Position numbers and translations under genes: made by a program
The notes under the pieces: model-generated
What the model was told of the DNA's origin: nothing
The model's input: the letters and a program-made list of their open reading frames with translations, nothing else
The model's database searches: none
In this document: piece after piece, positions 1 to 64,000 of the stretch
Position numbering within the stretch: the stretch's first letter is position 1
Layout: each line of letters begins with the position of its first letter
Virus record (IMG/VR): IMGVR_UViG_3300021180_000005
Span: 39,650-103,649 of that record
DNA from: a virus
Length of the DNA: 64,000 nucleotides
Reading direction: 5' to 3' (one strand)

Positions 1-3000
1 CATACTGTTTGTCTTCAGTAGGTACAGAAGATCACGCATTACGAATGCCCCCATACACGGCTGTGCGTTCTCACTGGTAGTATCTATGATTCCTCCTGAT
101 GAGGACGCATCGATAGACTCTGGTTTTCCAATGTACGATCCATATACCTGTGATTTTAGGTATGGAGTAGATGTGTCAAATACCTCTATGCGATCAATTT
201 CACAATCGCTACCAGACCCTAAATCTACTACCTGCACTGACAGTGTAAGAGTAGATGGCACCCCTCCGCTACTGGCAAAAGGAACTGTCAGTAGTTTACC
301 AGTGAATACCTGAATGTTGGTGCTCATACTGGAAAGGGGAACAGTAAACGATCCCCAAACTGGAAAGAACTGGCTATCGGGTGTACTGTTATTCTGGTTG
401 TAATTGCTTAGTGTAATAGTAAGCGTCCCTACGGTCCCTCCTGAGGGCGCTCGCGCAGCCACTCGTACAGAGTACTGCGTGTTTATATCTATGATTGGTA
501 CTTTGTTAGTGTCTTTGTAAGCTGTTTGGAATATCAACCCAGCATTGTGAATGGTAGACCCTGTAGTGTTGTTTATATACAGAGACTGACCCGTCACTGC
601 GCTTGTTATTAGCGTAGCATCTGTGATGCCCTGTGCAGCTTGCCATCCAAGAGGTATTACATTACCACCTGTAGCGCTGGGTAAAAATCCCCCATCAAAC
701 GTCAGACCTCCACCAGATGTCCAATTATTTATCTTGTTCAACTGCAAACCGTAGAACATACGCCCTGCGTATGCCACGTCCCATGCTGAGCTTCCTAGCT
801 CAATTAAATTGAACAGGTTATCTCCCTGTACATCTATTTCTCTTGAGTTGAGGAGCACGGCATCCGAGAACGTAAGCGTAGCAGTTGTACTTAGATTGTC
901 ATTGATCACTGTGGACTTGTACGTAACAGGAGAACCATTCTGTACTTGCACCACTACGTCTTGTTCGATTACGTAGAAATTGGCTCCCGGTACTCCATTT
1001 TGTCCTGCCTCTGTTAGGGCAATTCCTCTTGCTACTACATTTGGTGGTCCGATGGGTAAATTAGTTACCTGTATAGACGTTGCGTTCTCTGGTACCGTAA
1101 ACACAACTGGGTATGAAGGCGTTGTTTCATAACCAGTCTTGGTTATGAAAAATACTACACCTTGCCTAGTTCCTGCCCCAATTGCTGGTGCGTTAGGGTT
1201 AGAGGTAAAGAATAACCCAGTGGTTGCTGAAGACGGTCCCGCATTTCCATATATTGGGTTTGTACCAGTGCCCAAAGTCAGAGTACCGGGGTCTATAGTA
1301 AAGTTTTTACCAAACGTTACACCTTGCCCGTTTTCTGACGCTAAAGGTATAGGTAGTCCAGAAGTGAACCCTGTAATGTCAAATGAACCCGCCCCTAATG
1401 AACCGGGTACGATGATGTTGGCGATTAGATTAAATGGGGATAGAGTGTAGCCTGCTCCGCTATTCGTGCAACCTGTGACCGATATTGTTTGTCCATTTAC
1501 AGGGGCTACTCCACCTGAAGGTACAGAGTACGTGTAGGTGGCTACTCCTGAGTTAGACATTTGCGTGCTAGTGATTGTAACTGTAGCACTAGATAAAGCT
1601 TCTACAATGGTCCATGTACTGTTCCAGTTTGTAGGAGTCTCCCCAGTTATCCGCACAGATGTTCCTGCGGCTAACCCCGGTACAGAGTTTGTCATAGTAA
1701 CTGTAGCTATGGTTTGCTGGTATGTACCCGAAGTTCCGTTTGGATAGGAAAGTCCAGTAACTCCCACGTTAACTACGAAGTAAAATCTTGCTGCCCCTGC
1801 AGTTCCAGACGGCTTTGCACTTCCTACAGAGGTGACTAAATACGTCTGATTAGAGAACTGTGGAAAATTTGCTATAGTTCCTAGATAAACGTATGTAGCT
1901 AACTGATGTGCGTTGAAATACGTAGTCAACGCAGTGTCTTCTGTCTGGGAATAGTAAATTACAAAGTTTGAACCAGATGTATGTGTAGGTCCGGGTCCTG
2001 CACCCCAGAATGCTCCTGCTCCATCTCCTGAACCAGTAAAAGTATGCTGAGCTGGTTGGGTTATGGAGGATATAGGATAATTAAACTGCAACGTGCCCGT
2101 AGCCGCTGGGGATATAGCTGTTGTGCCTATATTCGCCTCAGGACTTGGTAGGTCCATTTCAAAAGTTGTAGGTGTAAGACCTGTACTAAGGACAGTACCT
2201 GAAAAATTTAAGAATGTAGGTGTTGCACCTGTTATGCTGTATACCTGATCTTGAGCTACTACTGGTCCTACGTTGTACGTGAACGTGACCACATTGTTGG
2301 TTATAGAGTAAGAAGTAATGGTAAGAGTGTTACTACTGCCTGACCCTGATGCTGCTGTAAAAGCGGGAGGTGCTCCGGGTCCTATTTGCGATAAAGGGCC
2401 AAACGTTACCCCGTCGTACACGCGTGGTCTCTCGGTGCCGATAGAAAGATCAGAGAACACGATGTGCTCTTTGTTATTCATCGTTACGCTTTTTGCAAAG
2501 GAACCCGGAAGAATACCAGTCAAAGCGATATACAAAACTCCGGGGTTGCTGGTAACGTTTTCCTCCCACAGTATTCCACTGGCGTCTAATGCCAAGGTGT
2601 AAGTCTGACCGTTGTTTTGAATGTACGATTTTACGTAGTTGAAATTTACCTTTGCTGGTGAAAGATACGCCAACACATCTAGGTCATTAACAAACACTGT
2701 ACCTAGACCACTTGCAGTTACCTGTACTCCGAACTGTGCGTTGTTAACGTCAGAGAATAACCACGTAGAATTCCACAAATCTATTGCACTGCCTAGGCTA
2801 TAGATGGTAGGTACTGTGGTTAACGCCTGTGTCTTTGGTGATCCTACAGGTAACCCGTTCTTCATCAACTGAAGGATTATTGAAGACGACCCGGTAGTGT
2901 ATGCTTGAAAAGTAGAAGTAAACCCTGTTATACCTGAGGTTGCTGGAATAGAAAAGTTATAAAAAGTTGTCTGCAGGGCCTGTGTGCCTGAGGCTAAGGT

Positions 3001-4033
3001 GTAATACACCGTAACCTTGATGTTGTTTGCTGAAATTGTTGCTGACCCACTGGAAACTGTTCCTGCAATTACAAACCCAAGATGTGAGTTGTTAATGTTC
3101 CCTGCAGGGGTTAACGTAGTGCCCCATTGGTACGAAGATGACCCTGCCGTGTATGTAGCTTTTGTGGTTCCTACTGGAATGTTGACTGTGCTGATGGGAT
3201 TAAAAGACACCGCATCATTTATCAAACTAATCTGCAGTGATCCCACTCCAAACACTGAACAAAACGAATCCACTGTCACCTTTATACCGTTAACAGTGGC
3301 GTCTGCTGGTATAGATGCTGTGGCAAAGTGATCTATAACCAGATGACCTGAGCTTTGCGCAGTTAGGTTAACCGTAGTGTACGATGTGCCAGTGGCTACA
3401 ATATTAGTAGGAGTATTCCATTGCTGTGGTCCGGGGGCATCTCCTTCGTTAGCGGTTCTGCTAGGAGTTGGCGATACGCTGTTAGGTGATCCAGATATTG
3501 CTGAGGCAAATCCCGTAATTCCAAGAATGTTGTTTGGACTTTGCCATGCATTGCCTGTACCAGTAACCGTAGCTACAGTAGGGGCATTTGGTCCAGAAAA
3601 TTCTCCTGTAGTAGACGCGGCAATTCCGACAAGAGGTGCGTACGTACCCGGAGCTAATGTTACGCCTGCAACGGTAAATGTCTTGCCTATGGCGTTTACT
3701 GATACTACCGTCACCGTTTGTCCGTTTAGAATTGATGTCTGTCCTGTGAACCCACTGAGGACAAATTGTTCATTAACCGTTGGGTCAGTACCGATGTAGC
3801 TGAAAGTTGCCAACCCTGCACTGCCTACTACAATCTGAGTTATAGTTAAGGTCTTGGTGAAGACATACACCGAGGACAAACCTGCGCGGGTAAAACAACT
3901 TCCGGTTATGTAATCCACGTCCCAATTTCGTGGGCTTGCTCCCTCTGGTAAGTCTGATGGATTGGCTGCCGTAATAAGCCCTGCGAACGTGTCAAGAGAC
4001 GCTGTTCCGAGCTGGTCAAAGATTGTGGCCCAC
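1..4033 (-). CDS. Large virion structural protein (tail/head-completion, possibly P22 gp10-like), 3'-partial; start appears to need a +1 frameshift
   Basis: Minus frame (FDQLGTASLDTFAGLITAANPSDLPEGASPRNWDVDY...PCMGAFVMRDLLYLLKTNSM) is open at both ends checked and runs off the window; Thr/Gly/Ser/Val-rich. SD GGAGG + GTG at 4033 is out of frame by +1 at CTT-TGA-C (4021-4015). Absent from the ORF track because it has no stop in the window. Confidence 0.65.
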
Positions 4034-4095
4034 TGGGTTTTCCTCCGTTATAAATATAGGCCGATTTTCACGGCCATTCCTGTTAAACAGGTGAA

Positions 4096-4344
4096 TTATG
4101 CCTGATTGGTATTTCCAACCTTCCAGCACTGTACTGGGCTTACAACTAGTGTGACGTTCTTCTGTTCTCCAACATTACCGGGTGTTTCCACGGTCAATGA
4201 TACAAGATCAGCAGGGCCACCATTTCCGCCTGCGCTTATTGGTGTAATGCTAGACACAAGGCATCGGACCATTACGTAGTCTCCTACGACAAACGGCGAT
4301 CCTTTGATGTCTCTTTCTTCAAGTGTTCCTTTAGTTGACGACAT
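4096..4344 (-). CDS. Small hypothetical virion-module protein (weakly similar to 24966..25163)
   Basis: ORF in late operon with SD GAGG; RDxxGxPxxxGD motif shared with the 24966 ORF. Confidence 0.6.
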   Translation of the reverse strand: MSSTKGTLEERDIKGSPFVVGDYVMVRCLVSSITPISAGGNGGPADLVSLTVETPGNVGEQKNVTLVVSPVQCWKVGNTNQA

Positions 4345-4347
4345 GTA

Positions 4348-5412
4348 TTATCCTCGCACCGATGTTCTATCTACCCAAACTTCAAACAACAATACATCAG
4401 CCAACACTGCTAAAGGTATGGTTTGATTAGCAATGAGTTCTACAGACACTCCTGTAGCATTGCTAAAAATTTGAAGTGTATCAGTAACTGGGCTGTAATG
4501 ATAAGTATATGCTGAGCTAGCTCCGATAAGAATGTTGGTAGGTTCTTCTCCCCACACATCGCATTTAAGGAAGCCGTTTACATCCACAGTTCTAGCATCC
4601 AAGAATGGAAATAACCCCATTGGAATTCCTCCAGTGGTGTAACCTCCGGGGGTGATAGTTACTAAACCCCATGCTCTTATCACTTTTCCAGTTATGTCTG
4701 GGAAGCAAAGCTCTGTTAGGCCTGCCAAACCAATAGTAGAAGACACAGAAGATGTACCAATAGGAGGTACAATAGCTCCCGCAGAAGGAGCAACAATAGC
4801 GTTGCTTAAAAGTGTAACTGCGCCATTACGTGCAAGGGCTCTGCCATTGAGAGCTGCTCCCGTTCCAAGAGATATAGAAGATAAAGCTACTATGTCTCCC
4901 ACAACAACAGCGCTGGTTCCTATGGTTGCAGAACTGGTCACTTGCCATAGAACGTTTTTAGCTTGCGCTCCGTTAGTTAGTAAAACAGTTGATCCTACTC
5001 CAAAAGTCAAAGAGGATGCTGCTTGGAAGATGAACTGAGCGTTTGGATTTCCTTGTCCATTCAGGGTGACCGTTTGTCCTACATTAAGCAAAATTGCTCC
5101 ACCGCTGTAAAGTCCAGCTGTGAAGGTTTGCCCGTCTAGTGCCCCTACAATAGGAGTAGCAGGAGTCAAACCAGCAAAGTACAGATACGCAGTAGTAAGG
5201 TCTGTTTGTGCCTGTGCGGCCACCGCGTCAGTGATGTGTTGCGTTGCCGGGGGAACTACTATTCCGGGAGGAAATCCAGTTACAGAAGTTCCGGGGGACA
5301 AGCCTAGGTTAGCCCCGCTGATTACAGTAGCACCAGAGTTTGTAACTGTGCTACCTGCAAGTACGGCGAAGTTATCTGCTGATCCCAATAATTGATCAAT
5401 TGTTAAAGCCAT
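4348..5412 (-). CDS. DUF3494 ice-binding-like protein fused to a C-terminal phage domain
   Basis: LGSADNFAVLAGSTVTNSG, LGLSPGTSVTGFPPG, AAQAQTDLTTAY, FIFQ, AKNVLWQVTSSATIG, GRALARNGAVTL are typical DUF3494 motifs; the C-terminal ~130 aa is paralogous to 5438..5815. Confidence 0.9.
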   Translation of the reverse strand: MALTIDQLLGSADNFAVLAGSTVTNSGATVISGANLGLSPGTSVTGFPPGIVVPPATQHITDAVAAQAQTDLTTAYLYFAGLTPATPIVGALDGQTFTAGLYSGGAILLNVGQTVTLNGQGNPNAQFIFQAASSLTFGVGSTVLLTNGAQAKNVLWQVTSSATIGTSAVVVGDIVALSSISLGTGAALNGRALARNGAVTLLSNAIVAPSAGAIVPPIGTSSVSSTIGLAGLTELCFPDITGKVIRAWGLVTITPGGYTTGGIPMGLFPFLDARTVDVNGFLKCDVWGEEPTNILIGASSAYTYHYSPVTDTLQIFSNATGVSVELIANQTIPLAVLADVLLFEVWVDRTSVRG

Positions 5413-5437
5413 ATTTTTTCTCTTTTCTATTTTGGGA

Positions 5438-5815
5438 TTAGCCTAACACTGTGGTGCGGTTCCAAGTAGCAAAAAACAAATTTGTATCATTCAAAACTTG
5501 TGGTGGAATTGCTGCACCATTTGCCAACTCTACTCCGTTTAAAAGAATCTGTAGCACATCACCCACTGGACTGTAGTGGAATGTGTACCCACCAACTGAT
5601 GCTGTTACAACATCTTCTCCGTATACTTCGCAGCGAAGAAACCCATTGAAGTCTACAGTGCGTGCGTCAGCAAACTGCAGAAGTCCCATAACAAGACCTC
5701 CAGTAACATAAGTACCTGCTGAGAAGTTAACTTGTCCCCACGCTTGGATGGTTTTTCCGGTAATGTCTGGAAATGTTAACTCTGAAAGGGTGATTGTTGA
5801 AATTAATGAACTCAT
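5438..5815 (-). CDS. Putative virion decoration-type protein, paralog of the IBP C-terminal domain
   Basis: LSELTFPDITGKTIQAWG...DARTVDFNGFLRCEVYGE...FHYSPVGDVLQI aligns with LTELCFPDITGKVIRAWG...DARTVDVNGFLKCDVWGE...YHYSPVTDTLQI. Confidence 0.7.
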   Translation of the reverse strand: MSSLISTITLSELTFPDITGKTIQAWGQVNFSAGTYVTGGLVMGLLQFADARTVDFNGFLRCEVYGEDVVTASVGGYTFHYSPVGDVLQILLNGVELANGAAIPPQVLNDTNLFFATWNRTTVLG

Positions 5816-5873
5816 TTTAGTTATCTTTCCCCGCCTTACCGATTTTTGTCGGGTTTATCGGATACGTCGTCGT

Positions 5874-6098
5874 TTAAAATTGCCTATGTTTTGGCAAAAC
5901 TTGATTTGTTAAGGGTTTCCTAATTTGCAAAGCATTGAATTTTCTTCTAACTATAAATTCATACACTTGTGGCTCTTTAGGTTTCTCTTGTTTAGCTCTT
6001 AATCTGCTCATTTCTGATCTGTGCTCTATTTCGGAGAGGTGGGCTTCTTCTTTAGCTGCAGCATTTGCTGCTTTCATTTGTTCTTCAGCGTCGCTCAC
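5874..6098 (-). CDS. Hypothetical protein
   Basis: GTGA overlap with the upstream gene; coiled-coil-like. Confidence 0.55.
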   Translation of the reverse strand: MSDAEEQMKAANAAAKEEAHLSEIEHRSEMSRLRAKQEKPKEPQVYEFIVRRKFNALQIRKPLTNQVLPKHRQF

Positions 6099-6787
6099 TG
6101 GGTCTTTTCCTTAAATACTCTCTTCATCTCTGCAATGTTTTGTTCATCTGGAAGATTTCTGTATCCACACCACGGTATGTACATTACCCACGCAAAAGGA
6201 CTATCCACGGGGTTTATCCATGGCTTGTCACGTTTAGGTGCTCGCAGACTTCTGACTTTAGGTGCAAAATCTTCCTGCTTACCTGTGTGGATTATGTATC
6301 TAGAATCATGGTGTAGAGCTATGCCTTCTTTGGACAAAATGCTGGTTACCCATACTTCATCGTTGTTGTCTCTAGGTAGCTCGGCCTTAGCTACAATACT
6401 CATAGAACGTTTTGAAAGCCAGTAGCAAAACCCGTACGGTACGGGGTATGTCCTAATGTCATTTCTGTGACCTACAAAGTCATAACTTTGAAAGTTAGAG
6501 GACAACAACTTATGAGGAATAGTTACCACATCGTCATCTATCTTAAGGATATAATCGTATTCCTTCCCCAACGCCCACCTTGTAATACCGCGTACTTTAC
6601 TTGGTAATCCTGCGTAGGAATCGTCACAATTTACGAATACCTCATCGGAGTTTGGTTCACGCTCTGCTGGTCCAAGGAAAAACCTAACGTCTGCTCCTTG
6701 CACAAGAGGCAACCATGTATCACGTATACACTGCTGATACAATAAACGCGTATGACAGTTAACAACGGCAAGTAACACTTTCATCAC
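6095..6787 (-). CDS. Glycosyltransferase (GT31/galactosyltransferase-like, GT-A fold)
   Basis: IRDTW, DDSYAGLPSKV, YDYILKIDDD (DxD) motifs. Confidence 0.75.
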   Translation of the reverse strand: MMKVLLAVVNCHTRLLYQQCIRDTWLPLVQGADVRFFLGPAEREPNSDEVFVNCDDSYAGLPSKVRGITRWALGKEYDYILKIDDDVVTIPHKLLSSNFQSYDFVGHRNDIRTYPVPYGFCYWLSKRSMSIVAKAELPRDNNDEVWVTSILSKEGIALHHDSRYIIHTGKQEDFAPKVRSLRAPKRDKPWINPVDSPFAWVMYIPWCGYRNLPDEQNIAEMKRVFKEKTQ

Positions 6788-7554
6788 GCTCTCCTGAGTC
6801 TTTGTGGTGCTCTTATCCCTCTTGCTACAGGTTGTGAAGCTATTTGTACTGTTACAGAATCCAAAGCCACATTAGAGGCAATTTGTGCCACTGTTTTTGT
6901 TCCCCATTTATTCTGAAACTTCTCTGCACCTGTACGGCAATCCACTCCCGGTCCTGTGCGTGCAAAGGTGCTTCCTGCATGTCTGTGCTCTACAGATACC
7001 TTAGAAGTAATAGCTAAGGTATAGCCTGCTAGTTGTACCCTGTGGCTATAATCGTCATCGTCATAGCCATAACTTCCACCAAACACTGGGTCCATCCATC
7101 CCACCGCGTCTATGGTTTCCCTTTTTATGTACGTGCAGATAAGGGCTAGTCTTTGATGAGAATAGGTTATACCCTCTACCATTGGGTACATTTGCAAATT
7201 ATTACCCGCTGATCCAAGTATACGAGGGGAAAGCATTCCAATCTTAGGGTCTGAGTATGCCACTTCTTGTAGCAGCTCCCACGTGTTGCTCTGTAGGAAA
7301 CGTACGTCATCTCCGCAGTATAAAATATCACTGTCCGGTGCAGCTGCTTGCCACGCCTTATTTGCATTTCCGGGATTACTAAAAATTGGAGGACCTTGTA
7401 AACATGTCCACTTGTCCCCAGTTGGCATGGTAATCTCATTGCCATCTCGTACGAATACTTTTGGAATATCTGGCAAGAACTTATCAGCGCTCTCCACAAA
7501 TACGTTAAAGATATCTGGGAATTTTCCAAGTACTGCAATTGTTACTGGGCGCAT
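6784..7554 (-). CDS. GT2-family glycosyltransferase
   Basis: ILYCGDDV, VGWMDPVF..YGYDDDDYSHR motifs. Confidence 0.75.
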   Translation of the reverse strand: MRPVTIAVLGKFPDIFNVFVESADKFLPDIPKVFVRDGNEITMPTGDKWTCLQGPPIFSNPGNANKAWQAAAPDSDILYCGDDVRFLQSNTWELLQEVAYSDPKIGMLSPRILGSAGNNLQMYPMVEGITYSHQRLALICTYIKRETIDAVGWMDPVFGGSYGYDDDDYSHRVQLAGYTLAITSKVSVEHRHAGSTFARTGPGVDCRTGAEKFQNKWGTKTVAQIASNVALDSVTVQIASQPVARGIRAPQRLRRA

Positions 7555-8705
7555 AGTCCCTCCGCAACAACCTGAGCGATGAAGTGCATATCTGCTGGAG
7601 TAAGTCCTTGGTGAATTCCAATAAAAGCTCCTTGTTTCTCCAAACGACTAGCCACTGGGTACTGCTCTGCCATACCGGGGAACAGTTTTCTATAAACAGG
7701 CTGACTTAACAGAGGAAACATAAAGCGAGTCTCAATTCCCCTTTGCTCCATATATAGAAGCAAAGCATCTCTGTCCACTCCATCTTTACATACGAACGGC
7801 CACATCATAAAGCTGTGTTCATACCCATCAGGTATACTAGGTAGTTGTAGTTTATCCTCAAAGGGCTTCAATAAGACAGTTAAACGCGTGGCGTTTTCTC
7901 TACGCCGGGCTATGTTAGGTTCCCAACGTTCCAATTCAGACAGAGCAATTGCGGCTTCTATCTCCGTACAGCGATATGAGTATCCTACTCGGTCAAACTT
8001 ATACCTACGCTCTATCATGTCCTTTGTAATGCTGTCATCGTCGTCTATGCTGGTGTAGATGCTGTCTCTTCCGTGTGCCATAAGGCTTCTGCACATTTCA
8101 TCGTACTTTGAAGAATTGGTTGTTACCAGCCCTCCTACTCCACCTACAATAAGGTGAGCTACATAGGTAGAAAAGCAGGCCATGTCACCAAAGCTTCCTA
8201 CGGATTTGCCGTTTATAGAAGAGAACATAGTCTCACATGAGTCTTCTATTACGTCTAATCCATAGTAATTTGCAATGGACATAATCCTAGGCATGTTAGC
8301 TGGTAGGCCAAACAAATGCACAGGTATAATAGCTACGGTTTTACTAGTCACTTTCTCCGCAATCTTATCTGGGTCCATGTTGAACGTAAGAGGATCAACG
8401 TCCACAAAAACCGGAGTAAGATTATTCTGCAGCACCACATTAGACGTAGCAATAAAAGTGATCGCCGGAACAAGTACTTCGTCTCCGTCTTCATAACAAT
8501 GGCGTTCCTTTAGTGCCGCCAATGCAATCTGCAGGGCAGAAGTACCGCTATTGCAGAATACTCCGTGTTTACAGCCGTGCATCTTAGCAAAGTCATGTTC
8601 AAATTTAATTGTGTATTTACCTTTAGAAAGTCTATTTGAATCTAGACAGTCGTTAACATACTTTTTGCCTTGGTCGCTTATTAACAGGTAACCTAGTGTT
8701 ATCAT
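7542..8705 (-). CDS. DegT/DnrJ-family PLP enzyme, His-variant (ColD-like GDP-4-keto-6-deoxymannose 3-dehydratase)
   Basis: NSGTSAL, PVFVDVD, PVHLFG, VIEDSCE; FSTYVAHLIVGGVGG has His where aminotransferases have the PLP lysine. Confidence 0.8.
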   Translation of the reverse strand: MITLGYLLISDQGKKYVNDCLDSNRLSKGKYTIKFEHDFAKMHGCKHGVFCNSGTSALQIALAALKERHCYEDGDEVLVPAITFIATSNVVLQNNLTPVFVDVDPLTFNMDPDKIAEKVTSKTVAIIPVHLFGLPANMPRIMSIANYYGLDVIEDSCETMFSSINGKSVGSFGDMACFSTYVAHLIVGGVGGLVTTNSSKYDEMCRSLMAHGRDSIYTSIDDDDSITKDMIERRYKFDRVGYSYRCTEIEAAIALSELERWEPNIARRRENATRLTVLLKPFEDKLQLPSIPDGYEHSFMMWPFVCKDGVDRDALLLYMEQRGIETRFMFPLLSQPVYRKLFPGMAEQYPVASRLEKQGAFIGIHQGLTPADMHFIAQVVAEGLCAQ

Positions 8706-9478
8706 CTGAGTCTCTTCCTTATCTCTTCATCAATTCTTTTATGAAGGTTTGTGTACTTCATAGCTTCGTGAAGATTGTCATCAATAGACTTGAGCTTAGA
8801 CTCATAAAAACTTGAGGAAAGACCTCCTAAAATATCCATGAATTCCTGTTGTGTTTCAAATGACAATATACTGTCTGTATTAAAATACTCATTGACATTG
8901 GGACAACCCCAGTAAATCGGTACAGTGCGAGATACCAAGCAATCTATCAACTTTTCTGTGATCCAATTCTTACGTTTTCCGTTTTCCATGACTATAGCGT
9001 ACTGGAACGGGTATAAAAATTCCTTCTTGTCTTCCACATATGGAGGAGACATGTGCTTAATGATGGGTATTTGCCCCGCTTGTGCTGGTAGAGTGTTATA
9101 TATGTCGTGCCTAAAGTAATGACCCTTGCACATAGTCTTGGAGCTGGTTAAATAAGACACAGAGAACTGCTTTTTGGACACATCACAGTCATCTGTCGGG
9201 TCTTCAGCCCAGCGGCATGTGCCAAAGATAAACTTATGTGAATTATTAGGGCATCCTTCTAAGGTTCTTACATTCCACGCTAATATAAGATCATAAAATG
9301 TATGACTGTCAAGTAACGTTTGTTCTGTTGGTACGATGTCGGGAGGTTCCAACTGAAAGAACACCTTATACTCTGTGGTGTCGGAAAAGTCAAATGTATC
9401 TGTGGCTATAGACACAGGTCTAATTTGATCTGCAAAATGATTGTGTAGCGTCCCACCTATGGTTTTTGTTTTGAACAT
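8702..9478 (-). CDS. GT10-family (alpha-1,3-fucosyltransferase-like) glycosyltransferase
   Basis: KKEFLYPFQYAIVMEN..NWITEKLIDC...VPIYWG fucosyltransferase motif; start reassigned to ATG 9478. Confidence 0.8.
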   Translation of the reverse strand: MFKTKTIGGTLHNHFADQIRPVSIATDTFDFSDTTEYKVFFQLEPPDIVPTEQTLLDSHTFYDLILAWNVRTLEGCPNNSHKFIFGTCRWAEDPTDDCDVSKKQFSVSYLTSSKTMCKGHYFRHDIYNTLPAQAGQIPIIKHMSPPYVEDKKEFLYPFQYAIVMENGKRKNWITEKLIDCLVSRTVPIYWGCPNVNEYFNTDSILSFETQQEFMDILGGLSSSFYESKLKSIDDNLHEAMKYTNLHKRIDEEIRKRLR

Positions 9479-10398
9479 TGAGTCGTATACCAATCTATGG
9501 TACTCTGAAGTCCTTTCCATAAGGGTGTTCTGGCTCTGAATCCGAAAGTTGTGGCGCGGGTGCAATCGAACAATCTGCGAGATTGCCCTTCTGGTTTACT
9601 GCTGTCCCATTTTGTCAACCCTTGGTGCCCTAGTAGAGAGGTTATCAAACTAACAACGCTCTCTATAGATACTTCATCACCTGTAGCAATGTTGACTGGT
9701 TCTTCATCGTCATATAATTCTGTAGCAAGTACTATAGCCTCTGCGCAGTCCTCAACATACAGGAACTCACGGCTAGCTTTACCTGTTCCCCAAGCTGTGA
9801 AGTCAGTACCGTTTTGCATGGCTTCCATACATTTGCGTATGAGTGATGGAATCACATGGGAACGTGCTGGGTCAAAACTATCTCGTGGCCCGTACATGTT
9901 CACAGGTACAAGTCCGATAGCATTCATGCCGTACTGCTTGCGATACGCTTTGCATTGCTCCAAAAGGACACGCTTGGCGATGCCATAGGGGGCATTGGTC
10001 TCTTCTGGGTAACCATTCCATAGGTACTCTTCTTTAGCTGGTAAACTAACGTTCAACGGGTAGGCACACACACTGCTAATTGCTACGAACTTCTCTACGT
10101 TATGTTCTCTGGCACCTTCTAGAACTTCTGTATTCATTGTCAGGTTATCATATAGGAACTTTGCAGGGTTTGCAGAGCAGGACTGTATACCGCCGCACAT
10201 AGCGGCTGCGTGAATTACAACATCTGGGGTATACGCACTATACAGCTCACACACTTCTTCACGTCGTCTCAGGTCATAGTCTATGTGTCTAGCAGATACT
10301 ACATCTTTGCATCCGTGCTCGTGTAGTTTGTCTACAACGTGGCTGCCGAGGAAACCTTCTCCTCCAGTTACCAGTACACGTTTGGTTGTGAGATTCAT
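9457..10398 (-). CDS. fcl: GDP-L-fucose synthase / ColC-like epimerase-reductase
   Basis: [58 protein letters not shown]. Confidence 0.92.
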
Positions 10399-11354
10399 TG
10401 TCTGAGTTCCTTTAGATCAGCCTCTACCATCATTATGAGAAGTTCATTCCATTTTACCTTAGGTTCCCATCCAAGTTCTCTTTTAGCCTTAGAGGCATCG
10501 CCTTGTAAAATATCAACTTCTGTTGGCCTAAAATACTTTTGGTCGATTCCCACATAGTCATGCCAATTCATGTCTAAATGACTAAAAACTACTTCAAGCA
10601 TCTCTTTAATTGAGTGGGTCTCTCCAGTGGCTAAAACATAATCAGATGGAGTGCCCTTCTGAAGCATACGCCACATACCTTCTACATACTCAGCCGCATA
10701 GCCTATATCTCTCTTTGCCTCTAAATTTCCAAGAAGCAATTTGTCTTGAAGTCCTAACTTTATACGAGCGGCTGCAAGAGTTAATTTGTGCGTTACAAAG
10801 GTTTCTCCCCGGCGAGGACTTTCATGGTTGAATAGTATACCGTTGCTGGCATGCAATCCTTGCTCTCTTGCATTCACTGTATACCAAAATGCGAACTGCT
10901 TGGCAATGCCGTACGGGCTACGAGGGTAAAAAGGTGTGGTCTCTCGTTGTGGCGTCTCCAGAACCTTGCCGAATAATTCTGAAGAACTAGCTTGGTAGTA
11001 CCTTGTCTCTGGGCAATGTGTTTTTACAGCCTCCAGAAGTCTAAGTGTTCCCATAGCGTCTACATCAGCTGTGTATTCAGGGCAGTCAAAACTCACACGT
11101 ACGTGGGACTGAGCGCCCAAGTTGTAGGTCTCATCGGGTTTTATTTTAGACAGCATAGACCCAAGCGCACTGCCATCGCTGAGGTCTCCGAAGTGCAGAT
11201 GCAATTGGTCAAAAATATGATCTATACGTGCCGTGTTCAAGGAAGATGAACGCCTCACAATGCCATGCACTTCGTATCCCTTGCTTAGCAATAGCTCCGA
11301 CAAGTAGGACCCATCTTGCCCTGTCACCCCGGTAATTAGCGCCTTTTTAGGCAT
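10395..11354 (-). CDS. gmd: GDP-mannose 4,6-dehydratase
   Basis: [54 protein letters not shown]. Confidence 0.97.
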
Positions 11355-11515
11355 CCTTCTTCCTCCTGAGTCTTACATAGTTTATGCATAAGGAAGTACT
11401 CTTTATCTCTAATCTCTATATGTGCATCTACTGTTTCTACTCTGTTGGAACACAACACACACCGTCTGCTGTACAGTTTGAAGTACATCTCTAATGCTAA
11501 TTTTTTCCATTTCAT
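11336..11515 (-). CDS. Small Cys/His (CxxC...HxxC) hypothetical protein
   Basis: ATGA overlap with upstream gene; CVLC...HKLC. Confidence 0.5.
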
Positions 11516-12249
11516 ATTCTGAGCCATCGTTCTGGTACTATATCTATTGAATCTTCATTGCCTGTTCTAAACCACTGCTTAGGAGCTATCACGGTTCCTG
11601 TTTTGTCTGCCCCCAACCACGCGCCCCACCATGAGAACGAAGAATTGGCAATGATGGCATTCTTGCACTTACTCATTAACCATATGTCTTCATGCGGTGC
11701 ACAATTTACTCTAGTCATTGGGTATGGCAGTTCTAAATTATAATTCGCATCATCTGAGAACACAAAGAAGTGTGGATTAGAAAAATGTTTGGCGGCTTCT
11801 TGATAATAACTCATAGGCAGCGTACCATGTCTCTGTGCAGCCCATGTAAGGTAGTCCCCTCGTCTAACATGAAGCATTACGCTATTTGGTGTATCTCTGA
11901 TAATAGAAGCTACCACCTGAGCAGATGAACTAGGCGTATCCCTAAGAGTAAGTTCTGATTTTAGTTCATTTTCTACTATATTGAAATACCTCTCACACTG
12001 GTAATAACCTGCCAATATAGCCGGGTCTTCAATTTCTGGATTGGGGTCAAAACGCAGTGATCTCTCTGCAACCCATCTCCAGCCGGGATGAGGCAGTATA
12101 GGCAGCGCTATGTTGAAACGGTTGAGTTGACACCCATATTGATTGCAAGAGTCCAGCAGGCTTACCGAATGTGTTTTAGATAAAGAACGAGCAAAGGCAT
12201 ATTGAAATAGAGTGTTGCCTATACCTCCGCATAGATTAACGGATATCAT
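11512..12249 (-). CDS. GT11-family alpha-1,2-fucosyl/colitosyl-transferase
   Basis: GGIGNTLFQYA, GYYQCERYF, LHVRRGDY, FVFSDD, IIANSSFSWWGAWL; start reassigned to ATG 12249. Confidence 0.92.
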   Translation of the reverse strand: MISVNLCGGIGNTLFQYAFARSLSKTHSVSLLDSCNQYGCQLNRFNIALPILPHPGWRWVAERSLRFDPNPEIEDPAILAGYYQCERYFNIVENELKSELTLRDTPSSSAQVVASIIRDTPNSVMLHVRRGDYLTWAAQRHGTLPMSYYQEAAKHFSNPHFFVFSDDANYNLELPYPMTRVNCAPHEDIWLMSKCKNAIIANSSFSWWGAWLGADKTGTVIAPKQWFRTGNEDSIDIVPERWLRI

Positions 12250-12257
12250 TCTGAGTC

Positions 12258-13028
12258 CTAACTGTTGATCGGACTGGGCCATGTACAATGGCTCCACGTG
12301 CGATCCGCATGATCCCTGTAGTACTGTTCCTCTTCTGAGAAAGGCTTTTCTAAATACCACGGCGTATGCTCCATTACGTACGGCATGTCCATACGAATAT
12401 TTTGCCATCCTGCCCCAATCCATGGTGAATATGAATTGTAAATAGCAAAAGTGGTATCTATAGGTGCTAAAAACTCTCCAGAGGAGTGTTTTTTCTTCCA
12501 AAATACACCTTCACCTTCCCAACCTTTACCGTCTCCATTGGTGATAAAGTCTCTGCTTAAATCAGGTATATTGTCTAGTCTAAGGCCGGGACCTACCTTA
12601 CCACACCCCGGATTATCCTTAAGCAACCCTAGAAGCTTATCCACAAGGTCTGTTGGGCAACACTCTGACGGTATAAGATCAGAATCCGTCACCACGTATG
12701 GTGTTGCTTGCGTTAGGTGCCTCCCAGTGCTCCAAAAACCCCATGGACCTAGGTTAGCCTGTATTTCCACCGTTACGCCCTCTGGGAGGTCTCTATACCA
12801 CTCCAGAAGAGGTCCGTAGGTGCTAGCGTTGTCCAAAATGACCACTTTTACGGTGCCTGCCTTCAAAAGCCATTCTATTAATACTTTGGTACTGCTCAAC
12901 CTGTCTCGATTGTTCACGAAGATTGGGATGTCTGAAGCCTGTACTGGGGTAATTGGCGGTATGTCCACGTTACTTGTGGGACGTACTTGAACCGTGCTCC
13001 TGCTGAGGCGGCGTTTAGGAAAGTCCAC
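12258..13028 (-). CDS. GT2-like glycosyltransferase
   Basis: ILDNASTY, YVVTDSD, APIDTTFA motifs. Confidence 0.7.
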   Translation of the reverse strand: MDFPKRRLSRSTVQVRPTSNVDIPPITPVQASDIPIFVNNRDRLSSTKVLIEWLLKAGTVKVVILDNASTYGPLLEWYRDLPEGVTVEIQANLGPWGFWSTGRHLTQATPYVVTDSDLIPSECCPTDLVDKLLGLLKDNPGCGKVGPGLRLDNIPDLSRDFITNGDGKGWEGEGVFWKKKHSSGEFLAPIDTTFAIYNSYSPWIGAGWQNIRMDMPYVMEHTPWYLEKPFSEEEQYYRDHADRTWSHCTWPSPINS

Positions 13029-14320
13029 TGATCTTCTCCGGGGTAGTGTTTAAGGTCAAATCCGCCGATTTTCTCGAACATGCTTCTGCGGAATAAGCAT
13101 GTAACAGGAATGTAGTTAGCAGTTTTAACTTCATCATAGTTAAATTCCCTAGTGCGCCAAGTTTTTACAAAGCCTTCTTCTTGGCAATCACTGTATATAA
13201 CATCTGCGCCTTCACTGGCTGCTGCTAAAACTGCAATATGTTCAGGCATGAGGAGGTCATCATCATCACAAAAAGCCAACCATTCATATGACTGATCTAT
13301 GCCTTGTACAATGGTATTGCGCATTGTGGCGGCACCAACTTTATAGCAGTCTTCTTCCACAGCGTGCAAAATTTCCCCATCCCATGTCTGAGCTTTAACG
13401 GATGCCTTGCATTCCTCAAGAAGTTTACTTCTACTTGCCACTGTGGGAGTAATCACAGCTATTTTTCTTATTTTATGTTCTCTGCCCTCTGGGTTAAACA
13501 TTTCGTGTTCCCAATCATAAAATTCACGTATGTCTTTATTATGAAACCCACTTACTGGAGCAACTACACCTTGCATCCAAGCAGTGTGCTTATCATATAC
13601 CCACGATTTATCAAACTTTGACGGAGAGCCTTCTACGTAGTTTGTACGCGATAGATGTATGCTAATGGTACTGTTGTTGTGCTCTGGACCTCTGCCATAT
13701 ACATTCTCCTCATACCGAGTATCGTGGTGTATTTTTAAGTCTTCATGAGTATACACCAAGCCACCTGTCCAGCGGTCTTCGGCCCATGTTAGGACGTTTA
13801 ATACTTTTGTCACCGGAGCATTGTTCGGCCTATGTGGTGCCCTTGATCTTAAAGGTCTTCTATTTGGAGACACTACTACGATTGTGTCCTCTATGGGGAT
13901 ATGCGCAGTTGCCAATGGTCCATATGCTTTTTTACTTAACCAATAACCAGAGCCTCCAGTGGCATATGCAAAGCCGCCCTGCGGCCTGCACGCAAAGTTG
14001 CCAACATAATCGTATTTCTCAAACCCACTATTTAACAACCTGCTGGGACATACATATGTATCAGGGAAACACTTAAAAATAAAATCATACTCATGTTCCA
14101 AAGCCCACTTATACATAGCACGCGTTTTATAAGTAACATTCTGGTAGTCATCTGGGACATCTAAAAATACTTCATCAGGTTGAGAACAGATGCTCCCTTG
14201 TCCCATAAATATTCTGTAATCTGCCCCAGATACCAGAGGTAACCACGTGTCCCGCATTGCTTGATTGTTTCCGTTTGTGCGGAACAATTCGCAAGACAAT
14301 ACCGCTATGAGTACTTTCAT
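12914..14320 (-). CDS. Two-domain glycosyltransferase (GT31-like N-terminus + GT2 C-terminus)
   Basis: N-terminus paralogous to 6095..6787 (MRDTWLPLVSGAD); C-terminal WLAFCDDDD, IGGFD..GEDQW. Confidence 0.8.
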   Translation of the reverse strand: MKVLIAVLSCELFRTNGNNQAMRDTWLPLVSGADYRIFMGQGSICSQPDEVFLDVPDDYQNVTYKTRAMYKWALEHEYDFIFKCFPDTYVCPSRLLNSGFEKYDYVGNFACRPQGGFAYATGGSGYWLSKKAYGPLATAHIPIEDTIVVVSPNRRPLRSRAPHRPNNAPVTKVLNVLTWAEDRWTGGLVYTHEDLKIHHDTRYEENVYGRGPEHNNSTISIHLSRTNYVEGSPSKFDKSWVYDKHTAWMQGVVAPVSGFHNKDIREFYDWEHEMFNPEGREHKIRKIAVITPTVASRSKLLEECKASVKAQTWDGEILHAVEEDCYKVGAATMRNTIVQGIDQSYEWLAFCDDDDLLMPEHIAVLAAASEGADVIYSDCQEEGFVKTWRTREFNYDEVKTANYIPVTCLFRRSMFEKIGGFDLKHYPGEDQWTFLNAASAGARFKYVPQVTWTYRQLPQYRLQTSQSS

Positions 14321-14607
14321 TACTTCTCCGAGTCGTCTTTGTGATCATCCTTTTTAAATGCCCCTACAATCTTACCTATACCGTATGGTGCTGTAGAGAA
14401 TGTAGCAAGAGAGCCTATTACCAAGGGTAAGTTTCCCATCCACACCGATAGTTTATCAACAGGTTGTGACATCATGTGCCTAAATATAAACCATATCAAC
14501 GCCATAGATGATAACGACAACCATGTACTGGTTATGCGAGAGGAACTGGGAGAGCCATTCTCGCTAAACGCTTTACCAAGGAAAGACCAAACGCGTTCCA
14601 TGTTCAT
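14320..14607 (-). CDS. Holin-like membrane protein
   Basis: Two hydrophobic segments, PSSSRI motif, charged C-terminus. Confidence 0.5.
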   Translation of the reverse strand: MNMERVWSFLGKAFSENGSPSSSRITSTWLSLSSMALIWFIFRHMMSQPVDKLSVWMGNLPLVIGSLATFSTAPYGIGKIVGAFKKDDHKDDSEK

Positions 14608-14616
14608 ACTGTGCCT

Positions 14617-15750
14617 TTACTCGTAAAGTGGAGTATTAAACCCGTCTCCGTCTGCTGAGATAGGAGTAAATGGTGTAATTGTTCCAAGACTTGCAGGAAG
14701 AACTCCAGCTACTGATGGGTTAGCCGCCGTGCCACAACGTGTTGCGTTTTTAATATAAAGAGGCATGGCTCTAGTTCCTGCAGCGCTTTGAAGTACTATA
14801 CCTGTAAATGTATCTGCCCCTCCAGCTGTAGTGCTGGTTTGTGCATGCCAATATGTTCCGGGAGGTAGGGTTACAGAAGGGCTTATGGTATTTGTCTGGA
14901 CTGTAGGAGAGGTAAGACAGGTGAACGTCCCTGTGTCTAACAACTTGTTGCCTGCAAAACTATAAATACCAAATGCTGCCACTGGACCAATGGTGTTATT
15001 TGTACAACTAATACTGGCTTTAGATACAGTTATAGCCACGTCCAGTTGAAACAAATAAACAATTACTTTATTGGCTGTATTTACTCCGTTCACAGCAGTT
15101 GCTGATGGTGCTTGCCAACCTCCACTAGTAAAAACTGTACCTAAGTCCCGTATGCCGGGACCGTACATAAATGATGCACTACCAGAGAAAGAAGCAGAGC
15201 TAGCTGCTATGGTGGTTCCTCCGAAGGCGTCGGACGTGAGGGTAACGTTGGCTCCTGCGATAAGGTTGTGTACACTTTGAAGAGCGTTTGGTGTACCATT
15301 AGTTTGAAATACTGCACCTGTTATATTGACTGTTCCGTTTCCTGCATCGGATACAGATACACTGTTCTGTCCCTGCAAGTTCAGTAATAGTTGATTTACG
15401 TTCGGCGTGCCATTTACTTGCAATGCGAGTGCCGTGCCTATACCACTGCCTGTACCTACTCCCCCGACGCTCTGGTCAGTATATACCTGCGATATTTTGC
15501 CACCGAAGGCTACTACCAGTGTATACAGTCCGGGATTAAGATATACATCCCCATGTCCAAAGCCATCCGTCAACACAGGAAAGGTCAAAGGTACTAACCC
15601 TGCCGGATCAGAAAACGCAACTGCCACTGGTGTGGGAGGATAAGTAGTAATGTTAGCTGGTTGGTTACACCAGAATAACTGCGCACCCGGAATTGCTGGC
15701 CCTAAAACTGTTTTTACAAACTCGTCTACTCTGTATAAATTTGCTGACAT
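14617..15750 (-). CDS. Tail fibre/spike-like virion protein
   Basis: N-terminal head-binding-like segment (TDGFGHGDVYLNPGLY), repeated QxNGTPN..Q..LNL..G..V units. Confidence 0.6.
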   Translation of the reverse strand: MSANLYRVDEFVKTVLGPAIPGAQLFWCNQPANITTYPPTPVAVAFSDPAGLVPLTFPVLTDGFGHGDVYLNPGLYTLVVAFGGKISQVYTDQSVGGVGTGSGIGTALALQVNGTPNVNQLLLNLQGQNSVSVSDAGNGTVNITGAVFQTNGTPNALQSVHNLIAGANVTLTSDAFGGTTIAASSASFSGSASFMYGPGIRDLGTVFTSGGWQAPSATAVNGVNTANKVIVYLFQLDVAITVSKASISCTNNTIGPVAAFGIYSFAGNKLLDTGTFTCLTSPTVQTNTISPSVTLPPGTYWHAQTSTTAGGADTFTGIVLQSAAGTRAMPLYIKNATRCGTAANPSVAGVLPASLGTITPFTPISADGDGFNTPLYE

Positions 15751-15871
15751 ATTACTCTAGCCCCATGTCCATCCGCAGATACATTTCAAAACTTCTGCTA
15801 AGCTTGATTTTCTCAACTCGCGCCCACACAATGGGCACTTGCGCATCCAGAAGTACACAAAGCACCTCTAT

Positions 15872-16726
15872 TTACCAACTCAAAAAACTAAACTCGTTAT
15901 TAAGGTCCCCATCACTATTACCAAATGGAATGCGATGTATTGTCTCGTGCTGCATACGCCGTATATTAGCGTTTTTCAATGCGAACATTTGTGCAGCTGC
16001 TTCTGCTTTTAAATCCGCTAGACCCGGTGACCCCAACATGGTTGCGTATAGCACAGCAGTTTCAAACGCTAGGAAATCCGTACAATCAGGTACAGGTACA
16101 AACGTAGCGTTAAAATCCAGCGTTGGGCTGAAGAACTGAGGTAGAGAACAATAGTACCGCATGCGAATATCTCTCTGCGATGTTGCTCCTATGAAATTCA
16201 GCTTAAGATTACGCCATTCCCAGTATCTTAAATGCCTGCCTTGCAAAAGGCTAGGCAATCCCCCGGAGGGTGCCTCCATATCCCTAAAAGGATCGTTTGA
16301 CCCTGTAGAGCGTTCCCATAACTTTGTAGGGTACAACATATCATTTGGTAATATAAAGTTGGGCCAAATCTGTGTACCATCAAAGTACCCTTCTGGTCCT
16401 AAAAAGGTCTGTATCGAAGGGTCAGAACTGCCCATGCCTTGCGTTGGGCTGTTGATAATAGGCAAACCTGTGACAATGACATTATCACGAATTAGAACTG
16501 GATCACCTACTCCTCTTAGCGATCTGTACAGCTTTCGTATAGATGAATTAAGCATCGGTTGAACGAAAGGCGAGATTGCTGGATTGTCGGTAAAAATTTG
16601 TCCTTCTCCCGGCGTATTCGTAGCACCTGCCTGAGAGTCGTTAATGAGCGCCCTGATCAAATTACAAATTGTTTCCAAACTAGTACTGCTGTCCGCCTGA
16701 GGCAGATTAAGTGTAGGTGATGACAT
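15872..16726 (-). CDS. Putative head-to-tail adaptor
   Basis: Position in structural module; ICNLIRALIND N-terminus and C-terminal helical segment typical of adaptors. Confidence 0.5.
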   Translation of the reverse strand: MSSPTLNLPQADSSTSLETICNLIRALINDSQAGATNTPGEGQIFTDNPAISPFVQPMLNSSIRKLYRSLRGVGDPVLIRDNVIVTGLPIINSPTQGMGSSDPSIQTFLGPEGYFDGTQIWPNFILPNDMLYPTKLWERSTGSNDPFRDMEAPSGGLPSLLQGRHLRYWEWRNLKLNFIGATSQRDIRMRYYCSLPQFFSPTLDFNATFVPVPDCTDFLAFETAVLYATMLGSPGLADLKAEAAAQMFALKNANIRRMQHETIHRIPFGNSDGDLNNEFSFLSW

Positions 16727-16729
16727 TTT

Positions 16730-17731
16730 CTAATCCTTTAAAACTCTTAGCCATTGCTTGGCACTACGCCTAGCGTAAATAACCAGTTTTATACTGTTAA
16801 ACAACGCGCTTATAACACCTAGTGGACATAGCTGCCGAGATATGCCATTCTCTATGGCTTTCACATTTGTCTCTGGAACAATAGACAAGAAAGAAGCCCA
16901 CGGTACTTGAGAAGAACAAAGCAAAGGTGTATATACGGACACCGCATCTGCTGCAGTTAAGCAAAATGTTTCGGTAAAAGATACGCACATTGCTAAGTCC
17001 ATCTTGCTCATTGTCACAAGGAAAGCCCTACGCTCTAACCAAGGCAGTTCCTTAAGAGTATGCTGTGTATTAGCAAACAGAGACCTGAGATTCTTTAACA
17101 CTTCTTCTCCTCCCTGCTCTACTCTGGAGTTTACGTAGAAGTGCAGCTCTTTGCTTTTGTTATTGGCATAACTTATTGCTGCCATGGCTTGCTCTAGGTG
17201 GTTTTTCAGTGGACGTATTGCTCCGAAGCATCCTATATGCAATGCTGGATGTTTAAATTCACTATCATACCTAGTCTCTGGGTAGTAATTAGGAAGGTAT
17301 AAGAAACCTCTACTGCTGCCTGCTGCTTCTTTGAAAGTTTCTCTTGCTCTTTTATCGTTAAATGCTACGTACACGCCTCGCTTTATGTACTCAAAAACCC
17401 ATGACACCGCTACGCCTTCGCTGGCTAAGAATGGCACATCGCTATGCAGTCTTACTATCCACTTAACGTTTGGATGCAGATTTTTCAATATGTCGAATTT
17501 CTCTGGTACAACCCACAGAGCTTCTACTATAACCACGTCTGGTCTAAACTCGGTTACTTCTTTGTCTATACCGTTGTTATCCACTACGGTCACTAACTCA
17601 GCGTCAACTCCGTTATCTCGTAGCATATCCACTACAAACTTTGCAGAATTAAAAAGGCCGCTTGAATTGTAGTGGTGCTTACCACCGCCGTGTGTATAGC
17701 CATTTTTCTTAAGTATAAATAGTACTTTCAT
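16730..17731 (-). CDS. GT4-like (GT-B) glycosyltransferase
   Basis: IGCFGAIRPLKN, CVSFTETFCLTAADAV; start reassigned to ATG 17731. Confidence 0.75.
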   Translation of the reverse strand: MKVLFILKKNGYTHGGGKHHYNSSGLFNSAKFVVDMLRDNGVDAELVTVVDNNGIDKEVTEFRPDVVIVEALWVVPEKFDILKNLHPNVKWIVRLHSDVPFLASEGVAVSWVFEYIKRGVYVAFNDKRARETFKEAAGSSRGFLYLPNYYPETRYDSEFKHPALHIGCFGAIRPLKNHLEQAMAAISYANNKSKELHFYVNSRVEQGGEEVLKNLRSLFANTQHTLKELPWLERRAFLVTMSKMDLAMCVSFTETFCLTAADAVSVYTPLLCSSQVPWASFLSIVPETNVKAIENGISRQLCPLGVISALFNSIKLVIYARRSAKQWLRVLKD

Positions 17732-17992
17732 TGTCAAGTCTCCATTGCAGGTTTGGGGGTTTCTGTAATGGACTTGGCCAGTAGGTCCAAAGTATTTGCG
17801 ATATAAATAAGCATAGGGGGAGTGGAGCAATATACCTCTAACGGACTCAGATCGTTAGTTGTTTATACTCACACTCCCCCTAAGGTCTAGTGCTAAAATT
17901 ACATGGCACCCTACTAATTACACACTGCAATGCGTGACTCAGAAACGCTATGCGAGTTTTCATTTTCAAGTACCAAGCTTGGTACTAATCTC

Positions 17993-18577
17993 TTAATGAC
18001 GAGCAGCAATCTCTTTGCAAAGTGCTATGAATTCATCATGTGACAAACTTTGTTTTGCAAGGTTTGCATCCTTACAACATGGTACGCAGTTCTTTAGCGT
18101 ATAACCTATAGCTGAGTCTAAACGGTCAATTCCGTTATATGTGTAGGTATCATTACCTACCAAAGATAAACCACGTTTGGTTCTATTTCGTGAACTTACA
18201 GATGTGTATATGTTTGATGGTTCTCTACCTGTGTAATAGCAGGGAGATTCCGTAAGTTTTCTAAACTGTTCCTGAGTCAGTTCCCACATAATGCCACGGC
18301 TTTTAGCTTGACCTTTGTAATTTCCAAATAGTCCACTAAACTCTGGATTGCTCACTGTACGAAGACAACCACAGCTGCCTACACGGTTAGACCTTAGCTC
18401 ATTAGTAGGGACATTTTTAGTATTACCACAGTCACAAAAGCATTGCCACGCTGTGATTCCATTTTCACTGATGCGTTTTTGCACCACTAAGCGCCTAAAG
18501 CGCTGTCCTTCTAAGTCTAAGTGCGCTTTTATTTTTCTAGGTGCTAAATCTTTACTTCCTTTTGGTCTTCCTAACAT
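17993..18577 (-). CDS. HNH-type homing endonuclease
   Basis: WQCFCDCGN..SCGC N-terminal domain; NGIDRLDSAIGY...NCVPCCKDANLAK. Confidence 0.85.
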   Translation of the reverse strand: MLGRPKGSKDLAPRKIKAHLDLEGQRFRRLVVQKRISENGITAWQCFCDCGNTKNVPTNELRSNRVGSCGCLRTVSNPEFSGLFGNYKGQAKSRGIMWELTQEQFRKLTESPCYYTGREPSNIYTSVSSRNRTKRGLSLVGNDTYTYNGIDRLDSAIGYTLKNCVPCCKDANLAKQSLSHDEFIALCKEIAARH

Positions 18578-18579
18578 GA

Positions 18580-18655
18580 TACCTCCTTCAAAGGTCGAGA
18601 AGGGAGCAGTTGAAGGCTGCTCCCAACTCTGACTCAGGATTATAAGCCCTGAGGT
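18580..18655 (-). promoter_or_regulatory. Kissing-loop SD-sequestering RNA element, copy 1
   Basis: Stem GGGAGCAG/CUGCUCCC, loop CCUUCAA complementary to UUGAAGG in the ACCU/AGGU hairpin that covers the SD. Confidence 0.8.
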
Positions 18656-18664
18656 ATTAAAAAT

Positions 18665-19507
18665 TTACTTCTTTTCCATAGGCAGTTGAGGCGATGGCTG
18701 AGTCATAGTTTGTTTTGGGGCGTATTTCAAGTTCTCCGTAGCTTCAAAAGCTTGTGCCCTAGAACGTACACCTGCCTTAATTGCAGAATCCCAGTCTCCA
18801 ACGCACAGCCCACCACCTTCAAGAGCGTGGAACGGTGCTCCAACTTTGGCAGGTTGGCCACAACGTGGGCAACTGTCTAGGTGGACCTCGCGTTTATGCC
18901 AGTTAAAAGTTTCGTGAAAGTATTCAGCCGCTGCGTGATGCGCCGGGGTTAACATTGCTGATAGTGACGCAGGATTAGAAGTCTCTACTGCACGTGCTTC
19001 TGTAAGAAGTCCACGGTAATGCTGTTCTAACCTACGTGTAGCAGCGGCTAGCTCTGTCTCATTAGGCTTCTCGTTGGTAGACCAGAATACTCCCAGTCTT
19101 CCTAGATTTTGACCAACAGAGAAACTATTGGTAATGACTGCGTCTTGGTCTAAAGAAAGATTGTCAGGATTGACAATGTCCATAGCCATGCGACGACCAT
19201 CGATAACAACAATATCGATATCGTTTGAGTCTACATTTCCCTTTGGGAACTTAAAAGGAGAAGGTAGTGAGGTAACTACGGCGTACTTTTCCCCTTCCTT
19301 ACGTGCCGGAATGATCATCTCTTTGATCAGCGGTAGGCGGGAAATCTTATATTCTTGCTTTGCGATGTTGAATAGATATACAAAAAAATCTGCTGGGCGA
19401 CTAAGCATATAGTCGGCAGTAGAAAAGTTCCAATCAATATTGTTGGCTCTAGTCATACCGTCGCTTAGGTCTGGTCGTCCCTGAGGTCTGCTGCATGTTG
19501 CTTCCAT
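18665..19507 (-). CDS. Hypothetical protein (structural module)
   Basis: 280 aa ORF with strong SD AAGGAG; CxxC near C-terminus. Confidence 0.7.
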   Translation of the reverse strand: MEATCSRPQGRPDLSDGMTRANNIDWNFSTADYMLSRPADFFVYLFNIAKQEYKISRLPLIKEMIIPARKEGEKYAVVTSLPSPFKFPKGNVDSNDIDIVVIDGRRMAMDIVNPDNLSLDQDAVITNSFSVGQNLGRLGVFWSTNEKPNETELAAATRRLEQHYRGLLTEARAVETSNPASLSAMLTPAHHAAAEYFHETFNWHKREVHLDSCPRCGQPAKVGAPFHALEGGGLCVGDWDSAIKAGVRSRAQAFEATENLKYAPKQTMTQPSPQLPMEKK

Positions 19508-19548
19508 TTGTTACTCCTTGAGTCTTCTGAGTTTGTAATTCTTAGTTG

Positions 19549-20280
19549 TTAAACAGGGTTGGTATGTGCTGATAATCCACGTCCGAGTTTACTTGCCGTG
19601 GTCATCATTTTATTCCAATTCCTTTGCATAGCTTCTATTTTTTTGTCAATCAGCGCAGTACGACACCCTTGACGCTGATAAGATACAGGATTTCCCTTAA
19701 ATGGTACTGCGTTGCTTCTCATAACGTCTTCTATCATGGCAATATCTGCTTTATCTTCTCTTTCTTTCAAATCTGCCATAACGGCCTTGGTTTTTTCCCA
19801 ACTGATGTCTTTAGCCGCCACTATGATAGGAACCACTGTGTCTAGAAGGAACGTATTGAGAGGCATCATCTCAAATAAGAGCTTGCCGTTTCTCATTTCA
19901 CTCCAACGTAAATTGTAAAGCATTTGATAACGTCCACTGTATGGGTACTCACCTAGTATCTGCAAACCGGAATCTTCATCAAAGTTTTGTATATAATAAA
20001 TTTCCGGTGTACCATACTCCAACGCGTCGTGCCATTGTAAAAGTGCCCAGCAGGGAACTCCTCCCCCTATGAGAAGGTCTCGGTACCCTGTATAACCTAT
20101 CTGGTCTTCTCCAGCCCATGCACCTCCTGCTCTGTACATAGACCGTGGGTCTCCACCTTGCGACCAAACCAGTAAAAAGTTTGGATCATCATAGCGGTTA
20201 ACCCCACCAATAGCCGTGAGTCTTTCTTGAAATTCTTCAGGGCATAAATTCTGCTGGTAACTAGCTGTTAGACTGGGCAT
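19549..20280 (-). CDS. Hypothetical protein (structural module)
   Basis: 243 aa ORF with SD GAGG. Confidence 0.7.
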   Translation of the reverse strand: MPSLTASYQQNLCPEEFQERLTAIGGVNRYDDPNFLLVWSQGGDPRSMYRAGGAWAGEDQIGYTGYRDLLIGGGVPCWALLQWHDALEYGTPEIYYIQNFDEDSGLQILGEYPYSGRYQMLYNLRWSEMRNGKLLFEMMPLNTFLLDTVVPIIVAAKDISWEKTKAVMADLKEREDKADIAMIEDVMRSNAVPFKGNPVSYQRQGCRTALIDKKIEAMQRNWNKMMTTASKLGRGLSAHTNPV

Positions 20281-20545
20281 TATTCATTGCCTCTCGCTGT
20301 GCTTGTACTTGCGCTTTTTTCACTTCTACATACACGTCAATTTCCTGACGATCTGTAATTCCTAGTTTCTTTTCTAGGATGAAGTTAAGCAGTAACGCTG
20401 CAGTGTCTGCCATGCCCATAAGCTCATTGTCATTAGAAGCTAGCTTCATAAACAACGTGTGTGCCTCACGTCTGGACATAGGAGCATCCCAGTACTTATC
20501 GTAAGGTTGTTGAATCGGTGAATCTGAACTTATGATCTGAGTCAT
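20261..20545 (-). CDS. Hypothetical protein
   Basis: SD AAGGA; ATGA overlap. Confidence 0.6.
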   Translation of the reverse strand: MTQIISSDSPIQQPYDKYWDAPMSRREAHTLFMKLASNDNELMGMADTAALLLNFILEKKLGITDRQEIDVYVEVKKAQVQAQREAMNNAQSNS

Positions 20546-20949
20546 TTGTTCCTTTCAATATAATCAGCTACTTTTCTCATCCTATCAGGATTGTCATTGA
20601 ACAAGCCCATACCTCTGTTGCATTTAGTATGTACTATACCTCTTATTTTACCTGTCAAGTGGTCATGGTCTACTGGAGGGAATCTATCGCCGTTTTCTTT
20701 CTCAGGTAGAGGTTCTTCGCAGGCTGCGCATAACCCTTTCTGCTCTTTCCATCTTTGTGCATATTGCTCTGGTGTTAATCCAAAGCTACTTTTTAATGAG
20801 CTTTTTCTATGGGATTCTATGGTTTTTTCTGGATTTCTATTTCGCCATTCCTTAGTATGTGTGTTCTTGCACTCTAAGCAAACTAATCTCCCACCCTGTT
20901 GCACCTTAACATGACCCTGTGGACATGTAGATGTACTTGGCCTACCCAT
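20542..20949 (-). CDS. Endonuclease VII-like homing endonuclease
   Basis: QKGLCAAC...VDHDHLTGKIRGIVHTKCNRGMGLFNDN. Confidence 0.88.
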   Translation of the reverse strand: MGRPSTSTCPQGHVKVQQGGRLVCLECKNTHTKEWRNRNPEKTIESHRKSSLKSSFGLTPEQYAQRWKEQKGLCAACEEPLPEKENGDRFPPVDHDHLTGKIRGIVHTKCNRGMGLFNDNPDRMRKVADYIERNK

Positions 20950-21580
20950 TGCTACTTTCCAATCCTTCTTCTGCGGTGTTTTCTCTTTCTACCATACGTA
21001 TGTCCTGTACACGTACCACGCGTAAGCCTTCTGGGTCTGGTTCATAGTTCATTTGCACTGAATCACAGAGTACTTCTACTTTTTTCTCATCCATAATGAA
21101 TACCTCTGAGTTGTAATCACCATAGGTAACACGATCTCCTACACGTACCACATCTCTCATGGGTATTTTCTGTCCACCAAGGATTACGAATTGTCCGACT
21201 GCAAGCACAATACCTACATTAGAGTGCTGTCTGTACTTCGCAGCAATGACAAGTCCTGTCTTTGTGTTTAGAACGCTGCCATCTTCCATGATCTTCATGT
21301 CTGAGTTTTCTGCACATCTCTTAATCAGTACACGGTCAAGAATAGGTGATCCCGAAGCATAGGTCTTATCTGGGTATTTCTTTGGCGCTAATGGAGCTTC
21401 TTTAACCTCTGTAGATAACCAATTAGTACGCCTATCAATGACTGTTATACCTGAACCAAGTTCTTGTGGTTCTTCTGGTGCTACATTTCGTAGTTCAATC
21501 GGATCGTTTACTGTGCTTCCACCTGCTGAAAACTGTGCACTGCGTGCGCCCCTAGCTAGGGAATCGCCTCCGTTTAACAT
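20942..21580 (-). CDS. GroES/Cpn10-like co-chaperonin
   Basis: PILDRVLIK, TKTGLVI, GIVLAVGQ, VRVGDRVTYGDY, VRVQDI match the Cpn10 fold, with insertions. Confidence 0.75.
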   Translation of the reverse strand: MLNGGDSLARGARSAQFSAGGSTVNDPIELRNVAPEEPQELGSGITVIDRRTNWLSTEVKEAPLAPKKYPDKTYASGSPILDRVLIKRCAENSDMKIMEDGSVLNTKTGLVIAAKYRQHSNVGIVLAVGQFVILGGQKIPMRDVVRVGDRVTYGDYNSEVFIMDEKKVEVLCDSVQMNYEPDPEGLRVVRVQDIRMVERENTAEEGLESSNG

Positions 21581-21708
21581 GATTGAGTCTCCTGAGTCTT
21601 TTAATGTAATACTACCCCGGCTATCCAGTCTCGGCGTGTTTGCGCAAGGAGACTGGGGCCGAGGTTATGCCTGCACTAGGCGCAAACCTACGCAGGACAA
21701 AGTTGTGC

Positions 21709-21742
21709 AAAACAAAAGGCCCTGCGAGGTTTAGCAGAGCCT
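21709..21742 (-). terminator. Probable intrinsic terminator
   Basis: Minus strand AGGCUCUGC-loop-GCAGGGCCU followed by UUUGUUUU. Confidence 0.55.
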
Positions 21743-21749
21743 GTGAATC

Positions 21750-21962
21750 TTAAACCAATTTTGCCAACTCCGCTTTAGCTGCGGCGACTACCTTAACCGC
21801 ATCCGCGATGATCAACGGGTTAAGCTTATTAAGGTCCGTTACAATGGCCGCTTCTACTATTGGCGCTTCCTTCACAAACGCAGCCTTAATCTTTCGTCCA
21901 ATGCTAGGCGTAAACGCACCTACTACGTATGCTGCTACGCCACCTGCAATGAGTTCTACCAT
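21750..21962 (-). CDS. Small membrane-anchored hypothetical protein
   Basis: SD GGAGG + ATG 21962; hydrophobic N-terminus. Confidence 0.55.
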   Translation of the reverse strand: MVELIAGGVAAYVVGAFTPSIGRKIKAAFVKEAPIVEAAIVTDLNKLNPLIIADAVKVVAAAKAELAKLV

Positions 21963-21988
21963 ACAATTACCTCCACGGGGGTTAAAGG

Positions 21989-22501
21989 TTACTGAGTACT
22001 GTTGTGTTTCTGAGTCCAAAATCTAAGGTATTGCATTGCCCGGTCAAGCCATGTACCGGGGATGGGTGTGAAATCTCCCTGAGCTAGTAGTATTTCTAAA
22101 TTACCCAGCTTATGGTTGCACTCCCAACACAATAATCCACGAAGGCATTTTCCACATGACACTTTTCTATCACAACATGAATGTTCGTGGTCAATGTGCA
22201 ATCTTACGTGAAAACCTGTACCCTCAGTTGCTGGGCACAATGCACAGTGTCCTTCTTGCAACTTTAACTTATCTTCGTAGTAATTTTTAGGAGCATGGTG
22301 CTTTCTGGCATTGCCATACTTTTTATAAAGAGACTTATCGCGCTCTTTTGCTCCTTCTCTGCACACCTTACAGCCTTTGTTAAATCTTGAATCCTCTTCA
22401 AATGTTTTGTGGAACCCACACCACTTCAGACCTTTATCTTTTGCTTCTCTGTACGCCTCTGTAGTGATGCCATATTTATATAGTCGTGCTTGTCTTCTCA
22501 T
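21989..22501 (-). CDS. Endonuclease VII-like homing endonuclease
   Basis: HCALC...HIDHEHSCC...SCGKCLRGLLCWECNHKLG. Confidence 0.88.
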   Translation of the reverse strand: MRRQARLYKYGITTEAYREAKDKGLKWCGFHKTFEEDSRFNKGCKVCREGAKERDKSLYKKYGNARKHHAPKNYYEDKLKLQEGHCALCPATEGTGFHVRLHIDHEHSCCDRKVSCGKCLRGLLCWECNHKLGNLEILLAQGDFTPIPGTWLDRAMQYLRFWTQKHNSTQ

Positions 22502-22504
22502 TTT

Positions 22505-22575
22505 CTCTCCTCTGCAAAGGTCAAGCAGGGCCTGTTGCAGCAGGCCCCACTCTAGTACTGGGTAATTAGTCCAGC
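22505..22575 (-). promoter_or_regulatory. Kissing-loop SD-sequestering RNA element, copy 2
   Basis: Stem GGGCCUG/CAGGCCC, loop CUGCAA pairs with UUGCAG in the CCU/AGG SD hairpin. Confidence 0.8.
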
Positions 22576-22590
22576 AATCTTTACTTCAAT

Positions 22591-22619
22591 AGTATAGCAC
22601 AAGACGTGTAGAGCGTCAA
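22591..22619 (-). promoter_or_regulatory. Sigma70-type promoter
   Basis: TTGACG-17 bp-TATACT with TG extension, directly upstream of element copy 2. Confidence 0.75.
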
Positions 22620-22677
22620 GTGCTACACTAAGGGATGTCAGGTCTCTACACCAAGACATCAAACTTCTAAATCACGA

Positions 22678-23568
22678 TTAGATCGTGGGAACAGCAGCGT
22701 TCTGTACATAAAGTCCAGCACGAGGGGCGCTATTTGCTAAGTTGAAGCACGTATTATAGGCAAACATATGGCTGGTCAAATACGTTCCGTTCGTGGTACC
22801 CACGTCAGGTACGGGTGCAACCACATTGCCGCCGCCGAAGTCATAAAGCTCCAGAGGAGAAAGCTCGCCAATGTACCAATTCTCCATGATTAGGAGGTCC
22901 ATACGCGATGCAGTTGCTGTGGCAGACTTGTGGTACTTACGTCCACCGAACGTGTCCGAGAAATAACGCTTGGACATGTCCAGAGTCTTCTCGCCCTTAA
23001 CTTCCTGAGCGTTTACGATCTGAACGTTGTACATCAAGTTACTCTGTGCAAATGCCTGCTCAAGAGGACCATACCAAATGCCGCTCTTTAGCGACTCTGC
23101 ATCTGGACCGAGTGCTCGTGTCAACAGTACTTCTGCACGTTGCGCGATTCCGGGGGTAATTGCTGCGCCGTTCAGGTTAATGGTTGGCGTGCTAAGACGA
23201 CCGGGGTACGCGTTGCGGTTCAGCCCACCGATGGTTCCAGTGTTGCTGTTAACATCCCAAGCCTTAATACCTAGGATGGAGTTTCCGCTGCCGTACGATG
23301 CACCAGCTACGACGATGTAATCGGTAACAACTACGTCAGAAGGTAGAACGGTGCTGAAATATAGAGTGTTGCTAGGGCCATCAGAGTAGCTGATAGTTGC
23401 CTGTGTAACACCACCAGTACGTTGGACTCCACCTGTGCTGTAGAACTTTACGACCTGTTGATCGGTAAAGGCTACTGCAACGTTGATACCAGCAATGCTA
23501 GCAGTCTGGGAAGCGGGTGATCCGCCGCTCAGTACAATGGTAGCTGTTGCAGGAATCTGGTCGATCAT
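22678..23568 (-). CDS. Major capsid protein, exon 2
   Basis: Follows intron terminal G (23569); in frame with exon 1 giving ...NSDGTG/MIDQIP..., about 444 aa spliced; downstream of portal and scaffold. Confidence 0.8.
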   Translation of the reverse strand: MIDQIPATATIVLSGGSPASQTASIAGINVAVAFTDQQVVKFYSTGGVQRTGGVTQATISYSDGPSNTLYFSTVLPSDVVVTDYIVVAGASYGSGNSILGIKAWDVNSNTGTIGGLNRNAYPGRLSTPTINLNGAAITPGIAQRAEVLLTRALGPDAESLKSGIWYGPLEQAFAQSNLMYNVQIVNAQEVKGEKTLDMSKRYFSDTFGGRKYHKSATATASRMDLLIMENWYIGELSPLELYDFGGGNVVAPVPDVGTTNGTYLTSHMFAYNTCFNLANSAPRAGLYVQNAAVPTI

Positions 23569-24261
23569 CAAATATGTTGCGCCGTTTCGTTTGTATAAAC
23601 GGCTCTCGTAATTACTTACGAGTTCAGACTATATCATACCTTTACGGTTCAACTGTACAAGTTGATCTCTTAGTTCTTGTCTCTTTTGGTGAGCCTCAAT
23701 GTATATAGGACTGTCTGTAGTCAGCTTCAATCCCTGCTGACATCCATTTCTTCCTTCGTATACCCGCTCAAACTCTAAACCAATAAGAGCCTGCCGCTTC
23801 TTTATCACTAGATAAGGAAGCATTGTTTCAAGAACTGCTATTCGATTGTTCTTACCTTTAGGCATCCATGCGTATTGTGTTTTGCAGTTGTTCTTGTTTT
23901 TAGAGCAACTAACAGAGTACATACCACCAAAATTACTAATCAACCACTGCATCAACTCTAGGTTGGTGTTTGCTATCTTCACGTTCATCTGGAAGATGGT
24001 TGTGTTGTTTTTGTTGTGGCTAGTACTGATACAAACGGTGCCTTCACCATCGAACAGCCCAGCCAGATACGACCAGTGCGTTTCATTTGAGTTTTTCATA
24101 AAAGTTGTAGTGCTTCGGTCTCACTTGAGACCTACTCCCTTGCGGGATAGTCGTTACACCTTCCTCAGTTCCGAGGAGCGGCTCGGTATTGTCTGATATA
24201 CGATTCTATTATATCAGGTTTCCACCGAATTCTCTACATTTTACACGGGCAGATTTTGTTT
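23569..24261 (-). mobile_element. Group I intron (693 nt) in the major capsid gene
   Basis: P1 CACGGGU/GCCCGUG with U-G at the 5' splice site; P GAAUUCGGUG, Q AAUACCGAG, R AACGACUA, S GAUAUAGUC (P7 GACUA/UAGUC); terminal G. Confidence 0.92.
23629..24099 (-). CDS. Intron-encoded LAGLIDADG homing endonuclease
   Basis: WSYLAGLFDGEGTV, LPYLVIKKRQA; stop codon overlaps the S element. Confidence 0.93.
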   Translation of the reverse strand: MKNSNETHWSYLAGLFDGEGTVCISTSHNKNNTTIFQMNVKIANTNLELMQWLISNFGGMYSVSCSKNKNNCKTQYAWMPKGKNNRIAVLETMLPYLVIKKRQALIGLEFERVYEGRNGCQQGLKLTTDSPIYIEAHQKRQELRDQLVQLNRKGMI

Positions 24262-24705
24262 ACCCGTGCCATCACTGTTGATCAAACCTTCGATACCCTG
24301 CATTGCTGCATCCAAAGAGTTCTTCATTTCCTGTGCTTTGACAGCGAAGAGACCCTTCTGCTTGGAATCTGTGGAAGCCTGAGCTAGCCAAGAGATTTCG
24401 CAAACGTTGAACAGGTATACTGGGGCCAGAGCGAAGGAAGCCCATTGTGAACCGCTGCCACGTAGCATGCTATCTGCGTTGCCAGTGCCTTGTGAAATTG
24501 CCGCACCAGCCTGTACCCGGAAAGGTACGCGGAATGATGCACGTTGTGTCCCGCCAGCGTTCGACTGGTTGGATACAGGAATCTTTGTTGCTTCAGCCTT
24601 GAACATGCTGTATGCGGTAGTTCCGTGGAAAACTAGATCGGGAATTTCCTTAGCAAACGCATCAAGTTCAACTGCTTCTACTGCTGCTTCTAAAAGTGCT
24701 GCCAT
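24262..24705 (-). CDS. Major capsid protein, exon 1
   Basis: 148 codons ending GAT GGC ACG GGT at the splice site. Confidence 0.8.
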
Positions 24706-24965
24706 ACTAACCTGCTATACTACTAAAAGTCTCTCGTAAAATAGTGTAACCTCTGAGCGAGTTCTACTGAGACTGTTCCGCTGAGTCGTTCATTGCGTTT
24801 GTGCTACAGCAATTCTTGGTGTGCCCATATTTAAGGTGTTGTCGCCACCATCACACTTTAGAACTGACGTTGAGATGTAACTCCGTGACCGCCTTGTTAT
24901 ACGCTAGCAACAGGCCTTATGTTTCTTCAGGCAGTCGCGGAGGCACATCTCTGTGCCTTCTTTTA

Positions 24966-25163
24966 TTACAATGTCTGCGTTGAGGCTGCTATATCCTGAG
25001 CCTGAACGTTCACAACAAGTCCAGAGCCTGAAAGGGTAACTGGAATCAGTGTGGTTGGTCCGCTGTTAGTTGGAACGGTTCCTAATGTTCCAACGATTGT
25101 TGCGGCATCTCCAGTATTAACTGGTTTGCCGTCTCTGCTATTTGGTCCTGAATTTGTTGACAT
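24966..25163 (-). CDS. Small hypothetical protein (possible capsid accessory)
   Basis: SD AGAGGA; lies between scaffold and MCP. Confidence 0.6.
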   Translation of the reverse strand: MSTNSGPNSRDGKPVNTGDAATIVGTLGTVPTNSGPTTLIPVTLSGSGLVVNVQAQDIAASTQTL

Positions 25164-25182
25164 ACTTTATTCCTCTTTTAGT

Positions 25183-26685
25183 TTACTTTCTCCAAGTCAC
25201 AAATTTTACCGATTTGCCATCTGGAGTTTTTACGAATCCCCGACCAGTTATTTGCAACGTAATCAGATCAGAAGATGTATAATCCTTACCACCTACTTTA
25301 ATAGGATCACGCACAAGGTTCGTGGGACGACTAGCAACATAAATAGGCTTTCCTGTGTTTACCGATTGTGTTGCTGCTTTTGCCGCTGTTTCTTTCTTCA
25401 CCGTAGCTGCGGCTGCTTTACCAGCTGCTGAGCCACCCTTGGCGTAATTAGGGTAGCGTGCTTGAATAGTCTTTGTAACTACATCAGTGGCGATAGAGTT
25501 TAACTTGGCTTCGTGGTATTGTACAATCTTTGCGCGATCTGGAGTTTTCTGCTTCCACATTGCGCTCATTTGTGTCTGATATGCATTATCTGCTTTTAGG
25601 GCTGCATACAGACGTTCCTTAATTCCGTTTCCTAAATCAACTTTGGTCTCATATGGGAAATCTTTGAAGAAAGGCATCTTCAAGAATCCACCTAAAACCT
25701 TACCTAAAGATACGTTATTTTTCTTTTCGCACTCTTCGGCTACTCCAGTTTCAAACTTTGTGCGATCTTCCGCTGCTGAGTCTGCTTTGGTCTTCTCGAA
25801 TGCAGCTTTTTCTGCTAAGAACTTCTTACGCTCTGGAGTTTCCGTAGGGGTAGTAGTTCTTGTCTTTGCATCGTTGCTCAAATCGTTGTACCAGTCAGTA
25901 ATGCTCTTAACTAGACTAGTAATCTTAGCAACATTTGGTACTACTTCTCCCTTTTCGTTCTTCTCTACAAGGGCTGCATTGAACTGACTAACGAAGGAAT
26001 CCATGTGGACTTCCTTCAGTGCGTTTGCAACTACAGGAATAGTGGTATTATAAAATGCATCTACATCATGTACCTTCAACTTCTCCAAAAGAGAAGGTGC
26101 CAATTCACCCAGTGCTTCGGGATGACCGTTAGCCTTAAGGTCCTCAATAACGTTGTCCCAAATCTTACTATCTGCTGCGTAGAGCATCTCATCTACAGCA
26201 GCAACCGAGTCTAACGCCTCCTGCATTTTCTGGTAGCCTTCGGGTCCACCGATTGTGTCGATAAACGCCTTGGCTTCCTGCATCTCTGAGACGCCTTTAG
26301 GGAAAATTTGTTTTGCAGCCGACCAACGTTCAAATGCTCCGTGAAGTTCTTTAACTACAGAAGCATTCTTGGGGTCCGCATCTCGCATTGCTTTAAGCGC
26401 AGATCGCACATTTGCAGGTGTTGCATCTTTTAGTTTATCTGTTGCTTTTTCAGAAGCCTCGGTTTTAAACTTTTCCTGTTCTTCAGGTGTTTTGTCTGTA
26501 CCATCGGCATTCTTTGTTTCGGTCTCTACTCCCTCGGTAGTTTCCTCTACAGGTTTATCTTCTGTTGCCTCTTCTGTTGAGTCTACGGCAGGTGTTTCAA
26601 CTACGGTTGAGTCTACTGTGGTTTCTGGTTCTGCTACTGCTGTGGATGTATCCGCAATTGCGAAGTCCACCATTTCTTCGGACAT
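25183..26685 (-). CDS. Putative capsid scaffolding protein
   Basis: Acidic low-complexity N-terminus, helical body, between portal and MCP. Confidence 0.65.
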   Translation of the reverse strand: MSEEMVDFAIADTSTAVAEPETTVDSTVVETPAVDSTEEATEDKPVEETTEGVETETKNADGTDKTPEEQEKFKTEASEKATDKLKDATPANVRSALKAMRDADPKNASVVKELHGAFERWSAAKQIFPKGVSEMQEAKAFIDTIGGPEGYQKMQEALDSVAAVDEMLYAADSKIWDNVIEDLKANGHPEALGELAPSLLEKLKVHDVDAFYNTTIPVVANALKEVHMDSFVSQFNAALVEKNEKGEVVPNVAKITSLVKSITDWYNDLSNDAKTRTTTPTETPERKKFLAEKAAFEKTKADSAAEDRTKFETGVAEECEKKNNVSLGKVLGGFLKMPFFKDFPYETKVDLGNGIKERLYAALKADNAYQTQMSAMWKQKTPDRAKIVQYHEAKLNSIATDVVTKTIQARYPNYAKGGSAAGKAAAATVKKETAAKAATQSVNTGKPIYVASRPTNLVRDPIKVGGKDYTSSDLITLQITGRGFVKTPDGKSVKFVTWRK

Positions 26686-26699
26686 TTGAGTCTCCTGAG

Positions 26700-27134
26700 T
26701 TATTTCTGAGTCTTGTACTTCTCTATATAGTCTGCGGCCATTCTGAGTATAGTAGGGTTGTCTTGAAAAAGTCCTAAAGCATGGTTACAAGAAGAACACA
26801 ACAATCCACGAGGAACCGGAGGCACAATGTGCTCATGGTCAGCATGCGGAGTATTAGTGAACTCTCTAGTGCATATTGCACAGCGATTATTCTGTTCTAT
26901 CTTTGCTTTTTCTATAGACTCCTGAGTCCATCCAATTTTAAGTAAACGTCTATTTTGTTTTCTTTTATAGAGTTCGACTTTGTTTTCTTTCCAGTACTTC
27001 TTGTGGAGTCTACTTTTGGCTTCACCTTGGTATGTAGCTTCATAACACGACCTACATAAACCTTTGGCATGGTGTTTTCTCTCAGGATGACACGTGTTCA
27101 CCTTGAGTTTTCTTACAAAAATTCCTTTTGGCAT
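26700..27134 (-). CDS. Endonuclease VII-like homing endonuclease
   Basis: QNNRCAIC...HADHEH..PRGLLCSSCNHALGLFQDN. Confidence 0.88.
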   Translation of the reverse strand: MPKGIFVRKLKVNTCHPERKHHAKGLCRSCYEATYQGEAKSRLHKKYWKENKVELYKRKQNRRLLKIGWTQESIEKAKIEQNNRCAICTREFTNTPHADHEHIVPPVPRGLLCSSCNHALGLFQDNPTILRMAADYIEKYKTQK

Positions 27135-27137
27135 TTC

Positions 27138-27212
27138 TTCCTTCCTAATCAAGTTCGTACGGGGAGAGGATTAGGCTCTCCCCGTACTAGCTCAAGGGAG
27201 CTACCCTTGAGA
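27138..27212 (-). promoter_or_regulatory. Kissing-loop SD-sequestering RNA element, copy 3
   Basis: 12-bp stem, loop CCUAAUC pairs with GAUUAGG in a CUU/AAG hairpin. Confidence 0.8.
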
Positions 27213-27214
27213 TT

Positions 27215-29806
27215 TTATGCTATTGGTTCTTCTAATGCTTTTGGAATTGCCTTGCCTGCTATCTTATGATCTAACGCCTCTGCTGCATGTTGTGCAAACA
27301 TTTCGGGTGTAGATTGTACGCTCATTTTTGCAAGCAATTGCGTAGCTACTGGAGGAGGCATCTTGCTTATATCGGCGGAAATGCTCTCACTTGGTGGCTT
27401 TGGAGGAGGCTGGTTAGCTGCTGCAATTTTCTTTGCTTGTGCTAAATGCTCCATAAAATGCAAGTGTACATTGGCAAAACCTGCCTGTTGTTCTGGTGTT
27501 CCCCAGCGGAATTTTTGTCCCTCGATAGAATTTAACCACTCTCCGCATTCACTTGCCTCTACGCTATGATTCTCACTTTCATCCTGCGCAACTGGCACGG
27601 TGCTCACCTGCTGTGGCATTGATTGCATACCCTTTTGCAGCTGATCTACCATAGCTGCTGCTTGTGGTGGCACTTGCTGTCCACTCAAAGCTGCAGCCTT
27701 CATACCTGTAGTGACTTTTTCCAGTCCAACTTGCATTTGAACAAGTTGTGGGTTAGGCATAGGTCCGCTACGTAGAAGTTTTTCAAATTCGCATCTCTGT
27801 TTAGTTACAGAAGATGCTCCTTCTACTTTGAAGTTCTTCAAACGCAAAGCGCTTGATACTTCTACTAAATTAGCAGGGCTGAATATCCACTGTGCAAACG
27901 GTGTTCCGGGTGCGGTAATTGCTTTATCAACCAAGCTCATTACCTTTACCGATTTTTGTTCTTCAGTTTCTGGAATAGATGGGTTGCTTTCTGGATAACA
28001 CAGCACATTGCCGCCTAGCAAGTTTGCAGTGTTAACAGATATGTTCTTACCATCTATGTTCTGTTTTATTTCTTTACCATCACGGCACTCTGCTGCACAT
28101 TTAACAGCCTGTGCGGCTGCAGCGGCGAACATGTCCTGAATATTATTCCATGGACATCCTACGCGCTGTAGAGCTTGATCCCTTTGAATAACAGCGTTTC
28201 CTACTGTATTCTCTCCTGTAGCGTTACCAAACAGGGAAGGAAGTGCTCCTGATATTTCTTCAGAAAGTGTAGTGATAAACCATTTGATGAAATCCGGCAA
28301 CGCTGGTTGGTGCTGTGGCGTTGGTTCCACCATGATATATTGTGATTCTGTAGTCAACCCCGGTTGTGGTAGAAATGGCCCTATACTGCCGGGAACGTTG
28401 GGTTCTTTCTTAATAGCATCCATATCGAATGCTTCAGAATTCATCCACTTCTTTGGTACTGTACGCTTAAAGAAGTCGTCTAAAAGATCAACCCAATCGT
28501 TAATTCTTTTTTGGACGGAAATTAACGCAGTGCCCATGGCTCTGCGATTTTGTCCTTTGCCTGCCGAAGGATGTCCTATGACTATATGGTCATCCATCTT
28601 CTCGTTTCTTGAGAAGGCGTACTCTTGTCCAGCGCGTGCCAATAGAACACCGTCTGGAAATGCTTCTAGTAGTTCTGCTTTAACTTCATCGCCAACGGAC
28701 TGGTCGAGAAACATTGATGGACGCATCCATGTATACTTAACAGTGGTATGGCGACTCAATGAATCTCCGGTTACGTATGCACCAAGTACTGCCTGTCGTA
28801 CGTTCTCTCTTGCGATACGGTCTAACTGTGTCGCTGATTGACCGTCAGTGCCGGGACTAATTTTGCTTGCAATCCATGGGAACATACCACGAACCATAGC
28901 AACATCATAATCCAGCATCAGTTGTACATACTGCATCTCAGAGAAGTTATCCACAGATATAGGAACCTTATGGTCTAGTTTTCCGTGTACTGTAGTTACT
29001 TCCATACCAAGGGGCTTCTTGGAATTATTTCCTACTCCTGCCGAATTTAGAAGTCCCTCTATCTCTCCTCCGGTTTCTGCGGCGGATTCTGTGGTCTCTA
29101 AGAAATCCTCCTGTCCTTCTTGTCCGGTAGGTGTGCTGTCTGGAGGGTTAAGAATGTTCTCAGGTACAGTTGGTGTTCCCTGATCTTTCTCAAAACCGTA
29201 CTTCTGTCCGTTCAGCTCATATCTCGTCCACATCAACGTGCGATCTTCATTCCAAAATACTCTTGCGCATTGCACTAGTAAATCGTGAAGATTATTATTT
29301 CTTGACCATATGTCTTTGAATCTAGCAGCTTCTTCGGCTGCTATCTTATCTGGTCCCCACTCCGGGTCTACGGGAAAAAATTCTACCTTAGGTATCTCTC
29401 GTGACAGTGCAGAGACAATAATGTCTCCCTTTGGTCCGTACACGTTTGTGTCGTATATGCTATTGTGATTTCTCTCGTTGGCTTTCTTTCCTTGTCCGCC
29501 TCCGGGTAGTTCCCAACCTCCTCGCTTACCACGAAGAAGATGCTGATAGCCTCTCTCAAAATGAAGAGCTTCCCATGCTTGCTCAACTTCCATACGTCGT
29601 GCAGCTACATCTGCTTTCGTGCAGATATCATCAAGCGCAATCAACGTACCTCGTGCTGTGTCTGATAACTCAGCAAACGGCTCTGGAGAATAAGGGAATG
29701 GCGCATATACTCCCAGTGGACTATCGTTAGGAGACTCTGGTGCATCACCTTGCTTATTGGAACCTTCAGCCTCTAGTCCTGTTACCTCTGAAACGTCGTC
29801 TGCCAT
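27215..29806 (-). CDS. Portal protein
   Basis: 863 aa downstream of terL, Gln/Pro-rich C-terminal extension typical of P22-like portals. Confidence 0.75.
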   Translation of the reverse strand: MADDVSEVTGLEAEGSNKQGDAPESPNDSPLGVYAPFPYSPEPFAELSDTARGTLIALDDICTKADVAARRMEVEQAWEALHFERGYQHLLRGKRGGWELPGGGQGKKANERNHNSIYDTNVYGPKGDIIVSALSREIPKVEFFPVDPEWGPDKIAAEEAARFKDIWSRNNNLHDLLVQCARVFWNEDRTLMWTRYELNGQKYGFEKDQGTPTVPENILNPPDSTPTGQEGQEDFLETTESAAETGGEIEGLLNSAGVGNNSKKPLGMEVTTVHGKLDHKVPISVDNFSEMQYVQLMLDYDVAMVRGMFPWIASKISPGTDGQSATQLDRIARENVRQAVLGAYVTGDSLSRHTTVKYTWMRPSMFLDQSVGDEVKAELLEAFPDGVLLARAGQEYAFSRNEKMDDHIVIGHPSAGKGQNRRAMGTALISVQKRINDWVDLLDDFFKRTVPKKWMNSEAFDMDAIKKEPNVPGSIGPFLPQPGLTTESQYIMVEPTPQHQPALPDFIKWFITTLSEEISGALPSLFGNATGENTVGNAVIQRDQALQRVGCPWNNIQDMFAAAAAQAVKCAAECRDGKEIKQNIDGKNISVNTANLLGGNVLCYPESNPSIPETEEQKSVKVMSLVDKAITAPGTPFAQWIFSPANLVEVSSALRLKNFKVEGASSVTKQRCEFEKLLRSGPMPNPQLVQMQVGLEKVTTGMKAAALSGQQVPPQAAAMVDQLQKGMQSMPQQVSTVPVAQDESENHSVEASECGEWLNSIEGQKFRWGTPEQQAGFANVHLHFMEHLAQAKKIAAANQPPPKPPSESISADISKMPPPVATQLLAKMSVQSTPEMFAQHAAEALDHKIAGKAIPKALEEPIA

Positions 29807-29820
29807 TTTATAGCCTCTTC

Positions 29821-30030
29821 TTAGTGCCGCATAGCGGCGAACCCTTTGGCCGAAGCCTTCATATGCTTTACGTGCTCACTGTCTCCCGGCTTAGGTTCTT
29901 TTTGCGAAGCCGTCAGTTTCTTACCTTGCGGAACTCCTAAAGCTTCGTGGAGTCCACCTTTCTTAATTTCGAATGAACCTTTCGATCCAAGGTCCACTTC
30001 GTGCTTTTTGTGACCAATACCTGTTGCCAT
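29821..30030 (-). CDS. Small basic putative head protein (MATGIGHKK...)
   Basis: IKKGGLHEALGVPQGKKL motif; SD AGGAG. Confidence 0.65.
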   Translation of the reverse strand: MATGIGHKKHEVDLGSKGSFEIKKGGLHEALGVPQGKKLTASQKEPKPGDSEHVKHMKASAKGFAAMRH

Positions 30031-30038
30031 CACTTCTC

Positions 30039-30185
30039 CTACTTTTTAGTAGCGCGTGCGTTTGTACCTTTTTTAACACCCATAATCACTCGTTTAAAGG
30101 AAGATGGATTCTGATCTTTTGCAGACAAAGGAGGTTGTTGTGGTGATGGGTTCAGTTTGGTTCTTCGTCCTATTCCTGTTGACAT
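30039..30185 (-). CDS. Small basic peptide (MSTGIGRRTK..., 48 aa)
   Basis: Read manually; SD AGGAG, TAG at 30039. Confidence 0.6.
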   Translation of the reverse strand: MSTGIGRRTKLNPSPQQPPLSAKDQNPSSFKRVIMGVKKGTNARATKK

Positions 30186-30194
30186 TACATTCTC

Positions 30195-30371
30195 CTATGC
30201 AGCTCTCATAGAGCCCTTTACTAATTGACCACCAGAATCAACTCTTGGTTTCTTTCTACGCGGTGCAGGCATAGGTGCCTCTCCCTGTAGCCAACTAGGT
30301 AAAGGTGTAGAGTTTACAGACGCAGTCTCTGCTGGTACTTTTGGTTTCTTTGGTGTTCCTAGTCCTATCAT
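30195..30371 (-). CDS. Small basic peptide (MIGLGTPKK..., 58 aa)
   Basis: Read manually; SD GGAGG, ATGA overlap. Confidence 0.6.
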   Translation of the reverse strand: MIGLGTPKKPKVPAETASVNSTPLPSWLQGEAPMPAPRRKKPRVDSGGQLVKGSMRAA

Positions 30372-30967
30372 TTTGCCTCCGCTGGTTCGTTGTCTTCACA
30401 GCAGGCGTTATCTTCTACTGAGTGACCTTTTAATGCGCACCAGCGTGTACGTCCTTCGCTGTCTGGTTTGGGCATTTGATTTTGTCCGTATTCACACCTA
30501 ACACACCCAAAACCTTTAGGGTTTTCTGTAGAACCAAATCCTATGCGCTTATCATCCATTCTGCCTTTTGGGCAGTATCTAGCTTCTGGGTCTCCAGCGT
30601 TTCTAATTTCCCAATATCCACAGCTTTCAGCAGTAGGATTTTCCAGAGGTTTAATACGTATGAGACACTCTGATTTTCCAACAAACTTATTACACGCTGA
30701 ACTAGAGCCATCTTTGCACCCGCCACAAAGGTACGCACCTTTTGGATCATACGTATTAGGTAGTCCACATTTAGAGTCCGCATACGACGCCAAACGCACA
30801 CTATCAAGGCGTCTTTTAGCCCATTCTACTTCATCTTTTGCTGTGAAGTTTTCTCTAGGTACAACAAACAACCCGTCTTTAACAGGCCCATATAAAATAG
30901 GTCTAAGGTTGTCATCTTTAGAGTTATTGTTTTCTTCTTTTTTATTACTACCTAATCCCAGAGGCAT
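30368..30967 (-). CDS. Cys-rich hypothetical protein (MPLGLGSNKK...)
   Basis: SD GGAGG; many Cys (CGGC, CxxW, CVRC, CC). Confidence 0.65.
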   Translation of the reverse strand: MPLGLGSNKKEENNNSKDDNLRPILYGPVKDGLFVVPRENFTAKDEVEWAKRRLDSVRLASYADSKCGLPNTYDPKGAYLCGGCKDGSSSACNKFVGKSECLIRIKPLENPTAESCGYWEIRNAGDPEARYCPKGRMDDKRIGFGSTENPKGFGCVRCEYGQNQMPKPDSEGRTRWCALKGHSVEDNACCEDNEPAEAK

Positions 30968-31124
30968 TTTTCTTCCTCCCAAATCCCGGAGCCTTCTTAC
31001 GCTCAGGGAGTCCCTTAGGAGAGCCTGTTGCACCAATCCACTCCTTGACTCCCGAATTCCCTAGCTTCTCTTTAGCGTCATCTGTGTGCAACCATCTGAA
31101 TTGTGCCTTAGATTCTGCTGGCAT
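30948..31124 (-). CDS. Small phage protein (MPAESKAQFRW...LPERKK, 58 aa)
   Basis: Read manually; SD AGGAG. Confidence 0.6.
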   Translation of the reverse strand: MPAESKAQFRWLHTDDAKEKLGNSGVKEWIGATGSPKGLPERKKAPGFGRKKNASGIR

Positions 31125-31127
31125 ATC

Positions 31128-31637
31128 TTACTCCTGAGCGTAGATATCAGGGGCCATGAATCCATCTTCCTCTGAAGATGCTCCCTGTTGTGCCTTTCCC
31201 TTATGGAACGGACTATCCTTCTCTTCGTTACCTTCTTTGCCTGCAGGAGGTACTGCAGATAATTCTCGCGCCTCGTCGTGTGCTTTGTGTGCATGCTCAT
31301 GGACATTTGTATGAACATGGCCATCTGCATGGTGACTTTGAACGGTGTGACGCCCTGAGGCTTCATCGTGGTGGATTACTACTTTATGTGCTTTTCCGTG
31401 TTCTTTAACAGCAGGGTGTTCTTCCCCGCCATGCATTTCATCATGCATCTCAGATTCTTTATCTTCAAAATTCTTGTCCATACCTTCGCGCTCACCAGCT
31501 TCAAACTCTGGTGTTTCCTTAGCTTCATGCTCAGGCGATTCGCTATGCATACCATCTTCGGTATGTGCTTCGTCGTACTTGCGACCTGCGAAGATTGATC
31601 CAAACTTCTTCCCCGGTGTCCGCTTAGATTCGTACAT
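31128..31637 (-). CDS. His/Glu-rich putative metal-binding protein
   Basis: HHDEASGRHTVQSHHADGHVHTNVHEHAHKAH; SD GAGGAG. Confidence 0.7.
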   Translation of the reverse strand: MYESKRTPGKKFGSIFAGRKYDEAHTEDGMHSESPEHEAKETPEFEAGEREGMDKNFEDKESEMHDEMHGGEEHPAVKEHGKAHKVVIHHDEASGRHTVQSHHADGHVHTNVHEHAHKAHDEARELSAVPPAGKEGNEEKDSPFHKGKAQQGASSEEDGFMAPDIYAQE

Positions 31638-31665
31638 TTTTAATCTCCTCTTCGGCCATGCCGAG

Positions 31666-31863
31666 TTACTTCAAAAGTTCATTGATCTTTTTCGTTAAGT
31701 CTTCTTTGGTGTTACATACGTACTTGTCAGGCTCAACCCAAGGAGACGGAATCCATCCTTTTTTCTGACTAAGTGTTTTCTTTGGCTCATAACAAGCCTC
31801 AATTTCGTACCCGTTTTTAGCTACACAAATTGACAAACGGGTTAATTTACCTTTATCTGCCAT
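31666..31863 (-). CDS. Hypothetical protein (MADKGK...)
   Basis: SD GAGG; ORF fills intergenic gap. Confidence 0.55.
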   Translation of the reverse strand: MADKGKLTRLSICVAKNGYEIEACYEPKKTLSQKKGWIPSPWVEPDKYVCNTKEDLTKKINELLK

Positions 31864-31864
31864 G

Positions 31865-32569
31865 TTAACTCGCCTCTGGATTATTATTTCTATCGTCTTT
31901 TGATCTCTGTCCCTTAATTGTTTTTGCTGTCCATTTTCCTTCACTGTCTGGTTGCATTGCAAATAAACCGGATTCGTCAATGTCTAGGGCATCTCTATCA
32001 CCTGTACATAATTCACTTATGCGGCGGCATGCTGAGCCAGACAGTACCATAATAAACGGTCCATCCTTCTTTGATTTATTTTGCAGGCCTTCGACAAAAG
32101 GATCAAGCCTGCTAGTAAATTCATCGTAGGACTCTCCATCCGGCGCTTCCTTGGAAGGGTTTTCAAGTAGCTCTTTTACAAACTTCTTGTTTGGCTTCTT
32201 CCGGTCGCCTGCCATGCTTCCAAGGTTCCATGTCTTCATCTTATCCGTTACTTCAATTTTAGGATCAGAAGTAATACCAGACTTAAGTATCTCAGCTGTT
32301 TCTTTTGTTCTCTTCAGGGAAGAAGTATATATACACGTGAAGGGAATACCTTTTAGGTAGTCTGCCAGTACCACTACGATGTTCTTTCTACCTTCGTCAT
32401 CCAGAGGCAAATCCAACCATCCATCGCTGCGATGAAGGTCGTCCAATGCAGTTTGTCCATGTCTAATACAGTATATACGTTGTTTATCCTTTGTTTTTTC
32501 TGCATCGTATCTACGTTGCGCAAATACATTTGGAAATTTCTTATCAGGATTAATCTCTGATTTAAACAT
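31865..32569 (-). CDS. Histidine phosphatase (phosphoglycerate mutase-like) with N-terminal extension
   Basis: YCIRHGQT, IYTSSLKRTKETA, PDGESYDEF. Confidence 0.85.
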   Translation of the reverse strand: MFKSEINPDKKFPNVFAQRRYDAEKTKDKQRIYCIRHGQTALDDLHRSDGWLDLPLDDEGRKNIVVVLADYLKGIPFTCIYTSSLKRTKETAEILKSGITSDPKIEVTDKMKTWNLGSMAGDRKKPNKKFVKELLENPSKEAPDGESYDEFTSRLDPFVEGLQNKSKKDGPFIMVLSGSACRRISELCTGDRDALDIDESGLFAMQPDSEGKWTAKTIKGQRSKDDRNNNPEAS

Positions 32570-32578
32570 AGACCTCCT

Positions 32579-32953
32579 TTAACTCTTGGAGGCCACTGCG
32601 GCTTCCTCTGCTAATTCTTTTTCTATTTGTAAATCATGTGCTTCAACTTCCGCTTGCCAACTTGTTTTGACAGGTGGGGAAGTAAACGATGCGAAACTGG
32701 GCTTCTCTGCGCGTTTACGTGTAGGGTCAATACCTACCCTTGCGTTGATGTTTAATTCGTACATTGAGATTTTAGTTTGGAGAAATGATTTTTCGCTTCT
32801 TAGCTCTGCTATAGTTTGGTCTTTGTCTTGTCGTAGTGCTTGGTTTTCCATTTGCAGTCTAAAAATCTCCGCTTGCATTATCTCTGCTAGACGTGAACCA
32901 AACAGTTTTCTGAGCGCTTCCCTAAACGCCTGCGCTGCATTCACAATGCTCAT
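32579..32953 (-). CDS. Coiled-coil hypothetical protein
   Basis: ATGA overlap with terL stop. Confidence 0.6.
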   Translation of the reverse strand: MSIVNAAQAFREALRKLFGSRLAEIMQAEIFRLQMENQALRQDKDQTIAELRSEKSFLQTKISMYELNINARVGIDPTRKRAEKPSFASFTSPPVKTSWQAEVEAHDLQIEKELAEEAAVASKS

Positions 32954-34626
32954 GCTGAGTCCTTCCCCATCCACACTGGCTGGTCCTGCGGCTTAAATGA
33001 TAAGGTTTTGTTTGCTGCCTCTGCATCTAGTTTCATTTTTAAGAAATGCGCCGCAAGGGGATCATTCTTCTTTAATGCAGCTATTCTCTCTGCCTCTGCT
33101 TGCGCTTCTGGTTTTTTCTTTGCGGCTAAATGACCATACAGACCATAACGCAGAGCATCATAGCAGTCGTCCCCTTTTGCGTCTACTTTTAGAACATCGT
33201 CTAAATTGTCTGGGTCACGCATTAAGGTTGGAATAGCAAGTATAATTTCTTTACAGGTATCTAAGAAAACCAGCTCACCCTTTTTTAGCATATTGTACAT
33301 CAAGGATGCAGAACCAATACGGTCCCTAGTGGCAGGTGTCACAGAAGGCAAACCTACTACTCGTAATGCACGTGAGTACTCATCTGCTGGTGATCTAGCT
33401 TCCATCTGTCTAGCAAATTTTTCATGAGAAAAATATATGGCTTTAAGTTTGAAAGTTTGTCCATTTGGGAGCTTACATTTAGCTTGAAGGATAGACACTA
33501 GCTGATCCATGGTCTTACCTCCAGTTACAACTATTTCTCCAAAGCAAACTGTTTTAAGTTTATAATCTTCTCCTACCGAGTTCTTAACCATCGCTTTTGT
33601 AAATAAATATAAAGCATTTGCATGCTGTACTCCCCAGTCATGTCCTGCCCATACTGGTTGATAGTCTTGCCAAATTATAGCTTCTGGGTCTTCTCTTAGA
33701 TTTATAACGTGATAGTATGAATCAAACACGTCAAAATATTGCCCCTCTACTGTTCCATCTAAGCCGAGAAGCATTTTATCTCGCTTCGCCTTAGGCATAG
33801 ACATGAGTCTGGAAATAATTCCGGGATCACGTTTTAGCAGTTCAGTGTTATCCATCACTGTAGAACGTTGACAGGCGTACTTACTTGGGTCGTAAATGCA
33901 CCGCCATTCTCCGCCTTCGGTTACCCACCATGTGCCATTGGTTTCATCCTTGCGTGCATCCTCAGGCTTATCCCATGGCTCTTTTTCTACAAAAAGTTTT
34001 CTATAGTATTCATAGTGAGGCCCAAGTGGATTGCTACATCCAATAATTACTGGAACCGGAAGATTACCCGCCTCATCGCGTTGGCAACCGGGATTAATTA
34101 TGTTTCTAGAATACAACATTAACCACGCATCTGCTGAGAACTGTCCACACTCATCTACTAAAATTCCACAATATGCTTGTCCTAGATATTGAGCAATATC
34201 TTTTTCTCTTAAGTTGTTGCAATGCCCAAATATAATTTTGGAACCATTTTTAAAAGTAGCTACGTGCTTTGTTTGGTCGTAATCGTATAGTTCTTTTGGT
34301 ACGAAAGTACGAAAGTCGCTAATGGCCCCTGCCTCTAGTTCCTTAAAGGTTCTGCGAAGGACAAGAACATTACACCCCGAAAATTGTAAACAATAATGCA
34401 TGGTTAAATAAAGTAACCAACCTGAGGTTTTACCGCTACGAATGCCGCCAACACTTAAGACTTGCTGTGCCACAGGCTGGACATAAACTTTACCGTTCCT
34501 CATTACATTTCTAAGCAGCTCCGTCTGTTTCGGTTGAAATCTGAATATCTTCTCGAAGTTAAGAGTACCGTCAGCGTTGATATACGCAGGACGTTCTCCT
34601 CCCTCGATTATTTTTTTTCTAGGCAT
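32950..34626 (-). CDS. terL: Terminase large subunit
   Basis: Walker A GGIRSGKT, Walker B GILVDE, coupling CSNP, nuclease GHDWG and DDCYDALRYG; start reassigned to ATG 34626. Confidence 0.93.
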   Translation of the reverse strand: MPRKKIIEGGERPAYINADGTLNFEKIFRFQPKQTELLRNVMRNGKVYVQPVAQQVLSVGGIRSGKTSGWLLYLTMHYCLQFSGCNVLVLRRTFKELEAGAISDFRTFVPKELYDYDQTKHVATFKNGSKIIFGHCNNLREKDIAQYLGQAYCGILVDECGQFSADAWLMLYSRNIINPGCQRDEAGNLPVPVIIGCSNPLGPHYEYYRKLFVEKEPWDKPEDARKDETNGTWWVTEGGEWRCIYDPSKYACQRSTVMDNTELLKRDPGIISRLMSMPKAKRDKMLLGLDGTVEGQYFDVFDSYYHVINLREDPEAIIWQDYQPVWAGHDWGVQHANALYLFTKAMVKNSVGEDYKLKTVCFGEIVVTGGKTMDQLVSILQAKCKLPNGQTFKLKAIYFSHEKFARQMEARSPADEYSRALRVVGLPSVTPATRDRIGSASLMYNMLKKGELVFLDTCKEIILAIPTLMRDPDNLDDVLKVDAKGDDCYDALRYGLYGHLAAKKKPEAQAEAERIAALKKNDPLAAHFLKMKLDAEAANKTLSFKPQDQPVWMGKDSA

Positions 34627-35083
34627 CTGAGTGCTTTCTACATAAGTCTGTTCGGAAAGCTGCGCTACAGGTAGTACCACAAAACTTTTTCTTTTTTGTC
34701 TGTGCAGTAATTGGTGCACCACATTCCCAACAGCTTATTGTCCATGGTTTTCTTAACAAAGGTCGCCCAGTTCTCCCAATTCCACGTGGAGCATGGTGAA
34801 CTCTATGCTCCCTAACAGGAAGCAGCTCATAGTTACTTCCGTCAATTGGGTTATTAAGTGGATTTTCATCTTTATGATGCACTTCAAACCCTTCATCAAT
34901 GCTACCGTTTTTGCTTTCATAAATAGCAACATGAAGGTACGTTTTAATTCCCTGTCTCCAACCTTTGTAATAAACTCTATCAGACCTTCGTGCGGATTCT
35001 GGGTATCTGTAATAAATAACATCTTCGAACACCACAGTTTGTGAAACAGCAGGCGTACGGTCTTTTCTAAATCCTTTTGGCAT
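34619..35083 (-). CDS. HNH homing endonuclease between terS and terL
   Basis: YLHVAIY...VHHKDENPLNN...NYELL..EHRVHH; C-terminal CxxC..CxxxC. Confidence 0.85.
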   Translation of the reverse strand: MPKGFRKDRTPAVSQTVVFEDVIYYRYPESARRSDRVYYKGWRQGIKTYLHVAIYESKNGSIDEGFEVHHKDENPLNNPIDGSNYELLPVREHRVHHAPRGIGRTGRPLLRKPWTISCWECGAPITAQTKKKKFCGTTCSAAFRTDLCRKHSDA

Positions 35084-35089
35084 TGCTTT

Positions 35090-35168
35090 ACTCCTCCATT
35101 AAAGGTCGAGGAGAGCGGTGTTAATGGCACCGCCCTCTACTCTGCTCCAAGCTGATCAAGGCTTGGGA
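35090..35168 (-). promoter_or_regulatory. Kissing-loop SD-sequestering RNA element, copy 4 (overlaps terS stop)
   Basis: Stem GAGGGCGGUG/CACCGCUCUC (G-U only on the minus strand), loop CCAUUAA pairs with UUAAUGG. Confidence 0.8.
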
Positions 35169-35668
35169 TTTGTATGTACATCCAAAACTTCTGCAAAGCT
35201 AGGCTTAAGAAGTTCCTTAGGTTTTTCCTCTATAATTTCTGGGTGCATCAACTGTGGAGCTTGTATAACTACTACTTTCACTGCTTGATGTGTGAGCTTG
35301 TCCAACTCTTGCTCTGATGGGTCTTCCTTTCCTAGGCCTCTACGCATAAGTATCTCGTACGCCTTAGCCGCAGCCATCATGGCTTTGGGATCAGAGTCGG
35401 GATTCTGCGCTATACGCAGCATGTTCAAAGTAGCTACATCGCATTCGGATAATCCTTCTTTACCTTTTTCTTTACTGGGTGAGTAAAGAATTTTCCTTAT
35501 GCGTCTCGTAAATTCAATTGTTGGTATTAGTGGTTTAGGTTTCTTAACAAAATGTCCTTTATCACTACGCAACATTTCTCGAACGCCACCTTCTTTTGTT
35601 TTTACTACAACTAAAGAAGTACCTTCAGGCAACTCCTGAGATATTGGTTTTGGTTCTGAATTAGACAT
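35156..35668 (-). CDS. Putative terminase small subunit
   Basis: Upstream of terL; KGHFVK N-terminal motif, helical core with AAAKAYEIL.RGLGK. Confidence 0.6.
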   Translation of the reverse strand: MSNSEPKPISQELPEGTSLVVVKTKEGGVREMLRSDKGHFVKKPKPLIPTIEFTRRIRKILYSPSKEKGKEGLSECDVATLNMLRIAQNPDSDPKAMMAAAKAYEILMRRGLGKEDPSEQELDKLTHQAVKVVVIQAPQLMHPEIIEEKPKELLKPSFAEVLDVHTNPKP

Positions 35669-36077
35669 TTGCTCCCCATTTCCTAAGATAGCTTAAAGCT
35701 AGATGCATGAACTCTGTGTTCTCTATAGAACCGAGCATCGTATTGCACCTATTGTGTAATAAACCTCTAGGTGTTGGAGGATCATTATGCTTATGGTCGG
35801 CACAAGGTGTCTCATTTTCTTCAAAAGGCTGTTTACAAAGATCACAACAATTATTCTGTATAGACTTTGCTTCTTCTATTGAGTCCGGTGTCCATCCTAT
35901 TTTATTCAGTGCTGATTTTCTAGAGCTTTTTATATGGCTGTTTCTAAATTCTACATCATTTTCATATCTATCTTTATATCGCTTTTTCTCAGTTAGTTTC
36001 AAACACTTAATGCAGGCCTTATTCTTATCTATGTTTCCCGTTGTTCTTTCGTGACCACGTTTACAATGTGTTTTCAT
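35661..36077 (-). CDS. Endonuclease VII-like homing endonuclease
   Basis: KTHCKRGH, QNNCCDLC, ADHKH..PRGLLHNRCN. Confidence 0.85.
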   Translation of the reverse strand: MKTHCKRGHERTTGNIDKNKACIKCLKLTEKKRYKDRYENDVEFRNSHIKSSRKSALNKIGWTPDSIEEAKSIQNNCCDLCKQPFEENETPCADHKHNDPPTPRGLLHNRCNTMLGSIENTEFMHLALSYLRKWGANV

Positions 36078-36079
36078 TT

Positions 36080-36152
36080 TACCTCCAATAAAGGTTGAAC
36101 CTAGAGTGTATTGGGCACTCTAGGCTCTGCGTTGGGTAATTAGTCCAACGAT
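36080..36152 (-). promoter_or_regulatory. Kissing-loop SD-sequestering RNA element, copy 5
   Basis: Stem CCUAGAGUG/CACUCUAGG, loop CCAAUA pairs with UAUUGG in the ACCU/AGGU hairpin. Confidence 0.8.
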
Positions 36153-36155
36153 TAT

Positions 36156-36485
36156 TTACAGCTTCTTAAACTGTGATAATGCAGCGTCAAAAATGTAAGA
36201 AGTTTTTTCTAGAGCATACTTCTTGAATAAACCTTCTATATAATCTGTATACTGTTTTGATTTTGTCTCAGTGATTTTACTTAGGCGTTGAATCTCTAGC
36301 TGGGCCTTTAGATATTCTAATTCTGCCTCTCGCAAAAAGAGCTTTTCTTCCGCCGTGATGTTTACCAGAGCAGCCTTAACAGCTTCCTCGGCTTTAACAA
36401 CTTCACCTTCGATTTTTTCAACTACAGACTTTGCTTCTGTCTCAACTGTTTTAACTACGTTTTCAACTGCTGTTTCTACGCTCAT
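36156..36485 (-). CDS. Coiled-coil hypothetical protein
   Basis: SD AGGAG + ATG 36485. Confidence 0.6.
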   Translation of the reverse strand: MSVETAVENVVKTVETEAKSVVEKIEGEVVKAEEAVKAALVNITAEEKLFLREAELEYLKAQLEIQRLSKITETKSKQYTDYIEGLFKKYALEKTSYIFDAALSQFKKL

Positions 36486-36511
36486 ATCTGAGTTCTCCTG
36501 AGTTTTATTTA

Positions 36512-36847
36512 TTACCAAACATCAACGAACGCTCCTGCATTTGCTAGGCGTTTCATTTCTTCCTGAAAAACTTCCCCATGATCTGCTCTGGGTTTTGATA
36601 CATGTACCATTTCATGCAACAGGTCGGCAACTACATAACGCATAGATTTTACCTTGGTTCTCTGAATCAAAACAACCGGAGGTTTATCTGCATAAAAATA
36701 TGTAGATGCGCAGTTGCTTTTTTCTGGACTCTTGCTCTTGCCTATTCTACGCACGAAAAATAATTTGGTACCAACAGGCAGTTCGTTGCTAAAGTACTTC
36801 TCGTTATAAATATTATATAAACCTTTTAAATAAGACGAAGCACGCAT
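36512..36847 (-). CDS. SprT-like zinc metallopeptidase domain protein
   Basis: YNEKYF..ELP, LLHEMVH, HGEVFQEEMKRL. Confidence 0.75.
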   Translation of the reverse strand: MRASSYLKGLYNIYNEKYFSNELPVGTKLFFVRRIGKSKSPEKSNCASTYFYADKPPVVLIQRTKVKSMRYVVADLLHEMVHVSKPRADHGEVFQEEMKRLANAGAFVDVW

Positions 36848-36934
36848 ATTTACTACTCCTATGCTCACCGCGTTCGCTTTCGAGCAATATGGAGCGAGGC
36901 ATAATGCTACGCGGCCTCTGCGCATATAAACGAC

Positions 36935-36962
36935 AAAACCTCACCCGGATTAAAGGTGAGGT
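36935..36962 (-). terminator. Intrinsic terminator
   Basis: ACCUCACC-loop-GGUGAGGU followed by UUUG on the minus strand. Confidence 0.6.
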
Positions 36963-36964
36963 CT

Positions 36965-37281
36965 ATTTATTTCTTAAAATGTCCCGCTGTCAGCGTCAAA
37001 TGACGGCTTACAAACTTTAGGGAGCGGGTTATTCCCTTACGTATCCAGTTGGCCGTAGCGGGATACTTGCGCCTTTGTCCGCTGGTACTTGGCAAGCCAT
37101 CCACGGACGAGCAGAAGAAGGGATGATCACTCCCAAAACATCTGCAATGCCCACGTTCCGCCACGCCTTGCGTGAATCGTGTGGGACTTTCGACAGAGGA
37201 CTGCCGTCCTTCATTGTCGAATCTTTACAAATTGTTGTGCGATTTTTGTAAGTGTCGCCCTTAAACGCCAAGCGCTCCACG
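36965..37281 (-). ncRNA. Candidate structured ncRNA (~320 nt)
   Basis: Consecutive hairpins, no credible ORF, ends at terminator. Confidence 0.5.
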
Positions 37282-37479
37282 TTAATAAATTCTATACCCG
37301 TTTTTCTTAGCCTGTTCTAATTCTACTACACATTCATCTCTGACTTCTGCGGAAATATGTTGTGTAGTTGCGAATTCTATTAAATCAGACATTCTTTGAT
37401 CGAACTTCTCAAGACTGCTCTCATTTACCGCTTTCAACAAGAAAAGCGGTTCGTCATCTTGTGGAATATCGTTACTCAT
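37282..37479 (-). CDS. Hypothetical protein
   Basis: ORF in late-operon orientation. Confidence 0.45.
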   Translation of the reverse strand: MSNDIPQDDEPLFLLKAVNESSLEKFDQRMSDLIEFATTQHISAEVRDECVVELEQAKKNGYRIY

Positions 37480-37975
37480 GTTGGGCACTTTCTTGCTGAG
37501 CCAACTTTTCATTTGTTAACGCAAAATCTTTGTAGTATTTTAAAGCTGCAATGTCGTATGCAGTAACAGCTAATTCCTGAGTATCAAAATACCCTAAATG
37601 TACTTCTTTATTATTTATATGTATGCGCGATCTCCACTTTTCATGAGACTTACTCCACGATACACCTTTATACTTTTGTTTAGCTTTTCTGTTGTAAGAA
37701 TTCTGCTGTCCTGTAGCCGAACGCAAATTGTGGCGCTGACAATTAAGACCATTCCTGTCTTCATGGTCTACTTCGGGTTTTTGCCCACCGGGAAGTCATA
37801 AAATAAAACGATGTAAAGATTGAACTCCTTGTTTTCCTCCTACTCTTGGAGTACTACGCTGAGCATACACAGTGTTCTTCCTTACAGAAGCAAACCATCT
37901 ATACTGTACCGCACGTTCAAAATCTTCGTCATCGACTAAAGCTACATAACCTTGTGTTAATTCAATTGTTTTCAT
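37472..37975 (-). pseudogene. HNH-AP2 endonuclease with one in-frame TGA (37798-37796)
   Basis: MKTIELTQGYVALVDDED...LHRFIL*LPGGQKPEVDHEDRNGLNCQRHNLRSAT...YKGVSW...HLGYF..AYD: two track ORFs in the same frame. Confidence 0.85.
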
Positions 37976-37979
37976 ACTA

Positions 37980-38040
37980 ACCTCCACGAAAGGTTGAGGG
38001 CGGTATTCGTGGTACCGCCCTCAGTGTTGCATCTCAACTA
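37980..38040 (-). promoter_or_regulatory. Kissing-loop SD-sequestering RNA element, copy 6
   Basis: 11-bp stem, loop CCACGAA pairs with UUCGUGG in the AACCU/AGGUU hairpin. Confidence 0.8.
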
Positions 38041-38299
38041 TGAGTCTTACGACTTTTGATTTGCTGCTCACTGTCTATTGTGCAAACTTTTCACTGCTCA
38101 GGTGGTGTGCCTGATTGTCCTCCAACAAAGGAGGGATGTCATAAAGTCTGGGTGAGACGAGGCGGCAGTTTCGCCGCCTGCTGTACAGCTACGCCTCAGT
38201 CTCTTAGCGCCGGGGCTACAACTCCCAAAGGAGAATAAAGGAGGAACCCCGGCGTTTGCTATCTTCGGCGTTGCGCCGTATGTTGCGGTAAAGAGTTCG

Positions 38300-38650
38300 T
38301 TATTTATATTTCAATATGTAAGCAGCTGCTTGCAGCAGCATTTGGGGACTATCTTGAAATAGTCCAAGTCCTCTATTGCAATTGGAACACAAAATTCCTC
38401 TTGGCTTAGGAGGTTCAGTGTGCTCGTGATCGGCGCACGTTTTATTACTGTCTAAACCCTTGTTGTTGTGCAAAGGTTTTTCACAGATGGCACATACGCC
38501 TTTTTGCTCATTGAACTTTTCGTTGAATTTATCTCCACTCCAACCTTTTGCTTTCAATCTTCTCTCGCGCTCATCTACAGCACAGTGCTTGCGCAGTTGA
38601 TGGTTGTGTGGGTCTTGTTTGCCCAGTTTGGGCCAACCTACTTCTTTCAT
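38300..38650 (-). CDS. Endonuclease VII-like homing endonuclease
   Basis: QKGVCAIC, ADHEH..PRGILCSNCNRGLGLFQD. Confidence 0.88.
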   Translation of the reverse strand: MKEVGWPKLGKQDPHNHQLRKHCAVDERERRLKAKGWSGDKFNEKFNEQKGVCAICEKPLHNNKGLDSNKTCADHEHTEPPKPRGILCSNCNRGLGLFQDSPQMLLQAAAYILKYK

Positions 38651-38654
38651 CTTG

Positions 38655-38720
38655 TCCTTCCCTAAAAGGTAAGCCTAGTCTTTAGGGCGACTAGTCCGAG
38701 ATGTGGAATGCACACACTTT
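38655..38720 (-). promoter_or_regulatory. Kissing-loop SD-sequestering RNA element, copy 7
   Basis: Stem CUAGUC/GACUAG, loop CCCUAAA pairs with UUUAGGG in the CCUU/AAGG hairpin. Confidence 0.7.
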
Positions 38721-38734
38721 CTCTCAGTGTTAAT

Positions 38735-38762
38735 AGTATACCACGGAATTCACCAATGTCAA
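38735..38762 (-). promoter_or_regulatory. Leftward sigma70 promoter heading the virion operon
   Basis: TTGACA-16 bp-TATACT with TG extension. Confidence 0.75.
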
Positions 38763-38839
38763 GTAAATAAATCTTTAATAACTACGAAATTTTTCGTACT
38801 ACGTTTGTTTTCAGTGCTGTAGAACCCGCATCGTTTGTG

Positions 38840-38852
38840 TAAGTTGTTGATT
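38840..38852 (-). promoter_or_regulatory. IHF-consensus site between divergent promoters
   Basis: AATCAACAACTTA matches WATCAANNNNTTR. Confidence 0.4.
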
Positions 38853-38873
38853 TATATGGCAACATTTAGCGAT

Positions 38874-38902
38874 TTGACATTTAAAACTTCATATGATATT
38901 CT
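38874..38902 (+). promoter_or_regulatory. Rightward sigma70 promoter
   Basis: TTGACA-17 bp-TATTCT with TG extension. Confidence 0.7.
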
Positions 38903-39036
38903 AATCTTGTCCTTCTCCCGGCAATACTACACATATACCTATATGTAGGTAACATAGACTATAAGTTACCATTTATAATCAATAACATTGAGTTACCATA
39001 GTCATTCCAAGTTGTTGAAAAGAAAGAACTATAATT

Positions 39037-39279
39037 ATGAAAGAATCAGCTAAAGCTAGGCGGGCTCGTAGCAAGCTGCGGCAGGCCCTATACCTTAAGC
39101 TGAACGTCTGGATCCAGCGCGAGAAAGACATGGAAGTTGCGGTGACCCTGCGGCACCCCGGCGTACCTGAGAAGTTGGAATTTATCCGACAGGAACGAGC
39201 GAAGCTAGAAAAGGAGCTACAGATACTCGATAGGGGCTTCAAGAGACAAAGAGCATGGAGCCAAGGAAAAGTTGGATAG
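39037..39279 (+). CDS. Basic hypothetical protein
   Basis: 80 aa ORF downstream of promoter. Confidence 0.5.
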   Translation: MKESAKARRARSKLRQALYLKLNVWIQREKDMEVAVTLRHPGVPEKLEFIRQERAKLEKELQILDRGFKRQRAWSQGKVG

Positions 39280-39345
39280 TCAACGTTACCCACTGACTGG
39301 GGAACGTCCCACCTGAGGTAAAATCAAGGAGCGTATAATAGAAGC

Positions 39346-41823
39346 ATGCCAGAGATTGTGCAACAATTGCGGCCTTTAAACTTGGCCGAGTTACAACCTA
39401 GTTTAAAGCCTATTTTAATTACCGATGATGCTGGGCTTCTGCTGCTGAAAGATTATATCGCACGGAAAAGAGCCAAGGAAGACTTCGTACTTTGTTTGGA
39501 TACAGAAACAAACATATGCGATGATTTTTGGTTTCGTCGTGCACGGACGATTCAGCTAGGAGACCGTGATGAGCAATATGTAATTGATCTACTAGCGTTC
39601 GCTGGATCGAAAGAAAGACTAATTGCTACGCAAGGAGAGTACGGGATAAACAGTGAAGGAGTCTATGACAAGGTCATAGATATCCTAAAACCTATACTGT
39701 GTAGCAGAGAGTTTCTAAAAGTGGGGCAGAACCTTTCATTCGAATACACAATATGGTGGTGGAACTTTGGCCTGCGTATATGGAACCTGTACAGCACCGA
39801 TATGGCAGAGCGTGTCATTCAGGCCGGGACAATATCACTCAAACGCATGGCCGAGTTCTCCATGGCATCTATTGCCGCGCGACACTTCGGCTTGTTGATC
39901 GACAAGAGTGAACAGGAAGGATTCGATCTAGAAACACCTCTTACTCAGAAGCAGATAGATTACGCCGCGCTAGACGTACGCTTTCCACTTGCTATGCGGC
40001 AGGCTCAGGTCAACATTATGACTGCCGACCAATTACTGACCACATCACAAATTGAAAATGATGCCATAGGTACATTTACAGATATGCATCTCAATGGTCA
40101 GAACTTAGATGATGATCGTTGGAAGGAGCGCATCGCTCACGTCATTGAGAGACGTGTTGGTGAACTGAAGATTCTAGATGAAGGCTTCATGCCTATCGTA
40201 GGTCATAAGAACAAGCAGATTGATGAAGTGGAGATTGAAAAACGATATAAACATTGGCAGGAAGATTTTCAACTACCGACTCAGGTTGAGATTGACCTAG
40301 CCTCGCGAAAGAGAGAAGAGAAGGACAAGACTAAGAAAGCGGAACTTGCAGCGCAGTTGAAGGCTGCGGAGAAGAAACGTGCGGAAGAAAAAGCTGCTGC
40401 ACGCAAAGCACACTCAGAGCTTAGCAAGCTTCGTACTGAGTGGAAAAATAAGGTGGCAGATTGCGAAGGCGAAGCCTATATCAACTATGACTCGCGCGAC
40501 CAGCTGCTGTCGGCTCTGCAACAGCTGCCGGGTATGAGGATCATTAAGGACACCACAGACGATACTCTTCTGCGGTTCAATGATCGTCCCCTTATTCAAA
40601 CACTGAGGAAGTTCAAGAAAGGCAAGAAGGATACTGGTACGTATGGGCTGCAGTGGACTCAACGGTGGATAACCAAGCCTCTTGCAAAAGAAGGATGGCG
40701 TCACCCAGTAGATGGGAGATTGCATTGTGTGTTTTCTCAATTAGAAGCAGAAACAGGTAGAACTTCTTCTAGTAAACCTAACGCACAGAATCTTCCTAAA
40801 GACGATGAAGTGCGTTCTTGTTTTATTGCTAGCCTTCCAGATAAAGACGAGCCAGATGGTTATAGCATAGTAACAGTAGACATGGAAGGTTGTGAGCTTA
40901 GAATCATAGCCGAATTAGCAAACGCTCAATCATGGATAACGGCATTTTCAAAAGGACAAGATGTACACTCTGTGTCTACAGAGATTCTGTACCCTGAAAA
41001 ATGGCCTTCTTTGAAAGAAGAAGGCTGTGCATATTACATCCTCAATGAGCAAGGAGAACCACAACGTAAGAAATGTAAATGCAAAGGCCATGTAGAGCTT
41101 CGTAATAATACTAAAGCAACCAACTTTCTTCTTGCATACGGAGGAGGTCCTGACGCTTTGGCTGATGCTTTGGATGTAACAGTAGATACTGCTAAAGAAT
41201 TAATGCGCTTGCACGAATCTAGGTTTCCCGATATTTGGTCTTACTTAGAACGCAGCGGTAAATTAGCTAAATCTATGCGAGAGGCTAGGGATATGTTTGG
41301 GCGTCGTAGGTCATTCCCTGTTCCTACTAGAGAGATGGCAAGACAATGGTGGATTTCTGAAAAAGAAGAAACCTTAGAATTGTCAGAACCAGAAAAAGAA
41401 GCAAGTATATTCAGGTTCAAATCTACTAACCTACGAGAGCCTAACAAAGAAGAACTACGTTCTCTTACACACAGAAGCCCTACAGAAAAAGAAATTGATA
41501 GAGCTATATATTCTCTGAATGGAAGTGTAGAGCGACGTGGTAAGAACCATTGTATTCAAGGAACAAATGCTTCTCTAATTAAACGCGCTATGGGAAGCGG
41601 ATTCGATGTCAACGGAAAACCATACCTCTGGCATCAGCTTCCACAGTATAAAGCAAAAATAGTTAATATGGTCCATGACGAGTTAGTACTTGAGTGTCCT
41701 AAACGTTTTGGACAAGCCGTCGCTGATTTAGTAGCAGATGCTTTTGCTAGAGCCGCAGCAGAAGTGATGCATAAAGTGAAGATGACTGCGGACTATCACA
41801 TTGCGGATCGGTGGATGAAATGA
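39346..41823 (+). CDS. Family A DNA polymerase with 3'-5' exonuclease
   Basis: Exo CLDTET and YAALD; ETGRTSSSKPNAQNLP; motif A DMEGCELR, motif B RNNTKATNFLLAYG, motif C VHDEL. Confidence 0.95.
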   Translation: MPEIVQQLRPLNLAELQPSLKPILITDDAGLLLLKDYIARKRAKEDFVLCLDTETNICDDFWFRRARTIQLGDRDEQYVIDLLAFAGSKERLIATQGEYGINSEGVYDKVIDILKPILCSREFLKVGQNLSFEYTIWWWNFGLRIWNLYSTDMAERVIQAGTISLKRMAEFSMASIAARHFGLLIDKSEQEGFDLETPLTQKQIDYAALDVRFPLAMRQAQVNIMTADQLLTTSQIENDAIGTFTDMHLNGQNLDDDRWKERIAHVIERRVGELKILDEGFMPIVGHKNKQIDEVEIEKRYKHWQEDFQLPTQVEIDLASRKREEKDKTKKAELAAQLKAAEKKRAEEKAAARKAHSELSKLRTEWKNKVADCEGEAYINYDSRDQLLSALQQLPGMRIIKDTTDDTLLRFNDRPLIQTLRKFKKGKKDTGTYGLQWTQRWITKPLAKEGWRHPVDGRLHCVFSQLEAETGRTSSSKPNAQNLPKDDEVRSCFIASLPDKDEPDGYSIVTVDMEGCELRIIAELANAQSWITAFSKGQDVHSVSTEILYPEKWPSLKEEGCAYYILNEQGEPQRKKCKCKGHVELRNNTKATNFLLAYGGGPDALADALDVTVDTAKELMRLHESRFPDIWSYLERSGKLAKSMREARDMFGRRRSFPVPTREMARQWWISEKEETLELSEPEKEASIFRFKSTNLREPNKEELRSLTHRSPTEKEIDRAIYSLNGSVERRGKNHCIQGTNASLIKRAMGSGFDVNGKPYLWHQLPQYKAKIVNMVHDELVLECPKRFGQAVADLVADAFARAAAEVMHKVKMTADYHIADRWMK

Positions 41824-42325
41824 TTAAAGTTGGAGATGTTCTTAGGAATTGGACTATTATAGGTAAAGGCAAATACCCAGATGGTCACCCTAAATGGAGG
41901 TGCCAGTGCGCATGTGGAAGAATAGCAGACATGTCTACATCGAACCTTTACAGAGGAAAAACAAATACCTGTGTAGGCTGCTACTCTACTTATAATCAAT
42001 TGCATCCTTATGAAGCTCTGTATAATCTGTTATGCAGAGCTTCTAAAGGAAGGGCAGAGGTTGTTATTTCCTATGAAGAATATTTGGAGTTCGTAGGTTT
42101 GAATTGTCATTACTGCGATGAAAAATTACATGGATACCTCACATCAACATTAAGAAAAATGTAAGAGGTTCGGCATATAATTTAGATCGCAAGGATAATT
42201 CTATTGGGTACGCAAAAGAAAACTGTGTAGTCTGTTGTAAGCGTTGCAATCGGATAAAGTCAGACCATCTGACTTACGAACAAATGCTACAGATTGGAGC
42301 ACTGATAAAATCATGGCGTACCTAA
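41820..42325 (+). pseudogene. HNH endonuclease with a frameshift near 42125
   Basis: WRCQCACG...CHYCDEK, then the -1 frame continues ITWIPH..YNLDRKDNSIGYAKENCVVCCKRCNRIK. Confidence 0.8.
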
Positions 42326-42472
42326 ATTGTCCTTATTGTCCATCCCAAAGTTATCCTACAAATAAGCTAAACCTTTGGCTGACAGGTATGAAGGTTGAAA
42401 TTCCTTTGATGGAGTTTAAGTGTACATTACGGCATACACATTACGTCATAACAGAGCACAAGGAGGAGATCA

Positions 42473-42889
42473 ATGGAGTTCGAAGTATTCAAGAAATACA
42501 AGGGAGATAAAGAACCAGCCTCAGGAGATTTCATTAGGTCAGCTATAAATGCCCTGTCTGATGTCTGCCGCTTTGAGGCTGATCGATGGTACTATGATCT
42601 TGAAACTGGACAACCTAAGAAGCTTAACGTTGGAGAACGCTTTGCACTGATGCATAGTGAACTCTCAGAAGCTTTCGAGGGATGGCGCAAGAACAAACAG
42701 GACGATCATTTGCCTCATCGTAAATCTTTGGAAGTTGAATTAGCAGACGCAATGATTCGTATTCTAGACTTCGCTGGAGAGAATGATCTAAACTTAGGTG
42801 GAGCATTCGTAGAGAAATTGGTATACAACCGTGAGCGAGAAGATCACACATCGGCTGCGCGACAGCGGTCAGACGGGAAGAAATGCTAA
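42473..42889 (+). CDS. MazG-like NTP pyrophosphohydrolase
   Basis: ALMHSELSEAFEGWRK...EVELADAMIRILD...EKLVYN..R. Confidence 0.85.
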   Translation: MEFEVFKKYKGDKEPASGDFIRSAINALSDVCRFEADRWYYDLETGQPKKLNVGERFALMHSELSEAFEGWRKNKQDDHLPHRKSLEVELADAMIRILDFAGENDLNLGGAFVEKLVYNREREDHTSAARQRSDGKKC

Positions 42890-43116
42890 TGGAAATAGAA
42901 AAGTTTCTTGAATGGAGAAGAATTGATGACCCGTGTCTTATGTGTAGTGGTTCTGGTTATGTTATTTACGGGAGCACTTCTACATACTGGGGTGGTATAG
43001 GTGGAGCAGCTATGACTAAAGGGGTGTGTAATAAGTGCTGGGGGTCAGGAGATAGGAACGTAACATGGCCTTCCCATAAAACCTTCTATGAGATTAAAAG
43101 GAAATTAAAAGAATGA
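42883..43116 (+). CDS. DnaJ-type zinc-finger small protein
   Basis: CLMCSGSG...CNKCWGSG. Confidence 0.65.
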   Translation: MLMEIEKFLEWRRIDDPCLMCSGSGYVIYGSTSTYWGGIGGAAMTKGVCNKCWGSGDRNVTWPSHKTFYEIKRKLKE

Positions 43117-43601
43117 TTACAGCTTATACTGACGGTGCCTGTCGCCTTACCAATCCCGGTCTTTGTAGCTGTGCGTGGGTTTTGTATGACTCATCGGTGC
43201 CTTACTATGAGCTATCAGAAGCAACCTACTTAGGACCAGAAATGCATACTAATAACTATGCAGAGTACCAAGCCCTGCTAAAACTGCTAAGGTACCTGCA
43301 TACGAATGGTTTCACAAACGTAGTGATACACACTGACTCAACTCTGGTCGCTAATCAGGTAAATCAGAAATGGTCAGCGAACAACAATCCCGAACTAAAA
43401 AAGTTTATGGTGGAAGCCTACGGACTTCTTACAGTCGGAAGCCACAGGTTGCTACATGTGTTTGGTCACGGTAAAAATCTTAGTGAAACACACAACAAAG
43501 GAAACGGCAGAGCGGATCAACTGTGCAACGAAATACTAGATGTACATATGGAGGAGTACTATGCAGACACTAAAAACATTATTAATCGCCCTACGGCTTA
43601 A
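43113..43601 (+). CDS. Ribonuclease HI-like protein
   Basis: YTDGAC..NPG, TNNYAEY, HTDSTLV, GNGRADQL. Confidence 0.9.
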   Translation: MITAYTDGACRLTNPGLCSCAWVLYDSSVPYYELSEATYLGPEMHTNNYAEYQALLKLLRYLHTNGFTNVVIHTDSTLVANQVNQKWSANNNPELKKFMVEAYGLLTVGSHRLLHVFGHGKNLSETHNKGNGRADQLCNEILDVHMEEYYADTKNIINRPTA

Positions 43602-44100
43602 ACTGAGACCATATTGGCTGGTCGCAAAACGCGACCTCAAGACCCTGTTCACTGCTTGTCAAAAATGCAAAGCCCTAGGCGTATACCCATGCAGCATCGC
43701 AGGGTGTGTCCCTCTCTGCACGTCGTGTCAGCGCGAGGAGAGTATTAGATTGGACATGCGACTGCGTATGGATAAGGCAGAAGCAGCATTACGCTTGAAA
43801 GAGTCTGTGTGGCTGGCTTCACAACGCAGAGAAGACTTGATTATTCTCACAGCATCAATTCTCTATACTGCATGCCCTGCAATCACCGAAGCACCACAAG
43901 CCGTAGCTAAAGCTATGGAGATCGAAGGAGAGGTAAAGCGCCATCTTAGGGAAAAAGAGCGTAGAGATTTGCCTGCAGACTTCAGGGATCATCTACCATC
44001 TGCGTTGCAGTATGCTAAAGATAGACTTGCAGCGGCACAACCGGATATCATAACAGGGAAAACTATACCGGGAGAAGTATGGCCGTACCCGGAAAAATAA
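43561..44100 (+). CDS. Hypothetical protein (Cys-containing)
   Basis: SD GGAGGAG + ATG 43561. Confidence 0.55.
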   Translation: MQTLKTLLIALRLKLRPYWLVAKRDLKTLFTACQKCKALGVYPCSIAGCVPLCTSCQREESIRLDMRLRMDKAEAALRLKESVWLASQRREDLIILTASILYTACPAITEAPQAVAKAMEIEGEVKRHLREKERRDLPADFRDHLPSALQYAKDRLAAAQPDIITGKTIPGEVWPYPEK

Positions 44101-44329
44101 AGGAGAACCTATGACAGTTGTACGCGATATACTTATAAAAGCAATAGCAAGTATTGATAGTGGCATTGCTGAGCAAGACCGTTACAGGCAAAGCTCCTTG
44201 AGAGACGCTGAGCAAAACACAAAGCGCATGTATGCATTGCAAGAGGAGAAGCGAGAGCTAGAAGAAACTATGCGAACGCTTCATCTTTAATGACATTCAA
44301 GACAACACAACCTAAATGACCTGAAGCTT

Positions 44330-44386
44330 GCCCCATGGGTGGAGAGCGTTCTCACGAACGCCGCACCTATGGGGCTATTTTTTTTT
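44330..44386 (+). terminator. Intrinsic terminator ending the replication block
   Basis: GCCCCAUGGGUG...CACCUAUGGGGC followed by U9. Confidence 0.85.
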
Positions 44387-44973
44387 GTCGTAATGTTTCC
44401 ATGATGGAACTATATTGACGGCCCGAACGTGCTAGGCTCTCGCCGCGCATTCTGCCTCAAAGAACAAGCGACCTCGTCGCAATCTTTCGAAATTTTCTCA
44501 GCGTCTCCCGCGCACAAAGTGGTGTTCAGGATTCCTAGGCGTTCACGTTGCATGAACAAAGGCGATTGCTGAACAAAGTGCAGGTACTTATGCATAAGTG
44601 TTGACGTTTTGTACTCACAACGGGTACGACTGTGCTCAATCTAGGTACAGGCGCTATTCCGCCTAAGGGATTGCTAGGCGCTTTATAGCCTAGGCTCTAT
44701 CAGGGCGCGGTTTAGCGATAGCCCATAGCGTATACCCACGGTATGCAGAGCTGGATCCCGGCAAACCACCATGTTACCGCTCAGGAACATTCCCCTTAGT
44801 TTGTAAGGGGATTGTGCAGTATATTACTGTACGGGAACATTGCCATGATCTATTTTTATGTCACTTTAACCCTGCTGGGCAAATGTGTAGTATACATCAC
44901 TTTGCGCTAGGTTCCGCAAGTTCGTGAGCCCACGCGGTGTGCGGAGATTAGGCCTAGTATTCTCCGCAAATTA

Positions 44974-45594
44974 TTATGAGCATTCTTCTCGTAAGCAGTC
45001 TAGACACATACCACAGTTGTTACAAGGTTTATTCCAATGTCGCAAATACTTAGCAGCGGCTTCACATCTATCAGGTGATTCCTTGGCAAAGCCTATTAAT
45101 GAATTGCAGTAGTTACATAACAGTCCGCGTGGTAAAGGTGGTTCTATATGCTTGTGGTCTGCATGGGGAGTTGCTATAAATGTCTCTCGGCATATCGCAC
45201 AGCGGTTGTTTTGTTCTTGCAGTGTGGTATCATAGCGTTCTAGGGTCCAGCCTTTAGACTTTAACCGCTCCGCTTTCTTGGCTGTGGGATATTTAGAGTA
45301 ATGTTTTTCTCTGTGTTGCTTTTTCTTAGCTTTGCACTTAGCGGCGTATTCAGGGTCCGCCATGCGTCTAGCTTTACGGGCCTTACGCGCTGCTGCTCGT
45401 CTTGTACGGGCCTCTTCTGGGTGTTCTAGTGCCCACTGTCTTGCACGCTCTATGCTTAAGGAATTCCACCTTGCTTTGCTGTTCAAATCTCGTTGATGTT
45501 GCCATGTGGCATACCTTTCGTCGCTAGCTTTGCGTTGGTCAGTGGTCATCAAAGCGTTAGCCTTGGCATTCCAGTAGCTTTTTAATCTTGGCAT
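44974..45594 (-). CDS. Endonuclease VII-like endonuclease with its own promoter
   Basis: QNNRCAIC..HADHKH..PRGLLCNYCN; SD AGGAG. Confidence 0.85.
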   Translation of the reverse strand: MPRLKSYWNAKANALMTTDQRKASDERYATWQHQRDLNSKARWNSLSIERARQWALEHPEEARTRRAAARKARKARRMADPEYAAKCKAKKKQHREKHYSKYPTAKKAERLKSKGWTLERYDTTLQEQNNRCAICRETFIATPHADHKHIEPPLPRGLLCNYCNSLIGFAKESPDRCEAAAKYLRHWNKPCNNCGMCLDCLREECS

Positions 45595-45616
45595 AAATCT
45601 CCTAGGTACTGTAATC

Positions 45617-45645
45617 AGTATATCACATATAGGTACACTTGTCAA
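45617..45645 (-). promoter_or_regulatory. Sigma70 promoter
   Basis: TTGACA-17 bp-TATACT with TG extension. Confidence 0.8.
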
Positions 45646-45737
45646 GATGTTTTCCGTGCCTATGGAACCCCGGTGGATAAAGCGATGCCCGAGCTTCTGG
45701 GAGGACCCAAAAACAGGGGTACGCCTCCGGGTAAATC

Positions 45738-45840
45738 TTCGCCATAGATTCGCCTTTGCTTCGCCCTGTCCTTCGCCTTTCCTTCGCGGTTACCAGTTCG
45801 AAGTTCGAAGGTTACCTCCAAGAGTTCGCTATATGTTCGC
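45738..45840 (+). repeat. Helically phased TTCG(C) iterons
   Basis: TTCGC at 45738, 45749, 45760, 45772, 45783, 45825, 45836; TTCG at 45797, 45804. Confidence 0.6.
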
Positions 45841-46426
45841 CTAGCCTGACCATGGATCCACAACGCACGCGCACAGGGAGCGTACACGTCCGGCGCAATG
45901 ACCAGTAGTGTATAGAGGACAGAGACCAGCAGAGCGCTTAGCGGATCGCCTTGCATTTACAATGCGTTAGCCTAGCAGTGGTTATGCTAAGTGCTTGACA
46001 ACATTGCAATGCGGTTGTTAAGTTCAGGTGCCATGGGAACTGCATAGCACAGAGCGTCGGGTACTGGCGGCTTAGTAAATGCAAAGCTATGTCCTTGGTA
46101 TGTGCATGGAAATACTAAGGGTTAGCTACGAATGTCCTTAGCAGTGAGCTAAGCATTACCATATCTTAAGGTGTGTTATGGTAAACACACTGTATGCCAC
46201 ACAGTATAAACCTAGGCATTTGCAGGCTTTATTTATAACAGGAAGGTCTCATAGGCCATGTCCTTAGAGATTCGCTCTGTAATGGCTCAGGAACGCAAAG
46301 AACGGCTATTCGGTACATGGTTGAGGCATGGTATATCCGTAGCGGACTGCTGTGCTCCTGTCTCTGTGTTCTCCTCTATACAGGCACTCCCAGTCATGGG
46401 CGCGATTCCGTACGCATTGCGTACGC

Positions 46427-46732
46427 TTAGGTCCGTGCTTGCCTACCTGCTTGGGGAACTCTGTTGTTCAACAAAGTGTAGCCTAGTTCCATAAGCCTAG
46501 CTATTACTCGCCTCTCGGCTTTGAGAGCGCTTTGCATGTCCGGCTGAGTCTCCATAGTGACCATCATTGGTTTATTGTCACATGCTCTCAACTCCTTGTA
46601 TCTAAGGAGGACTTTGCCGAACGATCCGCCATGCAAGTGCTCATGCTGCCTTCTCTTCAGGTTCTGTGTACTTCCAACACAGTAGAACCTGTAGTCTCTG
46701 GGATCGACCAGAGCGTATATTGTGTAAGTCAT
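46427..46732 (-). CDS. GIY-YIG nuclease
   Basis: TIYALVDPRD..FYCVGST.NLKRRQHEH...AERRVI...LLN. Confidence 0.8.
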   Translation of the reverse strand: MTYTIYALVDPRDYRFYCVGSTQNLKRRQHEHLHGGSFGKVLLRYKELRACDNKPMMVTMETQPDMQSALKAERRVIARLMELGYTLLNNRVPQAGRQART

Positions 46733-46751
46733 TAATTGTCCTCTACTTACA

Positions 46752-46780
46752 ACTATATCACAACAAAGGTTTGAAGTCAA
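46752..46780 (-). promoter_or_regulatory. Sigma70 promoter for the GIY-YIG gene
   Basis: TTGACT-17 bp-TATAGT with TG extension. Confidence 0.7.
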
Positions 46781-46931
46781 GTTCAGGAACACATAATGGG
46801 TGCAAATGGGCGCACTATTGGGTTTATGATCACATTGAATAGCACTATGGCCCTTAAGAGCACTTTATCGGTCATAATGTGCCCTTAAGAGCGTATCTTT
46901 CATCTATAAGAAAACAAAGTGATTTTAGGCA

Positions 46932-46960
46932 TTGACAGATTTTTGAATAGAGATTAATAT
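46932..46960 (+). promoter_or_regulatory. Sigma70 promoter heading the early region
   Basis: TTGACA-17 bp-TAATAT with AT-rich upstream sequence. Confidence 0.7.
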
Positions 46961-46966
46961 CAGTTC

Positions 46967-47547
46967 ACGTTAGCAGAGAGCCTTCGGGACGGTCTAACGA
47001 GCAAAGCCGATAAGTCAAGAGGCCTAGCGGGGTTCCCAATAACGCCTACGGGTAGATTAGAGGGAGAACACAAAGGCCAAAGCAAAGCAGACCACAAGGT
47101 CGATTCCGCGCAGCGGGGAGTTCAAGCCATCCGCTAGGCACTAGTAGCAGAGAAGACGCGATGCAGCCGTGAACACTCAGAACTAGCAGCCATTAGTCGA
47201 GAGATGCTGAAGCCCAGTTACACTGGTGAAACAGTAGGCAGATTTAGACAGGCGAGGGGCCAGAGTGGACGCACTAGCAACAACGGCAAAGCACAAACGC
47301 AGAATCGAAGCTACTGAAGACGTGAAGGCCAGACGCATAGCAAACGTCAGGCGCGATAGCGAGGCCGCAGCTGAGCCAACCAAAGAAGCATAACCTTCTG
47401 TTGTCTCATTAAACAAAACCAAGACGCTAACGAGTGAACCTGTGATGAGTGAACCGCCACAAGGCGCGAGAGACCCGCACAGCGAGAGACCCTGAGCGCA
47501 AATATTTAGACTTTGACCAAGAGCATGACTGACTGGTAACAGGAAAC
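46967..47547 (+). ncRNA. Candidate large structured leader/ncRNA (~580 nt)
   Basis: Starts just after the promoter; no plus-strand ORF of 60 aa or more; many short stems and tetraloop-like caps. Confidence 0.5.
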
Positions 47548-48343
47548 GTGCTCTTGGATGAAAGGCTAACAATGGAGGACTGGAACAACATGAAAAAGAC
47601 AAAGGAGAAACCACAACGTGATCCTGCAAATAGAACGTGCCCTGACTGTGTTGAGGAACTGGGCGAGATCATTCCACTTGATATTAACGGAACCTGTTAC
47701 AGCTGTGGATCATGCTTTGGTAAGGCACGATGTAGTGATGCTAGGCGCATTGGCTGAAGCAAAGCATTGCGAGCAGTGTGGTGCATGGAGACGTTTTTAT
47801 CAGTGCCTAGAATGTGGCACGAGCCTATGCCGCAAGTGCGGAGAACTTCACGAGGCGCTATGACTCTCACGTACGTTGTGCATTACTTCTTCACGTTCAT
47901 ACTACAGCCTGCTGATCTGGTACCACTGGCCTATGTAACGTATAAATGGCTACAGGACAGCACAGAGGAACTATAAGGAGACCACCATGCAAGCATCCGA
48001 GTATTTCTCACAGCTACAGCTACGTGAGCGGCAGAGCACTACAGCCACACACAAGCCAAATAAGTCTGAAGTAAAGCAAGCTACGGGCAGTGCGGTAATA
48101 GACTGGCATGCAGACCGTAAGACAGAGCAGGAATAAAATGACCAAACAATCACCTGTTAAAGACACAGTCAACAGTGTACTGTACATAGTCATGCTAATT
48201 GCTGGCGTACTTGCTGCTCTCTACATTCATGCTTCAGGTATAAGGTAACATTATGCGAGAAGCCATGTATGAACTAGGTCCATTACTGTTGTGGATCATA
48301 GGCTTTGCTTTGGTAATTCTTTATCTGTCCTAAGGAGATAGTT

Positions 48344-48502
48344 ATGGAGCAATGGAGAATTATAGAAGGCTTTGAAAGTCACGAAGTTTCTAACCTTGGA
48401 CGTGTACGCAACGTTCGTACTGGACACAAAACATTGTGGGTCAAGTATGGCAATGGTCAACCTATTCAGTTGCATCTGCCATTTGCAAAGGAGACCGCAT
48501 GA
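48344..48502 (+). pseudogene. NUMOD4 domain fragment
   Basis: MEQWRIIEGFESHEVSNLGRVR with no HNH domain following. Confidence 0.6.
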
Positions 48503-48752
48503 CAGACACAAAGCTAGACCTTGAGCACATCCGAGAGGTAATGGTCGCCAATATTCGCCCCGGTGATCGTGTGACTATCCTCGTGCCTAGTGGCATCGGA
48601 CGTAACGGTCAGGAGTACAGCGAGCGCACAGGACGCGCCGTTATCTGCTCAGGGACACACGTAGCACTGAACATGGGAGGACGCTACGGTACACCCGGAG
48701 TGGCTACGCCTAAGAACATCGTTCGAGTTAACAGTCGTAAGGATGCTAGACA

Positions 48753-49247
48753 ATGAAACGCATAGCCCTCTCTCAGCATGGCAAGCACAAAGATAAATAC
48801 TTCGCCATAGTGTCTAATGCAGACTTTGTTAGGGTCAATTGCTTCGCATGGTCTGCTCTCATCAAGAAAGACACGGTATACGCGCAACGTAGTGTTTGGC
48901 ACAAAGATGGAAGTCGAACTGTTGTCATGCTGCATCGTTTCATCATAGGTGCAAAGCCTGCACAACAAGTAGACCACAAAGATGGTAACGGCTTGCACAA
49001 CTGGCGAAGGAACCTACGCAAAGCCACAGCCGCACAGAACCAGCACAACCAAGGTCGCAGAACAGACAATGTGAGCGGCTACAAGGGTGTTTGGTGGGAA
49101 CCAAGAAGGTGTTGTTGGATCACACAGATTCAAGTTCGTAAACGACGTATGTATATAGGATCATTCTCTACTGCACTCAAAGCAGCAAGGGCCTATGATG
49201 CGGCAGCACATAAATACTTTGGTAAATTTGCACGCACAAACTTTTAG
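48753..49247 (+). CDS. HNH-AP2 endonuclease
   Basis: LHRFII, VDHKDGNGLHNWRRNLR, SGYKGV, AARAYD. Confidence 0.9.
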   Translation: MKRIALSQHGKHKDKYFAIVSNADFVRVNCFAWSALIKKDTVYAQRSVWHKDGSRTVVMLHRFIIGAKPAQQVDHKDGNGLHNWRRNLRKATAAQNQHNQGRRTDNVSGYKGVWWEPRRCCWITQIQVRKRRMYIGSFSTALKAARAYDAAAHKYFGKFARTNF

Positions 49248-50296
49248 GAGGTTCATTCTAGTGAATTACAAAACAGCGTACATACTAGGACAGTTCCTAG
49301 GGATGACACAACTAGTCGAGAAAGAATTAGTAACTCTTGAGCAATTTGCAAAGCGTTGTGTTGAAATTGCCAAGAAGTATGAGACCAGCAAGGAGAACAT
49401 ATGATCGTAGGATTCCTGCTGGGGATAATCTTTACGCTTGTGCTAACACGGAGGGGACGATGAGTCATTACATCGCGTACATCAATCATCCCTATCGCCG
49501 CATAGAACTAGACGCGGACGATTGTCTATCGGCACGGCATCGCGCAGCAATGCTGCTAGATACCCGACGCGTAGATGCCATAGAGCTAATCCAATGTCCT
49601 GCCAAGCACAACGCACAGGACTTGATCGCAGATACAACGGAGGAATAAATGGAGGAACGATTTTCTTTCGCTGATTCCCCTACAGGCTTGGAGCATGCCT
49701 TTACTACGACCTTGGCATTGCGACGGTTTGGCTTTGCTGTGCGCCTCGAAACGCATACGCAGACTGTAGGCAAGCAGACCTTTACGCTTCACACTGTACA
49801 CGCCACGCCGCCAGCGCGGCCTAACCGCAAGGAGCGAGGTGCATGTGTCTAAACTAACTGGAAGTTCAACGGAGTGCCCACATTGCCATGCAAACCTAAT
49901 AGGGACACCAATACCGGAAGCGTCCCGGTCCTCGTTTGGTGGTGCTACTCACTTCCTTAGGGTCATTGGAATAGAGAAAAGGGATGATGATTACATATCG
50001 GCATATCAATACCCCGACTGTGGCGCAGAGGATTCTAGATTTAACAAGGAGACCGCATGACATATATCGACAACTGGTCCTATGATGAATGCCCGGAAAT
50101 GGACGTGGATTATCCCTATGATCCTGAAGTAGATGACGCCGCGCACAGTCACGAATACAAGAAGCATTGTGTGTGTGGTACTGCAACGTACGAGGACGCA
50201 ATTGGTCAAACCCGTAACTGGGATAACTACACTCGCCACGTTTGCAGCAACGAGATATCAATGGAAGAAGTTCTGGGGAAACCCAAGGAGAACACA

Positions 50297-50686
50297 ATGA
50301 ACAATATCGTTAAGTTCGTACCTCGTCCTAAGAGCGAGCCCAGCGGTATTTCCGCATTCACCCTTAAAGTTGGAGAATATGGGCGCGTCGTTGGGGCTGG
50401 TAGCTATGCAGGCCACATTGTTTTGAAGGCGCGTGAATACGTCGTTGATATTACCAACCCAAACAACATATGGTTGGTCAACGACTTCACTGCTCCATAT
50501 GTGGAAACGCTGAAGACTGGTGATAGGCTGGAGATCACGCTTGGCTTCACCTCAGAGTTTGTGGAGCGTATTGCCAAGATGGCGAAAGAAAATAAGATCA
50601 ACGCCATCAAAGAAGTTCGCACTGTCACCGACTGGGGCTTGAAAGAATCGAAGGAATACGTCGAGTCTTTGTTGCTCCCTTTCTAA
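50297..50686 (+). CDS. Protein with a ribosomal protein bL12 (L7/L12) C-terminal domain
   Basis: NKINAIKEVRTVTDWGLKESKEYVE; SD AAGGAG at 50285; may be extended from 50057. Confidence 0.75.
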   Translation: MNNIVKFVPRPKSEPSGISAFTLKVGEYGRVVGAGSYAGHIVLKAREYVVDITNPNNIWLVNDFTAPYVETLKTGDRLEITLGFTSEFVERIAKMAKENKINAIKEVRTVTDWGLKESKEYVESLLLPF

Positions 50687-50925
50687 TGCACGCATCCAGC
50701 GCACGAACCTGTAAGCCGTGCGCTGTATTGTGTACATCAGGAGATCATTATGCCGCAAGGTAGAATTCCTACAACCGAAGAAGCTATGGTATTCGCACGT
50801 CTTAAGTATTACCGGAAAGCATTAAACCACATCCACGAAGGTGGTAGCATCTACTACGACAAAGGACGCATGGATTCTTACATCATAATTGCCAAACTAG
50901 CGTCGAATGAACGGAGGACATTACA

Positions 50926-51432
50926 ATGAGCATCGTAGCCGTCAAAATTGAACAAAATCACATCACCATTGGAGCAGACAGCGGGGATATTTGGGGAGAC
51001 ACAAAGCTTTCGACCATGGGCAACAAACTATGGGCTGTGTCTGATGTGCTGTTCGCAGGGTCCGTAGGCAGCGCAGCACTGGGTTCTCTGTTTAGGTATT
51101 ACCTTGCTCACTTACCTCCTATCCACAGTAGCGAAGACTACTGGCTAAGATTTGCCTTAGCATTTAAGAAACACACAGAGCAGCATGGGATGCGTATGGA
51201 TGACAACTCTTTTATAACCGTACATCATGGACGTGTATGGCGCATCAACGGACTACATGTAAACGAGGTCACCACGTTCGACGTTATTGGCGCAGGCAGG
51301 CCCTATGCACTCGCAGCGCTGGCCCTAGGCCACAGCGTAGAGAAAGCAGTGGCAGTCGCATGCGACCTTTGCATTCACTGTGCTTCTCCCATTACGCTGC
51401 TACGTATGCAGCGAAAGGAGGCGCTACGCTAA
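50926..51432 (+). CDS. Ntn-hydrolase / HslV-proteasome-like protein
   Basis: MSIVAV...IGADS...IGAGRPYALAAL...AVAVAC. Confidence 0.65.
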   Translation: MSIVAVKIEQNHITIGADSGDIWGDTKLSTMGNKLWAVSDVLFAGSVGSAALGSLFRYYLAHLPPIHSSEDYWLRFALAFKKHTEQHGMRMDDNSFITVHHGRVWRINGLHVNEVTTFDVIGAGRPYALAALALGHSVEKAVAVACDLCIHCASPITLLRMQRKEALR

Positions 51433-51801
51433 TTGCATTGAAGATCGCAGAGCTAATCCTAGCGTTAGTCGCAGGGATCGGTATAGGACTATACATCACA
51501 AAGGAGGATCGACAATGAAAGTCGCGCAACCAGACACACCATCATCCGACACAATAACTATATTATCGCGGCATACATGGATGGATTCGTGTGCTACGGG
51601 ACTTACAAACCGCGAATTGCCTCATGTCACAGAGCAGTTCCTAAACCGATCTATAAGGAGATTCAATGACAGACTACACAGACCCCAAGTGGAGGTTTGA
51701 TGAGCGTGTCCAGAACCTTATGAACAGAGGAAGAACTCAGCAAGAAGCTGAGCAAATAGTAAAATACGTGATCGATACCAAAGAGCAGGAGCCAAACAAA
51801 A

Positions 51802-52347
51802 ATGAAGTTGTGTGAGTGTGGTTGCGGAAACCCTGTGCCTATATCTACACGTAACAGGAAAGAACGGGGACAGATAAAGGGGCAACCTGTACGCTACATC
51901 ATTGGACACAGAGCACGTACACATGGGATGACTTACTCTTCTGAGTTCAAGAGTTGGGACAGCGCCAAACAGAGATGCACCAATCCGAACAATTCTCAGT
52001 ATAAACACTACGGGGAACGAGGTATTAAGTTCCTATTTACTAGTTTTGAGCAGTTCTTCAAAGAATTGGGTAGAAGACCTAAAGGAATGGTTTTAGATAG
52101 AAAAGACAACGACGGTCACTATGAGCCGGGAAATGTACGATGGGTAACGCACGCTGTAAGCCAATGGAATAAGCGTGTAAGTAAAGACAGCAAAAGTGGA
52201 GCCAAAGGAGTTTTCTATTCTCCTTGGGGATGGGGAGTATGGATAAGAGCAAAAGGTAAAAAGAAACATCTAGGCACGTTTACAGACAAAAACAAAGCCA
52301 TAAAGGTACGCAAGGAGGCGGAAAGGAAATACTATGGAACCATATGA
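51802..52347 (+). CDS. HNH-like endonuclease with AP2-like C-terminus
   Basis: MKLCECGCG, KQRCTNP..HYGERGI, LDRKDNDGHYEPGNVRW. Confidence 0.85.
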   Translation: MKLCECGCGNPVPISTRNRKERGQIKGQPVRYIIGHRARTHGMTYSSEFKSWDSAKQRCTNPNNSQYKHYGERGIKFLFTSFEQFFKELGRRPKGMVLDRKDNDGHYEPGNVRWVTHAVSQWNKRVSKDSKSGAKGVFYSPWGWGVWIRAKGKKKHLGTFTDKNKAIKVRKEAERKYYGTI

Positions 52348-52650
52348 ACTAAACCCAGCGAGGATTGTAGGAGAATGCTATCAATGTGGTCACCTTTACA
52401 ACATCTGTAGCAACGGCTTTGTCTGCGATGCATGTGGTTATACTGGACAACCACGTGGGGCGCGGTTTGTGGACAGGCAAGAAACTTCCATTGCAGCAGC
52501 TGAGAGGGCTGCTGCGATGGCGTGGGAAGAGGTACAGAGGCATCGAAGTAAATACCACGGCAGGTTGGGCTCTCCCTATGCACACACAGAGGGAGACCTG
52601 AAGGACATTGCTGAGCTTAATCACATATTTTCACTGACGGATGAAAGAGT

Positions 52651-53034
52651 ATGAAACTGTGCGAATGTGGCTGTGGTAGACCTGCTCCTATAGCTACACA
52701 GACAGACAAGAAATGGGGCGTTGTAAAAGGCAAACCTCGTAGGTTTATACACGGCCACCATACTAAACGACATGGTTGGTGTAATACACCGGAGTACCAA
52801 GCCTACCACGATGCAAAGAGACGTTGCGAGAACCTTAGGCATCCAGACTTTGCAGAGTATGGAGGACGTGGTATACGCTTCTTATTAAAAGACTTTGCAG
52901 AGTTCATAAAAGAACTAGGCAAAAGACCAAAAGGTAGAATGTTAGATCGCAAAGATAACAACAAACATTATGCCTTAGGAAACATACGTTGGGTCACTCC
53001 CAAACAAAGCGCAGATAACAGAAAAAGAGGATAA
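52651..53034 (+). CDS. HNH-like endonuclease (paralog of 51802)
   Basis: MKLCECGCG, YGGRGI, LDRKDNNKHYALGNIRW. Confidence 0.85.
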   Translation: MKLCECGCGRPAPIATQTDKKWGVVKGKPRRFIHGHHTKRHGWCNTPEYQAYHDAKRRCENLRHPDFAEYGGRGIRFLLKDFAEFIKELGKRPKGRMLDRKDNNKHYALGNIRWVTPKQSADNRKRG

Positions 53035-53578
53035 CAGATGAACAAGTTACTGTTCGTTATCGCTTTTATTGCAGGAATGCTGCTCACAGTGGTGACATAT
53101 CAAGACCATGTCATCGTACGCCAACGCTTGTTAATTCGGCAGATGGCACAGAACCCAAGCTGCCTTACCCCATGAGTAGGGGAGACGTTGTGCTGGCTGT
53201 GGTGTATCTGCTTGGTTGGCTTACGTTGTTTATCTATGGAGGAGGGTTGAAATGAGTAAACCTGCAGGAGTACTAGCTAAGACCAAAGATAATTCAAAGA
53301 AGAAACCATATGAACATGAACAATGGATGAAGGGCAAGAAAATCGGAAGGCCTAGGCAAGTGTTCGTAGACACTCGCATGGGTATGTCCTTAACAGAGAT
53401 TGAGCAATTGACCGATGCTCAAATATTAGCGTTACCCAAGCCGGGGTGGCAGAAAGTGAGCAACTGATGAACGCAAGAGAATGGCTACTTGCCAACGGTT
53501 ATAGTCAATGGCCGGATGGTTGCTGGCAAAGCGAAGGCTACGAAGCCGACGTAGAGGAAGCACTGCAGGAATACATGG

Positions 53579-53959
53579 ATGAACAGGAGGCTATTAAGTA
53601 TGCAAGAGACAATTCTTAAGATAGAAGAACTTCGTGATGACAACTGGGACGGATACCAAATCACTACCGACAAACGGACCTTGAATGTCGCTGTGGACAA
53701 CGGTCAGTCTTGCTGTGAGGGCTGGGGATATATGTCCTCAGAGGATGACTTGCAGCAGTACATAGGTGCCGCGTTGTTAAAAGTAGAAAGCGTGAATTCT
53801 GCTCTGAACGCAAAAACAGAGCCGGGAGACATCGACGAAGGTACCGTGTACTTCGTTAATTTCTACACGTCCAGAGGTATGTTTCAACTGGCGGTGTATG
53901 ACAGTCACAATGGGTATTATGGACATTCATTTAAAATCATCGAGGAGAAAGAACAATGA
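53579..53959 (+). CDS. Conserved phage hypothetical protein
   Basis: QSCCE...HNGYYG motif. Confidence 0.6.
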   Translation: MNRRLLSMQETILKIEELRDDNWDGYQITTDKRTLNVAVDNGQSCCEGWGYMSSEDDLQQYIGAALLKVESVNSALNAKTEPGDIDEGTVYFVNFYTSRGMFQLAVYDSHNGYYGHSFKIIEEKEQ

Positions 53960-54119
53960 CACACGAATACCGTTTTGCAGTGTACGATGAGGGATACCCA
54001 CAGGGATTCTCTGAGATTCCTGAGGACGATGAGCTGGATGATTGGGATAAAGACTGGGACGAAGAAGATGACTATGCATATCCTCCCTCTGCCCCGTTCA
54101 ATGAAGATGAGGATAGACC

Positions 54120-54503
54120 GTGAATGTTGTTGAGCGTGGCTTTTCCGTAGCATTAGCCGCGTCACTACTAAGCGATGCTCCAAGGACAGGGCTGAAGATG
54201 GGTTCGGCCCTGTTCTCAGGCAGTCGCCTATTAAGTATCGGCGCGAACCGCTGGTGTACGCATCCTGCCTCTAACAACGAAGACTTCACTCGCTCACTAC
54301 ATGCGGAACATGTAGCTCTCCTTCGCCGTTGGCACTATGATGCTCCAAGTAGAATGACATTGTACGTTGCACGGCGACGCGAGGATGGTACGCTTGGGTG
54401 CAGTAAACCCTGTCCTAATTGCATACGGTTGTGCAAATTAGCAGGAATTGCACGTATTTGGTTTTACAACCAAGAGAGTAAACCGGAGGGGATTACCCTA
54501 TGA
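54120..54503 (+). CDS. Cytidine/deoxycytidylate deaminase-family protein
   Basis: LHAE...SKPCPNC zinc motif. Confidence 0.85.
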   Translation: MNVVERGFSVALAASLLSDAPRTGLKMGSALFSGSRLLSIGANRWCTHPASNNEDFTRSLHAEHVALLRRWHYDAPSRMTLYVARRREDGTLGCSKPCPNCIRLCKLAGIARIWFYNQESKPEGITL

Positions 54504-54895
54504 ATAGGTACACTGTTGTCAGCTACTACCCAAAGCTAGTGCAGATGATTCAAGACGTACTGTCACCCAATCTGCTAGATCACAACTGGCAACGACAGGT
54601 AAAGAAGAGACCATTGTCTGGGTACTGCTACATCGCTTCTGAGGCTCTGTACTACCTCTTAGCAAAGGAAGAGGGCTTCAAGCCAGCACAGATGTGGGTG
54701 CACGTTGGAAACGGTATAGAGATCAGCCACTGGTTTCTGCGCAAGAAGACAGGGGAAGTTCTAGATATCACTGCATCGCAGTTTGGAAAGACGCGCATCC
54801 CGTACCACAAAGCGAAAGGCTGTGGGTTCCTAACCAACTACCCATCTGAAGGTGCAGCCGAGATCATGCGCAGGCTTCCAAAATCTGTGGTATAA
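54500..54895 (+). CDS. Hypothetical protein (Cys-His-Asp, papain-like fold possible)
   Basis: GYCY..SE, SHWFL, LDITASQF. Confidence 0.5.
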   Translation: MNRYTVVSYYPKLVQMIQDVLSPNLLDHNWQRQVKKRPLSGYCYIASEALYYLLAKEEGFKPAQMWVHVGNGIEISHWFLRKKTGEVLDITASQFGKTRIPYHKAKGCGFLTNYPSEGAAEIMRRLPKSVV

Positions 54896-55153
54896 TAGTT
54901 AAATCAAAAGGAGTGTACCAATTGAAGACCGTCACTGTTGTTACCATTATGGCAAAGTTCAATCAACTCAAGATCAAACGCGCAGAACAACAGGGCCGAG
55001 GTCGCGGTAGTACATTGCAGGCTGCAGTGAGTGCTGCCATGCGTGACCTTCTAAAGCAGAAGGGCTTAAAACATCAGAGGTACAACACGTTCACTGCAAC
55101 GGTACTGATCGGCAAAGAGCAAGAAGAGGAAACACTGTCAGAAGGGGCACCTA

Positions 55154-55549
55154 ATGAGAGAACATATTAGAGAGGGCTCTGCTAGACAAGCGATAGTAAC
55201 CGCAGATTTGCTAAGGAGAAATTTTGAAGTATGGCAAGAAGTAGGCAATTCCTCTGTTGATTTAATTGCTTGTAAATTTGGATTGTTACTTCGTATAGAA
55301 GTAAAGGGTAACAAGAAACGAAACATATCCAAAAACAATGCACCAGTAGGCGCAGTCTCTGGTTCTGTAGATTGTAGAAGATTTGACATAGTCGCTGTAG
55401 TGTCTAATCATAGTGTTCGATATGTTCGTAGTATTTTACATCAAGTAAACAACGCCTCTATAGAATTAATCCACGAAGAGACCATCAACGTCAGTACTCG
55501 CAAAGACTACATCGCACGGCAAGCTAACATGGCAAAGGAGAGTAAGTGA
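55154..55549 (+). CDS. PD-(D/E)XK homing-type endonuclease
   Basis: VDLIA....LRIEVK, FDIVAV. Confidence 0.7.
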   Translation: MREHIREGSARQAIVTADLLRRNFEVWQEVGNSSVDLIACKFGLLLRIEVKGNKKRNISKNNAPVGAVSGSVDCRRFDIVAVVSNHSVRYVRSILHQVNNASIELIHEETINVSTRKDYIARQANMAKESK

Positions 55550-56865
55550 TCCTTAAGTTAAAAGAAATTCTCCACAATCCTTTTCGTGATTTAAAGTCTA
55601 ACCCACTTATAGAAGATAAAATAGAAAGTTTAGTAGAGTCAATTAATCTCACCGGATTCTGGGACAACGTTGTTGTGCGTAAGAACTCAGCAGGCAAATA
55701 TGAATGTGCATATGGACACCACAGAATCGCCGCTGCTATTCGCGCAGGTCTTGTAGAAGCTGACTTCATTGTGAAGAAACTGAACGATGCTGCTATGATC
55801 CAAATTATGGACAATGAGAATCGTGATACCTACGGCTCTACCCCAGCATCTTTAATTGAATCAGTTAGCGCAATCGTTAAAGCTTTAGCAATCGGGACAA
55901 TACCAGCGTTTGAGATCAACAGTGATACGCGCAAAAACCTGATTCGCTATGCCCCTTCATTTATCCCCGGTAAGGCACCTTCCCCATCAGGTGGGGAACG
56001 TCCCTATACTGCGTTGAGTATATCTCGGTTTTTAGGCAGAGCACGTAAAGGCGGAAAAGAAGCTAGCCCAAGCGTAATCGCAGCATTAGATGCTCTGTAT
56101 CTAAAAGAGCGTGGAAGATTCAATGACTCCTTGCTTGTCACCAAAGACAAAACAGGAGCAAAGGTTCCTGTCACCACAAGCGAACTGCTACGCATCACCA
56201 GCGATATAAAACGCGATGTGGAGACAAAGGACAAGCGCACTATAGAAGCTAAACAGACAGCCGCAGAGTTTGACAAACAGCAACGCGAGCTACAGGCGCA
56301 ACGCAAGAAGACAGAGCAGGAAGCCGAGGTCGCACGTCAGAAACTAGTAAACGAACTAGCCAAAGCCAAGGCCAATGAGAACAAGTCAAAAGTAGAAGCC
56401 ATCAAAGCGGAGATCAAAGCCAAGGAGACCTACGCAGTAGAAAAGGCACTTGATCTTGAGGTAAGAGCAGCGGAGTTAGAAAAGAAAGTTGAGCAACGCA
56501 AACTGACTGAGGCCGCTGTTAAGAAGGAAGATGAGTACCTCCCCATTAAAAGAGAAGTGGAGCGCATCTTGCACAAGCTAGAGGGCGAAACCTCTACCAG
56601 CAAAGAAGCACTTGCTTCTGAAGTCAAAGCATTAAGCCGTCTATCAATCAATGTCACTGACCGTGAAAGATTGAGACAGGCTGCATTAAACATGGGTACC
56701 TTTTACACAGACTGGGTAGCTATGCAGTTTTTGCCACCACTTAGTACTAAAAAGAAGCTAGATGAGTACCGAAAAAGAGAAGATGCAAGACACAGGGCAG
56801 AGGATAAAAATGAGGAAAACACTAAAAGAAAGGTTCTGGGAAAAAGTAAACACATACGGACCTGA
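55546..56865 (+). CDS. ParB-like N-terminal domain protein with coiled coil
   Basis: LVESINLTGF..VVVR..YECAYGHHRIAA..ENR. Confidence 0.8.
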   Translation: MILKLKEILHNPFRDLKSNPLIEDKIESLVESINLTGFWDNVVVRKNSAGKYECAYGHHRIAAAIRAGLVEADFIVKKLNDAAMIQIMDNENRDTYGSTPASLIESVSAIVKALAIGTIPAFEINSDTRKNLIRYAPSFIPGKAPSPSGGERPYTALSISRFLGRARKGGKEASPSVIAALDALYLKERGRFNDSLLVTKDKTGAKVPVTTSELLRITSDIKRDVETKDKRTIEAKQTAAEFDKQQRELQAQRKKTEQEAEVARQKLVNELAKAKANENKSKVEAIKAEIKAKETYAVEKALDLEVRAAELEKKVEQRKLTEAAVKKEDEYLPIKREVERILHKLEGETSTSKEALASEVKALSRLSINVTDRERLRQAALNMGTFYTDWVAMQFLPPLSTKKKLDEYRKREDARHRAEDKNEENTKRKVLGKSKHIRT

Positions 56866-57313
56866 GCCTAATGTGTATACCTACATGCATTACCCAGAGA
56901 TTTCTCAAACTAGATGTTGGCTTTGGACTGGGGCATTAAATGAAAAAGGTAGAGGAAGTATAAAAATTGACGGCAAAGAACAAAAAGTGCACCGCGTGGC
57001 TTGGTTCTTAGCCACAGGGTTGTGGCCATCAAAGAACGTGCTCCATAAATGTGACGTTACAAACTGTGTAAACTTCTTACATTTATTTGAAGGAACACAA
57101 AAAGATAATGTAACGGATAGGGAATTGAAAGGAAGAAGTTTTCATCCTAGAACTACAAAACTGAGCGCTATGCAAGTGCTGGCTATTCGCGCAGCGTTCT
57201 TGGCAGGGGTTACCAAAGCTGTCCTATCACGACAATACCACGTAGTGCACGGGACTATACGTCATATACTCTCAGGAAGAAATTGGAGACCAAGTGCTAA
57301 GTCTAAGAAGTAG
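56810..57313 (+). CDS. HNH endonuclease
   Basis: ERFWEKV, CWLWTG, VHRVAW, LHKCD..NCVN..HLFEGT..DN. Confidence 0.9.
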   Translation: MRKTLKERFWEKVNTYGPEPNVYTYMHYPEISQTRCWLWTGALNEKGRGSIKIDGKEQKVHRVAWFLATGLWPSKNVLHKCDVTNCVNFLHLFEGTQKDNVTDRELKGRSFHPRTTKLSAMQVLAIRAAFLAGVTKAVLSRQYHVVHGTIRHILSGRNWRPSAKSKK

Positions 57314-57744
57314 CAGTGTCAGCGAAGATCGCATGCAGCGTACAAACATCATTGGCAGCTTCTGTGGACAACCAATCATTACCATTGACGAGTTGGGAGC
57401 GGAAGTAGACGATGATGCAGAGCTTCATATTAGACTCATGTCTAGCTCTGGTATTAGTATCCCAGCAGAGATTCTACCGGGAGAAGAAAGATGCAAAGAT
57501 GGCATCATACGCAGGCAGACCACAGCAGAAGCGCAAGGTTATGACACATACCACAACCAAGAACAGATTGAGCAAGGCCGAAGTCGTAAAAGTATCCCGT
57601 ATGGCAAGCTCGCTGCAAAGGATGGAAAGATTGTCTACTGGAGACCCCACCGTGCAACGCTTGAAGTGTATACTGTGGGCACTGCACTTGCATGTCTAGA
57701 TAAAGAACCTGAGCCGTTCGTATTAATTGAAGAAGGTGACTGAT

Positions 57745-58179
57745 ATGTTTAAACACGGACACACAACCCACGACTGGAAAAGTAGAACATATAACAGTTG
57801 GTGGGCAATGCTATGTCGCTGCAATAATAGCAATGTAGCCGAGTATGGGCGCTATGGAGGCAAAGGTGTCCGTGTATGTAAACGTTGGTATTCATTTTCT
57901 AATTTCCTAGCAGATATGGGAGTACGTCCTAAAAATACATCTCTTGGCAGATTTAGAGACAAAGGAAACTACACACCAAGCAATTGTGCGTGGATGACAC
58001 GGCAAGAGCAAGAAGCAGAGAAATGGAAGAACCGTAATAAGCTTTGCAAACGAGGCCACCCACGAACACCAGAGAACACTAAAAAGGTATACAACATTTG
58101 CGTGCATGGGCAATGCAAAATTTGTGACCGAGAAGCTGCTGCCCGTTACAGGAAGAGGAAGCTATGCTTAAAAGTCTGA
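57745..58179 (+). CDS. HNH-like endonuclease
   Basis: TYNSWWAM..RC, YGGKGV.VC.RW..F.NFLADMG, GNYTPSNC.W. Confidence 0.8.
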   Translation: MFKHGHTTHDWKSRTYNSWWAMLCRCNNSNVAEYGRYGGKGVRVCKRWYSFSNFLADMGVRPKNTSLGRFRDKGNYTPSNCAWMTRQEQEAEKWKNRNKLCKRGHPRTPENTKKVYNICVHGQCKICDREAAARYRKRKLCLKV

Positions 58180-58236
58180 AAGAAGAACAAGCAGACATGA
58201 GAGCTAGATGGGCAGACCCTAGTTATCGCTGGGCGA

Positions 58237-58845
58237 ATGACTCAGAACTACGGAGAAGATATGCGAAGGAATTCAGAAACACTAACACAAAAGAAGAAAG
58301 ACCAGAAAACGGGGAGGTTTCTAAAGACACACGGATGTAGACTGGAACCAACTCCTACCTACTACAGTTGGAGCACTATGCTTTCTCGCTGTAGAAACAA
58401 CAAAGGTAAAGACTGGAATCGTTATGGCGGTAGAGGTATAACGGTGTGCAGAAGATGGTTTGTTTTTGCTAACTTTCTTAAAGACATGGGCGAACGTCCT
58501 TTAGGTACTACCCTTGATAGGTTTCCTGACAACGAAGGAAATTATGAACCAAGTAACTGCCGTTGGGCGACCTACAAGCAGCAAGCAAAACAAAGAAAAT
58601 TACCACAAGTAATGCGTAAAGACAGTGCCTCAGGTTACAAGGGAGTGTACTGGTGGCCGCGTGATAATAACTGGAACGCTAAAATAACTGTGAATGGAAA
58701 AACAAATAACCTTGGATATTTTCCTACTGCTAAACTTGCTGCTACTGCCTACGACACTGCAGCTATAAAGCATTTCAAGGAACGCGCCTGCACTAATGAG
58801 ATGCTTGGTATTTTATCGAAGAAAGGAAAGGCAGTTGTCGTTTAA
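58237..58845 (+). CDS. HNH-like endonuclease with AP2 domain
   Basis: YGGRGITVC.RW, TLDR..NEGNYEPSNCRWAT, SGYKGV, AYD. Confidence 0.88.
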   Translation: MTQNYGEDMRRNSETLTQKKKDQKTGRFLKTHGCRLEPTPTYYSWSTMLSRCRNNKGKDWNRYGGRGITVCRRWFVFANFLKDMGERPLGTTLDRFPDNEGNYEPSNCRWATYKQQAKQRKLPQVMRKDSASGYKGVYWWPRDNNWNAKITVNGKTNNLGYFPTAKLAATAYDTAAIKHFKERACTNEMLGILSKKGKAVVV

Positions 58846-60313
58846 TGATCTGATTCAGAAAAAGTTTGGGTCTTCATTTGAAGAGCCTGAGCTACCGCCC
58901 TCCCCTTCCAATGCCTCTTTGGAAAGTTTTATTCAAAAATTTGGACATAAAACTGAAGAGTACTTTTTCTACGACAACACAGTTGCTCTCAGGTTTGACA
59001 CTGAGGAACATGTTTATTACCGAGTAGGAGAACTTGGAAATCTAATACGTTTAGATGGAGTAACAACTGTTGTTGGTATCATAGATAAATCCCTGATGCT
59101 CACCCCGTGGGCGGCAAAGATGGCGATTCAGAAGTTGCTACGAATCATGCCTACGGAAATGGTTGAAGGTATCATTCGTATTAAACCTTTAACGTTTGAT
59201 GAATTCACCACCATCGTGTTGGAAGCTAAGAGTGCACACAAAGACAAGCTAGATGAGGCTTCGGATATCGGCCACATGGCGCACAAGTGCCTTGAAGAAT
59301 CAATCAAGCATGCTATGGTGCATGATCCACAGAGAATCGTACGTCAACTTATCAATGAGCCTCAGGATGAGCAAGCGAAGACGGCGGCTAACAGTGCGCT
59401 AGTCTGCATGCACAACCACAACATCCGATGGATAGAAACAGAAACCAAGATTTATTCGCGCGAGCATGACTATGCAGGGACCATGGACGGTTTGGCGTTG
59501 TGTGATTCGTGCAGCGACAAAGCGTGTTGCCCTGTACCATTCAAGGATCGCATCTGCCTGATCGATTGGAAAAGTTCGAATTATCTTAAGATAGAATACC
59601 TTTTTCAGACGGCCAGTTATAAACATGCTAAAATGGAAGAGCGACCTGATCTAAAGATCGAAGATATCTTCCTATTCCGACTAGGTAAGAGCGAAGAAGA
59701 AGCAGGTAAGTTCGAAGTATGGCACATGACACCTGAAGAGTACGAAGAGGACTTCGAAGGTTTCCTGTGCTGCCTTAATCTGACACGACTGGTGCACAGT
59801 GTAGAGGAACGCATGAAAGCTCAGAAGGCAACTATTCGCGCCGTCAAGAAAGAACAACGCGAAACTGCAAAAGCAATTGGCAAGGAGCAAGAGAAGTTGC
59901 AGAAGGCTATTGCTAAGGCTGAAACTAAGAAGAAAAAAGAAGAAGAGAAAGTACGCATCAAAGCAGAAGCCAAAGCAGAATGCGAACGGTTAAAGGCTGA
60001 GAAGAAAGCTGGGCGTAACTCACAGGTGGAAGTGAACCAGACTGTAAATCTGGCGTCCCAAGCGGACATTGCAGGTTCGATCCCTGCTGCGCCCACCATT
60101 AGACCTGAAGTAATGGCTGCGTTCGAAAAGGTAGTAGAGAACAATGCAGAGTTACTTGAGAAGCTAGTAGACAGTGGTTCCTCCGGCGAGGGTCAGACTC
60201 TTATAAAGTCTTCAGCTCCAGATCAGAGCGGACAGGTTGGATCAACACCAACAACCACTACCATATTTGAAGAGGAGACAGCAGTGTCTACATTCAAACT
60301 GCCTATGGAATGA
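58835..60313 (+). CDS. PD-(D/E)XK exonuclease (recombination-type) with two tRNA genes inside its 3' part
   Basis: GVTTVVG, GHMAH, ETKIY..YAGTMD, LIDWKSS, FQTASY. Confidence 0.8.
   Translation: MSFNDLIQKKFGSSFEEPELPPSPSNASLESFIQKFGHKTEEYFFYDNTVALRFDTEEHVYYRVGELGNLIRLDGVTTVVGIIDKSLMLTPWAAKMAIQKLLRIMPTEMVEGIIRIKPLTFDEFTTIVLEAKSAHKDKLDEASDIGHMAHKCLEESIKHAMVHDPQRIVRQLINEPQDEQAKTAANSALVCMHNHNIRWIETETKIYSREHDYAGTMDGLALCDSCSDKACCPVPFKDRICLIDWKSSNYLKIEYLFQTASYKHAKMEERPDLKIEDIFLFRLGKSEEEAGKFEVWHMTPEEYEEDFEGFLCCLNLTRLVHSVEERMKAQKATIRAVKKEQRETAKAIGKEQEKLQKAIAKAETKKKKEEEKVRIKAEAKAECERLKAEKKAGRNSQVEVNQTVNLASQADIAGSIPAAPTIRPEVMAAFEKVVENNAELLEKLVDSGSSGEGQTLIKSSAPDQSGQVGSTPTTTTIFEEETAVSTFKLPME
60011..60098 (+). 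tRNA. tRNA-Tyr(GUA)
   Basis: Acceptor GGGCGUA/UGCGCCC-A-CCA; anticodon arm CCAGA-CUGUAAA-UCUGG; long V arm; T arm GCAGG-UUCGAUC-CCUGC. Confidence 0.85.
60173..60263 (+). tRNA. Atypical tRNA with UAU anticodon (Ile-AUA reading) and long variable arm
   Basis: Acceptor AGUGGUU/AACCACU-A-CCA; AGACU-CUUAUAA-AGUCU; V arm GCUC/GAGC; T arm GUUGG-AUCAACA-CCAAC (non-canonical loop). Confidence 0.65.
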
Positions 60314-60732
60314 ATCCAAAATCTATAGGAGAGAAAACAGAAGCAATAGTTTTGGCTGAGTTAATCAAGAACGATTACACCGTTTTGCTTCCTTTTGGAG
60401 ATAATCAACGATACGATTTTGTAATAATCATTGAATCAACATTCAAAAGGTTACAATGCAAAACTGGTAAACTGAAAAACGGCTCTATATGGTTTCGTGC
60501 TTGTTCTACACAAAGCAACATGCAAAGAACGAAAACTATAAATTATCGTGGAGAGGTAGATTATTTCATAGTACACTGCTACGAAAATGAAGAGACCTAT
60601 TTGATTCCCGTAGAAGATGTAGGTGTAAGCAACGTAGCTTTACGAATAGAAAAGTTACCAAAAACTTCTCCCTACTCAACAACAAGATGGGCTAAAGAAT
60701 ACAAACTTAGGAGAACTAATAACAATGCCTGA
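60310..60732 (+). CDS. PD-(D/E)XK endonuclease (group I intron-associated type)
   Basis: GEKTEA..PFGDNQRYDFV..RLQCKT..VDYF..YLIP. Confidence 0.85.
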   Translation: MNPKSIGEKTEAIVLAELIKNDYTVLLPFGDNQRYDFVIIIESTFKRLQCKTGKLKNGSIWFRACSTQSNMQRTKTINYRGEVDYFIVHCYENEETYLIPVEDVGVSNVALRIEKLPKTSPYSTTRWAKEYKLRRTNNNA

Positions 60733-61705
60733 AGAAACAAAGCAACCAACGCAGTTGACAGTTTTGAATCGAGCACCTGAGTCCATGGTAGTTGCACAGA
60801 AGGTTAATGCACTTTCTCGTCTGTTTCAATTAAAACCTAAGACATTGGAATTAGTTTCCAAATCAACACGTCAGGAAGGAGCTACCCCCGGCACGTTCCG
60901 AGTTACTTCTACGAATGAGTCCTTTAAGGAACTGCGTGTAGTTATGCTGGCAGAGCCAGTTGAGCAACGCGAAAAGTACCGTAAGGGAGAATATACCAAG
61001 GATTCTAAGGAATGCTTCTCGCTAGATAATGTACAGCCGCACCCAAGGGCACGTACACCCTTTGCATTGTATTGTGCAAACTGCCCACAAGGGGACATCA
61101 ATTGGGTGAAGTACCGAGAAGCTAAAGCAAAGGGAATCACAGGAGACGCATTGTCGGCCTACCTGCCTCCCTGCCGTAAGTTCTGGCATTTGTTTATTGC
61201 TTCGCGCGAAACACAACGTCCGTATTATTTTAACATTAAAGGCGGAAGTGTAAAACCCTTTGAGGACGCCATGCAGAACGTTGCAGATTTGTTTCAGATG
61301 ATCTATCAAAACATCAAGCAAGAAAACAGACATATTGCTGCAGCCAATGCAAAGAACTCAGACGGTCCGCAGATACCTTTGAAGTCTCTGCCTGAGACGG
61401 TAGGGGATATTATTTGGCATATCTCATTCACCATGTACGCTTGGAATAGGAACGGCGGACCATGGATGGTTGGCTTTAAAGACTTCAAAGTGATGAGTGA
61501 AGAAGACCGAAAGGACTTTGGAAAAATTATTGAAGACATTAAAGCGCGGCGAGCAGCTGGGCAATTGCAGAGCCAAGAGGCGAGCGAGGCCGAAGAGGAG
61601 GCAGCGGTAGTGGAGAAGCCAGCAAGTAGTGGAATTCGCACGGCAGAGGTTATCTCTGTCACTACGAACGAAGTTGCACAAAAGAATGCCCAGATTCAAA
61701 TCTAA
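60725..61705 (+). CDS. Putative ssDNA-binding/recombination protein
   Basis: CFSLD..P...CANCP...PPC motif, next to the exonuclease. Confidence 0.45.
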   Translation: MPEETKQPTQLTVLNRAPESMVVAQKVNALSRLFQLKPKTLELVSKSTRQEGATPGTFRVTSTNESFKELRVVMLAEPVEQREKYRKGEYTKDSKECFSLDNVQPHPRARTPFALYCANCPQGDINWVKYREAKAKGITGDALSAYLPPCRKFWHLFIASRETQRPYYFNIKGGSVKPFEDAMQNVADLFQMIYQNIKQENRHIAAANAKNSDGPQIPLKSLPETVGDIIWHISFTMYAWNRNGGPWMVGFKDFKVMSEEDRKDFGKIIEDIKARRAAGQLQSQEASEAEEEAAVVEKPASSGIRTAEVISVTTNEVAQKNAQIQI

Positions 61706-61716
61706 AGGAGAATATA

Positions 61717-62250
61717 ATGAAAAAGTTTTTGATGATCGCTTTGTTGTTTGCTGTGTCCACCTTGGCAGTTGCACAAACTGCCTTCTCAGGCCCACGGTTT
61801 TCTGCATCGTTCAATGGTGCGGTGACCTCTAGGACCTATAACAATGCTACTAACTCTAACATTGAATACTCTGCCAATGATGGCACTATCGTCACTTCGG
61901 TTACCGTGCGAACAGTTAATCATCCAATTGCGGTTAACTTTGAGTCGGCTAATTTCTACCACGATCAGGCATGTGGAGAAGGAGCAAAGCAGGTAGGTGA
62001 AGTTAACAATGCATACTATCAAGGTCACCCATTTGCCTTCAGCATTTGTGCATATACAGCTAAGAATGATGTGCCTTATTACACTATGGAGCGCGTCATC
62101 ATAGTTGATGCTACGACGGTTATCTTCATTGATATGGACGTACCCCAGAGCATTGCAGATGTGACCGATAGCCAAGTAACCAGTGCTAGCGGTAAGAAGA
62201 ACGCATTTGTGGGATGGGTTAATTTTGAAAATACCCTGACCATTAAGTAG
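61717..62250 (+). CDS. Exported protein with Sec signal peptide
   Basis: MKKFLMIALLFAVSTLAVA/Q. Confidence 0.7.
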   Translation: MKKFLMIALLFAVSTLAVAQTAFSGPRFSASFNGAVTSRTYNNATNSNIEYSANDGTIVTSVTVRTVNHPIAVNFESANFYHDQACGEGAKQVGEVNNAYYQGHPFAFSICAYTAKNDVPYYTMERVIIVDATTVIFIDMDVPQSIADVTDSQVTSASGKKNAFVGWVNFENTLTIK

Positions 62251-62252
62251 AA

Positions 62253-62500
62253 ATCTCACGGCAAATGTCGTGAGTTGGTGGAGGAACGCATAACGTAAGC
62301 CGTGCGCTCCCCGGAGACACACTCAGGGTCTCCGTAGCAACATATCCGAGACTATATCCTCAGGGGTCACTGGGCAACAAACTGAAGCAGCGACGGCTGT
62401 CTAGGTTTTTATCCTTGTTATGGCTGGGTGATCTAGATGTCTAACAAAGGCATCTAGGTAGGATATGTTGTGACGAAGGCCCTGAGAGCCTTGAACCACA
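62253..62500 (+). ncRNA. Candidate structured ncRNA (~250 nt)
   Basis: Hairpins CUCACGGC/GUCGUGAG, GGAGAC/GUCUCC, long-range GCAACAUAUCC/GGAUAUGUUGU, UAGAUG/CAUCUA. Confidence 0.5.
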
Positions 62501-62519
62501 AATACAAAAGGAGAATACA

Positions 62520-62705
62520 ATGCAATCACGTACACCTGAAGGGAAGCACACCAAGCGGTTCATCGTTTTGAGGAAGAGCTTAATTGATGGTAAGTATGAG
62601 CGCTCTGTGAATATCCCTGAGTTCTTCCCCACGAGGGAAGAGGCACAGGCTGCAGTAGCGCAACGCGGAGATGCCGGGATCACCTACAAAGTTCGCCAGA
62701 AGTAA
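62520..62705 (+). CDS. Small hypothetical protein
   Basis: SD AAGGAG. Confidence 0.55.
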   Translation: MQSRTPEGKHTKRFIVLRKSLIDGKYERSVNIPEFFPTREEAQAAVAQRGDAGITYKVRQK

Positions 62706-63055
62706 TTGACCTTGTATGGATGAAGCTGTAGCTTCCGTTATTGGACGGCGGTTCGATTCCGCCCATCTCCACCAAAGCAACTCACCAGTAATAAGCACTC
62801 TGCCAGATGTGCGAAAATGAGGCATGAACCTGAGTTGCTTTTGTGGGGATGAAAAGGTTTCGACAGTGACGTAGTAAGAGACAGTGGACATACACGCCGT
62901 GCCCTGCCACGTTACGGAGGGGCAAAACCAAAATGCCAACGACAACACCGTTGTGACTCCCAAGGCTAAGGCCATGGGCGCAGCTGCTGGGGTTTAATCA
63001 GCTGTGTAGTTTAACCACGCGAACCGGGGACAAGTTCCCCGGACCTCGCAGTGGA
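62706..63055 (+). ncRNA. ssrA: Circularly permuted (two-piece) tmRNA
   Basis: T arm and acceptor 3' strand CAUCUCC-A-CCA (to 62774) precede the 5' strand GGGGAUG (62845) with G3-U70; intervening segment closed by AAAGCAACUCA/UGAGUUGCUUU; pk1; tag ANDNTVVTPKAKAMGAAAGV* at 62935-62997. Confidence 0.92.
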
Positions 63056-63388
63056 CTTAAAGGAGAATGCTATGTTGCACAACGGGCATTGGACACATCC
63101 TGAGCTGTGGATGATGTGGTTCGCAGTGGTAGGTACTGCTGTGAATTCATTGTTCATTGCCTATATGTTCTACAAGGAGATGAAATGAACAAACTAACAG
63201 CACTGAGTAAACTGGCAAATGCCTACTGGTATGTGCGCGATGTATATGGTAATGCGGTTTCTTCTGGTATTTTAGAAGACAAGTTCCATTACATCCGACG
63301 CAGCCTTCGCATTGAAGATTTGAAGCCTGTAAAGTGCACTGAAGGATTGAACCCAGTAGGACCACGGTATCTCTAAGGAGACATTGAG

Positions 63389-63883
63389 ATGGAGAAGTGG
63401 AAAAAGATAAAGGGCTTTGAGGATTACGAGGTAAGCGACTTAGGTAAAGTTAGAAGAGTTAACCGTGCAGGCAACAATCATGCTCCCAAAGTTTTGAAAC
63501 CAAGAGACAACGGACAAGGCTACTTATACGTTGCGCTGTATAGAGAAAGCAAACGTGTTAATAAAGCCATTCACATCCTAGTCGCTACAGAATTTATTCC
63601 AAATCCTTTACACTTACCTGAAGTGAACCACCTTGGCCCGAAGAGTGACAATAGAAAACACAGGTTAGAGTGGAGATCAATGTTAGGTCACCACCAAGAT
63701 CAAGCTAAGAGAAGCCAAAAAGGAGACGGTGTAAGTTTTCGTAAGGACAAAAACAAAAATCAATGGATAGCTATTTACTACCCTTACCCAAAGGTTAAGA
63801 AACACATTGGTAGCTTTGCTACTAAACGTGAAGCCATCACTGCGCGTAACGCTGCTGTACAGGCGCTGCCGAGGGTTCTATAA
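63389..63883 (+). CDS. NUMOD4-HNH endonuclease
   Basis: MEKWKKIKGFEDYEVSDLGKVR, IHILVA..FIPN...VNH...DN. Confidence 0.9.
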   Translation: MEKWKKIKGFEDYEVSDLGKVRRVNRAGNNHAPKVLKPRDNGQGYLYVALYRESKRVNKAIHILVATEFIPNPLHLPEVNHLGPKSDNRKHRLEWRSMLGHHQDQAKRSQKGDGVSFRKDKNKNQWIAIYYPYPKVKKHIGSFATKREAITARNAAVQALPRVL

Positions 63884-64000
63884 ATGGAGCATACACACAT
63901 TGTAGGAGAAGCCATAGCAGGACGATCTGCACAAGTACGTAGAAACTTGATGACTATGGTTTCTAATTTGAGTACCAATACTTTCGACCTAGCAGCGCTG

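Follow-up and report, generated by a model that had tools for sequence, protein, structure and literature searches.

The small structured immunity RNAs of phages, c4 of P1 and P7 and CI of P4, lie in the same transcription unit as their targets. In c4, the loops a' and b' pair with a2/b2, and b2 covers a ribosome-binding site; these RNAs control immunity, and their two targets are in one leader. In Staphylococcus aureus, RNAIII and the RsaE-type RNAs carry repeated C-rich (UCCC) apical loops that pair with many ribosome-binding regions and block initiation. Most of the phage small RNAs described so far act on host genes or on a single phage regulator. In the passages searched of a review of such RNAs (PMC12197685), no late-gene regulon sharing a start-region motif was found.

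The locus presented here belongs to an uncultured phage of 104 kb, a stretch of 64,000 nt of which (IMGVR_UViG_3300021180_000005, positions 39,650 to 103,649) is hereafter called the window. This genome is called G000, the second complete genome compared is G001, and other relatives bear L-numbers. About one fifth of its late genes (~16/73) have the word ACUCAG next to the start codon, and a previously undescribed structured RNA encoded among them shows the complement. As with c4 and P4 CI, this RNA is encoded in one operon with the short sequences that it complements, here the late gene block, where candidate sites are found both upstream and downstream of it; it also exposes short complementary stretches in its structure and has more than one proposed target. 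Unlike them, it would use a single 7-nt seed for ~16 start regions distributed along 40 kb of the late genes, and it has no homology to them in sequence or structure (no Rfam family matched). It shares with RNAIII and RsaE the display of one short seed in several hairpin loops. However, the seeds of those RNAs pair with the Shine-Dalgarno sequence itself, while the word here is a dedicated one beside it, and both the RNA and its proposed targets are phage-encoded. What marks the members of such a regulon would then be an extra address, and not the universal Shine-Dalgarno signal. An exposed seed, an A/U-rich stretch, a GC-rich hairpin with a U-rich tail, and predicted targets at start regions also recall the Hfq-type small RNAs of enterobacteria, including the phage RNAs VpdS, PreS, and DicF. 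The phage T4 proteins RegB (cleavage at GGAG) and RegA (start-region binding) likewise allow a phage to control a class of genes by means of a short initiation-region word, but they are proteins acting on early or middle mRNAs through a different word, and no protein is implicated here.

A start-proximal word in the late genes

Both strands of the window together contain 53 copies of ACTCAG (37.5 ± 6.0 expected), 37 of them in late sense, and the genome-wide count of the hexamer is near the Markov expectation. Over the whole 61-kb late block, start windows from -30 to +6 represent 3.7% of the sequence and hold 11 of the 35 copies (odds 12, p = 3e-8); AGGAGA was the sole enriched hexamer with a higher score. 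Start proximity was also scored without a gene caller, all 180 orderings of the hexamer's letters serving as a control for composition: on the late (minus) strand, 15/35 copies had their end 0-25 nt upstream of an ORF start. The mean share among the permutations was 7.8%, and ACTCAG ranked first, so that the enrichment near starts proposed in the preliminary description persists after correction for composition. The CTGAGT positions given there all exist, each adjoining a minus-strand start codon, and the ACUCAA variants (9478, 19518, 21583, and 26686) are real; the ACUCGG, GCUCAG, and ACCCAG forms are also present and are given little weight. Its remark that the pattern was not seen at rightward starts agrees with the early strand, where only 1/15 copies is start-proximal. 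Early genes have strong AAGGAG sites, read by the same ribosomes, and no motif; capsid and tail protein starts are also devoid of the site.

The enrichment of GACTCA equals that of ACTCAG and a G precedes the motif at 58% of the start-proximal sites; the boundaries of the enriched word match those of the RNA loops described below. The actual target word is GACUCAG, ACUCAG being the same word minus its 5' G. Most often GACUCAG fills the spacer between the Shine-Dalgarno sequence and the start codon, as in GGAG-ACUCAG-N0-2-AUG; otherwise it lies just upstream of the Shine-Dalgarno sequence, or occupies both positions. When 340 distinct sites were collected from 17 genomes or fragments, the motif end was located -1 to +3 nt from a start codon in 55 of them, and a second cluster is found 8-11 nt upstream.

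Sites at individual genes

All sites of this section are on the minus strand. The 3' end of the motif touches the start codon at 8706 and 34627 (0 nt); the gap is 1 nt for the sites 12251 and 32955, 2 nt for 36488, 3 nt for 10402, and 9-12 nt for 6794, 11366, 21592, 26695, and 36498. Tandem copies are spaced 9-11 nt apart. A 109-aa gene (36156-36485) has at its start the tandem ACUCAG-GAGA-ACUCAG-AU-AUG (36488-36503), and its G001 orthologue reads GGAGACUCAGAAUG. The motif abuts the AUG of the large terminase gene terL (32950-34626; site 34627-34632, predicted duplex -10.6 kcal/mol), and in G001 and L002 the terL start is ACUCAGUG, the motif overlapping a GUG start. A gene encoding 124 aa (32579-32953) has GGACUCAG-C-AUG (32955-32960), a site that is lost in G001.

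The highest number of copies of any gene precedes a 500-aa gene of the head module (25183-26685), with three ACUCAG and one ACUCAA (26743, 26706, 26695, and 26686, within 26686-26748) at -57, -20, -9, and 0. The motif is kept at this gene in 7/8 relatives, although copy number and spacing change and flanks diverge. For L006, the remaining one, tblastn aligns the protein from residue 59 onwards, which leaves the start region out of view. The product is possibly a scaffold, a weak lead (0.86), and a high-copy scaffold would be a poor fit to the repression of low-copy proteins. The major capsid gene (first part 24241-24705) has a weak Shine-Dalgarno sequence and an ACUCAG 75 nt upstream in a conserved leader (24781-24786), which is kept in the capsid leader of four relatives.

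The small ORF 21750-21962 is preceded by two ACUCAG copies (21992-22015), at distances of 29 and 47 nt. A Cpn10-like gene (20942-21580) is preceded by ACUCAG-GAG-ACUCAA-UC-AUG (21583-21597; predicted duplex -12.5 kcal/mol), conserved in G001, L019, L022, L024, and L025. In a 94-aa gene (20261-20545), the motif forms codons 2-3, AUG-ACU-CAG (20537-20542), and is not conserved in G001. A 280-aa gene (18665-19507) has ACUCAG-AAG-ACUCAA-GGAG (19518-19532), conserved in G001, L024, and L025. Sites are also present in a run of GDP-sugar and glycosyltransferase genes: GGACUCAG-A-AUG (12251-12256) at a GT11 glycosyltransferase gene (11512-12249), GACUCAGGAGG (11366-11371; predicted duplex -12.5 kcal/mol) before a GDP-mannose 4,6-dehydratase gene (10395-11354), AAGGA-ACUCAG-ACA-AUG (10402-10407) at an epimerase gene (9457-10398), GAGACUCAG-AUG (8706-8711) at a DegT-type aminotransferase gene (7542-8705), and GACUCAGGAGA (6794-6799) before a galactosyltransferase-like gene (6095-6784). 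The aminotransferase site has a predicted duplex of -13.1 kcal/mol, with 9 contiguous pairs to loop 2.

A structured RNA with complementary loops

The complement of the motif is found in a structured RNA of ~200 nt at 17784-17985 (minus strand; 158 bits in cmsearch with model R1), between a homing-endonuclease ORF (17993-18577) and a GT4-like gene (16730-17731). It is co-directional with the late genes and tightly packed between them. Helix P1 (17904-17975; 17968-17975 paired with 17904-17911) encloses the hairpin 1 domain and is followed by an A/U-rich linker (CAUGUAAUUUUAG) and by a long terminator-like hairpin 2. Loop 1, UUCUGAGUC (17936-17944), is a 9-nt apical loop closed by GCGU/ACGC and complementary to GACUCAGAA; loop 2, AUCUGAGUC (17844-17852), also of 9 nt, is the tip of hairpin 2, closed by AACG/CGUU and complementary to GACUCAGAU. 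The invariant loops read UCUGAGUC, the exact complement of the motif, and their predicted unpaired probabilities are 0.89 (loop 1) and 0.77 (loop 2), the value for the whole RNA being 0.38.

Hairpin 2 and its tail (17800-17880, minus strand) have the appearance of a terminator: the hairpin, GGGGGAGUG...CCACUCCCCC, occupies 17816-17880 and the U-rich tail 17800-17815. All homologues show a long GC-rich hairpin and a U-rich tail, the tail being clearer in relatives (e.g., UUUUUUG in L114). Hairpin 2 was not recognised by a simple scanner for terminators, and a simple promoter scan gave no sigma-70 promoter for the RNA; possibly, the element is never set free as a small RNA of its own. Rfam gave no family at gathering score in the window and, at this locus, no match with E <= 5 other than a spurious microRNA hit.

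The stems are well supported by covariation. Compensatory changes occur in 18/30 pairs, and 90.9% of cells are paired, compared with 46-55% when partners are slid; the observed pairing and covariation values were reached by 0/500 shuffles. Helix 1 is 98% paired, with compensatory change in 3 of its pairs. The loop-closing stems differ in almost every relative (GCGU/ACGC, GGGG/CCCC, CUG/CAG, UUUUG/CAAAA), while CUGAGUC never varies in ~30 homologues. Regarding the strand, the consensus energy is -29.8 kcal/mol on the late strand and -17.4 kcal/mol on the opposite one, 19/22 sequences have the lower MFE on the late strand, and 55 G-U pairs are seen versus 12 A-C pairs.

A sponge or decoy of the CsrB type was considered in this respect. 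CsrB and RsmZ also repeat one short word in hairpin loops and involve ribosome-binding sites, but their loops mimic the mRNA site to bind a protein; this option was rejected, given that the favoured strand here shows the complement. No CsrA-like protein was present among ten early proteins scanned against Pfam.

Within the late gene block of both complete genomes, late-strand TCTGAGTC occurs only in the two loops of the RNA. Its reverse complement, GACTCAGA, has five copies per genome on the late strand: in G000, 4/5 are found at a gene start or shortly before one, and in G001, 4/5 directly before a start. As for the shorter CTGAGT, 3/6 late-strand copies in the late block of the window fall within about 250 nt of non-coding sequence.

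Conservation in related phages

Homologues of the RNA follow the same 280-aa gene in ~30 related metagenomic phages, and no relative has the RNA without this gene before it; a search for relatives in culture or as prophages found none. RNA-bearing relatives span 41-54% GC, with identity of the neighbouring protein down to 44% (44-54%). A distant clade is devoid of loop 2 and keeps loop 1. In all relatives with an R1 match, ACTCAG or GACTCA ranks 1-4 of 180 start-proximal hexamers, and the enrichment near starts, for which the preliminary description had suggested a search in related phages, is seen again in over 15 genomes or fragments. L121 (32% identity), the only relative devoid of the RNA, lacks the motif, with 0/1 copies start-proximal. 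On the opposite strand, start-proximal copies number 0-2 per locus and are absent in 16/18 loci.

The sugar-pathway genes of G000 find no nucleotide match in G001, only protein matches of 30-35%, and they nevertheless carry sites in G000; the site is therefore not simply inherited with core genes. Since the loop is invariant in all relatives, there is no covariation between seed and target. A G follows the motif at 8/19 start-proximal sites with the UCC loop variant, versus 7/31 in the single-loop UCU relatives.

Predicted pairing and proposed mechanism

The CUGAGUC loops are predicted to pair with GACUCAG(A)(A/U) over 7-9 nt, although the geometry of such a loop, 9 nt on a stem of 4-5 bp, restricts the duplex to about 7-8 bp. 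With a threshold of -9 kcal/mol or better for the duplex between loop and start region, 16/73 late starts qualify in G000, against 0/49 coding-interior controls and 1/63 early starts; the numbers in G001 are 8/41, 2/30, and 1/85, respectively. Complementarity of the flanks is modestly enriched (p = 0.004-0.01), a value confounded by the purine-rich context near AUG, and with the whole RNA, the predicted duplexes did not distinguish late start regions from early ones. Two features of a trans-acting seed-type small RNA are found here, namely a conserved seed (CUGAGUC) predicted to be single-stranded and accessible, and predicted complementarity to several mRNA start regions above background.

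Judged from sequence, this phage most likely uses a small RNA of its own to tune how its late genes are translated. We assign a probability of roughly 0.55 to the reading that GACUCAG is a seed-match site through which the RNA pairs with ~16 late initiation regions and most likely represses them; both pairing in vivo and the direction of the effect are what we infer from the patterns above. The RNA would present the invariant 7-mer in one or two accessible apical loops, which would pair with GACUCAG at the start regions of ~16/73 late genes, including terL, the Cpn10-like gene, the GDP-sugar/glycosyltransferase run, the 500-aa head-module gene, and the 280-aa gene upstream of the RNA. The duplex would span about -9 to +2, and therefore should compete with 30S binding and lower the translation of this subset; genes with tandem sites could engage both loops. 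If this is true, the result might be a sharper timing, or amounts of enzymes and assembly factors set relative to the structural proteins (capsid, tail).

Alternative explanations

It is possible, if rather unlikely, that the pairing is real and its outcome is not repression, the RNA activating or stabilising its targets: it might open or protect starts, guide or block an RNase at cistron junctions, or remodel the long capsid leader. This would suit the abundance of copies at the putative scaffold gene, which is expected to be highly expressed, the distal ACUCAG retained in capsid leaders, and the upstream cluster of sites, which is outside the spacer. However, the dominant position, 0-2 nt from the AUG, is inside the 30S footprint, where pairing by small RNAs is expected to block initiation. 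We consider it improbable that a protein or the ribosome reads ACUCAG, leaving the complementary RNA as incidental or as a secondary modulator. A RegA-type translational regulator, a RegB-type endoribonuclease, or a favoured spacer sequence would account for the tight position relative to the AUG and for the regular tandem spacing, and a conserved early protein has a partial match to the C-terminal part of ribosomal L7/L12. Nonetheless, the early genes are served by the same ribosomes at strong AAGGAG sites without the motif, no RNA-binding domain appeared in the Pfam scan of the ten mostly small early proteins, and the invariant exact complement in the covarying loops of every motif-bearing relative would be unexplained.

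A signal at the DNA level, with GACTCAG/CTGAGTC as a binding, methylation (GANTC-type), or nicking site at gene boundaries, seems very improbable to us. GACTC does fit GANTC, the phage has many homing endonucleases, and both orientations are present if the hairpin loops are counted; but the start-linked word is strictly in sense orientation (at most two start-proximal copies on the opposite strand per locus), and the inverted copies are located exactly in RNA loops, on covarying stems with G-U pairs. CcrM/GANTC methylation-linked control was rejected, the four GANTC words being near Markov expectation and only the C variant, as sense (G)ACTCAG, being linked to starts. Least credible of all is chance, or the shared descent of functionless ribosome-binding cassettes. 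The unremarkable genome-wide count of the hexamer would agree with it, but not its first rank of 180, nor the recurrence across genomes and fragments of 41-54% GC in which the flanks cannot be aligned and the copy number varies, nor the presence of sites at accessory genes without a close G001 counterpart.

Other copies of the complement

Three options had been offered in the preliminary description, a translational regulator, an mRNA-processing signal, and a phage RNA carrying CUGAG. The last one is favoured here, with a different partner, the RNA at 17784-17985, which was absent from its list; for a protein regulator or a processing signal, nothing was found in direct support. As to the RNAs named there, the CUGAGU of the tmRNA segment (62830) is absent from G001, and the 47-kb region has no nucleotide-level conservation in G001, its intergenic copy (47175-47180) being ACUCAG on the rightward strand and not the complement. 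The 62.3-kb element, read rightward, contains ACUCAGG itself together with a CCCUGAG capable of pairing in cis.

An extra hairpin, CCUCAGG-N9-CCUGAGU (18632-18654, minus strand), lies between the 280-aa gene and the homing-endonuclease ORF. ARAGORN places a tRNA-Phe on the opposite strand (18577-18660), a call that Rfam does not make. In this hairpin, CUGAGUC is located in the stem and not in the loop.

Genome Layout and Relatives

The phage record is 103,649 bp long and the window comprises its bases 39650-103649. The minus strand carries the late genes, from 17.1 to 78.3 kb of the genome (window positions 1-38650), the plus strand carries the early and replication genes, and ordinary Shine-Dalgarno sites of the AAGGAG type are found in both classes. 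No cultured relative or prophage copy was matched among 50,697 GenBank phage records and 185,579 prokaryote genomes. The relatives used here were drawn from two sources, IMG/VR and metagenome assemblies with names indicative of soil and peat, and the clade, made up of uncultured phages of about 100 kb, is known only from such metagenomes. The sole hint of a host is a permuted tmRNA at 62714-62997.

The ACUCAG Word at Late Gene Starts

The preliminary description reported that ACUCAG recurs beside the start codons of late genes and is not seen at rightward starts. At every coordinate that it listed the plus strand reads CTGAGT, that is, ACUCAG in the late mRNA. The enrichment holds with our own gene calls, since 11 of 35 late-strand copies fall inside windows of -30 to +6 around late starts, which make up 3.7% of the late block (odds 12, p = 3e-8). 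The only hexamer more enriched in these windows is AGGAGA, and GACTCA and AGACTC equal ACTCAG. The word was also compared, independently of any gene caller, with all 180 permutations of its letters, proximity being defined as 0-25 nt from an ORF start: on the late strand 15/35 copies are start-proximal, against a background of 7.8%, which places ACTCAG first among the 180, and on the early strand only one copy in 15 is start-proximal.

The commonest layout is GGAG-ACUCAG-N0-2-AUG, so that the word takes up the space from the Shine-Dalgarno sequence to the AUG. Extra copies often lie immediately 5′ of the Shine-Dalgarno sequence, spaced 9-11 nt. Counted over 17 genomes or fragments, the word has 340 distinct sites; 55 of them end at -1 to +3 nt from the start codon, and a second cluster lies 8-11 nt from it. 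Where Pfam gives a target an identity, it is mostly that of an enzyme or a helper: terminase, a Cpn10-like protein, GDP-mannose dehydratase, an epimerase, a DegT aminotransferase, and glycosyltransferases. No spacer site precedes the capsid gene, the 863-aa gene, or the genes of the large tail proteins. The 500-aa gene (25183-26685), for which a weak lead suggests a scaffold, has the most copies of any gene; its product and the 863-aa and 280-aa proteins received no firm annotation in PHROGs, Pfam, PDB, and Atlas searches. Regarding terL, the most likely start is the ATG at 34626 (34619-34626, minus strand), which overlaps the stop codon of the upstream gene; a GTG at 34719-34722 opens the longest ORF and is probably not the real start.

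G001 is a collinear relative of 103,946 bp with 54% GC, compared with 45% in the phage studied here. In it the word is retained where the orthologous terL, Cpn10-like, 500-aa, 109-aa, and 280-aa genes start, and the bases flanking it are unalignable. Eight relatives were recovered with the 500-aa gene. Seven carry one to four copies at variable spacing in its leader; in the eighth (L006) the protein match begins at residue 59, and the start region lies outside the comparison. At the nucleotide level the sugar-pathway genes match nothing in G001, and their protein matches there are distant (30-35%); they still carry the word, which is therefore not merely inherited with core genes.

A Structured RNA That Displays the Complement

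The preliminary description named, as one option, the tmRNA intervening segment, the 47-kb region, and the 62.3-kb element as candidate RNA partners of the word. This was not borne out: the complement lies in a structured RNA at 17784-17985 (minus strand). Three of the six late-strand copies of the reverse complement in the late block are found within about 250 nt of non-coding sequence flanking a homing-endonuclease ORF (17993-18577), and all three read CUGAGUC. The element displays two 9-nt apical loops, UUCUGAGUC at 17936-17944 and AUCUGAGUC at 17844-17852, both on the minus strand, and at the orthologous position G001 has the same two loops on different stems. In both genomes the only late-strand copies of the 8-mer TCTGAGTC within the late gene block are those in the RNA loops; GACTCAGA occurs five times in each genome on that strand, with four of the five copies at or just before gene starts.

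Searches for homologues, first by way of the neighbouring 280-aa protein and later with a covariance model, placed them immediately downstream of the 280-aa gene (18665-19507) in about 30 contigs. The consensus comprises a helix P1, a first hairpin, an A/U-rich linker, and a long GC-rich second hairpin with a U-rich tail. Its cells are paired in 90.9% of cases, compared with 46-55% when the partners are slid, and compensatory changes occur in 18 of 30 pairs, values matched by none of 500 shuffles. The stems closing the loops vary in nearly all relatives and CUGAGUC is constant; distant relatives retain only loop 1. The predicted openness of the loops is 0.89 and 0.77, against 0.38 for the whole RNA. 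No Rfam family matches the element, a sigma-70-type scan predicted no promoter for it, a simple scanner did not call a terminator, and a loop-agnostic pattern scan of IMG/VR for homologues with a variant seed returned known members only. The word AUUUCAG, repeated before each hairpin domain, is not used elsewhere in the genome. Nearby, ARAGORN calls a plus-strand tRNA-Phe at 18577-18660, which would run antisense to the late operon and has no Rfam support; read on the late strand, this segment is a CCUCAGG/CCUGAGU hairpin upstream of the homing-endonuclease ORF.

The orientation of the RNA decides whether its loops show the complement of the word or the word itself. The consensus energy is -29.8 kcal/mol on the late strand vs. 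-17.4 on the opposite one, the minimum free energy is lower on the late strand in 19 of 22 sequences, and this strand has 55 G-U pairs vs. 12 A-C; the U-rich tail and the gene context point the same way. The difference in covariance-model score between strands was not counted because it follows from the construction of the model. From this evidence the loops present the complement of the word found at starts, and the relatives, the covariation, and the strand test together favour a putative antisense RNA rather than a mimic.

Linkage between the RNA and the Word

In all relatives that have the RNA, ACTCAG or GACTCA ranks 1-4 of 180 near ORF starts, a co-occurrence still seen where identity in the neighbouring protein falls to 44-54%, and across 41-54% GC. 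L121, a relative at 32% identity, lacks the RNA at that position, and its single copy of the word is not start-proximal (0/1). The enriched word reaches exactly to the G that pairs with the last C of the loop. Loop-start duplexes of -9 kcal/mol or lower are predicted at 16/73 late starts, 0/49 coding-interior controls, and 1/63 early starts, and in G001 at 8/41, 2/30, and 1/85, respectively. Complementarity in the flanks is modest and confounded, and duplex prediction with the whole RNA gave no discrimination. The UCC loop variant, viewed as seed-target covariation, gives no more than a trend, and such covariation cannot be shown because the seed never varies.

Proposed Mechanism and Alternatives

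The loops would pair with GACUCAG(A)(A/U) at late starts. Since the commonest site takes in the final base of the Shine-Dalgarno sequence and reaches into the AUG, pairing is expected to keep the 30S subunit out and to reduce translation of the bound late genes. The pattern of targets suits a device limiting or timing non-structural late proteins, although the fit is imperfect because the 500-aa gene, the richest in copies, may encode a scaffold. This same weak lead speaks for a serious variant in which pairing between the RNA and the word would result in activation, stabilisation, or processing. That a protein or the ribosome reads the word is possible; such a reader, however, leaves the invariant complement unexplained, and no RNA-binding domain was found in the ten early proteins scanned. 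A signal at the DNA level is unlikely given the strict sense orientation of the word, the normal GANTC counts, which also led us to reject GANTC methylation, and its placement in covarying RNA loops. A late or T7-like promoter was rejected as well, there being no conserved sequence upstream of the word and the Shine-Dalgarno sequence sitting 5′ of it. Pairing with the host anti-Shine-Dalgarno was discarded too, as ACUCAG adds no complementarity to the canonical 16S 3′ end and early genes have a plain AAGGAG without the word.

Antisense pairing at late starts remains the preferred reading, and the comparisons point to a phage RNA whose regulon would consist of late genes of the same phage, set apart by a dedicated word of 7 nt in the Shine-Dalgarno-AUG spacer. 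A phage-wide form of this reading, to which we give roughly one chance in four, is that the GACUCAG/CUGAGUC pair acts as an RNA address code: a stable RNA of the late operon with two identical loops would bind about one-fifth of the late starts, as well as a conserved early-leader hairpin at about 62.3 kb, which could be a decoy or further target. Accumulation or titration of the RNA would then move ribosomes from enzymes and assembly factors to structural proteins, and new genes would enter the regulon just by gaining the word in their spacer.

Nearest in logic are the P1/P7 c4 and P4 CI RNAs, together with Staphylococcus seed RNAs that have several loops. Most phage small RNAs known to date target host genes or a single phage switch. 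In the passages searched of a review that lists phage small RNAs (PMC12197685), none has a late-gene-start regulon. The R1 model, with about 30 members, defines a new family of RNAs, and the control proposed for it would be a new variant of the seed type. If confirmed, late-gene control would gain a post-transcriptional layer, horizontally acquired genes (here the GDP-sugar pathway) could be wired into the viral programme by a few bases, and a compact, portable seed-and-address pair would be available for synthetic control of translation.

Other Elements

A conserved structured leader at 62290-62520 (plus strand) precedes a conserved 61-aa gene (62520-62705) and has orthologues in G001 (24806-25000), L122, and L123. 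Its hairpin CCGGAGAC-ACACUCAGG-GUCUCCG displays ACUCAGG, with which a downstream AAGGCCCUGAGCCUU can pair in cis; across the four genomes the stems vary and ACUCAGG is retained. For the CUGAGUC RNA this hairpin could act as a decoy or an additional target. The capsid-gene leader (24706-24800, minus strand) contains a conserved ACGACUCAGCGGAACAG...CGCUCAGAGG...CAUUUUACG arrangement, with ACUCAG at -75 and a weak Shine-Dalgarno sequence, retained in G001, L006, and L025. The major capsid gene itself (22678-24705) is split into 22678-23568 and 24241-24705 (minus strand) by an insert carrying a 156-aa ORF (23629-24099), and in G001 it is a single uninterrupted gene of 443 aa.

An early protein of 209 aa (50057-50686, plus strand) that is conserved in G001 matches the C-terminal domain of ribosomal L7/L12 over 30 residues (E = 1.9e-7, above the Pfam cut-off). 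ACCUUU is a second word linked to starts; it occurs in the C(G/A)ACCUUUnnnGGAGG leaders of small ORFs, several of which resemble homing endonucleases, on the minus strand at 18578-18625, 21963-21990, 35084-35110, 36078-36100, 37976-38000, and similar places. Seven of 28 ACCTTT copies are start-proximal, and an upstream CUCCC in these leaders can pair with the Shine-Dalgarno sequence.

Follow-up and report, generated by a model that had tools for sequence, protein, structure and literature searches.

Eight nuclease genes, all within the minus-strand virion operon of an uncultured phage with a genome of 103,649 bp (IMG/VR record IMGVR_UViG_3300021180_000005), carry a cis-acting mRNA leader of about 90 nt. 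Within this leader, a hairpin loop 20-25 nt upstream of the Shine-Dalgarno (SD) sequence of the nuclease gene pairs into it, which is a pseudoknot topology. The leader is most probably a cis element of a mobile nuclease cassette that masks the ribosome-binding site (RBS) and holds the nuclease output low; the probability of this reading is estimated as roughly two in three. The window analyzed herein is the 64,000-nucleotide stretch at positions 39,650 to 103,649 of the record, and all coordinates are given within it.

Leader copies in the phage genome

Nine leader copies were found in the genome, all on the minus (coding) strand. The original prediction had counted seven. These seven in-window copies were recovered (Table 1), and the total was corrected to nine by two copies outside the window, one located 5′ of a GIY-YIG gene and one orphan. 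The seven loop/partner pairs that had been read on the minus strand upstream of the seven starts are exact: CCUUCAA/UUGAAGG, CUGCAA/UUGCAG, CCUAAUC/GAUUAGG, CCAUUAA/UUAAUGG, CCAAUA/UAUUGG, CCACGAA/UUCGUGG, and CCCUAAA/UUUAGGG. The pairing is also perfect in copy c9, which stands ahead of an 11-codon stub. The gene behind copy c7 is the first in the minus-strand operon, and P1 is weak in both c6 and c7.

Chance occurrence was measured by counting sites at which a hairpin of 8 bp or more has 6 or more loop nucleotides complementary to a sequence no more than 12 nt downstream, followed by an SD and a start codon. On the minus strand, the real genome contains eight such sites, of which seven are leaders and one is unrelated (window position 38972); the plus strand contains none. 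In 40 dinucleotide shuffles of the genome, the mean was 0.025.

Table 1 Leaders, downstream nuclease genes, and promoter-like sequences in the window.
Feature	Coordinates	Strand	Leader elements	ATG	Bits	Remarks
Leader c1	18575..18665	-	P1; P2 core 18624-18602; loop 18616-18610; partner 18591-18585	18577	85.2	SD AAGGAGGU
Leader c2	22499..22588	-	loop 22540-22535; partner 22517-22512	22501	62.7	
Leader c3	27132..27223	-	12-bp P2 27187-27157; loop 27175-27169; partner 27150-27144	27134	57.6	
Leader c4	35081..35179	-	loop 35127-35121; partner 35102-35096	35083	63.4	UGA of upstream gene (35158-35156) inside P1 loop
Leader c5	36075..36162	-	12-bp P2 36127-36097; kiss 36114-36109 with 36090-36085	36077	69.1	
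Leader c6	37973..38063	-	11-bp P2 38023-37995; loop 38012-38006; partner 37990-37984	37975	41.1	P1 poorly formed
Leader c7	38648..38728	-	P2 38694-38675; loop 38687-38681; partner 38666-38660	38650	35.1	
HNH-type endonuclease gene behind c1	17993..18577	-				194 aa; phrog_374, phrog_1035, phrog_3118
Endonuclease_7-family gene behind c2	21989..22501	-				170 aa; PF02945, 7e-10
Endonuclease_7-family gene behind c3	26700..27134	-				144 aa; 1.2e-15
HNH_3 endonuclease gene behind c4	34619..35083	-				154 aa; stop overlaps terminase start at 34626
Endonuclease_7-family gene behind c5	35661..36077	-				138 aa; 7.1e-10
HNH_3-like gene behind c6	37697..37975	-				in-frame TGA interrupts after codon 59
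Endonuclease_7-family gene behind c7	38300..38650	-				116 aa; 2.3e-14
Sigma-70-like promoter TTGACG-17-TATACT	22591..22619	-				directly 5′ of c2; 10/12, TG extension; consensus match only
Sigma-70-like promoter TTGACA-16-TATACT	38735..38762	-				directly 5′ of c7; 11/12; consensus match only

Architecture of the leader

The leader starts with the 5′ hairpin P1, placed close to the end of the upstream gene, whose stop codon always lies 0-12 nt ahead of P1 or within the P1 loop. Next comes the long hairpin P2, which has 11-16 layers and is bordered at its base by AG and (G/A)A; the uninterrupted P2 stem has 6-12 pairs in the seven window copies. The sequences AGAG/CUC, described previously as linkers flanking P2, are themselves paired and are part of P2. 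Nested folding predicts P1 and the full-length P2 in all nine genomic copies.

The P2 loop has 6-7 nt with the consensus CCNNNAA and pairs with UUNNNGG; the GG that closes this partner is also the GG with which a strong GGAGG SD begins. The 3′ end of the partner is always the GG of GGAGG or GGAG, with the ATG 5-11 nt further, and in the seven window copies AGG(U/A) or AAGG is found directly 3′ of it. A conserved CCU just 5′ of the partner stretch is able to pair with the remaining AGG of the SD. The SD lies within local structure, with its GG paired to the loop CC in a covarying helix and its AGG paired to CCU. Together, the CCU and the loop CC mimic the CCUCC anti-SD of 16S rRNA. A local hairpin ACCUUU/GGAGGU is predicted in c1 and c5. 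A third hairpin, P3, had been proposed as an ACCU/AGGU type. Its three CCU/AGG pairs are retained here; its outer A-U is unpaired in 29 of 33 sequences. Only 1-2 compensatory events were counted in P3, which is without covariation support because the invariant CCU/AGG never varies.

Conservation in the alignments A3, A4, and A7 is confined to the helices, the junction CUA, the SD, and the anti-SD pieces, with the middle of the loop varying freely. No conserved unpaired core fit for a ligand or protein pocket was found in these three alignments.

Covariation and distribution of the family

The family was searched with a covariance model and with two DNA pattern scans in which the loop was left free. 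About 60 further distinct copies were found in related uncultured phages. At least 27 different loops occur among them, and nearly all are exactly complementary to the bases running into GGAGG. The two DNA patterns fixed only the 3′ flank, with both the loop and the NNN free. Of the stretches returned, 9 of 94 viral ones and 32 of 118 from metagenomes had a hairpin with an exact 7-nt complementary loop. Eleven different triplets were represented, and the remaining stretches are chance matches. At least 6 contiguous Watson-Crick loop/partner pairs are formed in 60 of the 67 distinct copies, and all 7 in 50 of them. Non-cognate loop/partner combinations reach 6 pairs in 1% of cases.

Covariation was measured in alignment A3 (23 copies) and alignment A7 (35 metagenomic copies, with three contigs common to both). 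The covariation claimed from the seven copies was confirmed, with P1, P2, and the loop-partner helix each showing compensatory changes in 5-7 of their 6-8 pairs (5-6 of 7 for the loop-partner helix in both alignments). The loop-partner helix is 93% paired in A7; at its three middle positions, 15-16 of about 30 sequences carry double changes, with all four Watson-Crick types represented. None of 500 shuffles reached the observed covariation values. When the partner was slid by 1-3 columns, pairing fell from 86-92% to 37-52%.

These covariation patterns are those of RNA helices. G-U pairs are present in both P2 and the kiss, including the one noted earlier in c4, which is real and located in the P2 stem; the plus strand would give C.A. 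Together with the coding-strand location of all nine genomic copies, the data support the original prediction that the element acts as RNA. A role of the inverted repeats as DNA, in the form of a homing or recombination site, a ssDNA hairpin, or a cassette boundary signal, is very improbable, since the G-U pairs make the helices strand-specific, all copies are sense-oriented to the gene, and the pairing partner is the SD, even though the c4 insertion has its 5′ junction within P1 and a likeness to the P1 5′ arm is already present in the empty site.

Nuclease genes and mobility of the cassette

The genes downstream of the window leaders match endonuclease families as predicted, namely Endonuclease_7 (c2, c3, c5, c7), HNH_3 (c4), a PHROG HNH (c1), and a broken HNH_3-like gene (c6). 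Nuclease family matches (Endonuclease_7, GIY-YIG, HNH, HNH_3/AP2, and HNH_5) were found in at least 25 of the 28 downstream ORFs of at least 40 aa. With at least four nuclease families behind one leader, its portability across unrelated endonuclease families is borne out. About ten other nuclease-like genes of the genome are without a leader. Two nuclease genes in the same operon (window 20949, and an intron-borne gene at 24099) are without one. Perfectly paired leaders persist ahead of the broken gene (c6) and of the stub (c9).

Related genomes were compared for the presence of the cassette. The c4 leader and its nuclease gene are both missing in the empty sites of relatives (L098/L099), and the c5 leader and its gene are similarly both missing (L112/L104). 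Two related near-complete genomes have one and zero copies, compared with nine here. These sequence comparisons show the leader and the nuclease gene coming and going together. On the presence/absence pattern at fixed sites and the nuclease ORFs, the leader and the free-standing putative homing endonuclease gene would form one mobile cassette. In place of its native SD, the gene downstream of the cassette has a new one, provided by the nuclease ORF at its 3′ end.

Search for known RNA families

No leader was matched by any Rfam 15 family, RF02996 (int-alpA) included, in line with the original statement that the element was not recognised as a described family. At gathering thresholds, the Rfam search of the whole window returned a permuted tmRNA and a tRNA alone. 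At lax cut-offs, no leader match was obtained in the window region 17.5-39.5 kb (E<=5), in 35050-36200 (E<=10), or in five related loci (E<=1). Megablast of 12 kb of the region against the GenBank phage collection gave no match, and all terminase matches in this collection are below 28% identity. Blastn of leader c1 against 50,697 phage records also gave no match, short structured leaders being poor blast targets. No description of such a leader was found in the literature on homing endonucleases combined with kissing, pseudoknot, loop-loop, or covarying RNA. The leader family is a well-supported candidate for a new Rfam family.

Promoters, terminators, and trans partners

The complete lock would be present in transcripts from the sigma-70-like promoters of c2 and c7, which are located 5′ of the entire leader. 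Since these two copies are placed directly behind their own putative promoters, the lock would not be solely a guard against read-through. No conserved promoter-like motif was found between the P2 loop and the SD, a provisional result since phage-specific late promoters could differ. A conserved internal promoter in P1 was rejected, with P1 loops of UAUAAU/UAUAAA in some copies but UUAGCGG, UAAUUA, and GUUGCU in others. P2 was also rejected as an intrinsic terminator: the consensus scan picked only c5 and c7, neither with a real U-run. For a trans-acting key, the 9-mers of the loops and partners with their flanks were no more frequent elsewhere in the genome than expected by chance, and their contexts were not consistent. 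A decoy or parking site for the loop within the same leader was looked for in the nine copies, with only partial, inconsistent matches.

Geometry of the loop-SD helix

The original prediction had P2, the loop-loop helix, and P3 all formed at once. Helix geometry argues against this, as does the lack of covariation in P3. P2 extends to 1-2 nt from the CCU. When P2 is complete, 4-6 nt are left to cross a helix of 11-13 bp (about 42-45 A), for which at least 6 fully stretched nucleotides are needed. A coaxial P2b-kiss-P3 stack would have about 19 bp, with a bridge of at most 7 nt available. If the basal P2 pairs are open, the connecting loop becomes 8-10 nt, which is sufficient for crossing stem 1. 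The 4-6 nt linker is at or below this rigid-helix minimum, so the pseudoknot would need the P2 base opened or would form only part-time. These values are estimates for ideal A-form, rigid helices, and fraying of 2-3 pairs would permit both helices. The hallmark of an H-type pseudoknot, a loop paired with sequence 3′ of its hairpin, is present with covariation support. On this geometric model, an H-type pseudoknot or two alternative conformers would fit better than a full kissing complex.

Proposed function and alternatives

The anatomy of the leader suggests translational repression. The SD would be buried in the loop-partner pseudoknot, or alternatively in the local ACCUUU/GGAGGU hairpin, and 30S subunits would be kept off. 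The nuclease would then be made at a low level only, whatever the transcription and translation of the surrounding operon, and the leader may thereby lower the cost of carrying a nuclease in the virion operon. The earlier proposal of a silencer or switch that permits nuclease genes inside the virion operon is plausible and agrees with the distribution of the leaders. A weak SD alone would also yield low expression.

A design this elaborate and conserved hints at a role beyond that of a constant throttle. In a conditional two-state switch, the basal P2 pairs (AGAG/CUC) and the loop-SD helix would be mutually exclusive. The open state would have the full-length P2 with the SD free or in a weak hairpin, as opposed to the locked state, and nuclease production would be confined to a particular period or setting. 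Covariation is present in the loop-partner helix as well as in the basal pairs of P2, which places both helices under selection. Their coexistence is difficult with a 4-6 nt linker in ideal A-form, and the nested folds give P1 and the full-length P2 in all nine copies. The constant position of the upstream stop codon at P1 is in line with such a switch, as is the finding that T4 homing endonucleases are turned on late by a transcript without the inhibitory arm (PMC2988022). The candidate triggers are the order of co-transcriptional folding, a ribosome terminating near P1, an RNase cut, temperature, or a protein; however, no trigger was found. No promoter motif is conserved within the element, the stop codon of most copies is too far from the P2 base for the terminating ribosome, no conserved unpaired nucleotides hint at a ligand or protein pocket, and the genome has no second loop or partner copy as a trans key. 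The geometric argument also weakens if 2-3 pairs fray. An addressable two-state riboregulator with mechanically exclusive helices, set by upstream stop-codon events, folding order, or another factor, is rated as rather unlikely. If it were true, the copy-specific 3-nt address would serve to prevent cross-pairing among the many locks that share one polycistronic late mRNA, and nuclease synthesis would be timed or context-dependent, not merely throttled.

It is less likely still that the fold serves the surrounding phage genes or transcript, as a quasi-continuous helix acting as an RNase III-type processing site, a protective or stabilising 5′/3′ hairpin, or an insulator for terminating ribosomes, and so limits the polar damage from insertion. 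P1 coincides exactly with the upstream stop and, in the two promoter-proximal copies, occupies the 5′ end, the cassette exchanges the SD of the downstream gene as described above, and intact leaders remain where the nuclease gene is broken or gone (c6, c9). Such a role leaves unexplained, however, why the covarying partner always enters the SD of the nuclease gene itself and why CCU and CC mimic the anti-SD. P2 is followed by no U-tract. Masking of the RBS in cis is the preferred reading.

Comparison with known systems

Homing endonucleases are the commonest selfish genes of large phages. To our knowledge, only in a few T4 cases is it understood how phages tolerate many of them within operons that are essential and highly expressed. 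One leader with at least four unrelated nuclease families and exceptionally clean covariation across at least 27 loop addresses points to a general modular solution, in which a cassette arrives with both a strong SD and the lock for it. The leader marks free-standing nuclease cassettes and their 5′ borders in metagenomes, and its small size and swappable 3-nt address would make it an easy system for the study of pseudoknot-based translational control.

TAR-TAR* and ColE1 RNA I/RNA II are fully paired loop-loop kissing complexes, and the leader similarly has all 6-7 loop nucleotides paired with a complementary stretch. In those systems two separate hairpins meet with free geometry, whereas the second "hairpin" of the leader is a 3-bp invariant stem. 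With P3 tethered 1-2 nt from the base of a P2 of 11-16 layers, the closed kissing form appears sterically implausible.

The preQ1-II and SAM-II riboswitches are SD-sequestering pseudoknots. In these two, as well as in the cobalamin kissing loop, the loop or pseudoknot helix includes the SD and decides ribosome access, as proposed for the leader. Riboswitches have a conserved unpaired ligand pocket; in contrast, nearly all conserved positions of the leader are paired or belong to the SD/anti-SD, with neither a pocket nor a metabolic gene context.

Insertion sequences offer a further parallel, in that the RBS for a mobile element's enzyme is masked in cis as a guard against over-expression from outside transcription. 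The IS10 transposase is subject to "fold-back inhibition" of its RBS. In the IS200 transposase mRNA, a 5′ UTR stem-loop sequesters the SD (PMC4513863). The elements, enzymes, and folds all differ from those described here: simple stem-loops or long-range pairings are involved, often alongside antisense RNAs, and none is a loop-to-SD pseudoknot family.

The closest likeness is in purpose: RBS-sequestering structures control I-TevI, I-TevII, I-TevIII, segB, and mobE of phage Aeh1 (PMC2988022). In the T-even hairpins as well, the strong SD of a selfish endonuclease gene in a polycistronic phage message is buried, presumably for limiting the nuclease. As described, the T-even hairpins are simple, local, mutually unrelated in sequence, and specific to one gene each, and a late promoter inside the hairpin bypasses them. 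The leader, in contrast, is a single conserved fold of three parts that occurs ahead of at least four nuclease families. It carries a 3-nt address that differs between copies, and no internal promoter is conserved in it. Masking of the RBS is already known as a means of controlling homing endonucleases, and this leader design is new within that mode of control.

Leader anatomy and copy number

The window is the right-hand 64 kb of one 103,649-bp virus record with an estimated completeness of 93%. The minus-strand sequence was read upstream of the seven endonuclease starts named in the original prediction, and all seven loop/partner pairs match the predicted ones exactly. Each of the seven window leaders (c1 to c7) follows the same minus-strand order: the hairpin P1, the strong hairpin P2 whose loop has 6-8 nt, ACCU or ACUU, a perfect complement of the loop, and AGG(U/A), with the ATG 5-11 nt past AGG(U/A).

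The criteria of a strict genome scan were a hairpin of 8 bp or more, a loop with 6 or more nucleotides complementary to a stretch no more than 12 nt downstream, and then a Shine-Dalgarno sequence (SD) and a start codon. Eight sites were found on the minus strand and none on the plus strand, and seven of the eight are leaders; in 40 dinucleotide-shuffled versions of the genome the mean was 0.025 sites. The single non-leader site (window 38948-38980, minus strand, at 38972) is an unrelated 8-bp hairpin in a divergent promoter region, and its 6-nt loop complement lies 3 nt downstream. The predicted seven copies hold for the window; the genome total was raised to nine by a looser scan and a covariance model, and the model places every one of the nine on the coding strand. 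Downstream of the orphan copy c9 there is only an 11-codon ORF, followed by a terminator-like hairpin with a U-run; a leaderless HNH gene starts at genome 19855, about 590 nt beyond c9.

In the nine copies, P1 either follows the upstream stop codon by 0-12 nt or has that codon in its loop; c2 and c7 instead come immediately after the two sites in the region that best match a sigma-70-like promoter. On the opposite strand, P1 of c3, c4, and c5 reads as a terminator-like hairpin with a T-rich run (window 27191-27211, 35146-35167, and 36130-36150, plus strand), because the sense-strand 5' flank is A-rich. These hairpins could stop antisense transcription or could be a coincidence.

Coordinates of the features found in the window and in the same genome outside it (locus L002)
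Feature	Coordinates	Strand	Basis or remark
Nuclease ORF 3' ends inside first codons of downstream phage gene	window 34619-34626 (c4), 35661-35668 (c5)	minus	AUGCCUAG and AUGUCUAA overlaps
Leader outside window	5' of 261-aa GIY-YIG endonuclease gene, L002:17735-18520	minus	looser scan and covariance model
Orphan leader c9	L002:293-535 = genome 20293-20535	minus	perfect 7-bp loop-partner match
HNH_3-like gene behind c6	window 37697-37975	minus	in-frame TGA after codon 59
Group I intron, weak match	window 23605-24271	minus	20.5 bits, E 0.23
HNH endonuclease ORF enclosed by the weak intron match	window 23629-24099	minus	phrog_5046, 3.7e-29
ACUCAG-preceded starts (examples)	window 34626 (true terminase start), 36485, 32953, 21298, 12249, 10398, 8705	minus	
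tRNA	window 60011-60095	plus	Rfam; phage-encoded
Circularly permuted (two-piece) tmRNA	window 62714-62997	plus	Rfam RF04321, 79.4 bits, gathering 47; phage-encoded

Occurrence in relatives and covariation

No close phage was found in GenBank; in IMG/VR, 30 contigs encode a terminase with 62-81% identity. Viral DNA was searched with the pattern CTCRACCTTTNNNGGAGG, in which only the 3' flank is fixed and the hairpin and three N are free. In nine of the 94 matching stretches, the loop of a P2 hairpin complements the partner exactly over 7 nt, and these nine all come from fragments of phages related to this one; the remaining stretches are chance matches without such a hairpin. Similarly, a longer pattern matched at least 118 stretches in a metagenome collection, with an exact complement in at least 32 and at least 11 different triplets. 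Extra copies that fit neither pattern were found in the same loci with a covariance model based solely on P1 and P2. Among the matches listed, 67 distinct copies have a recognisable P2, and at least six contiguous Watson-Crick pairs join the loop to the downstream strand in 60 of them (seven in 50). At least 27 loops are genuinely different, and just 1% of non-cognate loop/partner combinations form six pairs. The exceptions comprise truncated copies, hairpins detected in error, and visibly decayed copies in which the SD and start codon have gone too.

Compensatory changes were counted in a 23-sequence leader alignment and a 35-sequence metagenomic alignment, and were found in 6 of 6 pairs of P1, 7 of 7-8 pairs of P2, and 5-6 of 7 pairs of the loop-partner helix. 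At the three central positions of this last helix, 15-16 of about 30 sequences in the metagenomic alignment carry double changes, and all four Watson-Crick types are represented. None of 500 shuffles attained the observed values by any measure, and sliding the 3' partners by 1-3 columns lowered the pairing from 86-92% to 37-52%. These results bear out the predicted covarying pairing between loop and partner. The G-U pairs and the single orientation indicate that the element is an RNA-level feature of the sense transcript, as had been proposed. Its proposed novelty also stood in the searches made: no Rfam 15 model, int-alpA included, matched the leaders when the window, parts of it, and related loci were searched, and a literature search found no description of such a leader.

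Revised helices and geometry

The conserved segments flanking P2 had been described as linkers, and this description was incorrect. The GAG of (C/U)AGAG pairs with the CUC of CUC(G/A), and the paired segments change together, as GUACG/CGUAC in c3 and as GCGU/ACGC, GACUC/GAGUC, and GUGUG/UGCAC in three related loci (L025, L024, and L065, respectively). P2 therefore has 11-16 layers, often with an internal mismatch or bulge, and only 1-2 nt separate its base from the conserved CCU. Of the proposed third hairpin (P3), CCU/AGG was retained, and it is invariant because AGG is the SD, whereas 29 of 33 sequences lack the outer A-U pair. By direct reading, the SD-pairing pieces, CCU and the CC of the loop, together make CCUCC, that is, the anti-SD of 16S rRNA. 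Nested folding predicted P1 and full-length P2 in all nine copies, and in c1 and c5 also a local ACCUUU/GGAGGU hairpin with the variable triplet as its loop. This predicted hairpin is an alternative burial of the same SD.

The geometry was estimated from ideal A-form phosphate coordinates, a rigid-helix estimate and not a structure, in which 2-3 frayed pairs would relax the limit. Crossing the shallow groove from the base to the top of P2 takes about 34 Å for 8 bp and 42-45 Å for 11-13 bp, requiring at least 5 or 6 fully stretched nucleotides, respectively. With a complete P2 the crossing strand has only 4-6 nt (ACCU in c6, GACCU in c2, and GAACUU in c3). If P3 stacked on the loop-loop helix in a closed kissing complex, at most 7 nt would have to bridge about 19 bp. 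Given the short crossing strand, we read the leader as an H-type pseudoknot that would require open basal P2 pairs, or as two alternative conformers. Of the predicted kissing-loop architecture, the loop-partner pairing was upheld; the A-form geometry argues against three simultaneous helices.

Nuclease genes and mobility of the cassette

Within the window, four of the seven genes behind leaders match Pfam Endonuclease_7 and one matches HNH_3, and several PHROG HNH families match the 194-aa gene behind c1. Past the in-frame TGA of the c6 gene, the reading frame goes on with an HNH motif, and the leader is intact; this gene is a pseudogene or a read-through case. When the downstream genes were tabulated across the leader family, at least 25 of 28 ORFs of at least 40 aa matched nuclease families, namely Endonuclease_7, GIY-YIG, HNH, HNH_3/AP2, and HNH_5. 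This agrees with the original prediction of diverse endonucleases. A search with four nuclease families gave about 18 nuclease-like genes in the whole genome. The eight that bear a leader are all in the minus-strand virion operon. The roughly ten without one are in the plus-strand early region, have their own promoters, overlap with the gene before them (window 20949), or are carried by a probable group I intron (window 24099). Two leaderless nuclease-like genes (Endonuclease_7 and GIY-YIG) are antisense in the plus-strand early region (genome 85243 and 86381, minus strand; window 45594 and 46732), each behind its own promoter-like TTGAC-N17-TATA(C/G)T.

Empty sites were found for two copies. 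At the c4 site, the terminase gene directly follows the preceding gene in two relatives (L098 and L099), and the window and a third relative (L097) carry about 500 extra bases, consisting of the leader from the P1 loop onward and the nuclease ORF. Here the upstream gene supplies the 5' arm of P1 with its last four codons, and its stop codon falls in the P1 loop. The nuclease ORF extends 8 nt into the terminase gene, where synonymous substitutions in codons 2-3 give the ORF its stop. In relatives L112 and L104, the two genes at the c5 site are separated by a 9-nt spacer that includes an SD. The window has the leader and nuclease gene in place of this spacer, and the 3' end of the nuclease gene gives the downstream gene a new SD, replacing the native one. 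Among relatives, one leader is present in a near-complete genome and none in a genome of 75% completeness. The empty sites and the copy numbers indicate that the leader belongs to a mobile cassette.

Introns and start-site motif

The weak intron match in the window lies between ORFs 24241-24705 and 22678-23571, and may represent a structural gene split by an intron with a leaderless nuclease gene. Clear group I introns occur in relatives at L025:970-1184 (75.6 bits) and L065:454-1083. On the former contig (L025:970-1334, plus strand), about 60 nt separate the end of a complete intron core from a leader followed by a GIY-YIG gene. Some cassettes may be located at intron 3' extensions or within them.

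The hexamer ACUCAG, often preceded by AGGA or GGAG, is found 0-4 nt before many virion-operon starts (about ten minus-strand cases). ACTCAG occurs 49 times on the minus strand and 23 times on the plus strand.

Proposed function and comparison with known systems

RNA hairpins mask the SD of I-TevI, I-TevII, I-TevIII, segB, and mobE in T-even phages (PMC2988022), and insertion sequences likewise mask the SD of their transposases (PMC4513863). The leader is best explained, with a probability of about 0.65, as a cis-acting translational lock. The covarying helix ends in the SD, the remainder of which lies opposite a conserved complement, and the genes are selfish nucleases of the virion operon; their cassette would bring the lock along. 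These sequence features and the two precedents argue for such a lock.

The main rival is that the lock is conditional, a two-state switch. Covariation supports the basal P2 helix as well as the loop-SD helix, although the two compete for one short linker, a pattern expected of such a switch; however, no trigger, internal promoter, ligand-pocket-like conserved core, or trans key was found, and switching is considered unlikely. A role in RNA processing or stability explains fewer facts, as does a DNA-level role.

Masking of the ribosome-binding site is a known principle of homing endonuclease control, and a cis-acting lock would have it in common with the earlier systems. In contrast to known masking, several nuclease families here share one conserved pseudoknot leader that is portable and has a free 3-nt address, and this is a new form of the known principle.

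Follow-up and report, generated by a model that had tools for sequence, protein, structure and literature searches.

Two tRNA genes nested in frame within a phage exonuclease gene that ends in a conserved C-terminal peptide

INTRODUCTION

Free-standing tRNA genes and tRNA arrays are carried by T4-like phages, T5-like phages, and many large phages, and tRNA maturation by RNase P and RNase E cuts the precursor transcript. How can tRNA genes lie inside a protein-coding frame, and what would keep such a frame open? The question is raised by a 64,000-nucleotide stretch of DNA (here, the window) from a phage of ~104 kb found in soil or peat, whose relatives infect Acidobacteriota. An initial annotation of the window proposed that two CCA-ending tRNA genes are embedded in frame within an exonuclease gene. 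Here, we examine this locus and its counterparts in a comparison set of ~100 wild relatives, with the proteins grouped as 116 homologue clusters.

RESULTS

Both tRNA genes lie within the open frame of an exonuclease

In agreement with the initial annotation, ARAGORN placed tRNA-Tyr(gta) at 60011-60098 and tRNA-Ile(tat) at 60173-60263; each lies on the + strand and ends in CCA. The two genes are nested in frame within a single open reading frame (ORF; 58796..60313, +) that has no stop through either of them and ends in ...TFKLPME*. As also first described, the end of this ORF overlaps the next start, with stop and start sharing ATGA at 60310-60313. Homology indicates TTG 58835 as the likely start of the exonuclease, which fits the N-terminus MSFADLI of homologues (278 were found) and is preceded by a purine-rich, Shine-Dalgarno-like stretch (AAAGGAAAGG). 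The resulting coding sequence (58835..60313, +) has 492 codons plus stop and encodes a PD-(D/E)XK core followed by a K/E-rich coiled coil, then by a variable linker, and finally by a C-terminal peptide. A further call, “tRNA-Phe” at 18577, was treated as false, with no CCA end and a poor structure. A + strand scan from the core to the tRNAs gave neither sigma-70-like promoters nor terminators, though promoters of the phage or of Acidobacteria may go unnoticed in such a scan.

The exonuclease, of the RecB/Cas4-like PD-(D/E)XK type, matched phrog_298, “exonuclease,” in PHROG (E 1.3e-22), and the catalytic motifs D...(D/E)xK...QxxxY are present, with D231, D257-W-K259, Q271, and Y275 invariant across 31 homologues. 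Searches of Pfam and NCBIfam with the exonuclease gave no match, NCBIfam gave nothing for any of the three proteins searched, and a PDB sequence search gave nothing meaningful for the exonuclease or for a 326-aa protein encoded downstream. The coiled-coil codons (59807..60010, +; alignment A1) are the final part conserved in all homologues ahead of the linker, and the amino-acid sequence of the linker itself is not conserved. Depending on the relative, the linker holds a tRNA-Tyr gene, an overprinted small gene, extra peptide modules, or nothing, and in the short forms at loci L005, L038, and L044, the coiled coil is joined straight to the tail. In the window, the tRNA-Tyr and tRNA(UAU) genes are separated by a spacer (60099..60172, +) encoding a helical module, VMAAFEKVVENNAELLEKLVD, which recurs in L029 and L067, there too in the exonuclease frame. 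The tail codons plus stop (60264..60313, +) encode IFEEETAVSTFKLPME, whose final 8 residues (60287-60310) form the predicted docking peptide discussed below. The interrupted exonuclease genes of some relatives had no Rfam match for a group I intron, and this explanation was rejected, the interruption being an inserted HNH ORF.

Immediately after the exonuclease lies a PD-(D/E)XK_5 endonuclease gene (60310..60732, +; Pfam PF11645, E 1.6e-33; PDB 2OST, E 6e-5). Its product is probably a free-standing homing endonuclease, and the gene was absent from every related locus searched.

The tRNA-Tyr gene looks functional and recurs in related exonuclease frames

The 88-nt tRNA-Tyr(GUA) gene (60011..60098, +) has a long variable arm, A73, and an encoded CCA, and its in-frame translation is GRNSQVEVNQTVNLASQADIAGSIPAAPT. 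It scored 47.6 bits in Rfam against a gathering score of 29, and its counterparts in L020-L023 scored 44.8-48 bits. The minimum-free-energy structure is a cloverleaf whose acceptor stem has 7 bp and whose T stem has 5 bp, the anticodon loop is CUGUAAA, the variable arm forms a 4-bp hairpin, and the 3′ end reads ...GCGCCC-A-CCA. Across seven sequences, double changes that preserve pairing were seen at 10 of 25 pairs, with these compensatory changes located in the anticodon, T, and variable-arm stems. Overall, this looks like a functional tRNA of bacterial-type class II that is under selection for RNA structure. The sole stop-free phase of the same region is the phase that the ORF uses. When cultured phages were searched at the DNA level, the match was confined to the tRNA-Tyr segment, in Campylobacter phages, a tRNA similarity that is uninformative on the locus. 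A pattern scan of genome contigs for a host tRNA-Tyr gave no match.

Besides the window, four further DNA loci nest tRNA-Tyr in frame. Among the 116 homologue clusters, 12 contained the translated tRNA-Tyr, and two more (P0018 and P0020) contained a second tRNA-Tyr-like type, read in another phase and known from translated sequence alone. Carriers represented by protein only are P0003-5, 9, 10, 12, 13, 15, and 18-20. All 14 of these clusters, like the further DNA loci, retain the C-terminal peptide F-x-L-P-M-E. The string “GSIP” in P0007 was considered as a third nested tRNA and rejected, as it is the exonuclease-frame reading of the VGFY motif of a small ORF.

Carriers and non-carriers are interleaved among near-identical exonuclease cores. 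On the core tree, carrier/non-carrier sister pairs are well supported, and the nested tRNA requires at least 11 gains or losses. The window allele, at 88 nt, and the 89-nt alleles differ in codon phase at entry and share the same phase at exit, because an extra junction base (GCT versus AT, alignment A3) offsets the shorter D loop of the 88-nt allele. We rejected the idea that a tRNA is excised and the message re-ligated as if around an “intron”: none of the lengths involved (88, 91, and 179 nt) is divisible by three, and excision would therefore put the tail out of frame.

The tRNA(UAU) gene probably belongs to a widespread phage tRNA family

The second nested tRNA gene (91 nt; 60173..60263, +) has a long variable arm and an encoded CCA and is translated in frame as SGSSGEGQTLIKSSAPDQSGQVGSTPTTTT. 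It fell below the Rfam tRNA threshold and was not reported by Rfam at E<1. Its minimum-free-energy fold is a cloverleaf with stems of 7, 4, 5, 4, and 5 pairs, all 25 of them Watson-Crick. We defined a family from 17 phage tRNA(UAU) genes (alignment A7, covariance model R1), against which the window copy scored 50.2 bits (E 1.4e-10) over model positions 1-94. Its score is below the 59-81 bits of the other members and overlaps the scores of unrelated tRNAs, the best of which reached 51.6 bits. The family is marked by the anticodon loop CUUAUAA and the variable-arm hairpin GCUCC-N-GAUUAGAGC, and the window copy has the loop and the hairpin stem. The gene probably belongs to this widespread phage tRNA family, with the window copy as a divergent member. 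The window copy reads GAUCAG in the variable arm, versus GAUUAG in 17 of 17 aligned family members; the family-invariant U of the variable-arm loop, replaced by C only in the window copy, would create an in-frame TAG there. The T loop is AUCAACA versus UUCGA(N)U in the family, and the D arm is shortened to a 4-bp stem and a 4-nt loop, whereas other members have ordinary D arms. Among the sampled genomes, tRNA(UAU) is nested only in the window, and its homologues elsewhere are free-standing.

We also compared this tRNA with allo-tRNA(UAU), which is known from Acidobacteria and from soil and peat metagenomes and has one published copy that overlaps an ORF (Mukai et al. 2017, NAR 45:2776, PMC5389517). 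Shared features are the UAU anticodon, the long variable arm, and the soil, peat, or acidobacterial setting. Allo-tRNAs have a 12-bp acceptor branch arranged as 8/4 or 9/3, a long variable arm, and a D arm whose long stem is capped by a tetraloop (PMC5389517). The D arm of the window copy has a tetraloop on its 4-bp stem. The copies in the window, L023, and L101 are all 7/5, and given this difference from the described geometry, we do not class the gene as an allo-tRNA.

The divergence of the window copy raises a partial rival, in which tRNA-Tyr is functional but tRNA(UAU) is a decaying relic that now serves as linker codons only. Its sub-threshold Rfam result and bottom rank in the family would fit decay, as would the altered T loop, the shortened D arm, and the changed invariant base in the variable-arm loop, and no other sampled genome nests this tRNA. 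Against decay, the copy retains every Watson-Crick stem pair and its CCA end, and AUA accounts for 38% of the phage’s Ile codons, with tRNA(UAU) as the phage’s only AUA decoder. We give a relic somewhat less than an even chance of being correct, and it is roughly a toss-up whether the window copy still works as a tRNA.

The phage tmRNA is shared with relatives that lack nested tRNAs

A phage tmRNA had been noted downstream of the exonuclease, and ARAGORN identified a permuted, two-piece tmRNA at 62682..63088 (+; Rfam RF04321, 79.4 bits), ~2.4 kb downstream. The permuted tmRNA has an atypical tag ending. The whole phage group shares it in synteny, nested-tRNA carriers included, and at least nine distinct loci whose exonuclease gene has no nested tRNA (L001, L002, L004, L007, L026, L053, L055, L062, and L096) have it at the same relative position.

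The initial annotation had suggested that this tmRNA could act on the product of tRNA excision; a specific link finds no support, as the tmRNA also occurs in relatives without nested tRNAs. With such a link, the tRNAs would act as an expression switch. Read-through would give an exonuclease capable of docking, and tRNA excision would truncate the exonuclease mRNA and leave the tRNA plus a tail-less, non-stop fragment, which the tmRNA would release and mark with an alternative C-terminus or for destruction. A nested, sense-strand tRNA is bound to compete with ribosomes reading the same RNA, the tmRNA is close at hand, and the same non-stop logic was proposed for selC in selB by Mukai 2021. We nevertheless consider a switch unlikely, given the tmRNA-bearing loci without nested tRNA and the repeated flips of the nested tRNA among close relatives, which look more like those of a tolerated passenger than of a fixed device.

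Relatives keep the frame open and retain the C-terminal tail

The homologues keep the exonuclease frame open and conserve the tail, whether or not they hold tRNAs. The conserved C-terminal peptide is F-x-(L/I)-P-(M/E)-E, and the tail is retained in 91 of 116 homologue clusters. An acidic/hydrophobic tail had been described at the end of the ORF; the tail is confirmed, but its character is better read as that of a conserved, putative docking peptide. Among 39 DNA versions of the tail, the Pro codon is CCA in 13, CCC in 11, CCG in 9, and CCT in 6, the hydrophobic position (L/I/V) uses ten codons, F uses both of its codons, and an M-to-E replacement at the variable position alters the nucleotides while preserving the motif. 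The gene after the tail can be an OB-fold gene, an HNH-like gene, or a PDDEXK_5 gene, and the tail is retained regardless. We take the tail to be selected at the amino-acid level, though a share of its conservation may lie at the nucleotide level, because in many relatives the tail DNA includes the Shine-Dalgarno of the next gene (GGAGG inside ATGGAGGG, codons ATG-GAG-GG, 6-10 nt before the start).

This placement of GGAGG, together with the ATGA overlap in the window, could mean that translational coupling to the next gene is all that keeps the frame open, and that the tail is conserved for ribosome binding rather than for its peptide. However, Pro is invariant and lies outside the Shine-Dalgarno, yet is written with four codons; the freedom of codons at the hydrophobic and F positions, the M-to-E swap, and retention of the tail ahead of all three kinds of following gene speak against coupling as well, and we judge it very unlikely as the sole reason for the open frame.

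Some relatives carry, in the same linker, an overprinted small gene of 50-79 codons in another frame, with its own Shine-Dalgarno and ATG. Across the overprinted region, no stop interrupts the exonuclease frame in 18 of 18 distinct loci (26 of 26 when every locus is counted), where 0.4-13% per locus would be expected, and the third frame has 1-7 stops. The exonuclease frame is thus open far more often than chance and appears to be kept open by selection. No family was found for the small ORF in Pfam or PHROG, and the small gene is absent from the window. Rz1 inside Rz is an overprinted phage gene of this nested, out-of-frame kind, and here too the outer frame stays open around it. In contrast to Rz1 in Rz, the window itself has no such gene, and the relevance of the small gene is as independent evidence of selection on the outer frame.

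The tail is predicted to dock on an OB-fold protein encoded downstream

The gene for the 326-aa OB-fold protein (60725..61705, +) is a conserved downstream neighbour of the exonuclease: tblastn matched it in 68 related loci and placed it downstream of the exonuclease match in all 68. In the protein, C97, C117, C120, and C150 are invariant and H106 is nearly so; in the gp32 of T4 and RB69, a zinc-binding subdomain accompanies the OB-fold core. Its AlphaFold2 model (pLDDT 70.8) gave a weak Foldseek match to RB69 gp32 (probability 0.93, but E 2.9e-3 and TM 0.26-0.36). VIA-align gave a weak fold match to PhiC31 gp3 (Z 7.9, rmsd 4.2 Å, 152 residues), followed by gp32 (Z 5.3, 4.8 Å, 162 residues) and RB69 gp32 (Z 4.8, 5.2 Å, 159 residues). 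We consider the protein probably a gp32-like single-strand DNA binder, as judged from its modelled fold.

Complex prediction placed tail residues 498-505 in contact with the 326-aa protein, with an ipSAE of 0.62 against 0.01 for the best of three controls; this score is the model’s own confidence, computed with alignments made for this analysis. The mark used for complex scores is reached by 58 of 80 solved complexes and by 2 of 110 mismatched pairs. Between prediction runs, at least 43% of contacts agreed, and the pLDDT of the partner was at least 42 but below 50. The exonuclease tail is therefore a predicted, model-based ligand of the OB-fold protein.

A simpler explanation offered at the outset was a lost stop codon, and we reject it because the tail is under apparent amino-acid selection and is predicted to dock on the OB-fold protein, with homologues keeping frame and tail with or without tRNAs. 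That the real protein ends before 60011 and the remainder is untranslated, through a lost stop or a gene-calling artefact, is highly improbable: gene callers do extend ORFs to the first stop, and the linker amino-acid sequence is unconserved, but no carrier has a stop, relatives conserve the tail whether or not they hold insertions, stop avoidance goes far beyond chance, and codon phase is compensated at the tRNA junction.

DISCUSSION

We think it probable that the tRNAs sit in the exonuclease frame because of a permissive linker followed by a docking peptide. The exonuclease would consist of a nuclease core, a coiled coil, a linker unconstrained in sequence, and a short, conserved C-terminal docking peptide. 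The linker DNA would serve as a permissive landing pad for insertions, which in the window are tRNA-Tyr and the divergent tRNA(UAU). Such insertions would persist only when the exonuclease frame stays open, because the docking peptide must stay attached to the exonuclease, and with the frame open through them, the tRNA sequences would also be translated as linker residues. The proposal of dual-coding DNA thus holds up, in that the same bases appear to serve as tRNA and as coding sequence in a gene whose homologues keep frame and tail.

Both tRNAs would derive from the exonuclease transcript. Given textbook RNase P/RNase E processing and the selC-in-selB model of Mukai 2021, we infer that tRNA maturation cuts the exonuclease mRNA, leaving it without a stop codon. 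Cleavage by RNase P together with 3′ processing would destroy the message, and each transcript would then yield either tRNA or full-length exonuclease, never both.

A literature search for nested or embedded tRNAs in phage ORFs found only Mukai 2021 (Int J Mol Sci 22:4605, PMC8124441), which describes selC, the gene for tRNA-Sec, nested in the selB ORF of Alphaproteobacteria. Processing was proposed to leave a non-stop mRNA, making the tRNA and the full-length protein alternative products (PMC8124441). In the literature searched, this is the one proposal for bacteria of a tRNA that doubles as codons, and its basis is bioinformatic only. As in selB, the phage ORF has a whole, CCA-ended, sense-strand tRNA in its C-terminal extension, remains open, and overlaps the next ORF start at its end, and the two cases share the proposed tRNA-or-protein consequence; for selC/selB, remnant forms occur in relatives. 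In contrast, selB encodes the elongation factor of its own tRNA, so that autoregulation is plausible, whereas the phage tRNAs have no known link to the exonuclease. The phage case also differs in having two tRNAs and a presence/absence polymorphism among near-identical genes, and in offering a nameable reason for the open frame, the predicted docking peptide beyond the tRNAs.

The tRNA types themselves are those of free-standing phage tRNAs: a near-identical tRNA-Tyr is intergenic in the unrelated phage contig L100, and members of the tRNA(UAU) family occur within arrays of 10-32 tRNAs. Unlike these, neither window tRNA is intergenic, and both double as codons. The tRNA(UAU) family, with its invariant variable-arm hairpin, escapes detection at Rfam’s tRNA threshold, and annotation pipelines that forbid overlap between tRNA and coding sequence will truncate genes such as this exonuclease or lose the tRNA.

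The system offers natural near-isogenic carriers and non-carriers and two length variants of tRNA-Tyr that enter the ORF in different phases. Should the switch exist after all, the phage would tune nuclease targeting against tRNA supply during infection. With the permissive linker that we favour, a tRNA gene read as codons places two selective demands on the same bases, and the predicted C-terminal docking peptide would provide a concrete, testable reason for the frame to stay open.

Two tRNA genes nested in a phage exonuclease ORF

The window carries an exonuclease ORF (maximal extent 58796..60313, + strand) within which two tRNA genes are nested. ARAGORN called tRNA-Tyr(gta) at 60011-60098 (+) and tRNA-Ile(tat), here termed tRNA(UAU), at 60173-60263 (+), both with an encoded 3' CCA. 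As the initial annotation had described, the frame stays open through both genes, and the protein ends in TFKLPME*, with the stop overlapping the ATG of the next gene. We placed the CDS at 58835-60313 (+) because homologue N-termini (MSFADLI) correspond to the TTG at 58835, which is preceded by a purine-rich, Shine-Dalgarno-like stretch. The protein matched PHROG 298 "exonuclease" (E 1.3e-22), and the PD-(D/E)XK motifs D231, D257-x-K259, and Q271...Y275 were invariant across 31 aligned homologues. The source is a single contig of 103,649 bp (44.9% G+C), of which the window is the right-hand 64 kb; it also has free-standing tRNA-Trp and tRNA-His genes. A further ARAGORN call, an 84-nt "tRNA-Phe(gaa)" at 18577-18660, has a poor structure, lacks a CCA end, and is probably false.

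A search of 5.8 billion proteins returned 278 homologues, mostly on phage-sized contigs of ~100 kb, and related DNA was compared across 19 IMG/VR loci and 80 metagenome loci, many with JGI sample prefixes that we take to denote peat and soil sets. The core and a K/E-rich coiled coil are present in every homologue, and behind them comes a linker that is very variable in both length and sequence. The closest cultured phages were the Tunturiibacter (Acidobacteriota) phages Tunturi_3 (43% identity) and Tunturi_4 (38%), and the Tunturi_3 exonuclease locus has neither a nested tRNA nor the C-terminal tail. Within the phage group, functions of the RNA- or tRNA-repair type are represented by an RNA ligase and an RNA 2'-phosphotransferase annotated close to the exonuclease gene of Tunturi_3 (L102, PP885686.1).

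Selection acts on the tRNA-Tyr as RNA and on the tail as peptide

The tRNA-Tyr is under RNA-level selection. The window copy scored 47.6 bits in Rfam against a gathering score of 29, and four related loci (L020, L021, L022, and L023) carry tRNA-Tyr within an exonuclease ORF that remains open to ...PMEG*, with all four copies above threshold (44.8-48 bits). Among seven sequences, pair-preserving double changes were seen at 10 of 25 pairs, in the D, anticodon, variable-arm, and T stems. The in-frame tRNA-Tyr translation (..VEV.QTVNL...AGSIPAAPT) was present in 12 of 116 protein cluster representatives, and at the protein sequence level, two more representatives, P0018 and P0020, showed a distinct tRNA-Tyr-like translation read in another phase (..AADCKP...GSIPSSPT). 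Lengths are 88 nt for the window allele and 89 nt for the others, which have one additional G in the D loop. The G1 nucleotide falls at codon position 1 in the window ORF and position 3 in the others, yet the exit phase is identical; the window junction is one base longer (GCT vs AT), offsetting the shorter D loop. The window tRNA-Tyr is stop-free solely in the phase used by the ORF. A free-standing tRNA-Tyr on an unrelated, visibly G+C-richer phage contig (L100:1983-2070) differs from it at only ~5 of 88 positions and is closer to the window copy than are the nested copies of L020-L023; this suggests allele replacement over simple vertical descent.

Past the linker, the tail motif F/Y-x-(L/I/V)-P-(M/E/T)-E, with zero to four more residues, forms the protein end in 91 of 116 clusters. 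The open frame and tail that the initial annotation had singled out for comparison among homologues were borne out: every cluster with a tRNA-Tyr-type translation (14/14) reaches the tail, and tRNA-less short forms (L005, L038, and L044) keep the motif directly after the coiled coil. Across 39 distinct DNA versions, the tail proline was encoded by CCA (13), CCC (11), CCG (9), and CCT (6), the hydrophobic residue by ten codons, and F by both of its codons. The Shine-Dalgarno of the next gene often also lies within the tail DNA, an overlap that cannot explain this codon pattern. The tail is also retained before any next gene, whether the gene for a conserved 326-aa protein, Cys-rich HNH-like genes, or the PDDEXK_5 gene of the window. 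These data show selection on the tail at the peptide level, and the frame appears to be open because the tail acts as a peptide.

An overprinted small gene gave a separate view of the frame. In many linkers, the conserved exonuclease-frame "PCTSTS" corresponds to the Shine-Dalgarno (GGAGG) and start codon (ATG) of a small gene, 50-79 codons long, that lies in another frame, encoding MYVYI...VGFY...ES(D/E)H.S.RDAA.RV.YLNGG. With its own GGAGG and ATG, this gene was found in L001, L002, L011, L020-L023, L026, L027, L030, L036, L040 (3365-3550), L047, L049, L056, L057, L071, and L091, with none in the window; its product matched no Pfam or PHROG family. The small gene is the sequence-constrained frame, with third positions most variable (entropy 1.15 vs 0.82 and 0.76). 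Given its protein and phage codon usage, only 0.4-13% of synonymous versions would be expected to leave the exonuclease frame stop-free, whereas that frame was stop-free in 18 of 18 distinct loci (26/26 overall); the third frame had one to seven stops. The exonuclease frame therefore appears, from these comparisons, to be held open by selection, even where its amino acids vary freely.

The tail is predicted to dock on a neighboring OB-fold protein

The gene for the 326-aa protein (60725-61705, +) is a conserved neighbor, with tblastn matches in 68 related loci, each downstream of the exonuclease match. Its AlphaFold2 model (pLDDT 70.8) has an OB-type core. The protein has four invariant Cys, a His that is nearly invariant, and an acidic region at the C-terminus. 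Structural matches were weak, both to RB69 gp32 by Foldseek (probability 0.93, E 2.9e-3) and, by VIA, to T4/RB69 gp32 (Z 5.3/4.8, rmsd 4.8/5.2 A over 162/159 residues) and PhiC31 gp3 (Z 7.9, rmsd 4.2 A over 152 residues). The ESM Atlas linked the protein to PF23977 (Pam3_Gp34) and DUF5895. On these models, it is a probable gp32-like single-strand DNA binder. Complex prediction placed exonuclease residues 498-505 on residues 189-200, 234, and 254-261 of the 326-aa protein, with a score of 0.62 against 0.01 for the best of three controls. Of 80 solved complexes, 58 reached that mark, as did 2 of 110 mismatched pairs; these counts apply only roughly here, since the prediction used alignments made for this analysis. 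At least 43% of contacts agreed between runs, with partner pLDDT at least 42. The modeling supports the predicted binding of the tail to the OB-fold protein.

The second tRNA as a divergent member of a phage tRNA family

An Rfam scan returned nothing for the window tRNA(UAU) at E<1. Its minimum-free-energy fold is nevertheless a cloverleaf, with stems of 7, 4, 5, 4, and 5 pairs (100% Watson-Crick) and a long variable arm. Homologues are free-standing, at L023:3220-3314 (intergenic, after a 316-aa gene) and L101:3389-3481 (within a 16-tRNA array), and all three copies tested, including that of the window, missed the Rfam tRNA gathering score. This family of 92-95 nt tRNAs, whose members include L103-L125, is widespread in phages; a looser pattern scan found it in 24 viral contigs, mostly in large tRNA arrays alongside ordinary tRNA-Ile(GAU) and tRNA-Met(CAU). 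Across 17 aligned copies, the stems were highly variable and co-varying, and the anticodon loop CUUAUAA and variable-arm hairpin GCUCC-N-GAUUAGAGC were invariant. This family hairpin, GCUCCAGAUUAGAGC, looks like a recognition element for some factor.

A family covariance model recovered the window copy at full length (50.2 bits, E 1.4e-10), a score lower than those of other members (59-81 bits) and similar to the 51.6 bits of the best unrelated tRNA. Where the family has its invariant U in the variable-arm loop, the window copy alone has C; a U there would give GAT-TAG, an in-frame stop, in the window phase. In the free-standing L023 copy, each of the three phases is interrupted by stops. Two further departures of the window copy, a shortened D arm and an AUCAACA T loop, have no coding explanation. 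Given the C-for-U change, low score, and altered arms, we regard it as a putative family member that has adapted to a coding position or is only tolerated there. Of phage Ile codons, 38% are AUA, and tRNA(UAU) is the sole AUA decoder of the phage; the odds that the window copy still functions as a tRNA are about even. The copy is similar to the acidobacterial allo-tRNA(UAU) species (Mukai 2017, PMC5389517) but does not have the 8/4 or 9/3 geometry that defines them, and we therefore do not class it with them.

Gain and loss of the nested tRNA among homing endonucleases

In a maximum-likelihood phylogeny built by quick search from the exonuclease core (106 rows, linker left out), nested tRNA-Tyr required at least 11 gains or losses. 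Carriage differed within the well-supported sister pairs P0004/P0016 (branch lengths 0.003), P0003/P0014, P0019/P0021, and P0015/P0042, and at least three different modules (..AEKK.G, ..VELKPEG, and ..GWEPI.G) lay upstream of the tRNA. Homing-endonuclease-like genes are crowded around the locus. Directly upstream are three tandem ORFs of HNH and AP2-HNH type (56762-57313, 57727-58179, and 58237-58845, all +), the third overlapping the exonuclease start. Downstream, a PD-(D/E)XK_5 endonuclease gene (60310-60732, +; Pfam PF11645) starts on the exonuclease stop (ATGA), and its product matched PDB 2OST (E 6e-5), which we take to be the tRNA-intron homing endonuclease I-Ssp6803I. As this gene was in none of the related loci compared, it is probably a recent homing-endonuclease insertion beside the nested tRNAs. 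In L057, an HNH endonuclease ORF (3818-4447) divides the exonuclease gene into 2881-3855 and 4441-5196, about 31-35 codons past the DWKSSN motif, and the exonuclease ORF ends at this split site in ten more loci (L036, L037, L054, L058, L061, L069, L070, L080, L081, and L095). No Rfam intron was detected in five interrupted-exonuclease loci scanned. Co-conversion during homing would be a plausible driver of linker shuffling.

Expression of the locus and precedent

No sigma-70-like promoter or terminator was found on the + strand between the exonuclease core and the tRNAs, so the tRNAs are likely co-transcribed with the exonuclease. tRNA precursors are processed by RNase P at the 5' end and, where CCA is encoded, by endonucleolytic cleavage and trimming at the 3' end. 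Given such processing, a transcript giving a tRNA could not also give full-length exonuclease, and ribosomes traversing the tRNA region would interfere with folding of the cloverleaf.

A permuted two-piece tmRNA lies at 62682-63088 (+; ARAGORN; Rfam RF04321, 79.4 bits), and such a gene is found ~1-3 kb downstream of the exonuclease throughout the phage group (also L001, L002, L004, L007, L021-L023, L026, L053, L055, L062, and L096), with varied and atypical tag endings (-AAAGV, -AAAGC, -AAAGR, and -VAA). The initial annotation had linked this tmRNA to the nested tRNAs, as the source of an alternative C-terminus on truncated nuclease mRNA. That link was not supported: besides carriers, at least nine distinct relatives that lack nested tRNAs have the tmRNA at the same place.

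Our literature text searches found no description of tRNAs nested in phage ORFs. In what was termed the first bacterial case, an entire tRNA-Sec is predicted to lie within selB, whose ORF end overlaps the start of the following ORF, and tRNA and full-length protein were proposed as alternative products (Mukai 2021, PMC8124441). The exonuclease ORF likewise holds a whole tRNA and overlaps the next start. It differs in that the exonuclease function is unrelated to its tRNAs, two tRNAs are present, carriage is polymorphic, and a testable reason can be given for keeping the frame open.
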